In this document: positions 1 through 32,000 of the stretch, in pieces
Layout: each line of letters begins with the position of its first letter
How positions within the stretch are numbered: the first letter of the stretch is position 1
Assembly (NCBI GenBank): GCA_965227835.1
Contig: OZ245768.1
Coordinates: forward strand, 1,350,001-1,382,000
Length of the DNA stretch: 32,000 nt
Direction: 5' to 3'
Source of the DNA: Candidatus Saccharimonadota bacterium
GTDB lineage: Bacteria; Patescibacteriota; Gracilibacteria; BD1-5; UBA6164
Made by a program: the position numbers and the translations under genes
The notes under the pieces: generated by a model
What the model was told of the DNA's origin: nothing
Database searches by the model: none
The model's input: the letters and a program-made list of their open reading frames with translations, nothing else

Positions 1-102
1 AGAATAGGCACCAATTCTGATTCTGATATTTTGTTTGAAACCCAACTGGAAAGCTTGGATCGTTTAGCGAAAAGAGCTTCTCAATTTAAGAAAGAAAGGT
101 GA
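1..102 (+). CDS. 3' end of an unidentified upstream gene (partial). It stops at TGA 100-102 under the standard code and would run on to TAA 130-132 under table 25.
   Basis: Frame 1 is open from the window edge for 33 codons (...LESLDRLAKRASQFKKER) and then hits TGA inside the AAAGGTGA ribosome-binding site of the next gene. No family recognised. Confidence 0.3.
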   Translation, partial: RIGTNSDSDILFETQLESLDRLAKRASQFKKER

Positions 103-107
103 AAATT

Positions 108-1316
108 ATGGAAACTAACCAAACAAAAGTAACAGCTAGAACTTCAAGTGAACTTGATAGTTTATTTGGAACATCAGATCCAAATCAGCTCCCTGAAGTC
201 ATTGAAGATACACCATCAAGTTTGACCCTAGTGAATCATAGTGAAATTAGTCCAGAAGCATCGCAAAGGGTAAGTGCTATAGTAGAGAACTTTAACTTAA
301 GTGATACCAACTTGGTACTTATGTATGGTTCTGAACCTCAGCGTAAACTATCAGTATTTCTTGATTCCTTACTTGAAGGAATAAAGGTCAAAGATGTAGA
401 TGTTGCTGGAGAGATGGTTTTACAAATGTCTGATGGCATTAATTTAATGCAGCTATCAAAAGTAAAAGCTTCAATAAACAGCAAAAAAACTAGTGGCTTT
501 ATGGTTGGTCTTATTAATTCAATTGGACTTGGTAAGAACTATATTAAAGCTTTCTACGAAAGCCAAAAATTGGTTACATCAAAAATGGATAAGATTGAGG
601 ATATGGCCCAAAATCAAATATCTATTATTGCTGAAAGAAACGAAAAACTAGATAGCTTGGTTGAACATTCTATACAGCAGGTTCTTGAACTTGAAGTGTT
701 TATACTTGCTGGAGAAGAAATTCTTGAGTTAGCTAAGCTACAGTATGCTGAAAAGGCCCAAGAAGTGAAAAAAAGTAGGAATCAGCTGGAAGCTTCAAAT
801 CTTCGTGATATGGGTAGACAGCTGGCAGCTTTTGATGTAAGGCTTCTTCGTCTGAAAGAAGCATATGTTGAAGCTGGCTCTGCAACTATTGAGCGAATTC
901 GACAAATTCAGGAAGCTGGCAAGATTGAGATTCAAGGTCTCAATGATGGTATACTATTCACTATTCCAAAAATCAAGAAAGCCATTTTGCAAGTAGCTGC
1001 TTTAAATGATATTAAAACAGCACAAGAAGCTCGTAAGAAAATGGATGAAATTGATGCTCAATTGGATGCAGAATTATCAGAATCTACAAATTCTATTCAT
1101 ACTGCAGCAAAAAAGTCTCAAGGTGATGCTTTGGATCGAGTTCGTAGGCTTGAAGGAGTCATCTCTAATATAGAAAAATCAATTCAAGATAGTATCAGAA
1201 TTGAGAAATCTACTCAAGAAATGCGAGAAGAAGCTGGTAAAACGTTAGTTGGTTTAAAAGACCGTATTACTGATACTCTAAGTGAAACTAACCTAAAAGC
1301 CGCAGGAGCTGTATAA
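108..1316 (+). CDS. telA: Toxic-anion-resistance protein, TelA/YaaN family
   Basis: Uninterrupted standard-code ORF (track 99..1316). ATG at 108 lies 6 nt after AAAGGTG. Length (~400 aa), the coiled-coil-rich layout and the N-terminal segment (MYGSEPQRKLSVFLDSLL...DVDVAGEMVLQM) resemble B. subtilis YaaN/TelA as I recall it. No in-frame TGA; TAA stop. Confidence 0.75.
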   Translation: METNQTKVTARTSSELDSLFGTSDPNQLPEVIEDTPSSLTLVNHSEISPEASQRVSAIVENFNLSDTNLVLMYGSEPQRKLSVFLDSLLEGIKVKDVDVAGEMVLQMSDGINLMQLSKVKASINSKKTSGFMVGLINSIGLGKNYIKAFYESQKLVTSKMDKIEDMAQNQISIIAERNEKLDSLVEHSIQQVLELEVFILAGEEILELAKLQYAEKAQEVKKSRNQLEASNLRDMGRQLAAFDVRLLRLKEAYVEAGSATIERIRQIQEAGKIEIQGLNDGILFTIPKIKKAILQVAALNDIKTAQEARKKMDEIDAQLDAELSESTNSIHTAAKKSQGDALDRVRRLEGVISNIEKSIQDSIRIEKSTQEMREEAGKTLVGLKDRITDTLSETNLKAAGAV

Positions 1317-1325
1317 CTCAATATA

Positions 1326-1354
1326 AGCCCTACATCTTATCTAGATGTAGGGCT
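1326..1354 (+). terminator. 12-bp GC-containing hairpin after the telA-like gene (no clear U-tract)
   Basis: AGCCCTACATCT (1326-1337) pairs perfectly with AGATGTAGGGCT (1343-1354) around a 5-nt loop. The downstream sequence is not T-rich, so this may be an attenuating or stabilising hairpin rather than a full terminator. Confidence 0.4.
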
Positions 1355-1391
1355 CATCAAAACTTTATTAAAATTCTTTTAGGAGAAAAAC

Positions 1392-2438
1392 ATGAAATTT
1401 AAAATCCTTAGTATAATTGCTTTATTGTTTTCATCCATAGCAATTCCAGTTCAAGCTGCCGAACAGTGCGATATAGCTTGGTCTAGATACACAGGATGGG
1501 AACCTTTAGGATATATTGAAGATTCAGGGATTGCCGATAGATGGGGAGAAAAAGAAGGTGTAAACCTAAGCTTCTCATATGTTGGTGAATACATAGAAAG
1601 TGTGAATCTTTATAATGCCGGAACCTATCAAGGTGTGGCCATTACAACTATGGATGCACTAACTATCCCTGCTGTTGGAGGAGTAGACACGACTGTGATA
1701 ATAATTGGAGACTTTTCTAATGGTAATGATGCTATTCTTATCAAAGATGAAGATAAATCAATTAACGATTTGAGAGACAAAGAAATAATTCTTGTAGAAC
1801 TTTCTGTAAGTCATTATTTACTTGCTCGCGCTCTTGGAAAAGTCGGTATGTCTGAAAGGGATATTAATTTGGTAAATACTTCAGATACAGCTATTCCTTC
1901 CTTAATTGCTACAGCAAATCAGGGAGATACTTTTGTTACATGGAATCCTATTGTAATGAAAGGTCTCCAGCAACCTGGCATTTCAAAAATATTTGACTCT
2001 TCTGAGATACCCGGTGAGATCATTGATACTATTGTAGTTAATACTGATGTAAGTGAAAATTGCAAAAGAGCAGTTGCAGGAGCTTGGTATGAAGCTATGG
2101 GTACTATGTCTAGTTCTGGAAATGACCATAACCAGATGATTTCATTTATGGCTGAACAGTCTGGTGGAACTGTGCCCGAATTCAAATCTCAACTGAAAAC
2201 TACCAGAATGTTTTATGACCCTGCTGAAGCTATAAGGTTTATTAGAAGTCCAGAACTTCAAAAAACTATGGAATTTGTGGCAAGATTCAGCTTTGATCAT
2301 GGAATTTATGGTGATGGTGCTCCTGATGAAAAATTTGTTGGAATACAATACCCATCAGGAGTTTGGGGAAATGAAGATTATGTCCGTCTCCGCTTTGATC
2401 CAACCTATATGGAACTTGCGGCAGAAGGTAAGCTCTAA
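1392..2438 (+). CDS. ABC transporter periplasmic/extracytoplasmic substrate-binding protein, NMT1/THI5-like (NitT/TauT family)
   Basis: Signal peptide MKFKILSIIALLFSSIAIPVQA|AE. The core (WSRYTGWEPLGY...MDALTIPAVGGVDTTVIIIGDFSNGNDAILIK) is typical of nitrate/sulfonate/taurine-type binding proteins. As I recall it, it resembles the subgroup annotated as urea-carboxylase-associated, but this is unverified. AGGAG sits 6 nt upstream of the ATG. No in-frame TGA; TAA stop. Confidence 0.7.
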   Translation: MKFKILSIIALLFSSIAIPVQAAEQCDIAWSRYTGWEPLGYIEDSGIADRWGEKEGVNLSFSYVGEYIESVNLYNAGTYQGVAITTMDALTIPAVGGVDTTVIIIGDFSNGNDAILIKDEDKSINDLRDKEIILVELSVSHYLLARALGKVGMSERDINLVNTSDTAIPSLIATANQGDTFVTWNPIVMKGLQQPGISKIFDSSEIPGEIIDTIVVNTDVSENCKRAVAGAWYEAMGTMSSSGNDHNQMISFMAEQSGGTVPEFKSQLKTTRMFYDPAEAIRFIRSPELQKTMEFVARFSFDHGIYGDGAPDEKFVGIQYPSGVWGNEDYVRLRFDPTYMELAAEGKL

Positions 2439-2454
2439 ATTTCCAATATTTTTA

Positions 2455-2484
2455 ATAGCTAGGAGGATTAATCCTCCTAGCTAT
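2455..2484. promoter_or_regulatory. Perfect 30-bp palindrome (intercistronic hairpin) between the binding-protein and permease genes
   Basis: ATAGCTAGGAGGATTAATCCTCCTAGCTAT equals its own reverse complement. It contains two SD-like AGGAGG/CCTCCT arms and lies just upstream of the real SD AAGGAGG (2494-2500). Confidence 0.7.
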
Positions 2485-2506
2485 AATTTTATAAAGGAGG
2501 TCCTAT

Positions 2507-3367
2507 ATGGCCAATTCTAATCTTTTTAAGAGGGGTAGCAATAACCCCTATATGAGGAATCAAATATTTGGGCTCCATGCTGAACCTTCAAAAACACTTA
2601 AAATAATACTTGGAGCAGTTTTATTTGTTGTACTTATATTAATTTATTCTCACTTTTCTGATGCTAGACTTGCTATAAACCCAAATGATAAGATACTACC
2701 AAGCTTTGGTCAGATTTGGGATGCTTTTTGGAGAATGGCTACCCAAGAAAACAAAAGAACAGGAGAAATACTTCTATGGTCGGATACAATTGCAAGTATG
2801 AAAAGGTTGCTAATAGCCGTATTTATTTCTGCTGTTGTAGGTTTATTGCTAGGTGTCAATATAGGTGCATTTAAAGCTCTGAAATACTCCACTTTACCTT
2901 TTATTACTACACTATCTATCATTCCACCTCTATCAATACTGCCAATTTTGTTTATTACTTTTGGTACAGGCGAGGCAGCAAAAATTATTCTTATTATTTT
3001 TGGTACTGTATTTTTGATAATTAGAGATATAACTTTGGCTACTGAAGCTATACCTAAAGAACAAATAACCAAAGCATTAACTATGGGAGCTTCACAATTA
3101 GGAGTGGTATATCGTGTATTACTTCCTCAAATTGTCCCAAAGCTATTAAATACTATAATGATATGTCTTGGTGGAGCTTGGCTTTTTTTAATAGCAGCAG
3201 AATCAATAGTTGCTACTGAAGGCTTGGGTTATAGAATATTTTTGGTTCGAAGATATCTGTCTATGGATATAATAATAGCATATGTTATGTGGATAACATT
3301 CATTGGCTTTGTTATGAATTATATTTTCCGTATAATTATCAAAAAATTCTATCCTTGGTATAAATAA
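2507..3367 (+). CDS. ABC transporter permease (NitT/TauT family, SsuC/TauC/NrtB-like)
   Basis: Multi-pass hydrophobic protein with the EAA-loop region (...ALTMGASQLGVVYRVLLPQIVPKL...). AAGGAGG sits 6 nt upstream. No in-frame TGA; TAA stop. Confidence 0.8.
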   Translation: MANSNLFKRGSNNPYMRNQIFGLHAEPSKTLKIILGAVLFVVLILIYSHFSDARLAINPNDKILPSFGQIWDAFWRMATQENKRTGEILLWSDTIASMKRLLIAVFISAVVGLLLGVNIGAFKALKYSTLPFITTLSIIPPLSILPILFITFGTGEAAKIILIIFGTVFLIIRDITLATEAIPKEQITKALTMGASQLGVVYRVLLPQIVPKLLNTIMICLGGAWLFLIAAESIVATEGLGYRIFLVRRYLSMDIIIAYVMWITFIGFVMNYIFRIIIKKFYPWYK

Positions 3368-3381
3368 ACTAGGAGGTAAAA

Positions 3382-4293
3382 ATGCAAGAACTTAGAGAAA
3401 CTAGCATAATTCATTTTCAAGGTGTATATCAGGGGTATGAAGGTGATCCTACTTACAATGACATAGAAGCTTCTGTGAAATCAGGGACGAAAATAATACT
3501 TGATAGAATAGATTTATCTATAAGACCTGGAGCTTTTGTGACTGTAGTTGGTCCCTCTGGCTGTGGTAAATCTACACTTCTACGTCTTGTGATTGGTCAA
3601 GAATCCCCTTTGGGAGGAGATCTTTTTTTTGAAAACTCCCCCATAAAAACCCCCAACTTAGATAGAGCTGTTGTTTATCAGAACTATTCTTTGTTTCCAA
3701 ACCTAACTGTTTTAGATAATGTAGTTTCATCTTTTAGACTTCAAGGAATACCATTTTTATGGTCCATAAAAAAAAGAGAATATATTGATGAAGCTATGTC
3801 TTTTTTAAAACGAGCTGGTATTGAAAATCATGCCAAAAAATATCCTCATGAGCTTTCTGGTGGACAGAAGCAAAGAGTTGCAATAGTGCAATCTCTTATT
3901 CAAAAACCAAAGGTTTTATGCATGGATGAACCTTTTTCTGCATTAGATCCCGGAACAAGGGAAGATATGCAGATGTTTCTTTTGGAATTATGGGAAGAGA
4001 TAGGTATAACTGTCTTATTCGTTACTCATGATTTAGAAGAAGCAGCTTACTTGGGAACAAGGTTAATAGCACTTTCACAATACTACAATCAGTCCGAGGA
4101 GAGAGACTATGGTGGTGCGAAGGTGGTATGTGATCATTCTTTGAACAATAGAGGATTAAGTCCTAGTGTGAAGAAAACTCCTGAGTTTGGTGAATTCTTA
4201 GAAAATGTTAGAAAAGAGGCTTTTGATCCAAGTTATTTACAGCATGTATCAGATTTCTCTTTGAATCATGAGAGATCCTTTCAAGCTTTATAG
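3382..4293 (+). CDS. ABC transporter ATP-binding protein (SsuB/TauB/NrtD-like)
   Basis: Walker A GPSGCGKST, Q-loop YQNYSLFP, signature LSGGQKQR, Walker B VLCMDEPFSALD, H-loop VTHD. AGGAGGT sits upstream. No in-frame TGA; TAG stop. Confidence 0.9.
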   Translation: MQELRETSIIHFQGVYQGYEGDPTYNDIEASVKSGTKIILDRIDLSIRPGAFVTVVGPSGCGKSTLLRLVIGQESPLGGDLFFENSPIKTPNLDRAVVYQNYSLFPNLTVLDNVVSSFRLQGIPFLWSIKKREYIDEAMSFLKRAGIENHAKKYPHELSGGQKQRVAIVQSLIQKPKVLCMDEPFSALDPGTREDMQMFLLELWEEIGITVLFVTHDLEEAAYLGTRLIALSQYYNQSEERDYGGAKVVCDHSLNNRGLSPSVKKTPEFGEFLENVRKEAFDPSYLQHVSDFSLNHERSFQAL

Positions 4294-4375
4294 ATATTAG
4301 ACACAAAACTTTTATTTCCAAAGGTTTTCTTTAATCTATAGCTTGAAGTTTACAAAACTAAAAAAAGGTTGATGA

Positions 4376-4432
4376 AAGCCCCCCTATTTAAATCCGATAA
4401 AATCGGATTTAAATAGGGGGGCTTGTTTTTTT
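4376..4432 (+). terminator. Very strong rho-independent terminator at the right edge of the TGA-free segment
   Basis: About 22-23 bp perfect stem (AGCCCCCCTATTTAAATCCGAT / ATCGGATTTAAATAGGGGGGCT) with a 3-nt loop, followed by TTGTTTTTTT. Confidence 0.85.
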
Positions 4433-4694
4433 GGAGGAAATTTAGAGTTTTAGTTTTTTTAATCTTTAAAACCAAAAATAATCTCAGTTATATTTAGCGA
4501 TAATTAACTCAAAACTAAACTTATTCAGAAATATATGGATTTTTCAAAAAACCTTCTTGCTTTTTGTTAAATTAATTTTAATATAAAAAAGTAAAAAATT
4601 TATAAACTTTGAATTTAAAAATTCATTCTTCTTTGTTGCAAAATTAATTTTTTGCTTTAGATTACAAAAAATATTATTTTAATCAAACTAAAAA

Positions 4695-6644
4695 ATGCAT
4701 ACAAAATACCAAGCAAATGCAAGAAAAATAAAAATAGCTATATTTTTCATCCTGTGCACTTTATTATTTAGCTCCTGTGTTAAAACCAAAGAGGAAGTTG
4801 AACAAATCTCAGAAAAACAAGATTTTTTTATACAAACAAAAAAGCTATCTTCTTTTACATGAAGCTATGAAATCAAAAAAACAGGAAAAATAAAACCAAG
4901 CCAAGAAATAATACTAACATCAAAAGTTTCTGGTAGAGTGTGAAGTATAAATTCAGACTTTTGACAAAATGTATATGCAGGACAAAATCTAGTTAATTTA
5001 GTAGATAATGTTTCAAATTATGGATTAAACTTAGAAAAATCTTCACTATCTCTTGAAAGCTCCAAACTTAGCTATGACCAAAATAAAATAAGTTTGGACA
5101 AACAAGTAGAAGATGCTGAGATAGCCTTAGCTAGAGAAAAAAAAGATCATGAAATATTAGAAAAGAAAATAAAAGAAGATATAGAACTAGCAAAAATAAA
5201 TTTAGATAATTCTCTTTCTTGAAATAATGATTCAGTATGATTCACATCAAAAGCTCAATTAGACTATGAAAATTTATTAAAAAGCAACCAAGAACAAATA
5301 AAGACTTTTGAATCTACCTCAAAAAATGATTATCTATCACTAAAAAACTCATTTGTAGATGTAATAGATTTTTCTGATGGAATACTTTGAATTACAAATT
5401 TAAATAAAAGTAGAAACGATAGCTTCGAAGATTATCTATGAGTAAAAGATTCTATTTTCTTAAAAGAAACAGAAAGAGAATTTATAGATCTTATGAAATT
5501 CAAAGAAGATACCTTTGATTCTATATGAAAAGATGATTTAAACATAGAAAATCTAGACTCTTTTTTCAATGTGGCAATTCAATCCTACACCAAAATAATA
5601 GCCTTTCTAGACTCTTTAGAGAAAGTGCTTGATAACTCTGTTGAAAATATTTACTTTACTAGAACAGAAATAGATAGCTATAAAACACAAACAAATTCCT
5701 ATCAAACAGAACTTCAATCAAAATACAATTCTCTTTTGTCTTTTAGATCAAGTGTTAGAGAATTTTTAAATACATATAGTGATGAAGAAGAAATACTTAG
5801 AAAAAGTTTAGAAATATCAGGAGATACTGCTAGAGTTAGTTACAATAAAACTGTGCTTGATTGACAAAAATCTATAAACGATAGTCTTTTATCATTAAAA
5901 ACTGCTGAACTTAATTTACAAAATGCAGAAAAAAATAGGGAAGTTGTCTTAAAACAACTTCAAAACTCTATAGACCTAGCAGAAAATTCTAGATCACTAT
6001 CATATAAAGAATATCAAAAACTATCAATATCTTCTCCTATAAATTGAGTTGTATCCGATATATTAGTTGATATTTGAGAAGATGTTACTCTTTGAACCCC
6101 ATTAATTAAGTTATCATCTCTTTGAACTAATGAGCTCGAAGTTTGATTTAGTTTCTCTGAAGTTGATTATATAAAACCATGAGATATAGTAAAAGTTGAT
6201 TATTTATGAAGTACTTTGAGCTGAACTATTAACTCTATTTCAAAAATAGCTGATGAAAATCTAAATTATAAATCAAGAATTAGTGTAGATTCTCCTGTAA
6301 GTATTTCTTGAAATATAGTTGATGTTTTTGTCCCAATAACCCTATCTAAAAGGTTGATAGAGCTAAAAGATGTCAAAGTTAAATCAAATTGACTTTGAGA
6401 AGTAAATGTACTTTGAGCATATTCTTCTTCAGATAATGAAAAACAAAGCCTAAATGTAGAAAAAGTATTATTAGAACTTTGAACATTTTATTGAGAAAAG
6501 GTAGAAATACTATCTTGTATAGATTTAAATGATGAAATTTGTTCTGATTTAGAAATAGTAATAAGTGATTTATCTAGGTTTGATGAAACTAAATTTAGTC
6601 TAAAGATGAAAAACAGTCCATTGGATGATAATTTGGAAAACTAA
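4695..6644 (+). CDS. Efflux membrane-fusion/periplasmic-adaptor protein (HlyD family), probable lipoprotein; table 25
   Basis: No TAA/TAG over 649 codons when TGA is sense (checked by hand); track ORF 5571..5864 is an in-frame fragment. The N-terminus AIFFILCTLLFSSC is lipobox-like. Two lipoyl half-motifs (ILTSKVSGRVGSI...AGQNLVNL and ISSPINGVVSDILVDIGEDVTLGTPLIKL) flank a long coiled coil. Confidence 0.75.
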
Positions 6645-6668
6645 ATATTACATAATTAAAAATAAAAT

Positions 6669-7505
6669 ATGATTAAACCAAGTAGTCGTAAAGATCTTTA
6701 TTCATTGGATAGTATTGTGAAGGCCTTTGAATCAATAAAAGAAGAAAAAGGTATAGACAAACTTTTAAATAAAGTAAAAAATCAAATATTTTGAAGTGAA
6801 ATTAAAGGAGAAGACTTAGAAGACTTCAAATGTTTTGTTAGGAAGTTTTATTCTCTTTATTACTTAATGAAAGATAAATTTTTTCATATATATAGAAAAA
6901 ATACTTGAGAAAGATACTTTGAACACCTAAGATGAGTTGTGCATAATGTATTAGAATTTTCAAACCCAAATATAGACAAGATATTAATTGCTTTAGCTCA
7001 CGATAGTATAGAGGATACAGATATAGATTTTGATTTTTTGAAAATATCAATTTGAGCAAAAAATTCTTTAGCCGTACAAGCGATAAGTAAACCTTCCTTT
7101 AAAAATTACAAATTTGTAGATTGAGCCGAAAATACAGACAAAGAAGCTAAAAAGCTTAGAAATGATGAATACTTCAAACATTTGAAGTCTTTTGAAGCTA
7201 TGAAAACTCATATTAAAAGTTTAGCCTTAGAAAAATCAGTAGAATTGTCAGATGAAGAAATTATAGAAATAACCCAAAATACATTTGATGTAAAATTTGC
7301 TGATAGAATACATAATCTATCTACACAATGGAATTCTAATGACTTGTATAATGTAAAAAGAAAGGTAGAAGAAACAAGAGAATTCTTTTTAGATATAGCA
7401 AAAGAGCTAAATAGTGATGTTTATGATAAACTTCAATCTCTTATTTTAGAACTTGAAATAAGAGTCCTTACAACTCAGAAAATGGCAGAAACATTATCTG
7501 CATAA
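6669..7505 (+). CDS. HD-domain protein, RelA/SpoT-type (p)ppGpp hydrolase-like; table 25
   Basis: The code-25 ORF includes track fragment 7182..7505. Motifs RYFEHLRGV, LAHDSIEDT and VKFADRIHNLST match the HD hydrolase domain signatures (HD..EDT; KLADRLHN). There is no synthetase domain (278 aa). Confidence 0.6.
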
Positions 7506-7571
7506 GTTTATGAAAATATTTCTAAAAGCTACATTTATTTAAAAAATCTTTACTTTTATACACATAACAAG

Positions 7572-7600
7572 TTTACACTTCTAACCATAATCTATAAAAT
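7572..7600 (+). promoter_or_regulatory. Candidate sigma70-like promoter for the RND gene (TTTACA-N17-TAAAAT)
   Basis: The hexamers were read directly. The -10 ends about 10 nt before ATG 7610, which implies a very short leader. AT-rich background makes chance matches likely. Confidence 0.3.
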
Positions 7601-7609
7601 ATAATAAAT

Positions 7610-10600
7610 ATGATAAAACAATGATTCTTTTATTTCTGGCTTAAAAACATAAAAACAAGTTTTTTACTTATAGCTCTTATAGTCTCCTCTTGAATCTTTT
7701 CTATTATTTCTATACCAAAAGAATCAAGTCCAGAAATAAAATTTTGAATAATAAATATAAATGTATCCTATCCATGAGTTAACCCTGTTGATATAGATAA
7801 TTTAATTACCGATGAAATAGAAAAGGAGATAGAAAACCTAGAAGGGATCAAAAATATAACATCAACTTCAAGTATTTGAAGTTCATCAATTACGGTGGAA
7901 CTAGATACTTGAGTTAATACTAGAAATTTATTAACAGACATAAAAGATAAAGTTGATAGTATCAATTTTCCTGAAGAAGCTGAGGACCCTATTGTAAGTG
8001 ATGTCAGCTCCAATAGCACATTACTTTATGAAGCCTTAATATATTGAGATGCTGATGCATTTGATGATTTTTCTTTGATGCAAAAAGCTAAATCTTTAGT
8101 TACAAAACTTGATGATACATCATGAATTTCAAGTATAGATATATGATGATTAGATGATACTTTGTGATCTACATCTTGATGATGAAGTAGTGATTATGAT
8201 ATAAAGGTGCTTCTTTCAAAATCAAAAGTAGAACTTTTGTGATTGTCTATAACAGATATATCAAACAAAATAAAATGATACAACAAAGATTTCCCTATAT
8301 GAAACTATAGAGTTTGAGATCTAAGTTATGATTTCAGGTTTGAATGAGAATTATCTTCATTAAATGATTTAAAAAATGTAGTAATCTCTGATAATGGAAC
8401 ATCAAAGATAAAATTATCAGATATAGCAGAATTCAAGTTGGAATATGATATAAACACCATAAAAAGGCTATGATTTTATTGAGTTTCATGACAAAATTAT
8501 ATTTCCTTAGTATTCAATAAAGCAGAGGATTCTAATGTATTTAAATCTTCTGGTTCATCCAAAAAAGTTTTAGAAAATATACTAAAAAATGATATAGAAT
8601 TTGAATGATTGAGTGTAAAATATTCGAAAGATATGGGAGAAACTATAATTGAAGATTATGAATCTCTCTGAAAAACAGCTCTTACAACTATAGTTTTAGT
8701 TTTCATCACTATACTCTTTTTTGTTGGTTTTAGAGAAGGTATAATAGCTTCTATTTTGGTTCCTTTGGCTTTTCTTATAACTTTTATAGTGCTTGACTAT
8801 ATGGGATCAACTATGAATTTTCTAACCAATTTTTCTCTTGTTCTAACTCTTTGAATCGCTATAGATACTGTTATAGTGATTGTGGAGTGAGCAAGTGAAA
8901 GAATGAAGTTAGGTTTTTCTAAAGAATCATCTATTATGCTTGCTATTAGAGATTTCAGATCACCTCTTATAAGCTGAACTTCTACTACTTTAGTAGCATT
9001 TCTTCCTATGATATTTCTACCATGAATAATTGGTAAATTTCTATCTTTTATCCCAATAACAGTTTTTATCACATTGATAGCAGCACTGTTTTTGTCTCTA
9101 AGTATCGCTTCAGCTTTATTTGTCACACTTCAAAAACCAAGTAAGACCTTTCATAGGGAAGAAAAAGTTGAGAAAAATATGAGAGAAGATGATTTAAAAA
9201 TACTTCAAAAAGATAGAGAATTTAAAATAGCTAAAGATGAACAATCTTTATCAATAAGGGAAAAAATATTACAAGGACTTTGAAAAATATATGAAAAAAC
9301 TCTAAACAAAGTATTTTCCAGACTTATTTATAAACTATCTTTTATTTTTATACCTATAATAGTTTTAGTATTAAGTCTTGTAACACTATCACCAAAAATA
9401 GGGTTTATACTTTTCCCTCAAACAGATGAATGAGTTATGAATATAGATATAAAATGAAAAACTGGTGTTTCAAAAGATTTTATGGAGCAATATATAGAAG
9501 ATATAGACAATATTCTTTCAAATATTCCAGAAATAAGAGTTTATTATACTACAGTTGAAGATAATACTATATCTGTTTATATAGATCTTTTTAAAAAAGC
9601 ACAAAGGGAAAAACAATGATTATTATCAGCCTATTCTTTAGAAACTAAGCTAGATGAACAATTTTCATATTTGAGATCTAATTGACTAGATCTTAGTGTA
9701 GCGGCTCAAAAAGGATGACCTCCTACAGGTTCAGCTGTATGAATAAAATTAGTTGCAGAAAATGCATCGGATTTTGATTCCTTAAAAAAGGTTTCTGAAG
9801 ATTTTGAGTTATTTTTAAAAGGTATAGCTTGAACAAAAAATGTGAATTCAAGTTCTAGTGATACACCATGACAATTTGTTTTTGAGTTTGATAAACAAAA
9901 ACTATCTAGTTTGTGATTAACACAAAGTGATATACTAAATGAGATATATTTTTATACCAATTGAATAAAATCATGATCTATAAAACAAGGTTCTCAAGAC
10001 AACGAAATAGTTGTATCTTTCAAAGAATTTGAAGATTTTTTAAACCCAGAAGATGTTTTAAATTTAGTGGTAAGCACTAGAGCTTGAAAAGTAAGACTTG
10101 GGGATTTTGTAGAATTTGATTTTAAAAAATCTGTTAGTAGTATATGAAGAATTGATTGAAAAGTAGTAATATCTATATGATCAGAGGTAAAGGAATGAGT
10201 TTTACCTACAGAAATTCAACCTAAACTTGAAGAATTTGCAGAAAGCTATAGCTATCCCCAAAACATATCTTTTATGAAATCTTGAGAAAGTGAAGAAAAC
10301 AAAGATTTGATAGTATCTACATTTAAATCTTTACTTATAGCAATGTTTTTGATATTCTCTATTTTAGTTTTTCAATTCAATAGCTTTATACAACCACTTA
10401 TAGTTTTATATTCAATAGTTCTGGCTCTTTTGGGTGTTAATATATGACTTTATGCAACTTGAAATCCTTATTCTATGCCTTTTGCAATTTGATTTATAGC
10501 CCTTACTTGAGTTGTTGTAAACGATGCAATCATATTGATAGATAGAATAAACAAGCAAATACAAAATAAGCTTAAAAATTCAAAAACCTCGGATATAAAT

Positions 10601-10840
10601 TATTTAGAACAAATAATAATTGCTTGAAAATCGAGATTACAACCTATAATAGTTACTACAGTTACAACTATTTTTGGTGTATTACCACTTGCTTTACAAG
10701 ATGAATTTTGGGCAGGTCTTGGATTCACTATAATATTTTGACTTTTTGTTTGAAGTTTTATGACACTTGTCGTTATTCCTATCTTGTATCAAATACTTGT
10801 TTTGGGTAGAAAAAAGAAAAAAAAGACTCATGTTTCTTAA
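7610..10840 (+). CDS. RND-superfamily efflux transporter (AcrB/AcrD/AcrF family); table 25
   Basis: I walked all 1076 codons: there is no TAA/TAG, and dozens of TGA. Track ORF 9074..9283 is an in-frame fragment. Hallmarks are the N-terminal TM followed by a large extracytoplasmic domain, LGIAIDTVIVIVEGASERM and LTGVVVNDAIILIDRIN (the conserved TM4/TM10-type motifs), and a two-fold repeat architecture. Confidence 0.9.
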
Positions 10841-10899
10841 AAAAAGGCTGAAAAGTATTTTTAAATCATTGGTAATTTTATTTCCTTAAAAACACTCTA

Positions 10900-11991
10900 A
10901 TGAAAATTACAATTATAATATTAATTTTAATCGCTTGATTTTGGTTTTTTTATGATATTGAAAAAAACAAATCTATAGAAGATGCTAAGAAAGAGATGTG
11001 ATTTGCAAAAGATAGCGACCAAAATTTAGAAAATCAACCTACTAGCAATGACCAAGAAGAAACAAAAGAAAATATTTCAAATAAATCAAAACCAAGCTAT
11101 AGTGTATCTAAACTTGATAATAGAAACTATATAGAAATAGATGATTTGTCTTCTAAAGTTGAGAATCTTACAGAGAGCATAAAAATTAGCTGAAAAATTC
11201 TTGATGAAAATGTGGAAAAAATTATTGTTAATTTTAAAAATACATCATCTAGCTATCCAAATGATAGATATATACTTAAAAATTTCAAAAAATCAGATAA
11301 AACATTTGAGTATAATGCAGAATCTAGACTTTATCACAATCTTGATTACGGAGAAAATATATATTTGATAGAAGCATATATTTGAGATGAGGTTTCAAGA
11401 GTTCAATTAACTATAAAAATACCAAAAGATTTTTGAGAAAATGAAGAAAAAGAAAACTATATACCTATAACAGACAAAATAACATATGATAAAAAAGTAA
11501 TTTGAAGTTGAGATGAGGTACTTTATTTAGGTATGCCTATTTCAAATACTTTTTGAAGACCTTTAAACTTATGAAACTGAGAAATAACATATTCAAATAT
11601 TTCTGGTCTTGTGATAAAAAAAGACAACTTTATAAAAAATGATATTAGAGATGACAATGTATGGAAAACAGATTCTAGTTGATATTTAAACAAAAACTTA
11701 GACTCTCCTTTTATATACTGGAACTCTTTTAGAAATATAGATTTAGATAATCCAAGCTATGGTTCTAGCTTTTATGTACTTAGAAAAAAAGATGATAAAT
11801 ATGTTTATGAAAAATACTATTTTGATTTTAGACACAATTTGAAATGAATTTTAGAGATTGAAAAATTTGACTCACTATGAGGTAGTGTATCTGTGGAAAT
11901 GAGTGAGTTAAATTGAGAACTTAGAAATAAAAACAAGGATTTTGAAATAGTAAAAATAACAGATTCTCTTTTTAGGGAGATAGTTAGGTAG
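10900..11991 (+). CDS. Hypothetical N-terminally membrane-anchored protein; table 25
   Basis: 363-codon ORF with TGA as sense, ending in TAG. It has an N-terminal TM (MKITIIILILIAGFWFF). No family recognised. Confidence 0.55.
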
Positions 11992-12053
11992 TTTATATCT
12001 TTCAATAATAATCTTTTGTTTTTTAAAGCTTTATTATTTTAAATTAAAAACTT

Positions 12054-12758
12054 ATGAGAGTACTACTTAAAATATCTTGAGAAGCATTAGCTTGAGATGA
12101 ACAGATATGAATAGATTATAATATGTTAAACAATATATGTGATACTATAGTAGAAATAGTTAAAAAAGGTGTTGAAATAGCTTTAGTTGTAGGAGCATGA
12201 AATTATGTAAGATGAGCAGATTTAGAAAAAATAGGTATAGATAGATGTAATGCCGATAATATGGGTATGCTTGCTGTCAATATGAATGCTATAGCTCTAG
12301 CAGATATTCTTGGTAAAAAAAATCTTGAAGTTAAGCAGGTAAGTTCATTTTCTATTGATTGAATAAGTGATAGATTTAATAAACCAAAAACAATAAAAAA
12401 CCTACAAAAATGATATGTTGTTGTATTTTGATGATGAACTTGAAATCCTTATTTTACAACCGATAGTGCTTGAGTTTTGAGAGCATTAGAGATAGAAGCT
12501 GATATGATGGTAAAAGCTACAAAAGTAAATTGAGTATATGATAAAGATCCAGAAAAACACAGTGATGCTAAACTTATAAAAAAAGCTAATTATGATGAGG
12601 TAATTACCAATGACCTAAGAGTTATGGATCCAACTGCAATAACTTTGGCTAAAGAAAATAATTTGGTTTTAAAAGTTGTTAGTATGTATAAAAAATGAGC
12701 TGTTTTAAAATCTATTTTTTGAGAAGATGAGGGAACAACTATTAGTAGAAAATCTTAA
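12054..12758 (+). CDS. pyrH: UMP kinase; table 25
   Basis: MRVLLKISGEAL..., [50 protein letters not shown]. Four of the invariant Gly in GGGTGNP are TGA (12429-12437 and 12441-12443). Confidence 0.92.
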
Positions 12759-12987
12759 AATTTATTCATTAAAAAGTAAAAAAATTAGTATTGATTTAGA
12801 TTTTTCTTGAGAGCAAAAAACAAAAGAAAATATTCAATGATTGTGAGAAAATGTATATGAAAGTGAAAATTGTGATTATATAATGTGATGTCATAAAATA
12901 GGTAATGTTGTATCTGGAGTATCTTGATTTGATAAACATACATTATGTCTTTTTAAATCAATTGACCCAAAACTTGAAGAGAACTAA
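12727..12987 (+). CDS. Small hypothetical ORF overlapping the pyrH 3' end by 32 nt; table 25
   Basis: 86 codons are open with TGA as sense. No recognisable family, so it may be spurious. Confidence 0.3.
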
Positions 12988-13038
12988 ATATTTTTTATAC
13001 TCTCTAAATGTATCTAACCAAGATTTTTAGCAAAATTT

Positions 13039-13066
13039 TTGACATAAGCCTAGTTTTTTATAGAAT
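13039..13066 (+). promoter_or_regulatory. Candidate promoter upstream of rpmH (TTGACA-N16-TAGAAT)
   Basis: Consensus -35 at 13039-13044 and a -10-like TAGAAT at 13061-13066, about 115 nt upstream of the rpmH ATG. Confidence 0.4.
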
Positions 13067-13182
13067 ACATCTACAAAAATTTTTTGAGTAAAAATTAGCA
13101 AAAAAGGATTATTTATTGTCTATATGTCAATTTTTCCACTCCTTTATTAAATAAAAGAATTAATTATTAAGTTAGCAAAACA

Positions 13183-13428
13183 ATGTTAGGAAAATTAAAA
13201 AAAAGAAAAAGACTAAGAGTTCATGGTTTTTTAAAAAGAAGCTCTAGTGTTTCTGGTAGAAAAATTTTAAAAAACAGAAGAAGAAAAGGTAGACACGAAC
13301 TTACAGTTTCTTATCCAAAAAGATATCAAGAAATTAACTGAAAACCAAGAATGCATATAATTGCTTGAGGTAAAGCTAAAAAAACACCTTTTGATGGTAA
13401 AGGTAATTATATTAAGAAAAAAAAATAG
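13183..13428 (+). CDS. rpmH: Ribosomal protein L34 with a C-terminal extension; table 25
   Basis: The core KRKRLRVHGFLKRSSSVSGRKILKNRRRKGRHELTVS matches L34. The frame continues through TGA at 13339-13341 and 13363-13365 to TAG 13426-13428, giving 81 aa against the usual ~45. Confidence 0.85.
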
Positions 13429-13437
13429 TATTTTTCT

Positions 13438-13806
13438 ATGATAAGCAAAAAATATAGATTAAAACAAAGAGAAGTTAGAAAGGTTTTAACATCAATAAAA
13501 CCTTTTTTTTCTTATGATTTTGTTTTGAAAACTAAAATAAATAAAAAAGATTTTAACAGATTTGCTATAGTTATATGATCTAAATCCGTTAAAAACAATG
13601 TTATAAGAAACTATTTTAGAAGATTTTTTTACAGATTTATTAAAAAAAGTTATCTATATATAGACTCCTTTAAATCTAAAAACAAATATGATTTAGTGTT
13701 TGTCTTGAAGAAACAAACTAAACTTGATAAATATGATAAAAAAACTATAGTTTCGTTTGAAAATAATTTAGTATTTTTAGAAAAGAAGCTCAGAAATAAT
13801 CTTTAA
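13438..13806 (+). CDS. rnpA: RNase P protein component; table 25
   Basis: Basic 122-aa protein directly after rpmH (KKYRLKQREVRKVL..., RFAIVIGSKSVKNNVIRNYFRRFF). The rpmH-rnpA-yidC synteny is conserved. Confidence 0.8.
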
Positions 13807-13817
13807 AAACAACACCT

Positions 13818-14993
13818 ATGAAAAAAATCCTAGATATAATAATAATATTTTTACTAATATTTTTAATAATATCACTTTTTAATAACGAAAGCTCAAACGA
13901 AAGAAAAAATGATTTCAATATAGTGTTTAAAACTTCAAAGACCTCTTATAATGTACCTGCTTGAGTAAAACTTGAAATTGAGAATAAGACAGATGAAAAA
14001 TTAAAAATAGATATATGCAGGGATTTAGAGATAAAATATATACAAACAGACAGTATTTTAAAATTTGATGAAAACTTTTGTAATTGAAATATTCTAGAAA
14101 TTAATCCTGATATGAAGTCTGAAGTTGATTATTCTAGTGTATATGAGGAATTCAAACAAAAATGAAATTATATAATTAAAAGTGATATAAACTGAGAAAA
14201 ATACTCAAGCTCTTTTGAAATAGAATCAAGGTGAGCATTTACCAAACTATTTATATATTTATTTTATGCTCCAGCATACAATCTAATTATATATTTAAGT
14301 GATATTTTTTCTGGAAACTTTGGTTGGGCAATAGTAGCTATAACTGTAATTATAAGAATATTACTTCTTTGGCCTCAACACAAAATGCTTGTATCTCAAA
14401 AAAAGCTTCAAGAAATTCAACCAAAAATAAAAAAAATACAGGAAGAATTTAAATGAAAACCTCAAATCTTAGGTCAAAAAATGATGGAGTTATACAAAAC
14501 TGAAAAAGTGAACCCTATGGGATCATGTGGATTTCTTCTTATACAAATGCCAATACTTCTTGTTATATATAATATAATACTATATATAGAAGATAAAAGT
14601 AGTGCTTATTATTTATATTGATTTATATCTGGTTTTGATTTATCTTCTATAAACTACATTTTTTACTGAGTAAATCTGCTACAATCAGGAGGAATTACTG
14701 GTTTAATTTTGGCTCTTAGTGTATGAATATTACAATATCTACAAATAAAGCTTTCCTACAAAAATAATCCCATAGCTAAAAATTCAATGATGCTTGAAAA
14801 GAAAAAATGAGCTAAAGATTATAGTAGTATGATGCCAGATCCAGAAACAATGCAGAAATTTATGCTTTATGGGATGCCAGCTATGATTATGGTTTTTACT
14901 TATAGTTTTCCTGCTTGATTATGATTATATTGGGGAATTACTACACTATTTATGATAATACAACAATTGGTAGTAAACAAAAACAAAAAATAG
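13818..14993 (+). CDS. yidC: Membrane protein insertase YidC; table 25
   Basis: 391 codons, checked for TAA/TAG. Motifs are [41 protein letters not shown]...[25 protein letters not shown], and a C-terminal [17 protein letters not shown]. Confidence 0.9.
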
Positions 14994-15016
14994 TCTAGTA
15001 AAAAAAACAATTTATA

Positions 15017-15045
15017 TTGACTTTTATCCTCAAAATATATAGACT
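15017..15045 (+). promoter_or_regulatory. Candidate promoter for the LPXTG gene (TTGACT-N17-TAGACT)
   Basis: The hexamers were read directly, 35 nt upstream of ATG 15080. Confidence 0.3.
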
Positions 15046-15079
15046 ACAACTTGTTTATTATAATTTATAACAATTAAAT

Positions 15080-15766
15080 ATGAAAAAAATTTTCTTCATA
15101 CTATCTGTGCTATTTATTTTTTCTTTAAATACTAGTTACTGATCATACGAAGAAGTGAGTTGTGACGTAGATAGTATTTTTTCTGAAAATTCTTGTAGCT
15201 CTTGTTTTGATTGAGGTGTCAAATCTGAGTGAGACAACCTAGGTCTTTTAACCAATATGTGGGTAAATAGTTCAAATAGTCTTATGTATATGCTTAAGTG
15301 AGAAAACCAGCTTGATTCTTCAGTTGAAATGATACCTTTAAATGGTTCTGCTTGGTCTTATGAACCAACAAAAGATGATTTTTGGGAATACAGCGAAAAT
15401 TTTGAAAAACTTACCCAAAATGAAGGTTTTTATACTCTTGAGCCTTGAAATAGTGTCGATTGGATTCAATCTAAGCTAGGTTATTCTATTAGATTAAATG
15501 AATCTTTAGAAGCATGAGAAAATATAGGACTTTTGAAATATATGTTAAATGTACATATGGACGAAGATTGAATACCTGCCGAATCAACTGTATCTCAAAG
15601 AGAATGTATACTTTTTAAGTCTTCTGGTGAAAGTAATGCTGAGCCAGTTACTCAAAAGGAAGTTTCAAAAAACCTACCCCAAACTTGACCACAAGAAGTT
15701 TTACTTTTATTTCTAGCTTTAATGCTATCAGGTTTATTGTTTTTTGTCTCTAAGAAAAAGTCTTAG
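15080..15766 (+). CDS. Secreted cell-wall-anchored protein with an LPQTG sortase sorting signal; table 25
   Basis: Signal peptide MKKIFFILSVLFIFSLNTSYG. The C-terminus is NLPQTG-PQEVLLLFLALMLSGLLFFV-SKKKS (motif, hydrophobic span, basic tail). The motif Gly is TGA (15686-15688). Confidence 0.75.
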
Positions 15767-15797
15767 GCTTGTAAATAATTATTTATAAATTAAAAAC

Positions 15798-15836
15798 AAA
15801 AAAAGTCTAGTCAAAATGCTAGACTTTTTTTGTTTT
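15798..15836 (+). terminator. Rho-independent terminator after the LPXTG gene
   Basis: AAAAAGTCTAG / CTAGACTTTTT stem with an 8-nt loop and a T-run. Confidence 0.6.
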
Positions 15837-15898
15837 CTTGTGTTACAATTTAGATGTTATTAAAAACGATAATATTTTAGCTTCTAACATAAACTTAT

Positions 15899-18193
15899 AT
15901 GTTTACTACTACAAAACTTATTAAACAATCATTTATTTATAGTATAAAAAATGATTTAGAATGAGGAGGTCAACTCATAACTGATGCTAATGATAATAAT
16001 ATAGTTACACCTGAAGAATTGCAAAAACTGGAAGATAGAATAAGAGGTTTAGAGTGAGAAAATGAACAATTAATTAAAGAAATAGAATCTATTAAAAATA
16101 TTTTTTGAGAAAACGGTATTAATCTAAATAATCCTACAAACAGAGAATATTTTGAAAAACTAGAATCAGACTATCAAGATGCTTTTCTTGCTATAAGAGA
16201 TAAATATTTTATTAAAAGAACAGAGGCAACTTGAAATACATCTACAGAACAAAGAGAATTTTATGAGGAACTTAGAAATCCTTTCTCAAGAAATATAAAT
16301 CTGCAAAATCCTCCTCTTGAATGAGAAGATATAAATTATCTTCTTAGATACCTAAACTCTAAATGATACAATACTTGATCTTTAAATTGATTTTGAGAAC
16401 AAGCTAAAAGTGCTCTATCTGAATTTCAAACTGATAATATGTGGGATATAAAAGATCAAGAACTTGTTGCTTGAAATGGATTAGGTGAAATGGATTTTGA
16501 TAGTAAAACTATGAAGTACATAGTTAAAGATATAAATGAAAATGGTTTTAACTATGAATCTGCTATAGAATATGGTATTGAAGCAAGTGAAGTACTTGCT
16601 AGCTTAAAAGGTCTAGATTCTTTCTTGTTAAGTTTAAGCGATGCTTACGGTTTACCAAGAGGTAAAACAGATCATACTAGTTATCGTATTATGAAATCTA
16701 ATCTAAGGAGAAGTTTTCCAGGTATAAGTAATGAAGATATGGTTAAAGCAATAAGATTAATAGATAGTTGAAAGCCATCAGCTTGATCAGCTTGACCTAA
16801 AGTGAATAAAATAGTTGAAATAATAAACTGAATGCCTTGAAATGTAAAACAAATGATGAAAGATATGTATATGTCTGAGTACACCACAGCTGAATGAATT
16901 AAAACTATTTTGGATGTACTAAATAATCCAAATATGGATACAGCAAATCTAAGAAGATTTACACACGAAGTTTACAGTTCAGGGGTTTTTTCCAGTATGC
17001 CAGATAGTGTAAAAGACTTAATAAAAGACTTCCAAAATTCACAAACTACTGAAGAAGCTAAAAATATAGTTAGTAAGATATATAAGATATCTTTAGAAGA
17101 GTATAGAGAAATAGAATCTGAAAATGCTCGTCATGAGTTATGAGAAGAAGAAATAAGAGAAGGTTATATTTGATATGCTTTATCAAATATTAATAAAAAA
17201 GACCCTAAAGAGAATATTTGAACTATAACTGATTGAAATAATAAATCTTACAATATAGTATTGGGTCGCTCAATATGAGGAACAGCCTATCTTGAAATAG
17301 CTTGATTTAAATGATTTAATCCAAAGGTAGATATTATGGAAGTTGATTCTTTAAGATCAAAAAGTCCTGAAGAACAAGAGAGGTTGGTTCGTGAATGAAT
17401 ATCTAAAATAAGAACTTCTCAATATGAAAAAAGAGAGGAAGAAATATCTAAATATAGAGAAGCACTTGCTTCTATTTGAGAAATAGCAAGTAGGTATGTA
17501 AATCTAGATGCGAAGTTTGATCAAATTAAAGGTAGTAACTTTGATTTACAATGAACTATAAATAGAGAAAGAGCTATAGATAAAGAAATATCTAGTAACG
17601 ATCAATTCGACGCAAATTCTTTATCTCAATTAGATAGTTCTCAGATAAATTCTTTGCAAGGAAGCTACTGACCAGAAATAGATATGGATAAACTTTGAGA
17701 TAAAACCTATATGCAAAACTATCTTGAAAAAATGTCTAGTGAAACTATAAATTGACACTCTTCTATTTTAGCTGGTGTTATAAGAGGTATAGAACAGCAT
17801 TACGGTATTACTTTTTCTGTTACTAAGTTCAAAAAAGCTTTCTTAAAAGCTTCTGCAGTAGAACAAGGAGAAATGCCTATGGTTTTAAGTACTACTTCTA
17901 AAAACGAAAACCAACAATTTGAATGAGAAATATGAGAAGGAGCTAGTTTATTCAAAATTAATATAAACTGAACAGATGTTTATTTCAGAGATAAACTCAC
18001 AAGTATAGTTACCAAAGTTAATGATATTCCTACCACAGTTAGTACAACTAGTTTACCTAATAGTGCATTTCCTAATGCTTATCCTTCAGGTTGAAATTGA
18101 GATTGAGATTGAGGATGATCATCTAGTAGCTGACCTGGTGGTAGTGCTTGAGTTGAATCAGGTTCATGATCATGAACATGATGAGATAAATAA
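15899..18193 (+). CDS. Large (764 aa) hypothetical protein with a peptidoglycan-binding-like motif and a Gly/Ser-rich C-terminal tail; table 25
   Basis: All codons were walked with no TAA/TAG; track ORFs 16490..16771 and 16910..17143 are in-frame fragments. GEDINYLLRYLNSKGYNTGSLNGFGEQAKSALSEFQ resembles the PG_binding_1 pattern (G.dV..LQ..L...GY...DG.FG..T..AV..FQ). The tail is GGNGDGDGGGSSSSGPGGSAGVESGSGSGTGG. No obvious signal peptide. Confidence 0.65.
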
Positions 18194-18222
18194 AACTTTC
18201 TTATATCATAATAAAAATAGAA

Positions 18223-18441
18223 ATGAAAAAAATTTTAATTGTTATTCTACTTTTATTGCTACTTTGCCTTGCGTCAATTGCATATATTTTCAAAGATAAA
18301 ATTTTTTTTAATTACAGTGAAAAAAACAACAGGGTAATTACAGAAGATTTAGAAACAAAAGAAAATATTAAAGTAGAATCAGTAAAAAATATAGAGCCTG
18401 TTTTATCTTGAGCAAGGCCTTGAATTTGATGATCAAAATAA
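18223..18441 (+). CDS. Small membrane-anchored hypothetical protein; table 25
   Basis: MKKILIVILLLLLLCLASIAYIF is a TM or signal anchor. The track ORF 18223..18411 reads through four TGA to TAA 18439-18441. Confidence 0.45.
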
Positions 18442-18469
18442 GATTTTGTTAAAATTTAAAACAAAAAAC

Positions 18470-18496
18470 TTGACAAATTTATTATATTTGTATAAT
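18470..18496 (+). promoter_or_regulatory. Candidate promoter (TTGACA-N15-TGTATAAT, extended -10) for the 691-aa secreted protein gene
   Basis: Consensus hexamers were read directly, 37 nt upstream of ATG 18533. Confidence 0.4.
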
Positions 18497-18532
18497 CTTA
18501 CTTATAAATTTATTATATAAGCAAATTAAAAA

Positions 18533-20608
18533 ATGAGAAAAATAATTTTAGTCTTATTTGCCTTTCTTTTAAGTACTTGATATTCATATTCTTATAGCCC
18601 CTGAGAAACTTTTTATCATTTTTATAACATAAAAAATAATTTTTCTTGTGGTATGGATATAACAAGGGTTAAAAAATGTTATGATGTAGAGAATGTATCT
18701 CCAGCTTGAGCTTCAGTTTTTAGTGAAGTATGGTTGAGATGAAGCTCTGTTACAAGTAGTGAAAATGAATATTGTTATGAATATGATCCCGATTATATAG
18801 TTCCAGCAGGAACCACAGACTCATGATGGGACATAACATTTTTTACAAATAGCAGTATAGATTCAGCAACAGTAAATTCTAGTTTTGAGTTCTCATTTAG
18901 TATAGATTGAAATTGTACAGATGATGGAAGTATAACAACTTCATTTTTTAAATCTACACTTATATCAGGTTGAGGATGAGATACATATAGGTGTAATGAT
19001 ATAGAAGTTTCTTGAAATACTGTAAAATGTATATGAAACTCCAAAGCACTATCTTTTTGACTTATATGTGATACTACCGAAACTGACCAAGCTTCAGATA
19101 TAGAACAATTCAAAGGTTTCTCTGTTGATTCAGATAACAATAACTATGCTAGTTTTGAATGTGATACTATAAACAAACCTATTTGTTATGTTTATCATTC
19201 CAATGCTACAAGTTATCAATGACAAGCTTGGAGGACAAGTCCTGCTTGTCAGTGGAGTGATGGTAGTTGTTGAAATTGAGTTATAGAGTGATGAGAGCAG
19301 TGTGAAAGAGCTGTAGATTCGGCTTGAAGATTATGAAGTTTTCCAGATTCTTGTAATCAAAATACCTGTCAAATGGATCTGACTACATACTCAAACGAAG
19401 GAGATATAGAATTTGGATGAGTTTATGATATGGTTATTTGACACAATGATAATCTATCTGAACTAAATAATCAGGTATATATGGTTAATAATTCAGATTA
19501 TACATTTAGTAATGATCTATTCAATGAAATATGTGTTACAGAAGCATGAGTATACAATTCTGATTGAACAGAGAGATTTGTAAACACTTGAGACAGTATA
19601 ACTACTCTTTGATCAACTAAATGTTCAGGTTTAAGTAGTCATTTTTATCCAGAGCAAAAAGTATTTTTAGATAAAACTTTCAATGATATAATTGCTGATA
19701 AAGATAAGGTTGATGGAGATGATTATGAAGATAATAATTTAGTTGTTACCATAAAAACAAATAGTAATGTTTCTCCTTATTCTCAAATACTAAATTGGTC
19801 AGATCATCTTACTTCTAAGTTTAGAGTTAGAGTTGCAAAACCAGCTGTGCAAACTACGGGGGCTACTAGCTTTACAAAAACTTGAGTTTCCTCTGATTCA
19901 AACAAAATAGCTGAAGAATGAGGAATAAATTTAGAATGATGAGAATCTAATGATTTAAAAAACAATAATGATGTATGAGTAGGTACAAAATCGAGTTCTT
20001 TTGAAAATACTGTTTCTACTACAAATACTTGAATTATAGAAGAAGCAGAAGAATATAGTGTTGATTCTTCTGATGTAATATACAATGATGTAATACCTGA
20101 TTCTATAGATGTAGATAGTTTATCTGATATAACAGATAATTATAATTGACTCCCAAATGTATTTATTATAAAAAATGCAGATGTAAGTTTATGAGAAACA
20201 AACCTAGATTTAGATGAATCAACTACATATATCATTGACTGATGAGATTTAAATATTAGCTGAAACATATATTCCAATCAAAATATAGCTTTTGTTTTGA
20301 GAAGTGGATGAGATATAAATATATGACAAGACGTTACCGAGATAGCTTGAACTTATATAGTTATACCTGATTCTATGGGGAATTGAAAAATTAACTGAGA
20401 AGAATCTGATAATCAGCTTTTGGTAAAATGATCTTTGTATTGAGATCTTTCCGATTTAATAGATAATAGATATAAGGTTACTGAAAACAACTGAGAATTA
20501 AGTTTTGGTACTGTGGTAAGCTTTTGATCAAAGGTTTTTCAAAAACCAGCTCCAATGGTAACTAGCTTTATAAATACTTATCTTAGTAGTTCAAAAGTAG
20601 CAAATTAA
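18533..20608 (+). CDS. Large (691 aa) Cys-rich secreted hypothetical protein; table 25
   Basis: All codons were walked, with TAA at 20606-20608. Signal peptide MRKIILVLFAFLLSTGYSYS. There are many Cys, and one CGNGVIEGGEQCE segment resembles the CGNG..E.GE.CD cysteine-rich repeat known from Myxococcales-type surface proteins. The C-terminal third has repetitive strand-like periodicity. Confidence 0.65.
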
Positions 20609-20636
20609 ATATAAATTAAAGATTGTAATTGTATTG

Positions 20637-20671
20637 AAAACTTCTAGCCTTAAAAAGCTAGAAGTTTTTTT
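20637..20671 (+). terminator. Rho-independent terminator after the Cys-rich protein gene
   Basis: AAAACTTCTAGC / GCTAGAAGTTTT stem with an 8-nt loop and a T-run. Confidence 0.7.
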
Positions 20672-21010
20672 AGTTTGTAATTTTTTGTTTGGGTTTTAGC
20701 TGAAAAGTTAGAGTTCCTTTGAAATATATCTCCTTTTAATTTTTAGTTTTTTACAAAATCTTTTCAAAAAGATTTGATATAAGTTCTAAAAATACTATCA
20801 TCTCTGAATTATTTTTTCATATTTTTTAAATTGTTCTTTAAAATTTAAAGTAAGATTAAATATTGCGAGTTAAAAGTTTGTCATATTTTGCCTTGAAATA
20901 TAGATATTTTTTTATTGGTAGATTTTTGCCTCGTAATATTTTTCAACCAAATACTGATTTTTTGCGAGGGAAAATTAGTATAAATAAACCTAAATAAAGG
21001 AGGTTAAAAA

Positions 21011-23266
21011 ATGTTTAAACGAATTATTCTTACTTTGTTTATCATTTTACCATTATCATTTGGTATATCTTCTTGTTCTGTTGAAGAAGATGAGGAAGAC
21101 TTAATTAGTCTCAATGATGATAATGGAGACGACGGTTCTGGAGACGATGGCTCTGGGGACGACGGTTCTGGAGACGATGGCTCTGGGGACGACGGTTCTG
21201 GAGACGATGGCTCTGGAGACGATGGCTCTGGGGACGACGGTTCTGGAGACGATGGCTCTGGGGACGACGGTTCTGGAGACGATGGCTCTGGGGACGACGG
21301 TTCTGGAGACGACGGTTCTGGAGACGACACTAGTGATTCTCCAAAAACCGTTCCTACCATTGAAGTTACCGTTCATGAAAACTACATCAGTGATACAATA
21401 GTTAGTCCTAGCTATAGTCTTACACCAAGTCAGTATAATATTGTTAATCCTATTTTTAGTCCTTCTAATGAAAATTCTTCTGATGAAAGTGACTCTGATT
21501 GGGATAATCTATCTACTAACTATAACTTAGCTGTAGATGGATATAATGACCTAGGAGAAGCAATATATGGTGAAGCTGACTATACTGAGGAGTTACCCTT
21601 AGACTGGGATTCAGATAAAACATATGACTTACCTGGAAATAAGGTTTTGTACTCCGACGATGAAGGCAGAATAGGTACATTTGCTAATAAATGGTGGGCA
21701 TCAGGTTACGATGAGCCTTCTTTTTCTCCAAACTATGGTCCATGGGAGATCATAGCTAGAATTGATGAAGAAGGTAACACTCTATCTGTAAAAGATGTAG
21801 TTGAATACTGGGATGTTGAAATTCCTTACTCTGGTGGAGATATCGCTTGGCATAATATTGTAGGTTTAGATTATTGTTTTGAGGCTAAATACTGGACTCA
21901 AGGTAATGAACCTATTCTTACAGGAGGTGAAGGTCAACCTAATTCTTGGGAGAGCCCATGGCAATCAAGTGACCTTTGCAATAGTGATGAACCAGCTATC
22001 AGTAATGATGATACTGGGGGAGGTAAATCAGAAATAGAAACTCTTCCACCTATGGAAGATCCTGATGATGGTTTACCTGACAATACTCCAGTTGTTCCAC
22101 CTGTTACACCTGTTCCAGATGAAGAACCAGAGGAAGAACCAGTAGAACCTGAACCCGTAGAAGTAGCTGAAGAAACTGGATTACCAGAAGATGGTTATGA
22201 GTTTCTAAGGACAGTTACTTCGGCTCATTGGGATTATCTTTTTCCTTTGCGTTCTGGAAGGTATAATGAAGAAGGCTCAACTAGGAATCAGCCCCCAATA
22301 GCCCTAGAAGATGGTTCAACCGATGTCTTTTCCCTTGATAACTTTAAAAAAGCTGTTTTGGAGTACAATGCTTATGCTTTAGCTAATGGCTTTAAGCAGT
22401 TCCTAAATGAAGGAACTCTAAAACAACAAGGGCAAGAGTTTTTGGTTTTTTGGGCTAAATCTGCTAGAGAAACTTCAGGTTCTTGGACTGATGCTCCATA
22501 CCCATGGATTACCACCTATACAAATAATCTTTCAGAAACTACAAGTCTCTGGACAGGTGCTTTGTACTGGGTTGAAGAAGTGGGTTTTACCACAAATGAA
22601 GATGGAACTAGTGATGCTATAGGTTATGTCGATCATGGATCATCTTATACTCCAGTAGAGGGTCGTTCTTATTATGGTCGAGGAATAATTCAGCTTTCCT
22701 GGAACTATAACTATGGAGCATTTTCTGCTTGGTTGTATGATAATGGTCTTATGACAGATATAATAACTTCAAGGGATACTCTTCTTTATAGACCTGACTA
22801 TGTTGCCACCAATGGTGCTTTATCGATACTGTCAGGAATATGGTTTTGGATGACTCCTCAAGGAGCAAAACCATCTTCTCATGATGTTCTTTATGGTGAT
22901 GTTTATAATGTTTCCCAAACTACTCAGGAACAGGGTCTACCTCAAAGAAATGATGGAGACTCTATACCTGTGGAAGAAGGAGATACTGTAGACGAATCTG
23001 TGATGGCATATCGTATTGGTACTGTCATAAACATAGTCAATGGTGGACTTGAATGTAACAAAGCTGCAAGTTGGCATGGAGGACCACCGCAGCGAATCTC
23101 TTACTACAATGCTTATACCATGTATTTCAATGATCAAATAAATGGTTTAAATGCAACTAGAGTGAGTGAAGCGACAGATATCTGGAACGAAAAAGTTTCG
23201 GATTCTAGTCACGACAACATAAAAATGGCAACTTGCTGGAGCCAAAAATCTTATTATGGTTGGTAA
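21011..23266 (+). CDS. Lipoprotein glycoside hydrolase family 19 (chitinase/lysozyme-like) with an acidic GDDGS repeat linker and putative CBM5/12-like modules
   Basis: Standard-code ORF of 751 aa with no in-frame TGA and a TAA stop. AAGGAGG sits 7 nt upstream. Lipobox-like LSFGISS|C. The GH19 catalytic core shows SARETSGSW, YYGRGIIQLSWNYNYGAFS and SGIWFWMTPQ. Aromatic-rich segments (NKWWASGYDEP...GPWE; AKYWTQGNEP...SPWQ) are chitin-binding-like, and a Pro/Glu linker lies at ~22060-22180. Confidence 0.88.
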   Translation: MFKRIILTLFIILPLSFGISSCSVEEDEEDLISLNDDNGDDGSGDDGSGDDGSGDDGSGDDGSGDDGSGDDGSGDDGSGDDGSGDDGSGDDGSGDDGSGDDGSGDDTSDSPKTVPTIEVTVHENYISDTIVSPSYSLTPSQYNIVNPIFSPSNENSSDESDSDWDNLSTNYNLAVDGYNDLGEAIYGEADYTEELPLDWDSDKTYDLPGNKVLYSDDEGRIGTFANKWWASGYDEPSFSPNYGPWEIIARIDEEGNTLSVKDVVEYWDVEIPYSGGDIAWHNIVGLDYCFEAKYWTQGNEPILTGGEGQPNSWESPWQSSDLCNSDEPAISNDDTGGGKSEIETLPPMEDPDDGLPDNTPVVPPVTPVPDEEPEEEPVEPEPVEVAEETGLPEDGYEFLRTVTSAHWDYLFPLRSGRYNEEGSTRNQPPIALEDGSTDVFSLDNFKKAVLEYNAYALANGFKQFLNEGTLKQQGQEFLVFWAKSARETSGSWTDAPYPWITTYTNNLSETTSLWTGALYWVEEVGFTTNEDGTSDAIGYVDHGSSYTPVEGRSYYGRGIIQLSWNYNYGAFSAWLYDNGLMTDIITSRDTLLYRPDYVATNGALSILSGIWFWMTPQGAKPSSHDVLYGDVYNVSQTTQEQGLPQRNDGDSIPVEEGDTVDESVMAYRIGTVINIVNGGLECNKAASWHGGPPQRISYYNAYTMYFNDQINGLNATRVSEATDIWNEKVSDSSHDNIKMATCWSQKSYYGW
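21125..21334 (+). repeat. Tandem 15-bp coding repeat: 13 GDDGS units plus one degenerate GDDTS unit, with a 30-bp higher-order unit
   Basis: The units GGAGACGATGGCTCT and GGGGACGACGGTTCT alternate. Phase was verified against the CDS frame. Confidence 0.95.
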
Positions 23267-23294
23267 GTGAAAATTTTTGTGTAATTTATAAACC

Positions 23295-23329
23295 AAAGAG
23301 GCTATCTATCACTAGATAGCCTCTTTTTT
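23295..23329 (+). terminator. Strong rho-independent terminator after the GH19 gene
   Basis: 14-bp perfect stem AAAGAGGCTATCTA / TAGATAGCCTCTTT with a 4-nt loop and a T-run. Confidence 0.85.
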
Positions 23330-23381
23330 AATTTTGATTTATTTAGGAAATTATAGTTAATATATGGAATATTTGTCTTCA

Positions 23382-24797
23382 TTAATCATAAATTAAATTT
23401 AATTTTTTATTTAAGCTTTTGGCAGAATGTTTTATAGCAGCATTTCAATTAATTAAACTTCTATAAAGAGATAATACCTGAGCCGTAATAGTACTTGGAT
23501 ATAAAATACTCTCTCAATTTTTATTTACATCATTAGCGAAAAAAGGTTGAATATCGTTTTCTTGAAATAAATCCTTATCAGATTTTAAAATGGATTCATA
23601 TTCTGATAAATTCTTTACAACAGGGAATCATGGGATTTTTGACCATCATTTATCTACATAGTTACTAAACCTATTTCATAATAAAACTTCTGATTCTATA
23701 TTTTTTCACTCTTGTTTAGAAAAATAATCAAATACTATTTTTGAATATATGGTAGTTTTTCCTGATCATTGAGTATCAAAGAATGTGACTTTTGGCATAT
23801 TACTTTTAAAAACTCAAGTCCTTTTCATCTGCATATAATATTCTTTTGATTGCTTATAAAATTTTCTATGTTTTCATCATTTTTTTCAAGCTTCTAAAAT
23901 TTTAAAACTCTCTTTTTGTACTGATGAGATAAATAATTCAAATATCTTTTCATCGCTTTTTGATGAATATTCAGGAGATAATTTTTTATTTAAGCTATCA
24001 GGGGCCCTCATCCCTTCATGCCAATAATCAAATATTCTTAATTTTATATCTTCGTCATCTACTAAAAACTTATTTGTTACTCATTCTAATATATCTGCAA
24101 AAATTTTATTTTTAAGAGTTTCTTTTTTATACATAACTCTCAATCCTCAATGATAAATTAGTCAGCATCTTTTAGGTTGATTTGTAACCTGAGATATATA
24201 TGTATCTGCCTCAAATATTGGTCATGAATCTCTTGCGATGTAGAAAACAAAATTCTTTTTTTTATGTAGCTGATTTATAAATTGATAATAAGAATAAGCC
24301 AACTGGTTTAATCTTTTAGGATCTATTACAAGCAAATATGGAGGAGGTATACTATTGCTATTTATGATATTCTTGATATCTCATTTTACTTTTCAAGTAA
24401 TTTGTAGAGTTGGATGTTTAACTAATATGTCAATGAGTTTTTCTAGCTTTTCATGTTCTTGAGGTTGAGGTAGATATTTATCTTTAGGATCTGCGACAGG
24501 ATGATTATATAAATGGAAATTAATACTTTTTGCATACTCAATAAAGATCTTTAAAACTTCTCTGATTTCTTCTATATCAAATTCTCTAATTGTATTATCG
24601 CTATTTCTCGGGAATAAATTTAAAGGAATTCATATAAATAATTCTTCTAGATTTTTTATATCTATTGATTCAAGTAAAGAGAATTTACGAGAAAAAAACT
24701 CTTTTAAAGTGTATTTATATTTTTCAGAGAAAATTATGCTTTCATCATAAATTTTATTACATGTATCCATTTTTATACTATTAATTTTATCCCCCAT
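23382..24797 (-). CDS. Hypothetical 471-aa protein of unknown function; table 25
   Basis: The reverse strand was translated codon by codon. It is open from ATG (24797; alternative ATG 24770) to TAA (23384-23382), with about 20 in-frame TGA (TCA on the plus strand). Notable strings are FVFYIARDSGPIFEAD and VTFFDTQGSGKTTIYS. No family assigned with confidence. Confidence 0.6.
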
Positions 24798-25085
24798 ATC
24801 ATGGAGAAAACTAACTTAGGCAGCCACACATTTTTTACAATTAAACCATTTTTTAATATTTTAACATATTTTTTAATATTTTTAAAGAATTTTGTATTAA
24901 TTATGAGATGAAAAATTCACATCTAATAAAAAATAATCTTTTTTGTTAATTATAACTTAAAAATTACTTATCTTTTATTATAATAAATAAACTTCCCCTA
25001 TCATTAAAAAATACATTTTTTTAAAAATTTGATTTTTTTTGATTATTTATTAAGATTTGCCTCCGTTTAATACTGAACTGCATTT

Positions 25086-25313
25086 ATGATAAAAAAGACT
25101 TTATTGAAATACAGTCTATTTTTGTTTTTAAATTTATTGTTTTTTTTATTACTTTTTTATATATTTGAAACAATTTTTAAAACAGGTAGTAAAGCTATAT
25201 TTTTCTTTTTAGTAATTAGTATATTTCCCCTTATTTTCTTTACCTATATATTAATTACGAAAAATTTAAAAGAACTAAATAAGCTATGAAAGAATCCTTT
25301 AAATGAGAAATAA
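25086..25313 (+). CDS. Small two-TM membrane protein in the atpI/atpZ position; table 25
   Basis: The track ORF 25086..25289 reads through one TGA to TAA 25311-25313. It is hydrophobic and lies immediately upstream of atpB. Confidence 0.45.
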
Positions 25314-25319
25314 TAAATA

Positions 25320-26126
25320 ATGGCAACAGATTATACTAACCAAGAAAATATTATACATTCCTGACCTCATATTCCTACTATACAAGGAGAACAGATAGCC
25401 TATGGTATCTCAAATACAGTAGTAACTACATTTTTGTTTGCTATTATGGTTTTAATAATAGTTTTTTTTGCGAATAAAGTTCTTAACTCATCTAAAAAAT
25501 CTAAACTTAAAACTGGTATTTTAAGTTTTTTCAAATTTTTTGACTGATATTTGAGAGGTGTTTTTTGAGACAAAAAAATAGCAAGAATGTATTTTCCTTT
25601 GGTAGTTTGAATTTTTATAATAGTTTTTTTTGGTAATTTATTTGGTTTAGCTATAGACTGGTTTTGAACTTCTGTTTCTGAATCTATACTACACTATATA
25701 AGACCAATGCACAGTGATTTAAATACTACACTTGTCTTGGCACTTATAACTGTTGTATCTTTTTTGACCGTTTGAATAAAAACACACTGAACTAAAGGAG
25801 TTTTAAAATGATATTTTTTTAATTTTTCTTGAGAAAATATATGAGCTAAACTGGTAAATGTTTTTGTGTGATGGTTACATCTTATAGGTGTTCCTGCTAC
25901 TTTGGCATCATTATCTCTTAGGCTTTTTTGAAATATATTTGCTTGAATAGTTTTGATATCTGTTATTACATATTTATGAGCTTGGATGACTAGCTGATTT
26001 TTTGAAGTATGAAGATTTCTATCTATACCTTTTTGGTTTTTTGAATTCTTTGTCGCATTTGTGCAATCTGTTGTTTTTGCGGCACTAATTATTTCTTATA
26101 TAAACCAAGCTAAAGAAACTCACTAA
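25320..26126 (+). CDS. atpB: F0 ATP synthase subunit a; table 25
   Basis: Walked with no TAA/TAG. It carries the conserved LSLRLFGNIFAG motif with both Gly as TGA (25929-25931 and 25944-25946), and the C-terminal FVQSVVFAALIISY. Confidence 0.9.
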
Positions 26127-26197
26127 AATATAGATAGGTGGTTTTAAATTTAGTTTAAGATCAAAATTTATATTTTATTATTTTAATAACAAAAAAT

Positions 26198-26422
26198 ATG
26201 GAATTAAAAGAGTTAGCTATGGCTCTGGCTATAGGTTTGGGAGCAATATGACCTGGTATAGGTATATGATTAATAGGTAAATGAGCTTTAGAAGCTCTTG
26301 GTAGAAATCCAGAAGCCTCTGGAAAAATAAATGCTCTTACTATACTTACTATAGCTTTTGCTGAAGCTGTAGCTATATATGCACTAGTTATAGCATTTAT
26401 TATAGGTTTTGTTGATTTATAA
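26198..26422 (+). CDS. atpE: F0 ATP synthase subunit c; table 25
   Basis: [30 protein letters not shown]...FAEAVAIYALVIAFI is the classic c-subunit hairpin, with the Gly-rich helix partly TGA-encoded. Confidence 0.9.
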
Positions 26423-26459
26423 TAAAAACTTATTACTTACAATTTTTTAACTTACAATC

Positions 26460-26936
26460 ATGGATTTGAAGTTTGTAACCATTGAAACATTTATTATACA
26501 GTTAATTTTGCTTGTTATAATACTTTGGGTTTTAAATAAATTTTTGTTTAAACCTTATTTATCTTATCTTGATAAATGGGAAGAAAGACAAGAAAAATTA
26601 GAAAAAGACTATAAAAATATAGATAAGCTTGTAAAAGATGCTGAAAAAGAAAAAGAAGAAATATTAAAAGATGCTAGAAATAAATCAAACACAATAATCT
26701 CTGAAGCTGAAAATTTAGCTAAATCTAAAAAAGAATCTATTTTATTAAATGCTGAAAACGAGTCTAAGTCTATTATAGAATCAGCTAAAAAGGAAATAGA
26801 GAAAGAAAAATTATCTATGTTGAGCCAAGTTAAAACTTCTCTAACAGACTTAATTTTGAAATTTAACAGAAAACTTTTTGATAAACAAGAACTAAATAGA
26901 GATTTTATAGAACAGCAAATATCTCATATAAAATAA
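26460..26936 (+). CDS. atpF: F0 ATP synthase subunit b
   Basis: Track ORF with an N-terminal TM, a long charged helix and the expected operon position. This gene happens to contain no TGA. Confidence 0.8.
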   Translation: MDLKFVTIETFIIQLILLVIILWVLNKFLFKPYLSYLDKWEERQEKLEKDYKNIDKLVKDAEKEKEEILKDARNKSNTIISEAENLAKSKKESILLNAENESKSIIESAKKEIEKEKLSMLSQVKTSLTDLILKFNRKLFDKQELNRDFIEQQISHIK

Positions 26937-26941
26937 AATTT

Positions 26942-27301
26942 ATGGAAACTAAACTAGAAGGCAGCTTATCTAAACTAAATATCTGACAATTAAAAGAGAT
27001 ACTTAAATCTCTAAGATTATACAAAGATTTATTAGCAAAGTTATGAAATAGAGGTAGAGATTTATTTTTTAGTAAAATCTTTGAAAAAAATATTTATAAA
27101 GTTGAATATTTTGAATCTGTATGAGAAAAAGAAGCTTTAATTGAGGCTTTGAAAGCTTATAATAAAATATTTTGAATATCTCCTTCAAAAGAGGATATTA
27201 TCCTAAAACCAAAAAATTCTTTAGAAGGTTGAATAAGGATACACAAAGATGATTGTATGGCTGATTTGAGTTTTAAAAAATTAGAGAAATTTATTAGATA
27301 G
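26942..27301 (+). CDS. atpH: F1 ATP synthase subunit delta (OSCP), unusually short (119 aa); table 25
   Basis: It sits between atpF and atpA. The C-terminal ...LEGGIRIHKDDCMADLSFKKLEKF resembles the delta C-terminus (GG..i..gd...D.S....L). It is about 60 aa shorter than typical delta subunits. Confidence 0.55.
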
Positions 27302-27606
27302 TAAGCACCTAAAAAGCTGAAAATATCTTTATAAAGTTAAGGGGAAATTAAAGAAACACTTGAAAAAATTTGTTTAAAAGAAAAATAATCCTATTTCAAC
27401 AAATGGCTTTAGCCATTTGCCAAAGCCCATTTTAAACTAGTTTGGAATTAATAGAAATAGTCTTGTTTGAGTAAATAAAATATGATTATAGTCTTTAATG
27501 AAATCCCGAAAAATCAACATCTATGAAGAAATAATCTTTATTTTTATCCAATGAAGTAATTTACTCAGAAATTCCTTAATAATTAATTTAATAACAACAT
27601 TTTCTT

Positions 27607-29112
27607 ATGCCCCATGATATACTAAATTCTATTATAAATGATATAGAACAAAAAATTGACTCTGTAGACCTAAATCCAGAAATAGAGAACTCTTGAGAAG
27701 TATTTTATCTTTGAGATGGTATAGCTAAAGTAACTGGACTTAGAAAAGTTGCCTACAACGAGGTTGTAGAATTTGAATCTTGAGCTAAAGGAATAGCACT
27801 TAATTTAGATGAACATTTTGTATGAGTGGTTGTTTTAGAATGATTTGATACTATAAAAGAATGAGATAGTGTTAAATCAAGCTCTAAGACACTTAGTGTA
27901 CCTGTTTGAAAAGAACTTTTAGGTAGAGTTGTAAATGCTCTTTGAGAATCTATTGACTGACTTGGTGAAATAAAAAGTAAAGAATTTTATCCAGTTGAAA
28001 GAGTTGCTGAATGAGTTATGGCAAGAAAATCTGTGCATGAACCTCTTGAAACTTGAATAAAAGCTATTGATGCTCTTGTTCCCGTGTGAAGATGACAAAG
28101 AGAGTTGATAATATGAGATAGGCAAACAGGTAAAACTCAAGTCGCTATAGATGCTATATTGAATCAAAAATGACAAGGGGTTATGTGTATCTATGTAGCT
28201 ATTGGTCAGAAAGAGTGAAAAATTGCTAGAGTAGTTGAAGAACTTAAAAAATCTTGAGCTATGGATTATACAATAGTTGTTTCAGCCTCTGCAAGCGAAC
28301 CTGCATCTATGCAATATTTATCTGCTTATTCTGGGTGTGCTATGGCTGAATATTTTATGTACAATGGAGGACATAGTTTAATCATATATGATGATTTATC
28401 AAAACAAGCAAATGCTTATAGAGAAATGTCTTTACTTTTGAGAAGACCCCCATGAAGAGAGGCTTATCCTTGAGATGTGTTTTATCTTCATTCTAGGCTT
28501 CTTGAAAGATCAGCTAAACTGAAAGATGAAATGGGAGCGTGATCTATGACTGCTCTACCTATTATAGAAACTCAAGCTTGAGATGTATCTGCCTATATTC
28601 CTACAAATGTTATATCTATTACTGATTGACAGATATTTTTAGATTCAAACTTGTTTAACTCTGGTCAAAGACCGGCCATAGATGTTTGATTATCTGTTTC
28701 AAGGGTTTGATGATCAGCTCAAATTAAAGCCATGAAAAAAGTCTCTTGAACCTTGAAACTAGATTTAGCCCAGTTTAGAGAGCTTGCAGCTTTTTCCCAG
28801 TTTGCATCAGATCTAGACGAATCTACAAAATCTCAACTTGATAGATGAGAAAGGATGATGGCTTTGCTAAAACAATCAATATATTCACCAATTACCGTAG
28901 CAAAACAAGTTTGTAGTATTTATGCATGAAGTAAAGGTTTTCTTGATAGGTTAGAAGTGTCTAGTGTAGCTAAATTTGAGCAAGATTTGAACTCCAAACT
29001 AGATGAAGAAAAAACTATAATAGAAGCTATAGAAAAAAATAAAGTACTTGATGAAGAAAACGAGAAAAAGCTAGTAAAAATAATTGAAAAAATTGTTGAA
29101 CTTAATAAATAA
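27607..29112 (+). CDS. atpA: F1 ATP synthase subunit alpha; table 25
   Basis: [16 protein letters not shown], Walker A GDRQTGKT (first Gly is TGA 28114-28116), [33 protein letters not shown]. Track ORF 28261..28455 is an in-frame fragment. Confidence 0.95.
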
Positions 29113-29124
29113 TGATTTAAAAAA

Positions 29125-30162
29125 ATGAAAAAAAAAGTATTAATGATTTTTTGCGGGGGAACAATTGCTATGACACCGGACTCTAAAACTGGTGCTTTGA
29201 AACCTGCTAAAACTTCTAATGAACTATTGGAGCTTATTCCTGCAGTGAAAGACCTTGTTGATTTAGATGTTATTGAATTATTTAATACAGATTCAACAGA
29301 AATTAATTACACTCACTGGGTTAAATTAATTAACACAATTCATCAAAAATATAAGCAATATGAATCTTTCGTCATAACACATGGTACTGATACAATGGTT
29401 GATACTGGATGTGCTTTATCCCTTGCTTTTGGTAAAAATTTAACTAAATCAATTGTTATTACATGAAGTCAGAGTCACAGTGAGGCTATTTGAACTGATG
29501 CAAAATTTAATTTAGAAAATGTTTTTAGGGTTGCTATTTGTGATGTTCCTGAAGTTATGATAAGTTTTGGACACTATGTTTTAAGAGCAATTAGAGCACA
29601 AAAAAGACATGAAAGTGATTATAATGCTTTTCATTCTCCGAATTTTTTATATTTAGCAAATATAAGAGCTGAAATACAATGGACACCTGTTGCAAGAAAT
29701 AGTGTTGTACATATAAGTAAACTTAATATTAAAAATGACTTTGAGAATGAAATCTTAACTATCAAAGTAAATGCTGGGCTTAACGAAAAATTAGTTGAAA
29801 ATATCATTGGTCAGGGGTCAATTAAAGGAATAGTTTTTGAAAGTCTCGGTTCTGGAAACGTACCAAGTAAATATTTAAAATCAATTAGGCAAGCAACGAA
29901 AAAGAACATACCTTGTCTAATAGCATCACCATTTACCGGAGGTTCAACACATGCTAAGATTTATGAACTTTGATATGAGGCACTAAAGGCTTGAGCAATT
30001 GAGACATATGATATGACAGCAACAGCAATTTATATAAAGCTTATGTGGTGTTTAGCTCAAATAAATAAAAAAATAAAGGCTGGTGTTTTAAGTAGTGATG
30101 ATTTGATTCCAGTAATAAGAGAAATGTTTAATACAAATTATGTTGGAGAAGTTAGTATTTAA
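29125..30162 (+). CDS. Type I L-asparaginase (AnsA-like); table 25
   Basis: CGGTIAM, ITHGTDTM and VITGSQS motifs. Track ORFs 29125..29466 and 29557..29973 join in one frame through TGA codons. There are only 4 in-frame TGA. Confidence 0.85.
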
Positions 30163-30173
30163 CTTATATTTAA

Positions 30174-31082
30174 ATGCCAAATTCAAAAGAAATAAAAAGA
30201 AAAATATGAAGTATTAAAAATACTTGAAAGATCACAAAAGCTATGGAGCTTATTTCCACTGTAAAGATGAAAAAAGCTCAAGATTTAGCTGTATCTAAAA
30301 GAGAATTTGTTTTAGAAATTTTAAAGATATTTATTAGGATAGAACCATTTTTGTGAGATATACCTTTCTTTAAAAAAACACAAAATAAAAAAACTCTAGC
30401 TGTGATTATTACTTCAAATAAATGACTTTGTGGATGATATAATATAAACGTTTTTAAAGAGGTGAGTAAGTATTCTAAAAATAGCAATGAAATTATAGAA
30501 TATATAACTCTAGGAAAGAAAGCCTCAAATTTCGTACTTAGGACTTGAAATAAACTTTTAGCTGATTTTTCAGAAACTTTTACAGACAATTTAGAAACTA
30601 TTTTTTCTAGAAATATTTCTAGAATGATAAATGATGAGTTTGTGTCTTGAAAATACCAAAAAGTTGTTGTTTTTTATAACCATTTTATAAATACCATAAA
30701 CCAAAAACCTATAAAAAGAGAATTTTTACCTATTGAATCAGGAGAAATAAAAAAATATCTTTTTTCAGTTTTAGATTGACACTATGATTTGGAAAAAGAG
30801 CTTAGTAATATTAAAAGTTTATCTCCAGAAATAGAGCCTTGAATAGAAGATTTGGCTAGCCATATTATTCCTATGATACTTGATATGATGTTTTTTGATG
30901 TACTTTTAGATGCAAAAGCAAGTGAACATAGCTCTAGGATGATTGCAATGAAAAATGCCAAGGATAATGCCAGTAAAATAGCTTCAGATTTGACTTTGGT
31001 ATACAACAAAGCAAGACAAGCTTCTATTACCAGAGAAGTCTCTGAAATTACGGCTGGTGTAGAATCTATGAAAGATAGTTAG
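30174..31082 (+). CDS. atpG: F1 ATP synthase subunit gamma; table 25
   Basis: [42 protein letters not shown], and C-terminal [18 protein letters not shown]...[15 protein letters not shown]. Track ORF 30852..31082 is an in-frame fragment. Confidence 0.93.
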
Positions 31083-31268
31083 ACTAAATTTGAGTGTAGC
31101 TTATTTTGGTTATTTTGATATGTTGTTAAGGAAAAACCGAAAAATTATTATTTTATCAAAATTAAAGAATTTTTCAGCCTCTCTTTAAATTATATGAGAG
31201 TTACTATTTACAATATATAAAAATGTCTTAGTATAAGAGTGTAAATTTATAATTTAATCTTTTTAACT

Positions 31269-31586
31269 ATGAAACTACCAACTTTTATGAAAATTGTTTT
31301 AAATATTATATTTTATATAGTATATGTTTTATTTTTAACAATAATTGTAAGCTTTGCCTTACCTCTTTTATTTAACTTTTTTATTGATAGTAATACAGGT
31401 ATATCTAGTATTATACAGCTTATAATTGCAATTTTTGTTCTTTTTGTAACTACAATTTATAGAAGATATTTTTATATGTCTGTTGATTTTGGAAGTTTAG
31501 CATTTTGAAAAACAGATAAACAAGATAGTGAGTCTAATTTTATGCAAGAAGAAGAACTGGATATTTTAATACCCAAGGAAAAGTAA
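31269..31586 (+). CDS. Small hypothetical two-TM membrane protein inserted between atpG and atpD; table 25
   Basis: The track ORF 31269..31508 reads through one TGA to TAA 31584-31586. It has two hydrophobic helices and an acidic tail. Confidence 0.45.
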
Positions 31587-31760
31587 TATAATTTTAAAAT
31601 TTTGAAAATAAGTTAACATTTAACAACCAAGCTAATTTTAAAATTACTTATTGCTTTGTTATTTAAGGAAACCCTGAAAAATTCATTTAAAAGAAAAACA
31701 ATTCTTTTTTGTTCCTAATAAAATTAAAAAATTTTTAAAAATTAATATAAATTAAAAAAT

Positions 31761-32000
31761 ATGTACAAAGGTAAGATTACTAAAGTAGTTTGAGTTGTTA
31801 TTGATGTTAAATTTGAAGGAGACTATGTTCCTTCTGTTTATGAAGCATTGGAAGTTTCTTGAGCAGAAAATAAAGTAGTTTTAGAGGTTCAACAACAGCT
31901 ATGAGATTCTTGTGTTAGAACTATTGCAATGAATCCAGTTGATGGTCTTAAAAGAGATATGGAAGTAATATCAAAGCAGTGACCTATATCTGTTCCTGTT
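31761..32000 (+). CDS. atpD: F1 ATP synthase subunit beta (5' part, runs off the window); table 25
   Basis: MYKGKITKVVGVVIDVKFEG...YEALEV...VLEVQQQLGDSCVRTIAM matches the beta N-terminal barrel domain, with TGA at Gly positions. Confidence 0.9.

What the first reader, a model, noticed from the sequence alone, without database searches (positions are those of the whole stretch)
1..4440. TGA-free, Shine-Dalgarno-bearing, GC-richer segment (telA-like gene plus ABC transporter): a candidate island from a standard-code donor
The four consecutive genes (about 1340 codons) contain no in-frame TGA, although neighbouring native genes use TGA for most glycines. All four stop at TAA or TAG. Each is preceded by a canonical SD (AAAGGTG, AGGAG, AAGGAGG, AGGAGGT) 5-7 nt from the ATG. 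None of about 18 native starts I inspected has a GGAGG-like element; their upstreams are A/T only. Spot counts of G+C are about 45% here against about 20-35% in native lines. The hairpins at 1326-1354, 2455-2484 and 4376-4424 are GC-rich, unlike native terminators. Together these argue for recent acquisition across a genetic-code boundary. In a UGA=Gly host, only TAA/TAG-terminated genes would keep their native C-terminus.
Basis: partly seen in the sequence, partly recalled or inferred. Interest (0 to 1): 0.75.

Follow-up and report, generated by a model that had tools for sequence, protein, structure and literature searches.

The report
Standard-code gene island in a Gracilibacterium
A bacterium that reads the stop codon TGA as glycine carries a block of transporter-related genes that clearly came from ordinary-code bacteria, a clean but not unprecedented case of gene transfer across a genetic-code boundary.

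Summary
The window is Candidatus Gracilibacteria DNA in which TGA encodes glycine: 68% of native Gly codons are TGA. The four genes at 108-4293 have 0 TGA among 90 Gly codons (P about 5e-45).

The segment is the 3' half of a conserved eight-gene cluster: NMT1-like, vWA, OmpA-like, a 266-aa protein, TelA, and an ABC substrate-binding protein, permease and ATPase. This cluster is widespread in standard-code bacteria. The transporter proteins are 54-64% identical to versions in standard-code bacteria, the named ones alphaproteobacterial, and only 31-42% identical to those of another Gracilibacterium.

Window bases 1-99 are the tail of the fifth gene. Its ancestral stop is a TGA at 100-102, which this host would read through for 10 codons.

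A second Gracilibacteria MAG carries a divergent copy of the same cluster. It too is GC-richer and free of sense TGA, and it has a TGA stop that fuses permease to ATPase. A GH19 gene at 21011-23266 shows the same signature.

Transfer from a standard-code lineage is well supported. Recency is inferred, and host-like codon usage complicates it.

The parts
1..102 (+). 3' end (33 codons) of the upstream '266-aa family' gene of the operon, plus its donor-code TGA stop at 100-102. In a UGA=Gly host it would be read through as G-K-L-W-K-L-T-K-Q-K to the TAA at 130-132.
   Evidence: A profile of 25 homologs matches positions 246-271 of 272, E=2e-5. The TGA falls where the homologs stop, and 9 of 25 homologs also stop with TGA. 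Sequence read.
97..102 (+). Shine-Dalgarno-like AGGTGA for telA. It overlaps the upstream gene's TGA stop, a translational-coupling layout typical of standard-code operons.
   Evidence: The same stop-inside-SD layout occurs in L090 (TGAGGA) and in the merged L088/L089 contig (TGAGGT).
108..1316 (+). TelA-family protein, 402 aa, stop TAA, 0 TGA among 20 Gly codons.
   Evidence: Pfam PF05816, 86.4 bits against a cutoff of 30. It is 70% identical to P0243 and 38% to the TelA of Gracilibacteria MAG L090. It has no BLAST similarity to the TelA of the proteobacterial operons.
1326..1354 (+). Intercistronic GC-rich hairpin (12 bp) with no T run.
   Evidence: z -4.8.
1392..2438 (+). Periplasmic substrate-binding protein of a NitT/TauT-type ABC importer, with signal peptide. 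SD AGGAG at 1381-1385. 0 TGA among 30 Gly codons.
   Evidence: NCBIfam TIGR03427, 410.8 bits against a cutoff of 333.9. Best non-self hits are 59-65% identical and include Magnetofaba and Rhodospirillaceae. NJ tree.
2455..2484 (+). Intercistronic hairpin (13 bp) after the SBP gene.
   Evidence: z -4.2.
2507..3367 (+). ABC permease (BPD_transp_1). SD AAGGAGGT at 2494-2501. 0 TGA among 18 Gly codons.
   Evidence: It is 59-61% identical to L001/L086 and 33% to L090.
3382..4293 (+). ABC ATPase with Walker A, signature, Walker B and H-loop motifs intact. SD AGGAGGT at 3371-3377. Stop TAG. 0 TGA among 22 Gly codons.
   Evidence: It is 54-60% identical to L001/L086 and 42% to L090.
4376..4433 (+). 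Rho-independent terminator: a 23-bp perfect stem followed by a T run. It marks the right end of the GC-richer segment and occurs only once in the window.
   Evidence: (-39.7 kcal/mol, z -6.6).
4434..4694 (.). AT-rich, native-type spacer between the island and the first TGA-rich native gene (HlyD-type, 4695-6644, 23 TGA among 29 Gly codons). The junction lies here.

Best explanation
Window 1-4433 is the right-hand part of a genomic island in a Candidatus Gracilibacteria chromosome (genetic code 25). The island was acquired horizontally from a bacterium that uses the standard code.

The island is a conserved operon. Only its last five genes fall in the window: the tail of a 266-aa membrane and coiled-coil protein, a TelA-family protein, and a three-component NitT/TauT-type ABC importer (substrate-binding protein, permease, ATPase). 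By analogy with homologous loci, three more genes (NMT1-like, vWA, OmpA-like) are expected just left of the window. That is inference.

The genes were written for a TGA=stop translation system, so they contain no sense TGA. They therefore translate into the correct proteins in the new host, and TAA/TAG stops still work. The one visible TGA stop (100-102) would be decoded as Gly, adding 10 residues and running ribosomes 22 nt into telA.

The Shine-Dalgarno sites, intercistronic hairpins and strong terminator are donor-type signals carried along. The host's own genes start without an SD, so these sites are probably dispensable there (inference).

Most likely function: uptake of a small nitrogen- or sulfur-containing solute, coupled to a TelA-type envelope or stress module. 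The substrate is unknown.

Sense TGA codons have not begun to appear. I therefore take the acquisition to be young relative to the host's mutational turnover, from an AT-rich donor of about 32-35% GC.
For: Shown.
- The host uses code 25 and is a Gracilibacterium.
- 0 of 90 Gly codons are TGA, against a native fraction of 0.68.
- 4 of 4 island genes have an SD, against 0 of 18 native starts.
- GC steps down at about 4430.
- The operon order 266aa-TelA-SBP-permease-ATPase recurs in standard-code loci: L001, L086 and L087 (organisms not named), L006 (Rhodospirillaceae), L008, L012 and L013 (Desulfobacterota), L009 (Nitrospirota), L011 (Burkholderiaceae), and others.
- The transporter proteins are 54-64% identical to those loci. 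The SBP nests with Rhodospirillaceae and Magnetofaba sequences in an NJ tree.
- The upstream fragment matches the C-terminus of the 266-aa family (E=2e-5), with the TGA at the family's stop position.
- GC1, GC2 and GC3 of the island (0.48/0.36/0.225) each imply the same equilibrium genome GC of 32-35%, so no amelioration needs to be invoked.
- All four ORFs are intact with catalytic motifs present.

Integration is real rather than an artefact.
- The genome is a single 1,489,121-bp contig in NCBI/ENA.
- A second TGA-free, SD-bearing gene (GH19, 21011-23266) has TGA-rich native genes on both sides.
- An unrelated Gracilibacteria contig (L090) has the same operon embedded between TGA-rich native genes. 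There it has no sense TGA in the seven annotated island genes (about 176 Gly codons), and the one in-frame TGA sits at the permease stop.
- All 17 genes of a 23-kb stretch of a relative (L003) are TGA-rich and lack an SD.
Against: - No close donor is known. The best outside matches are 64% (SBP) and 70% (TelA) in a collection of about 15 billion proteins. The transfer is therefore not demonstrably recent.
- Synonymous usage outside Gly is already closer to this host than to another Gracilibacterium (RSCU r 0.91 against 0.83; 0 of 300 bootstraps reversed). The same holds reciprocally for the L090 island. This hints at residence time.
- TelA and the transporter have different nearest relatives. 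TelA is closest to the AT-rich merged L088/L089 contig, whose SBP is only 31% identical to the window's. The island's history therefore includes recombination.
- No integrase, tRNA gene or flanking repeat is visible in the window. The left junction lies outside it.
- Reads could not be mapped.
Confidence: 0.8

Rival explanations
1. The operon is not a recent arrival. It belongs to a gene pool that has long resided in, or shuttles between, code-25 Gracilibacteria and standard-code bacteria, possibly on code-11-compatible mobile elements. Selection keeps it free of sense TGA.
For: - Two Gracilibacteria that differ in genomic context carry versions of the same eight-gene operon, both without sense TGA: 0 of 90 Gly codons here and 0 of about 176 in the seven annotated L090 genes.
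- Each island's synonymous usage matches its own host better than the other host.
- The L090 island partly follows the local strand-specific A3/T3 bias: 0.43, against 0.34 for co-oriented native genes and 0.50-0.60 for the comparison operons (L001, L087, the merged L088/L089 contig).
- The sampled relatives of the window SBP are 41-68% GC while the island is 35.5%.
- Phages of Gracilibacteria without in-frame TGA are described in PMC10746230.
Against: - The operons keep TGA as a stop, so they are standard-code rather than code-neutral.
- The TelA and SBP trees do not group the two Gracilibacteria copies. The standard-code L092 (57% GC) lies between them for TelA, and the SBPs are only 31% identical.
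- The codon-position GC values fit a plain AT-rich donor.
- No mobile-element genes were seen, and viral-contig scans were essentially negative.
- The A3/T3 match amounts to roughly one degree of freedom per island.
Confidence: 0.12
2. Assembly or binning artefact: DNA of a standard-code organism was wrongly joined to a Gracilibacteria contig near 4.4 kb.
For: - The composition and coding signals switch abruptly at 4430-4440.
- The island's SBP exists only once in the protein collection, whereas the native DNA has an independent 97.8% identical contig, L002, which stops short of the junction at 5693.
- Reads could not be checked.
Against: - The contig is a single 1.49-Mb sequence.
- The window holds a second foreign-type gene with native DNA on both sides, which would need two more misjoins within 2.7 kb.
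- L090 shows the same operon embedded between native genes in an unrelated assembly.
- The island's codon usage is unusually close to the host's.
Confidence: 0.05
3. Native Gracilibacteria genes that lack TGA by chance, or because of their amino-acid composition.
For: One native gene, atpF (26460-26936), also has no TGA.
Against: - atpF has no glycine at all. The four island genes have 90 Gly codons, none of them TGA (P about 5e-45).
- The island genes also have SD sites, higher GC at all three codon positions, 33% CGN Arg codons against 4% in native genes, and nearest homologs in standard-code bacteria.
Confidence: 0.01

Closest known systems
Horizontally acquired genes in code-25 CPR bacteria (e.g. 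126 HGT genes inferred in Vampirococcus lugosii, PMC8080830)
   Same: Genes were acquired by a UGA=Gly Gracilibacteria/Absconditabacteria-type genome from donors in other phyla. That paper also raises the idea that UGA stops of foreign genes would be read through with Gly insertion.
   Different: Here the acquisition is visible directly in raw sequence as a contiguous operon with a triple signature: no sense TGA, SD sites and higher GC. It also includes a concrete read-through case, the TGA at 100-102. The Vampirococcus HGT set was defined by single-gene phylogenies, and the passages I read do not describe such a signature.
Code-11-compatible phages predicted to infect Gracilibacteria/Absconditabacteria (Liu et al. 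2023, PMC10746230)
   Same: DNA associated with code-25 hosts that lacks in-frame TGA and, where TGA is a stop, has another stop close behind. Such DNA can be expressed under either code.
   Different: The segment here is chromosomal cargo, a transporter and TelA operon, not a phage. No phage hallmark genes occur in the window, and scans of viral contigs found no TelA relative and only one 42% SBP relative. In that study, integrated prophages of these hosts were TGA-rich, unlike this island.
Conserved NMT1-like / vWA / OmpA-like / 266-aa / TelA / SBP / permease / ATPase cluster of standard-code bacteria (loci L001, L006-L013, L018, L086, L087, L092)
   Same: The order and orientation of the last five genes are the same. 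The SBP, permease and ATPase are 54-64% identical to L001/L086. The 266-aa tail and its stop position match.
   Different: The window's TelA is of a second, rarer type (48 cluster representatives at E<=1e-30 among 1.84 billion). That type is shared with L092, L090 and the merged L088/L089 contig and is not BLAST-similar to the common TelA. The window has no ninth gene (about 201 aa) after the ATPase. The first three genes cannot be seen. I found no publication describing this cluster.
TIGR03427 'putative urea ABC transporter substrate-binding protein' systems linked to urea carboxylase
   Same: The SBP scores above the curated cutoff (410.8 against 333.9 bits), and the permease and ATPase belong to the NitT/TauT (taurine, sulfonate, nitrate) group.
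   Different: No urea carboxylase or allophanate hydrolase gene is nearby. Loci without the TelA module (e.g. Vibrio, Alcanivorax) have ATPases only 40-46% identical to the window's and form a separate branch. The substrate assignment therefore does not transfer.

Membership tests
Horizontally acquired genomic island | Composition and coding signals that differ from the resident genome | tested here: met
   GC 0.33-0.37 against a native 0.19-0.33. 0 of 90 Gly codons are TGA against a native fraction of 0.68. SD at 4 of 4 starts against 0 of 18. CGN Arg codons 33% against 4%.
Horizontally acquired genomic island | Nearest homologs lie in unrelated lineages (phylogenetic incongruence) | tested here: met
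   The SBP, permease and ATPase are closest to versions in standard-code bacteria, the named ones alphaproteobacterial (54-64%). They are 31-42% identical to the other Gracilibacteria copy. None of the 80 best genome loci is a code-25 organism. The trees are NJ only, without support values.
Horizontally acquired genomic island | Absent from the syntenic position in related genomes | tested here: inconclusive
   The one relative examined (L003/L004, AcrB 68% identical) has hlyD-acrB preceded by unrelated TGA-rich genes. Synteny there is poor overall.
Horizontally acquired genomic island | Mobility hallmarks at the borders (tRNA gene, integrase, direct repeats) | tested here: not met
   The window has no tRNA gene and no Rfam hit, and the terminal hairpin is unique. 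The left border lies outside the window, so this is only half tested.
NitT/TauT-type ABC importer (TIGR03427-type SBP) | SBP above the curated family cutoff, plus a BPD_transp_1 permease and an ABC ATPase in one operon | tested here: met
   TIGR03427 410.8 bits (cutoff 333.9). PF00528 71.6 bits. PF00005 108.1 bits. Walker A, signature, Walker B and H-loop motifs are present.
NitT/TauT-type ABC importer (TIGR03427-type SBP) | Genomic association with urea carboxylase or allophanate hydrolase (the basis of the 'urea' name) | tested here: not met
   No such gene occurs in the window or in the TelA-linked homologous loci.
TelA (PF05816) toxic-anion-resistance family | Full-length match to the family profile above the gathering score | tested here: met
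   86.4 bits against 30, covering profile positions 2-331 of 332. A role in tellurite resistance is not testable here.
Conserved eight-gene TelA/vWA/OmpA/ABC cluster | Gene order 266aa-TelA-SBP-permease-ATPase | tested here: met
Conserved eight-gene TelA/vWA/OmpA/ABC cluster | Upstream NMT1-like, vWA and OmpA-like genes | not testable with these tools
   They would lie left of window base 1. The source genome could not be retrieved.
Code-11-compatible mobile elements of Gracilibacteria (PMC10746230) | No in-frame TGA; TGA stops backed up by another stop nearby | tested here: met
   No sense TGA. The TGA at 100-102 is followed by a TAA 10 codons later.
Code-11-compatible mobile elements of Gracilibacteria (PMC10746230) | Phage or plasmid hallmark genes | tested here: not met
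   None occur in the window. Viral-contig scans were negative or marginal.

The most novel reading that the evidence does not exclude
This TelA/vWA/OmpA/ABC operon is a long-term passenger that circulates between UGA=Gly Gracilibacteria and standard-code bacteria, perhaps their hosts or prey. Selection for cross-code transferability keeps it free of sense TGA. This would explain why two different Gracilibacteria carry it, each with host-like synonymous codon usage but not one TGA glycine codon among about 266.
Probability: 0.12. Interest if true: 0.8.

Novelty: new member of a known kind. Interest (0 to 1): 0.45.

Why it matters
Code reassignment is often discussed as a firewall against gene flow. 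This locus shows what an inbound crossing looks like in the sequence.

- Sense codons survive intact.
- TAA/TAG stops survive.
- TGA stops become glycine and extend or fuse proteins: +10 residues here, and a permease-ATPase fusion in L090.
- Donor translation signals persist in a host that does not use them.

The per-gene TGA/Gly ratio works as a simple detector and rough clock for foreign genes in code-25 genomes. In this window it flags the island and a GH19 gene at zero, and an asparaginase at an intermediate 4 of 21.

The locus also adds a transporter and stress module to the short list of functions that these reduced, host-dependent bacteria import.

Tried and rejected
- Source genome. 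I tried to fetch the source genome to see the left flank. Exact look-ups of the window proteins and of P0001 failed. A genome-contig scan with TelA found nothing.
- Independent assembly of the junction. L002 is an independent contig, 97.8% identical to the window, but it starts at 5693. The SBP has no second high-identity copy. The metagenome scan returned only a known standard-code contig.
- Look-up of P0245. This might have shown a window-type TelA and SBP on one 4976-bp contig, but it failed and used the last look-up.
- Mobile-element signs. The window has no tRNA gene or Rfam hit. No convincing flanking repeats surround the GH19 gene. The terminator hairpin is not a repeated element. Phage and viral searches were negative or marginal.
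- 'Mosaic unique to this genome'. Rejected, because L092 (standard code, 57% GC) also pairs the window-type TelA with a proteobacterial-type SBP.
- 'Stop-codon filter'. Four TAA/TAG stops in an AT-rich donor is unremarkable, and the fifth gene has a TGA stop.
- TGA=Trp (code 4). Rejected, because TGA aligns with conserved Gly. The public translation does use Trp.
- Literature. One search found no description of the eight-gene cluster.

Full report
**Host and code.** With TAA/TAG as the only stops, the window resolves into long, mostly co-oriented ORFs full of in-frame TGA. In the ATP synthase alpha subunit, the 28 TGA codons align with conserved glycines of solved structures, for example GRGQRELIIGDRQTGKT and PPGREAYPGDVFYLHS. 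TGA is therefore Gly (code 25), not Trp. The native AcrB-type protein has its best named hits in Candidatus Gracilibacteria. The same genome exists publicly as a single 1,489,121-bp contig. I could not retrieve it.

**The observation.**
- *Genes.* The four genes are telA 108-1316, a substrate-binding protein 1392-2438, a permease 2507-3367 and an ATPase 3382-4293.
- *TGA.* They hold 90 glycine codons and no TGA. The 17 pooled native genes use TGA for 295 of 435 glycines. Per-gene P is 1e-9 to 2e-15, and jointly about 5e-45.
- *Stops.* They are TAA, TAA, TAA and TAG.
- *Shine-Dalgarno sites.* Each start has an SD match of 5-8 nt. None of 18 native starts has more than 3 nt, and most have no G in the 21 nt upstream.
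- *GC.* GC is 0.33-0.37, against 0.19-0.33 in native genes.
- *Hairpins.* The three hairpins are real, and the last is a strong terminator.

**What the segment is.** Homologs of the SBP sit in a conserved cluster: an NMT1-like protein of about 585 aa, a vWA protein, an OmpA-like protein, a 266-aa protein, TelA, SBP, permease and ATPase. The cluster occurs in many standard-code bacteria, including Rhodospirillaceae, Desulfobacterota, Nitrospirota, Acidobacteriota, Burkholderiaceae and Gammaproteobacteria, with GC from 39 to 68%.
- The window's SBP, permease and ATPase are 54-64% identical to these.
- The SBP groups with Rhodospirillaceae and Magnetofaba sequences in an NJ tree.
- Loci that have only the transporter (Vibrio, Alcanivorax and others) are a more distant branch.

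**The left edge.** Window bases 1-99 translate to RIGTNSDSDILFETQLESLDRLAKRASQFKKER. This matches the last 26 positions of a profile of the 266-aa family (E=2e-5). The next codon, 100-102, is TGA, at the position where the homologs stop; 9 of 25 of them also stop with TGA.
- The island therefore runs off the window to the left.
- It carries a donor-code stop, which the host would read as Gly. That extends the protein by 10 residues to the TAA at 130-132 and overlaps the telA start at 108.
- This TGA lies inside telA's SD (AGGTGA). The same coupling layout is seen at TGA stops in L090 (TGAGGA) and in the merged L088/L089 contig (TGAGGT).

**TelA has a different history.** It matches Pfam TelA but has no BLAST similarity to the well-conserved TelA of the proteobacterial clusters, which are 45-55% identical to one another. 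Its subfamily is rare: 48 representatives at E<=1e-30 among 1.84 billion.
- The closest relative, at 70%, is on two overlapping 3-kb ENA contigs (merged length 4587 bp, GC 36%). That sequence has no in-frame TGA, has SD sites, and its 275-aa gene ends in TGA.
- L092, a 57% GC standard-code groundwater contig, pairs this TelA type with a proteobacterial-type SBP. The combination in the window is therefore not unique.

**A second Gracilibacterium.** P0247 is 38% identical to the window's TelA and lies on a 42-kb contig of a Gracilibacteria MAG (L090). There the whole eight-gene cluster, plus a pilin-like gene, occupies about 4935-14399.
- Its GC is 0.31-0.38, against 0.21-0.32 in the flanking genes.
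- The seven annotated genes of the cluster contain about 176 Gly codons and no sense TGA.
- Most of the neighbouring genes (mutS, eamA, holA, lgt, rhomboid and others) are TGA-rich. Two of them, the 490-aa gene and the glucosaminidase, are TGA-poor.
- Its only in-frame TGA is the permease stop. Under code 25 this fuses permease and ATPase into the annotated 589-aa protein.
- The genomic context differs from the window's.
- The two Gracilibacteria copies are not each other's closest relatives. I read this as separate acquisitions. It also shows independently that such operons do integrate into code-25 chromosomes.

**More of the same in the window.** The GH19 chitinase-like lipoprotein gene at 21011-23266 has 81 Gly codons and no TGA, the SD AAGGAGGT, 40% GC and its own terminator. 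TGA-rich native genes lie on both sides. The asparaginase gene has 4 TGA among 21 Gly codons (P=6e-6) and no SD. All 17 genes in a 23-kb stretch of a relative are TGA-rich and lack an SD.

**Timing.**
- *For a young arrival from an AT-rich donor.* GC1, GC2 and GC3 of the island each imply a genome of about 32-35% GC, so an AT-rich donor explains the composition without amelioration. Zero TGA then means little time in the host.
- *Against a young arrival.* Synonymous usage outside Gly is closer to this host than to the other Gracilibacterium (r 0.91 against 0.83; 0 of 300 bootstraps reversed), and reciprocally for L090. The L090 island also leans toward the local strand-specific A3/T3 bias. No relative closer than 64-70% exists in the collection.
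- *Judgement.* I cannot exclude long residence with selection against sense TGA. I rate it at about 0.12.

**Known context.** HGT into code-25 CPR bacteria and the read-through idea are published (PMC8080830). So are TGA-free, code-11-compatible phages of these hosts (PMC10746230). This locus is a clear new example rather than a new kind.

**Not done.** Read mapping, the left junction, supported phylogenies and any experiment.

Noticed in passing
window 21011-23266 (+), flanks 20609-21010 and 23267-23381: A second foreign-type gene: a 751-aa lipoprotein with a 15-nt tandem repeat encoding about 14 GDDGS units and a C-terminal GH19 chitinase-type domain. It has 0 TGA among 81 Gly codons, the SD AAGGAGGT, GC 0.40 and its own terminator at 23295-23326. 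TGA-rich native genes lie on both sides. Its codon usage resembles that of the 1-4433 island (r 0.94).
   Followed up: partly
window 29125-30162 (+): An L-asparaginase gene sits between atpA and atpG. It has only 4 TGA among 21 Gly codons (P=6e-6 against the native 0.68), no SD and GC 0.30. It may be an older acquisition that is part-way to host-type glycine coding.
   Followed up: partly
window 7610-10840; public protein P0122: The public translation of this genome's AcrB-type protein has Trp at all 53 TGA positions. The gene call in the collection therefore used code 4 although the organism is code 25.
   Followed up: yes
L090 12630-14399 (Gracilibacteria MAG GCA_028688895.1, JAQTXG010000014.1): The permease gene of the acquired operon ends in TGA, in frame with the ATPase gene. 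Under code 25 the two are annotated as one 589-aa fusion. The identical sequence in L091 was called as two genes.
   Followed up: yes
L090 11229-11565; L091 1367-1693: A type IV pilin-like gene (N_methyl motif, FTLIELMIV) is inserted between telA and the SBP gene in the other Gracilibacterium's copy of the operon. It is absent from the window.
   Followed up: no
L017 (Saccharibacteria MAG, 9.2-kb contig) and L047 (Moraniibacteriota MAG, 5.3-kb contig): Short contigs binned to other CPR phyla carry the proteobacterial-type operon at 43-46% GC. This is either misbinning or further acquisitions by CPR bacteria.
   Followed up: no
L090: + strand versus - strand native genes: Third-position T/(A+T) in four-fold codon families shows strong strand asymmetry: 0.34 on one strand and 0.61 on the other. 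The acquired operon sits at 0.43.
   Followed up: partly
window 5693-17536 versus L002 (ENA ERZ25074195, 11.9-kb contig at 3.8x coverage): An independent contig from another sample is 97.8% identical to the native part of the window. A closely related strain or population therefore exists elsewhere. The contig ends 1.2 kb short of the island junction.
   Followed up: yes
window 4431-4437: A stray TGGAGGA follows the terminator directly, with no ORF behind it. It may be a remnant of the SD of the ninth operon gene (about 201 aa in L001/L087), which is missing here.
   Followed up: no

Follow-up and report, generated by a model that had tools for sequence, protein, structure and literature searches.

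The window analyzed here, by which the whole stretch of 32,000 bases is meant (GC 28.7%), is a mosaic. Native genes rich in in-frame TGA codons are found together with five genes lying in two blocks without any TGA, which were overlooked in the preliminary description of this DNA. Native genes have been identified by Pfam searches of their code-25 translations (UGA read as glycine), plus PDB matches and synteny. The features of the window are the following:

1-4433, plus strand, TGA-free island 1 with four genes (0/90 Gly codons TGA, P ~6e-43)
99 or 108-1316, plus strand, TelA-like protein
1392-2438, plus strand, NMT1/urea-type ABC substrate-binding protein (P0209)
2507-3367, plus strand, permease
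3382-4293, plus strand, ATPase
4377-4423, GC-rich terminator hairpin of island 1
4695-20608, plus strand, native code-25 block, genes with 1 to 53 in-frame TGA each and TAA/TAG stops
4695-6644, plus strand, HlyD-like adaptor
6669-7505, plus strand, unknown gene
7610-10840, plus strand, AcrB-family pump, TGA aligning to Gly
10900-11991, plus strand, unknown gene
12054-12758, plus strand, pyrH, TGA aligning to Gly
13183-13428, plus strand, rpmH
13438-13806, plus strand, rnpA
13818-14993, plus strand, yidC
15080-15766, plus strand, LPQTG-anchored protein
15899-18193, 18223-18441 and 18533-20608, plus strand, large unknown proteins
20990-23330, plus strand, TGA-free island 2 with a single gene, 21011-23266 (0/81 Gly codons TGA, P ~1e-38)
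23382-24797, minus strand (the sole such gene of the window), native gene of 471 aa with 18 in-frame TGA, without Pfam match
25086-27301, plus strand, first half of an F-type ATP synthase operon, native code 25 (Pfam ATP-synt_C, ATP-synt_B)
25086-25313, plus strand, small membrane protein
25320-26126, plus strand, atpB, subunit a (PDB subunit-a matches)
26198-26422, plus strand, atpE, subunit c
26460-26936, plus strand, atpF, subunit b
26942-27301, plus strand, 119-aa protein in delta position
27607-29112, plus strand, atpA, 501 aa, 28 of 42 Gly written TGA
29125-30162, plus strand, L-asparaginase-family gene between atpA and atpG (Pfam Asparaginase, Asparaginase_C)
30174-31082, plus strand, atpG (Pfam ATP-synt, PDB gamma-chain alignments, synteny in relatives)
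31269-31586, plus strand, small membrane protein, native code 25
31761-32000, plus strand, start of atpD, running off the window, native code 25

The regions 4.7-21 kb and 23.4-32 kb had been described as nearly free of genes in the standard code. When coverage is measured with stop-to-stop reading frames of at least 100 aa, table 11 accounts for only 24% of positions 4695-32000 (34% of the whole window) and for nothing in any 2-kb bin between 10 and 18 kb, whereas reading TGA as sense gives 87% for both the region and the window. In 100 shuffles of 4695-32000, with TGA likewise taken as sense, coverage averaged 5.9% and reached 17% at most; the longest frame in these shuffles did not exceed 213 codons, compared with 1080 codons in the real sequence. 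The long genes are not restored when TAG or TAA is made sense instead of TGA. The frame lengths reported earlier have been reproduced as proteins of 1076, 764, 691, 649, 501 and 391 aa, each of them ending in TAA or TAG as had been claimed. The native genes contain 309 in-frame TGA in 7,123 codons (4.3%), and TGA is their majority Gly codon, with a share of 66%. All 21 complete native genes have a stop accounted for, TAA in 15 of them and TAG in 6. A lower TGA share of Gly is found in highly expressed native genes, for example rpmH (2/9) and atpE (3/11).

The amino acid for which TGA stands has been assessed by aligning five proteins, with TGA masked as X, to solved PDB structures from standard-code organisms. 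Pooled over the five, 60 of the 109 aligned TGA columns are Gly and a single one is Trp, and these columns sum in BLOSUM62 to +145.5 bits if read as Gly, to +8 as Ser (the second best) and to -128 as Trp. In atpA, aligned to the Bacillus F1 alpha subunit (2qe7), TGA falls on Gly in 24 of 28 columns and never on Trp; its GGN-coded Gly residues align to Gly at a similar rate (12/14). The corresponding figures are 11/15 for pyrH, 18/44 for the AcrB-like protein, 4/8 for atpG against gamma chains and 3/14 for atpB against subunit a. Many TGA columns are non-Gly in poorly conserved proteins (subunit a, the periplasmic loops of AcrB), and even there Trp is never enriched. The preliminary description had placed TGA on invariant glycines, and every coordinate quoted in it is indeed an in-frame TGA at the motif named: the Walker A glycine of atpA (28114-28116, in IIGDRQT), RLF-G-NIFA-G of atpB (25929 and 25944), K-G-LCG-G of atpG (30423 and 30435) and LPQT-G (15686). 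Another example is the pyrH motif VF-GGG-T-G-NP at 12429-12443, written TGA TGA TGA ACT TGA with four Gly as TGA; in four solved uridylate kinases the aligned residues are S/A/G-A-G-T-G. The estimate that about two thirds of the atpA glycines are TGA is also borne out (28 TGA and 14 GGN, 67%). As for TGG, it is aligned to conserved Trp in the LYW motif of YidC and the DW motif of subunit a (few columns), and in the island genes it stands opposite W in 86-87% of homolog residues. TGG is thus still Trp, as had been stated, and code 4 is excluded on this ground.

Two other readings of TGA have to be weighed against glycine. Under genetic code 4, used by Mycoplasmatales and by certain insect endosymbionts, UGA would be tryptophan, and coding density alone cannot tell this code from code 25. 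Furthermore, a public copy of atpA (P0001) is identical to that of the window apart from W at all 28 TGA positions, and 65 of the 116 closest 501-aa atpA entries contain 8-29 Trp. These tryptophans are explained by table 4 having served as a fallback in gene calling, and the atpA homologs of standard-code organisms lack Trp at the TGA positions. Amino-acid composition is normal under code 25 only: in this code Gly makes up 6.6% and Trp 0.38% of the native proteins, as against 2.2% and 4.7% in code 4. Together with the alignment columns and the strongly negative score for Trp, this makes code 4 highly improbable. Even harder to credit is that the region belongs to a standard-code genome and is decayed, pseudogenised or error-ridden, the TGAs being real stops. 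Short table-11 frames over most of the window would agree with such decay; however, the frames, of up to 1,080 codons, contain no in-frame TAA or TAG despite all their TGAs, these TGAs lie on invariant glycines of essential proteins (Walker A of atpA, GGGTGNP of pyrH), and the same TGA pattern is present in relatives. Decay should also bring frequent frameshifts or TAA/TAG interruptions, and none was seen in these genes. Selenocysteine recoding has been rejected as well, given that UGA occurs at 4.3% of native codons, in every sizeable gene and never opposite Cys; an Rfam search of the window returned no SECIS and no other family.

The window can therefore be regarded, with a probability of roughly 0.96, as chromosomal DNA of a code-25 bacterium of the Gracilibacteria (BD1-5) type, mosaic with genes acquired from standard-code bacteria. 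Code 25 in Gracilibacteria is known biology, and the genetic-code result adds nothing new to it. This code (Candidate Division SR1 and Gracilibacteria) was reportedly described by Campbell et al. and by Rinke et al., both in 2013. UGA-to-Gly reassignment had been taken as a hallmark of SR1/Absconditabacteria and Gracilibacteria, in keeping with the named relatives of atpA: among its best 120 matches, the named ones (70-72% identity) are all Candidatus Gracilibacteria, and the affiliation with Gracilibacteria/Absconditabacteria (GTDB class JAEDAM01) is drawn from the atpA matches, a single marker. In this code UGA is read as glycine, UGG stays tryptophan, and UAA and UAG are the sole stops. By analogy with the lineage, the decoding of UGA would fall to a dedicated tRNA(UCA) having the glycine identity elements G1:C72, C2:G71, G3:C70 and U73; release factor 2 would be absent, so that UGA would no longer terminate, and RF1 would serve UAA and UAG. 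No tRNA gene is found within the 32-kb window. A search by pattern for tRNAs combining a Gly acceptor and the anticodon UCA gave at least 120 loci, and one conserved 79-nt tRNA(UCA) is present in 100 of the 120 listed, the named genomes being Gracilibacteria, Peribacteria or Patescibacteria. The pattern itself required the glycine acceptor features, so that the independent evidence in this search is only the taxonomic concentration and the conservation, and the source genome is not represented among the 120 matches listed. The prfB gene is reported to be missing from all BD1-5 genomes (PMC6851277), and the UGA=Gly assignment is cited in the same paper as confirmed by proteomics (Hanke et al. 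2014; PMC4032931).

The two islands depart from this picture. In-frame TGA is absent throughout 99-4293 and 21011-23266, whose genes are fully readable in the standard code and fit both codes; the claim that the window is written in code 25 therefore stands for the native genes. Island 1 may extend past the left edge of the window. Its GC is 0.32-0.37, compared with about 0.27 in native genes, and the closest named homologs of its substrate-binding protein are alphaproteobacterial (62-65%), namely from Magnetofaba australis (65%), Rhodospirillaceae and Kordiimonas; the same four-gene order is found in a contig of 62% GC (L124). Island 2 codes for a 751-aa lipoprotein with a GH19 chitinase/lysozyme-like domain (Pfam Glyco_hydro_19) and 13.7 tandem 15-nt GDDGS repeats (21124-21328). 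With a GC of 0.40 and 24 TGG codons, the gene also has a ribosome-binding site of its own (AAGGAGG) and is followed by a terminator hairpin at 23295-23326. Its homologs, at 50-59% identity, come from Vibrio, Roseateles, Bacterioplanoides and similar genera, none of them named Gracilibacteria, and the closest one looks foreign in its own genome (43% GC), about 3 kb from a transposase gene. A protein matching that of island 2 at 100% (P0121), the substrate-binding protein and the atpA copy are all found on one public contig of 1,489,121 bp.

From these sequence features, the islands are most likely horizontal imports from standard-code bacteria. None of their 171 Gly codons is TGA, whereas the native share is 66%; CGA occurs 9 times in the islands and never in the 7,123 native codons; and a Shine-Dalgarno site precedes 5/5 island genes and 0/23 other genes. 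Having no TGA in frame and a TAA or TAG stop, such genes would function in a cell using code 25, and they appear still undrifted toward host usage in their lack of TGA-Gly, their Shine-Dalgarno sites, their CGA codons and their higher GC. The GC3 of the islands (0.21-0.25) falls well short of the values in the genomes carrying the closest known homologs (0.46-0.80), so these are not equated with the donor. Alternatively, the blocks might have been joined to the contig falsely, as assembly chimeras or contamination, or they might be native and avoid TGA through high expression. The lower TGA share of rpmH and atpE lends something to the last idea, and within the window no integrase or transposase, tRNA target or flanking direct repeats accompany the blocks, the left end of island 1 being cut by the edge; no empty site was found in a relative either. 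On the other hand, expression bias yields a TGA share of about 25%, not 0/171. A chimeric origin of island 2, a lone gene of 2.3 kb flanked left and right by AT-rich native DNA, would require two false joins, both of them precise. Moreover, the blocks are bounded by their own ribosome-binding sites and terminators, and five independent properties (TGA, GC, CGA, Shine-Dalgarno sites and best-match taxonomy) shift together. An origin other than transfer is thus improbable, and horizontal import is preferred.

A further insertion is suggested by the asparaginase gene within the ATP synthase operon. In three relatives (L121, L125 and L126) the operon has the same order, including the 119-aa protein; atpA adjoins atpG in L125 and L126, and other small ORFs lie between them in L121. 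The asparaginase gene has TGA at 4 of 21 Gly codons (19%; binomial P of 4 or fewer at the native share, 1.4e-5), three of these four standing opposite Gly in PDB homologs. It has a GC of 30% and no Shine-Dalgarno site, and its nearest representative is just 45% identical. With its intermediate TGA usage, it looks like an older insertion that has been partly assimilated. Three strata of TGA share are therefore present in one window: 0% (the two islands), 19% (asparaginase) and 66% (native genes).

Practical consequences follow. Taken together, TGA share, Shine-Dalgarno presence and CGA use could provide a simple means of detecting and dating imports in recoded genomes. The code change may act as a one-way valve: standard-code genes can enter and function, and native genes cannot leave because 4% of their codons are TGA. 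A more speculative idea, to which only low odds are given, is that in recoded bacteria the TGA share works as an intrinsic clock or as a firewall marker, the islands being kept code-neutral by continuing exchange with standard-code bacteria. None of the 65 GGA codons of the islands has moved the single synonymous step to TGA despite the very low GC3, so the islands may not be merely recent. The exchange partners would possibly be hosts or prey of the episymbiont and, if the islands are still exchanged, the GH19 hydrolase of wall or chitin would represent a mobile lytic gene that is shared. As for annotation, table 11 is useless in this region and table 4 is wrong. In the public protein collection this atpA has 28 false tryptophans, over half of the relatives nearest to it there are mistranslated alike, and such errors corrupt searches for homologs, predicted structures and composition statistics across the lineage.

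Among known systems, those of NCBI table 25 show no difference from the window in the code itself, that is, UGA as sense aligned to Gly, UAA/UAG stops and UGG as Trp. The closed BD1-5 genome of Sieber et al. (2019; PMC6851277) has a GC of 28.87%, against 28.7% in the window, and its atpA (P0036) is 72% identical. Table 4 systems (Mycoplasmatales, Hodgkinia, Zinderia and others) have UGA as sense, low GC, a reduced genome and an identical gain in coding density in common with the window, but differ in the amino acid, which is here Gly and not Trp. The code-11-compatible phages of Gracilibacteria and Absconditabacteria (PMC10746230) resemble the islands in having no in-frame TGA and being expressible in both codes, although the islands consist of metabolic and cell-surface genes of the chromosome (TelA plus an ABC-transporter cassette, and a GH19 lipoprotein) rather than phage genomes, with no adjacent phage or integrase genes. 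Finally, classical genomic islands share with those described here the shifts in GC, codon usage and best-match taxonomy and the sharp gene boundaries; the integrase, tRNA target and direct repeats are missing here, and the TGA share of Gly constitutes an extra marker, available in recoded hosts only.

With GC at 28.7% over 32,000 bases, the window holds few long frames under the standard code. Measured on stop-to-stop ORFs 100 or more codons long, coverage of the whole window is 34% with translation table 11 and 87% when TGA is read as sense, and table-11 coverage is zero in the 2-kb bins from 10 to 18 kb. The longest frames with TGA as sense have 1080, 766, 692, 650, 505 and 477 codons. Between 4695 and 32000, where a preliminary description of this DNA had claimed a low standard-code ORF density and intact frames across TGA, coverage rises from 24% to 87%, and shuffled versions of this part (n = 100, TGA as sense) gave a mean coverage of 5.9%, a maximum of 17% and a longest ORF of 213 codons. 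Each motif coordinate quoted in that description corresponds to an in-frame TGA at the named motif, and its estimate that about two thirds of the atpA glycine codons are TGA agrees with a count of 28 TGA and 14 GGN; the observation is confirmed. Reading TAG or TAA as sense was also tried and rejected, since neither restores the long genes.

The amino acid read at TGA was determined by alignment to solved structures from standard-code organisms, with TGA masked as X beforehand against circularity.

Glycine at TGA columns of five proteins (TGA masked as X, solved structures)
atpA against Bacillus F1 alpha 2qe7: 24 of 28 columns
pyrH against 2a1f: 11 of 15 columns
AcrB-family pump: 18 of 44 columns
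atpG: 4 of 8 columns
subunit a, poorly conserved: 3 of 14 columns

Trp is absent from all 28 atpA columns, and the four non-glycine columns of pyrH are Ala, Ser and Lys. Pooled over the five proteins (109 columns), the aligned residues include Gly 60, Ser 8, Pro 7, Arg 6, Ala 5 and Trp 1, and over these columns glycine sums to +145.5 BLOSUM62 bits, as against +8 for Ser and -128 for Trp. Glycines of atpA written GGN match Gly about as often (12 of 14 columns), and TGA therefore behaves as an ordinary glycine codon. A rival reading, code 4 (UGA = Trp), is excluded by the single Trp among the pooled columns and its negative score, by composition (it gives the native genes 2.2% Gly and 4.7% Trp, vs 6.6% and 0.38% under code 25) and by TGG, which had been said to remain Trp and indeed aligns with conserved Trp in the LYW motif of YidC and the DW motif of subunit a. 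Pseudogenisation and selenocysteine insertion are likewise excluded; all 21 complete native genes end, as had been described, in TAA (15) or TAG (6). The code is NCBI table 25, and the earlier interpretation is right, including its expectation of Gly in orthologue alignments. It is not new: SR1 and Gracilibacteria have been known to use table 25 since 2013-2014, proteomic confirmation of UGA = Gly in BD1-5 is attributed to Hanke 2014 (PMC4032931) in PMC6851277, and Codetta has predicted this assignment for 13 of 15 Gracilibacteria species; the other two retain RF2 and have no tRNA-Gly(UCA) (PMC8629427).

Neither tRNA genes nor Rfam families were found in the 32-kb window. A genome collection was scanned with a pattern combining a Gly-type acceptor stem, U73 and the anticodon UCA, which returned at least 120 loci; 100 among the matches listed are one conserved 79-nt tRNA(UCA) with consensus GCGGGGGTAACATAAAAGAGTGAGTGTACTAAGGCTTCAACCCTTGGGTGTGCCAGTTCAAACCTGGTCCCCCGCTCCA. 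Where the genomes of these 100 are named, they are Gracilibacteria, Peribacteria or Patescibacteria. The acceptor features are imposed by the pattern, and what speaks independently is the taxonomic clustering of the matches and their conserved sequence. This tRNA (e.g., 4438-4516 of contig L003) often adjoins tRNA-Gly(GCC) and tRNA-Arg(GCG), which often come after it. It has an unusually long D-arm region and hardly varies among about 100 species, and its anticodon leads ARAGORN to label it tRNA-SeC. Absence of RF2 and decoding of UGA by tRNA(UCA) would be expected in the source organism, whose contig is not among the matches listed; in BD1-5, prfB has been found in no genome and prfA is present (PMC6851277). 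Gly-type-acceptor tRNAs with UCA were also seen in genomes of Anaerolineaceae, Akkermansia, Archangium, Gemmatimonadales, Streptococcus sp. LQJ-218 and Thalassotalea (contigs L002, L015, L034, L047, L084 and L085), and may represent suppressor tRNAs or contamination of the bins.

With X-masked atpA as query, all named relatives among the best 120 matches are Candidatus Gracilibacteria (70-72% identity), including the closed genomes 28_42_T64 and HOT-871. One public protein entry (P0001) is identical to the window atpA but for W at all 28 TGA positions, and is this same gene translated by table 4. Public entries at 100% identity also exist for two further products of the window, the GH19 protein and the substrate-binding protein, and each of the three entries is on a contig of 1,489,121 bp; the window is a genuine piece of one public assembly, and the genome is already public. 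The Trp count is 8-29 in 65 of the 116 closest 501-aa atpA entries, whereas correctly translated copies have few Trp or none. Judged from these entries, table-4 mistranslation of code-25 lineages looks widespread and systematic in the public protein collection, in agreement with the confusion of tables 4 and 25 reported in the gTranslate preprint (10.64898/2026.05.24.727570).

Several smaller features of the window were also recorded. The gene at 15080-15766 encodes a small, putatively sortase-anchored secreted protein with a C-terminal LPQTG and a hydrophobic tail; its match to Pfam Gram_pos_anchor is weak (E = 0.0016, below cutoff), and the G of its sorting motif is written TGA. In the 400-bp pyrH-rpmH interval, the only annotated feature is an ORF of 87 codons at 12709-12987, with 5 TGA and a 50-nt overlap with the 3' end of pyrH. 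It may not be a gene, and no meaningful family match was obtained for it.

The claim that the window is written in code 25 holds for its native genes, with their 309 TGA codons; five genes without any in-frame TGA fit both codes. The window is a mosaic, which the preliminary description missed. The five genes lie in two islands, and their families were assigned by Pfam.

99-4293: island 1, TelA-like protein and three-gene ABC transporter
21011-23266: island 2, 751-aa lipoprotein (GDDGS repeated 13.7 times in tandem; GH19 domain)

Islands and native genes differ in five independent properties, namely TGA share, GC, CGA use, Shine-Dalgarno sites and closest homologs. Glycine is written TGA at 0 of 90 and 0 of 81 codons of the islands vs 309 of 468 (66%) in native genes (binomial probabilities of about 6e-43 and 1e-38), and 65 island glycine codons are GGA, each one synonymous step from TGA. 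The GC of the islands is 0.32-0.40 vs about 0.27. CGA occurs nine times in the islands, aligned to Arg in homologs, and not once in 7,123 native codons. CGG is likewise absent from the latter, native Arg being written AGA (160), AGG (34), CGT (5) and CGC (1); Codetta has predicted reassignment of CGA and CGG to Trp in Absconditabacteria and of CGG to Trp in some Gracilibacteria (PMC8629427). When the 25 nt upstream of every start codon were searched, AGGAG or AAGGAGG was found 6-10 nt before the start in 5 of 5 island genes vs 0 of 23 others (native genes plus the asparaginase-family gene; Fisher p = 1e-5), whose leaders are A/T-rich. Such a site is carried by 2 of 60 genes in three relatives, and translation initiation in this lineage seems, from its leader sequences, to proceed without Shine-Dalgarno pairing. 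Each island also ends in a hairpin terminator of its own. The GDDGS repeat, a 15-nt unit in 13.7 tandem copies (21124-21328), directly follows the GH19 lipoprotein's signal peptide, in an N-terminal part over which the homologs do not extend; the PTD-repeat hypervariable gene of a published BD1-5 genome was considered as its kin and is unrelated.

The closest homologs of the islands are in Proteobacteria and those of the native genes in Gracilibacteria. GH19 homologs come from Vibrio, Roseateles and Bacterioplanoides (50-59% identity), and those of the substrate-binding protein from Magnetofaba, Rhodospirillaceae and Kordiimonas (62-65%). The closest cassette resembling island 1 is on a Logan contig of 62% GC (L124, 1-10534), where TelA, binding protein, permease and ATPase stand in the same order, which argues that the cassette moved as a unit. 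In that contig, all nine called genes end in TAA or TAG and none in TGA, which is unexpected at 62% GC, and TGA trinucleotides are common and never in frame. The most economical reading of these sequences is horizontal import of the islands from standard-code bacteria. Import into a code-25 cell is possible because a TGA-free gene ending in TAA or TAG reads identically in both codes. A chimeric assembly is formally possible as the source of the islands, but a single gene would have to be flanked by two exactly placed false joins, which would be unusual. No integrase or flanking repeat was found at the islands within the window, and no empty site in relatives; for island 2, synteny upstream of the atp operon is lacking in the three compared (L121, L125 and L126). 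As to the source of the probable import, the islands have a GC3 of 0.21-0.25, far lower than in the genomes with the nearest homologs, which therefore do not identify the real donor. The nearest GH19 homolog (L123, 8001-10022, 59% identity) appears foreign in its own contig, with a GC3 of 0.23 vs about 0.48 for the other genes there; about 3 kb further downstream, beyond one intervening gene, is a gene for a DDE transposase.

An intermediate case is found within the ATP synthase operon.

29125-30162: asparaginase-family gene, between atpA and atpG

In relatives L125 and L126 atpA and atpG are adjacent, and in L121 four other small ORFs lie between them. The asparaginase-family gene writes 4 of 21 glycines as TGA (P = 1.4e-5 vs the native share), three of these four codons aligning to Gly; the share is also lower, about 25%, in the highly expressed native rpmH and atpE. 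Its GC is near the native value and no Shine-Dalgarno site lies upstream. The nearest representative among 1.8 billion clusters is 45% identical (query, a TGA-free fragment), and in the PDB, archaeal GatD matches best and L-asparaginase 4q0m next. Its sequence features suggest an older insertion, assimilated in part, as a third stratum. Elsewhere in the operon, the protein in the delta position (from 26942) has 119 aa, a length conserved in three relatives, and no Pfam match. Under code 25, all forward frames of the 300-bp gap between this delta-like gene and atpA (27302-27606) are without an ORF; the gap is non-coding and contains a hairpin, and the same spacer measures 20-175 bp in relatives.

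Taken together, TGA share, Shine-Dalgarno presence and CGA use yield a clear stratigraphy for the imported genes of a recoded genome. Its nearest precedent is found in the code-11-compatible phages of Gracilibacteria, which are likewise without in-frame TGA (PMC10746230).

What the first reader, a model, noticed from the sequence alone, without database searches (positions are those of the whole stretch)
20609..23381. GH19 chitinase/lysozyme-like lipoprotein on a second TGA-free, SD-bearing island flanked by native code-25 genes
The 751-codon gene has no TGA among about 80 glycines, a TAA stop, AAGGAGG 7 nt upstream, a spot G+C of about 43% and a 14-bp GC-rich terminator. It sits between two heavily TGA-recoded genes, at 18533-20608 on the plus strand and 23382-24797 on the minus strand. 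That placement makes a chimeric assembly less likely than for island 1. The architecture is a lipobox, 13 GDDGS repeats, two aromatic chitin-binding-like modules, a Pro/Glu linker and a GH19 core (YYGRGIIQLSWNYNYG, WFWMTPQ). GH19 enzymes cleave chitin, and some phage members cleave peptidoglycan. For a putative epibiont or predator, a surface-tethered GH19 acquired from a standard-code donor could be a host- or prey-wall-degrading tool. I saw no integrase, transposase or flanking direct repeats.
Basis: partly seen in the sequence, partly recalled or inferred. Interest (0 to 1): 0.7.

Follow-up and report, generated by a model that had tools for sequence, protein, structure and literature searches.

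The report
Borrowed chitinase gene in a Gracilibacterium
A tiny uncultivated bacterium that reads the stop codon TGA as glycine carries an intact chitin-degrading enzyme gene recently taken from an ordinary-code bacterium; the case is clean and well supported but not a new kind of biology.

Summary
ORF 21011-23266 (+) encodes 751 aa with 81 Gly codons and no TGA. Native genes in the window use TGA for 66% of Gly, so P is about 3e-38. The gene has an AAGGAGG Shine-Dalgarno 7 nt upstream (0 of 18 native genes have one), a TAA stop and a hairpin terminator.

The host is a Candidatus Gracilibacteria genome using code 25. TGA = Gly was checked on AtpA.

This is not an assembly chimera. Two independent strain-level contigs carry the same gene between the same neighbours. 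In one, a native, TGA-rich IS element interrupts it.

A sister-species contig has the upstream gene followed directly by atpB. It lacks both GH19 and the adjacent 471-aa orphan gene.

All relatives are at most 59% identical and sit in standard-code genomes, mainly Gamma- and Betaproteobacteria, some with low G+C. None of 34 related loci shows a code-25 signature.

The architecture is lipobox, 13x GDDGS spacer, two CBM5/12-like modules, a Pro-rich linker and a long-loop GH19 domain. All of it except the repeat is inherited from that family.

The best reading is a horizontally acquired, surface-tethered chitinase. A role in lysing prey walls is possible but less supported. It is a new member of a known kind, of moderate interest.

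The parts
20636..20669 (+). Intrinsic-terminator-like hairpin ending the native upstream gene (18533-20608). It marks the left edge of the variable segment.
   Evidence: 13-pair stem followed by a T-run. The orthologue of the upstream gene in sister contig L085 is followed directly by the atp operon.
20997..21003 (+). Shine-Dalgarno AAGGAGG, 7 nt upstream of the ATG. This is a donor-type translation signal.
   Evidence: Read directly. 0 of 18 native genes have an SD-like motif, while GH19 and 3 of 4 island-1 genes do.
21011..23266 (+). GH19 chitinase gene: 751 aa, TAA stop, 81 Gly codons and no TGA.
   Evidence: Pfam PF00182 scores 86.5 bits, E = 3e-24. The exact protein is on record on a 1,489,121-bp contig.
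21011..21076 (+). Lipoprotein signal peptide. It has an n-region (KR), a hydrophobic core and the lipobox I-S-S-C, with Cys22 as the predicted lipidated residue.
   Evidence: Sequence pattern. A lipobox Cys is present in many homologues, 23 of 96 by regex. A native protein (4695-6644) also has an FSSC lipobox.
21124..21328 (+). 15-bp tandem repeat, 13.7 copies, encoding 13x GDDGS (aa 39-103). It forms an acidic, disordered spacer and is unique to this protein within its family.
   Evidence: TRF on the window, L002 and L003. Absent from all 26 aligned homologues. AF2 pLDDT is below 50 for aa 7-108.
21599..21964 (+). Two aromatic beta-rich modules (aa 197-248 and 265-318), homologous to CBM5/12 chitin-binding modules.
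   Evidence: Module 2 matches PF02839 only weakly (E = 0.037, 14.5 bits). The aligned modules of orthologues P0012 and P0022 pass the cutoff at 30 bits. The AF2 model shows beta strands with pLDDT 71-93.
22037..22195 (+). Pro/Glu-rich disordered linker (aa 343-395), containing the family-conserved TPVVPPV motif.
   Evidence: Alignment A1. pLDDT is below 50 for aa 332-364.
22196..23263 (+). GH19 catalytic domain (aa 396-751) with long loops. Key features are E487 in SARETSGSW, E522/E523 in LYWVEEVG, S563 in QLSWNYNYG, and IWFWMTPQ.
   Evidence: All these residues are invariant in 27 family members. The motifs align to plant class I chitinases at E of about 1e-22. Foldseek top 42 hits are all GH19 chitinases, TMt up to 0.80.
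23295..23326 (+). Hairpin terminator between the convergent GH19 and 471-aa genes.
   Evidence: 14-pair stem with 5 G:C pairs, a 4-nt loop and a T-run.
23382..24797 (-). 471-aa orphan gene with 18 TGA codons and 25% G+C. It lies in the same variable segment as GH19. Its function is unknown.
   Evidence: Absent together with GH19 from sister contig L085. No Pfam, NCBIfam or PHROG hit. The only distant homologue is 34% identical, on a 39% G+C standard-code contig.
20852..25420 (.). Tract that is nearly identical between the window and strain contig L002: 7 differences in 4.5 kb. It spans the GH19 promoter region, GH19, the 471-aa gene and the intergenic region up to atpB.
   Evidence: dS is 0.004-0.006 inside the tract and 0.14-0.19 in the flanking genes. 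The segment absent from L085 maps to about 20.65-25.02 kb.

Best explanation
The gene is an intact family-19 glycoside hydrolase of the chitinase subfamily. It belongs to a clade otherwise found in standard-code Gamma- and Betaproteobacteria and other Gram-negative aquatic bacteria.

A Candidatus Gracilibacteria lineage (code 25, TGA = Gly) acquired it horizontally. This happened after the split from a sister species that has an empty site, and before the sampled strains diverged.

The transfer needed no recoding. Under code 25 all standard sense codons and the TAA/TAG stops keep their meaning, and this gene ends in TAA. It still carries donor traits: a strong Shine-Dalgarno, no TGA glycine codons and GC3 of about 0.23. 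Those traits match a low-G+C standard-code donor, not the host.

Inferred mechanism of the protein:
1. Sec export and lipidation at Cys22 tether it to the outer face of the cell membrane.
2. An acidic disordered spacer of about 85 residues (EEDEED plus 13x GDDGS) projects it through the envelope.
3. Two CBM5/12-like modules bind chitin.
4. The GH19 domain hydrolyses beta-1,4-GlcNAc linkages by the inverting mechanism. E487 acts as general acid, E522 or E523 as general base, and S563 positions the water.
5. The released chito-oligosaccharides can serve as amino-sugar or carbon supply.

What is shown: the gene's identity, foreign origin, contiguity, empty sister site and conserved catalytic motifs. 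What is inferred: expression, lipidation, substrate and physiological role.
For: Code 25 host.
- At least 23 of 28 TGA sites in AtpA align to Gly in solved F1-alpha.
- AtpB homologues are named Candidatus Gracilibacteria.

Foreign signature.
- 0 of 81 Gly codons are TGA, against 66% in native genes.
- An SD is present only on GH19 and island-1 genes.
- GC3 is 0.229-0.248 against 0.150 for native genes. Codon usage correlates at r = 0.97 with island 1 and 0.90 with native genes.

Real contiguity.
- L002 is collinear over 9.7 kb at 96.8% identity.
- L003 has the same context with a 16-TGA IS5-like transposase inserted in the gene.

Empty site.
- In L085 the orthologue of the upstream gene (56% identity) is followed after about 360 bp by the small atpI-like ORF and atpB.

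Relatives.
- The best is 59% identical.
- Named ones are Vibrio, Enterovibrio, Roseateles, Chromatiaceae and Gammaproteobacteria.
- The contexts examined are standard-code genomes with full biosynthetic genes.
- 0 of 34 related loci have a code-25 ORF signature.
- 0 of 113 relatives have W or X at 20 conserved Gly columns.

Chitinase assignment.
- PF00182 at E = 3e-24.
- Plant class I chitinases are the best PDB sequence and structure matches.
- Catalytic residues are invariant.
- CBM5/12 is detected in orthologues.

Selection: dN/dS is 0.2-0.3 between strains.
Against: - There is no expression or activity data.
- Native genes lack an SD, so efficient translation from this start is not assured.
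- One strain has the gene knocked out by an IS, so it is dispensable.
- The window protein's own CBM5/12 score is below the Pfam cutoff.
- The family lacks the loop-3 disulfide cysteines that are conserved in more than 90% of GH19 chitinases (PMC8547705).
- No member of this exact clade is known to me to be characterised.
- Pairwise alignments to solved structures do not span the predicted general-base Glu, because of a loop-2 insertion of about 16 residues. The AF2 confidence is low at aa 522-525.
- Chitin-utilisation genes (nagA/B/K, GH20, transporter) and lgt/lspA could not be looked for outside the 32-kb window.
- NJ bootstraps around the window sequence are low (16-27%), so the donor clade is not resolved.
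Confidence: 0.8

Rival explanations
1. The enzyme is a cell-wall weapon. Tethered on the surface of an epibiotic or predatory Gracilibacterium, it would cleave the peptidoglycan, or another GlcNAc-containing envelope polymer, of the host or prey bacterium rather than environmental chitin.
For: - GH19 includes lysozyme-type endolysins, and the protein matches endolysin PHROGs weakly (best E = 8.5e-8).
- The lipoprotein tether plus long spacer would place the enzyme at a cell-cell interface.
- From my own knowledge, some plant GH19 chitinases also show lysozyme activity, and cultured relatives in this superphylum are predatory epibionts.
Against: - All 42 significant PDB fold matches, and all PDB sequence matches, are chitinases. 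None is an endolysin.
- The accessory modules are CBM5/12-type, not peptidoglycan-binding.
- The whole architecture is inherited from free-living chitin-associated bacteria such as Vibrio and Roseateles.
- There are no relatives in IMG/VR or GenBank phages.
Confidence: 0.12
2. The gene is a recent, effectively neutral passenger. It would be poorly expressed or not expressed in a host that does not use Shine-Dalgarno initiation, and on its way to loss.
For: - The IS-disrupted allele in strain L003 shows the gene is dispensable.
- It shows no amelioration at all: 0 TGA, although GGA to TGA is a single synonymous step and there are 29 GGA codons.
- It lies in a variable segment next to an orphan gene.
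Against: - The ORF is intact at 751 codons in two of three strains.
- Catalytic residues are all conserved.
- dN/dS is 0.2-0.3.
- The N-terminal part in L003 has diverged at the core-genome level (dS 0.127). The gene has therefore persisted since before the strains split.
- It has its own terminator.
Confidence: 0.15
3. Assembly or binning artefact: a fragment of a standard-code bacterium was joined into a Gracilibacteria contig.
For: There is an abrupt change in G+C and codon usage at the gene boundaries.
Against: - Three separately assembled sequences (the window, L002 and L003; 97-98% identical strains) have the same junctions on both sides.
- A transposase gene with 16 in-frame TGA codons sits inside the GH19 gene in L003.
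- The flanking intergenic DNA is host-like and AT-rich.
Confidence: 0.01
4. The gene is an ancestral Gracilibacteria gene that avoids TGA for a functional reason, with loss in the sister lineage.
For: None specific. In principle the empty site in L085 could reflect loss.
Against: - No CPR or code-25 relative was found in a 5.8-billion-protein search, in GTDB species representatives or in JGI metagenomes.
- Highly conserved native genes such as the ATP synthase genes use TGA freely.
- The gene has a donor-type SD.
- Its codon usage matches low-G+C standard-code genomes and island 1.
Confidence: 0.02

Closest known systems
Uncharacterised 'glycoside hydrolase family 19 protein' or 'chitodextrinase' clade of Vibrio, Enterovibrio, Roseateles/Mitsuaria, Chromatiaceae and other Gammaproteobacteria (for example the V. 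hippocampi, V. parahaemolyticus and R. aquatilis entries; P0002-P0096)
   Same: - Full-length collinearity over aa 110-751.
- Signal peptide or lipobox, two CBM5/12-type modules, the TPVVPPV linker, and a roughly 360-aa GH19 domain with long loops.
- 98 invariant columns, including the catalytic motifs.
   Different: - Only 42-59% identical.
- The host is a code-25 CPR bacterium.
- The 13x GDDGS acidic spacer is unique to this protein.
- The strongly acidic composition (143 D+E against 32 K+R) was measured only for this protein.
- In this host the gene is foreign.
Proteobacterial GH19 chitinase groups CHIT 6/7 of the GH19 Engineering Database (PMC8547705)
   Same: - A bacterial lineage derived from 'loopful' plant-type chitinases, with lengthened loops 2 and 3.
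- Here there are about 23 residues between W499 and E522, and 26 residues between EEVGF and SYYGRG.
- Mostly Proteobacteria.
   Different: - I could not assign the protein to a numbered group.
- The characterised CHIT 6 enzymes (V. proteolyticus, P. tunicata) belong to the ChitVjs-type clade, which has a different domain order.
Vibrio/Aeromonas GH19 chitinases of the ChitVjs / VproChi / V. cholerae ChiA2 type (PMC12943478)
   Same: - GH19 catalytic domain retaining loops II-V.
- Two ChtBD3/CBM5/12 modules and a low-complexity linker.
- Marine and acidic.
- Experimentally shown to be endo-chitinases or chitosanases.
   Different: - The domain order is reversed: catalytic domain at the N-terminus, CBMs at the C-terminus.
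- About 570 aa long.
- Only about 31% identity over about 30% of the query to the apparent representative P0101, an Enterovibrio chitinase.
Plant class I/II GH19 chitinases (PDB 4MST, 3CQL, 4TX7, 4J0L, 2BAA)
   Same: - Best sequence matches (E of about 1e-22) and fold matches (TMt 0.73-0.80).
- Shared motifs HETTGG/RETSGS, YYGRGPIQLSWNYNYG, WFWMTPQ and NGGLEC.
   Different: - About 25% identity.
- This protein has large loop insertions, no CBM18 hevein domain and no loop-3 disulfide (V540/P548 in place of Cys).
GH19 phage endolysins (the ELYS subfamily, for example Salmonella phage SPN1S, PDB 4OK7)
   Same: The same GH19 fold family. PHROG endolysin matches are weak, with the best at E = 8.5e-8.
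   Different: - No peptidoglycan-binding bundle.
- No phage context.
- Not among the significant fold hits.
- No relatives in viral collections.
TGA-avoiding ('code-neutral') phages predicted to infect both code-25 CPR and standard-code bacteria (Liu et al. 2023, PMC10746230)
   Same: The same principle applies: sequence without in-frame TGA and with TAA/TAG stops is readable under both codes. That allows genetic exchange across the code boundary.
   Different: This is a chromosomal cellular gene, not a phage. No vector was identified.

Membership tests
Glycoside hydrolase family 19 (Pfam PF00182) | Profile match above the curated gathering score | tested here: met
   86.5 bits against a cutoff of 25.5, E = 3.2e-24, aa 449-632.
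Glycoside hydrolase family 19 | General-acid Glu in the [H/R]-E-T-[T/S]-G-[G/S]-W motif | tested here: met
   E487 in SARETSGSW aligns to SHETTGGW of plant chitinases. It is invariant in 27 family members.
Glycoside hydrolase family 19 | General-base Glu about 22 residues downstream of the acid (plant Y-C-F-K-E-E) | tested here: inconclusive
   E522/E523 in LYWVEEVG are invariant in the family. A loop-2 insertion of about 16 residues means pairwise alignments to solved structures do not span this site. AF2 pLDDT is below 50 at aa 522-525. The equivalence is inferred.
Glycoside hydrolase family 19 | Ser/Thr that positions the nucleophilic water, in the YYGRGPIQLSWNYNYG signature | tested here: met
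   SYYGRGIIQLSWNYNYG at aa 553-569. S563 is invariant.
GH19 chitinase subfamily (as opposed to the endolysin subfamily) | Nearest characterised or solved relatives are chitinases, and the protein carries chitin-binding accessory modules | tested here: met
   All PDB sequence hits, and all 42 significant fold hits, are chitinases. Orthologues carry PF02839 above cutoff. PHROG endolysin matches are weak.
GH19 chitinase subfamily (GH19ED signature) | Loop-3 disulfide, Cys97-Cys105 in rye numbering, conserved in more than 90% of chitinases (PMC8547705) | tested here: not met
   In the alignment to 4MST the two Cys, which lie 8 residues apart before YYGRG, correspond to V540 and P548. Both residues are near-invariant in this clade. 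The position mapping is my inference from the spacing.
CBM5/12 chitin-binding module (PF02839) | Profile match above the gathering score | tested here: inconclusive
   The window protein scores 14.5 bits (E = 0.037) against a cutoff of 26.2, for aa 271-321. The homologous modules of P0012 and P0022 score 30.1 and 30.6 bits. The AF2 model shows small beta modules.
Bacterial lipoprotein | Signal peptide ending in the lipobox [LVI][ASTVI][GAS]C | tested here: met
   MFKRIILTLFIILPLSFGISS-C22. The feature is shared by many homologues.
Bacterial lipoprotein | Host encodes Lgt and LspA, and the protein is lipidated | not testable with these tools
One native protein in the window also has a lipobox, which is indirect support.
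Horizontally transferred gene | Composition and codon usage atypical for the host | tested here: met
   0 of 81 TGA-Gly against 66% native. GC3 is 0.23-0.25 against 0.15. An SD is present against 0 of 18 native genes.
Horizontally transferred gene | Phylogenetic incongruence: nearest relatives lie in unrelated taxa | tested here: met
   All relatives are in standard-code, mostly proteobacterial genomes. None is in a code-25 locus. The exact donor is unresolved because bootstraps are low.
Horizontally transferred gene | Absence at the syntenic site in a related lineage | tested here: met
   L085 has the upstream-gene orthologue, then the atpI-like ORF, then atpB, with about 360 bp in between.
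Integrative mobile element / genomic island | Integrase or transposase, a tRNA target, or flanking direct repeats | tested here: not met
   No such gene lies in 20.6-25.3 kb. There is no shared repeat of 13 nt or more between the two flanking intergenic regions.
Prophage lysis module | Phage structural or holin neighbours, or relatives in viral genomes | tested here: not met
   The neighbours are an orphan gene and the atp operon. There are no relatives in IMG/VR, and no phage-genome relative in GenBank phage records: the only hit is a 26%-identity match to a Salmonella chromosomal record.

The most novel reading that the evidence does not exclude
The two unameliorated, SD-bearing, TGA-free islands in this window are GH19 and the TelA/ABC-transporter island at 99-4293. 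Their codon usage is almost identical (r = 0.97, GC3 0.23) and matches low-G+C standard-code Gram-negative genomes that carry close GH19 relatives.

Both islands could therefore come from one donor population: the physical host or prey of this epibiotic Gracilibacterium. In that case TGA-free islands would act as a built-in, datable record pointing to the unknown host. The surface-tethered GH19 would keep the epibiont on the same chitin particles as its chitinolytic host, or would act on that host's envelope.
Probability: 0.15. Interest if true: 0.65.

Novelty: new member of a known kind. Interest (0 to 1): 0.38.

Why it matters
This is an unusually clean example of gene flow across a genetic-code boundary. 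A standard-code gene works unchanged under code 25, and the total absence of TGA glycine codons serves as a marker of recency.

- **A layered record of acquisitions.** The window holds GH19 and island 1 at 0% TGA-Gly, an asparaginase inside the atp operon at 19%, and native genes at 66%. This suggests that TGA fraction could be used to stratify acquisitions genome-wide in Gracilibacteria and Absconditabacteria.
- **A new capacity for a reduced genome.** The gene gives a metabolically reduced CPR bacterium a polymer-degrading, surface-exposed enzyme, which bears on how such organisms feed or attach.
- **Easy to test.** With no TGA, the gene can be expressed directly in E. coli, so its substrate (chitin or peptidoglycan) can be determined readily.

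None of this overturns current understanding.

Tried and rejected
**Look-ups and scans that found nothing**
- Exact-protein contig look-ups returned no record for P0001 and for the island-1 ATPase.
- The genome-contig scan did not return the window's own genome, so the source organism's record name is unknown.
- A viral-contig scan and the GenBank phage search found no relatives.
- An exact 38-nt junction pattern was absent from JGI metagenomes.
- NCBIfam gave no hit for GH19 or for either flanking gene.
- Island-1 proteins found only generic ABC-ATPase similarity in the GH19-bearing loci, so there is no shared-donor evidence from synteny.

**Analyses that were inconclusive or blocked**
- The NJ tree of 110 GH19 domains has bootstraps of 16-27% around the window sequence, so the donor cannot be named beyond 'mostly Gammaproteobacteria-type clade'.
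Its function stays unknown.
- The promoter scan is uninformative in this AT-rich DNA: 28 hits against 23 expected.

**Readings rejected**
- Assembly chimera.
- Vertical inheritance with TGA avoidance.
- Prophage endolysin.
- Integrase- or tRNA-associated island.

The reasons are given under the rival explanations and the membership tests.

Full report
**1. The observation**

Reading the window with only TAA and TAG as stops gives long ORFs with 5-53 in-frame TGA codons each. There are two exceptions: four genes at 99-4293, and one at 21011-23266.

That TGA means glycine was checked on AtpA (27607-29112). With TGA masked as X, at least 23 of the 28 masked sites align to Gly in solved F1-alpha subunits, including GDRQTGKT, RRPPGREAYPGD and SRVGG. 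AtpB homologues at 55-72% identity are labelled Candidatus Gracilibacteria.

The GH19 ORF details are as follows.
- It has 751 codons, an ATG start and a TAA stop.
- Its 81 Gly codons are all GGN. The 18 native genes use TGA for 299 of 456 Gly codons, so P(0 TGA) is about 3e-38, or 3e-25 without the repeat.
- AAGGAGG lies 7 nt before the ATG. No native gene has an SD-like motif, but GH19 and three of the four island-1 genes do.
- The terminator hairpin at 23295-23326 is real, but only 5 of its 14 pairs are G:C.
- G+C is 40.5% for the gene. The 43% figure applies only to the repeat-containing bin.
- The lipobox, 13 GDDGS units (15-bp repeat, 13.7 copies), two aromatic modules, the Pro/Glu linker and the quoted GH19 motifs are all present.

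**2. It is not a chimera**

The exact protein is on record on a 1,489,121-bp contig. Two further contigs come from a different ENA assembly. Both are 97-98% identical strain variants and carry the gene in the same context.
- L002 is collinear with window 18127-27852.
- L003 has the same neighbours, but the gene is split by an insertion of about 1.2 kb. The insertion encodes a DDE_Tnp_1/DUF772 transposase with 16 in-frame TGA codons and has 11-16-nt terminal inverted repeats.

A native code-25 IS sitting inside the TGA-free gene is strong evidence that the gene resides in this organism. No strain has a TGA within GH19-derived sequence.

**3. Presence and absence**

L085 is a 24.7% G+C code-25 contig from a hydrothermal-vent metagenome. 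Its AtpA is 84% identical and its AtpB 78% identical to the window's.
- L085 has the orthologue of the upstream 691-aa gene (56% identity). About 360 bp later come a small atpI-like ORF and then atpB.
- Its intergenic DNA aligns to window positions from about 25020 onward.
- The segment present only in the window lineage is therefore about 20.65-25.02 kb. It contains GH19 and the convergent 471-aa gene.

The 471-aa gene is TGA-rich (18 of 22 Gly) and an orphan.
- It has no family hit.
- Its one distant homologue is 34% identical and sits on a 39% G+C standard-code contig.

There is no integrase, no tRNA and no flanking repeat of 13 nt or more.

**4. Population history**

Between the window and L002, positions 20852-25420 differ at 7 sites. 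Inside this tract dS is 0.006 for GH19 and 0.004 for the 471-aa gene. In the flanking genes dS is 0.14-0.19.

Other low-divergence tracts occur nearby, so the strains are mosaic and the block was homogenised by recent recombination. In L003 the N-terminal part of GH19 has dS 0.127, which is the core-genome level. The gene was therefore already present when the strains diverged. Where dN/dS can be measured it is 0.2-0.3.

**5. Where it came from**

A search of 5.8 billion proteins gave 108 hits. The best non-self hit is 59% identical. Named hits are Vibrio, Roseateles/Mitsuaria, Dactylopiibacterium, Bacterioplanoides, Rhizobacter and Gammaproteobacteria.

GTDB species representatives add Chromatiaceae, Enterovibrio, Neisseriaceae, Pseudomonadales and Sulfurovum. 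One relative sits on a 374-kb Vibrio maritimus plasmid.

In an NJ tree of 110 domains the window protein falls among environmental sequences. A Chromatiaceae MAG and a Gammaproteobacteria MAG are the only named members there, and bootstraps are low.

The contexts of the closest relatives are all standard-code genomes with ordinary biosynthetic genes and some TGA stops:
- L001, 43% G+C
- L088, 31.6% G+C
- L089, 32% G+C
- L091, 41% G+C
- L092, low G+C

Two systematic checks agree with this.
- Reading TGA as sense raises long-ORF coverage by 0.37-0.78 in the four Gracilibacteria loci. In 32 of 34 loci carrying family relatives the rise is at most 0.10. The other two are short contigs with about 47-50% G+C.
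- No relative has W or X at 20 conserved Gly columns.

GC3 comparisons:

| Gene set | GC3 |
|---|---|
| GH19 in the window | 0.229-0.248 |
| GH19 orthologues | 0.21-0.23 |
| L088 and L089 background genes | 0.23 |
| Island 1 | 0.225 |
| Native genes in the window | 0.150 |

Codon usage of GH19 correlates at r = 0.97 with island 1 and at r = 0.90 with native genes. A low-G+C standard-code donor therefore explains the composition without any amelioration. Much of the 40% overall G+C is due to amino-acid content.

In L001 the GH19 gene is itself compositionally foreign (GC3 0.23 against a background of 0.49). This clade seems to move between hosts.

**6. What the protein is**

- Pfam PF00182 matches at E = 3e-24.
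- The best PDB sequence matches are plant class I chitinases at E of about 1e-22.
- An AF2 model (mean pLDDT 71) has a confident GH19 domain at aa 380-750 and disordered aa 1-108 and 332-364.
- All 42 significant Foldseek PDB hits are GH19 chitinases. Plant loopful enzymes come first and no endolysin appears.
- E487 (SARETSGSW), E522/E523 (YWVEE) and S563 are invariant in 27 family members.

The general-base assignment is inferred. A loop-2 insertion of about 16 residues keeps pairwise alignments from spanning it.

The long loops 2 and 3 fit the proteobacterial CHIT 6/7 groups of the GH19 Engineering Database. The loop-3 disulfide typical of chitinases is missing (PMC8547705).

Module 2 matches CBM5/12 only weakly (E = 0.037). 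The aligned modules of orthologues pass the Pfam cutoff.

Apart from the GDDGS array, which no homologue has, the whole architecture including the lipobox Cys is inherited from the donor family. The characterised Vibrio GH19 chitinases of the ChitVjs type have the reverse domain order and are distant (PMC12943478).

**7. How it most likely works**

Shown:
- an intact foreign GH19 chitinase-type gene with conserved catalytic motifs;
- a lipoprotein signal;
- chitin-binding-type modules;
- stable residence in a code-25 genome.

Inferred:
- export and lipidation at Cys22;
- projection by the acidic disordered spacer;
- binding of chitin through the CBM-like modules;
- inverting hydrolysis of chitin that yields chito-oligosaccharides for uptake.

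The transfer needed no recoding, because only TGA differs between the codes and the gene ends in TAA. The same logic was proposed for TGA-avoiding phages of these lineages (PMC10746230).

The rivals are a prey-wall lysin (about 0.12), a poorly expressed passenger gene (about 0.15), an artefact (about 0.01) and vertical inheritance (about 0.02).

**8. Verdict**

The suggested prey-wall function remains speculative and is the less supported option.

This is a new member of a known enzyme family, in an unusual host, acquired by a known process. Interest is moderate. The main value lies in the clean cross-code HGT signature and the ease of experimental follow-up.

Noticed in passing
window 99-4293 (+): 'Island 1' holds four genes: TelA-like, an NMT1-like substrate-binding protein, an ABC permease and an ABC ATPase. 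They have 0 TGA among 90 Gly codons, G+C of 33-38% and AGGAG-type SD on three of the four. Codon usage is almost identical to GH19 (r = 0.97, GC3 0.225). The ATPase and permease proteins are on record on the same 1.49-Mb contig. The island reaches the window start, so it may extend further.
   Followed up: partly
window 29125-30162 (+): An L-asparaginase gene (PF00710/PF17763) sits between atpA and atpG inside the ATP synthase operon. In the related contig L084, atpA is followed directly by atpG. Only 4 of its 21 Gly codons are TGA (19% against 66% native), although its GC3 is native-like (0.16). It looks like an older, partly ameliorated acquisition.
   Followed up: partly
L003 about 4085-5290 (corresponds to window about 21575-21650): An IS5-like insertion sequence interrupts GH19 just upstream of the first CBM-like module in one strain. 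Its 321-aa DDE_Tnp_1/DUF772 transposase has 16 in-frame TGA codons. The terminal inverted repeats are GAGCCTGTTGC/GCAACAGGCTC. This is an active code-25 IS.
   Followed up: yes
window 23382-24797 (-): A 471-aa orphan protein co-varies with GH19: it is absent from L085 and lies in the same near-identical tract in L002. It has no Pfam, NCBIfam or PHROG hit. Its single distant homologue (34% identity) is on a 39% G+C standard-code contig. Conserved motifs include LIYHGGLRV, FxDTxGxGKT and ENDIQPFFA.
   Followed up: partly
whole window, 25 nt upstream of each of the 18 native genes: Native genes have no Shine-Dalgarno-like motif at all; their upstream regions are A/T-only. This Gracilibacterium apparently does not rely on SD-led initiation, which raises the question of how SD-bearing foreign genes are translated.
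   Followed up: partly
window 18127-27852 compared with L002, and 17535-25471 compared with L003: Divergence between strains is mosaic. Tracts with 0-2 differences per 200 bp alternate with tracts of 20-50 per 200 bp. This indicates frequent homologous recombination in the population.
   Followed up: partly
L001 10001-12022: The closest homologue (P0002, 59% identity) is itself compositionally foreign in its 43% G+C genome: GC3 is 0.23 against a background of 0.49. A DDE transposase lies about 3 kb downstream. This GH19 clade appears to be mobile among hosts.
   Followed up: partly
window 25086-25289 (+): A small hydrophobic 67-aa ORF lies immediately upstream of atpB. It is conserved in L085 (45% identity) and L084, and is probably an AtpI/AtpZ-like protein. 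It marks the right-hand limit of the variable segment.
   Followed up: yes
window 15899-18193 and 18533-20608 (+): Two large native proteins (764 and 691 aa) lie upstream of the island. They have no significant family hits: only a sub-threshold bZIP_1 match for the 764-aa protein, and no hit for the 691-aa protein. The 691-aa protein has an N-terminal hydrophobic leader and is Cys-rich; its L085 orthologue is only 56% identical. They are probably fast-evolving surface proteins.
   Followed up: no
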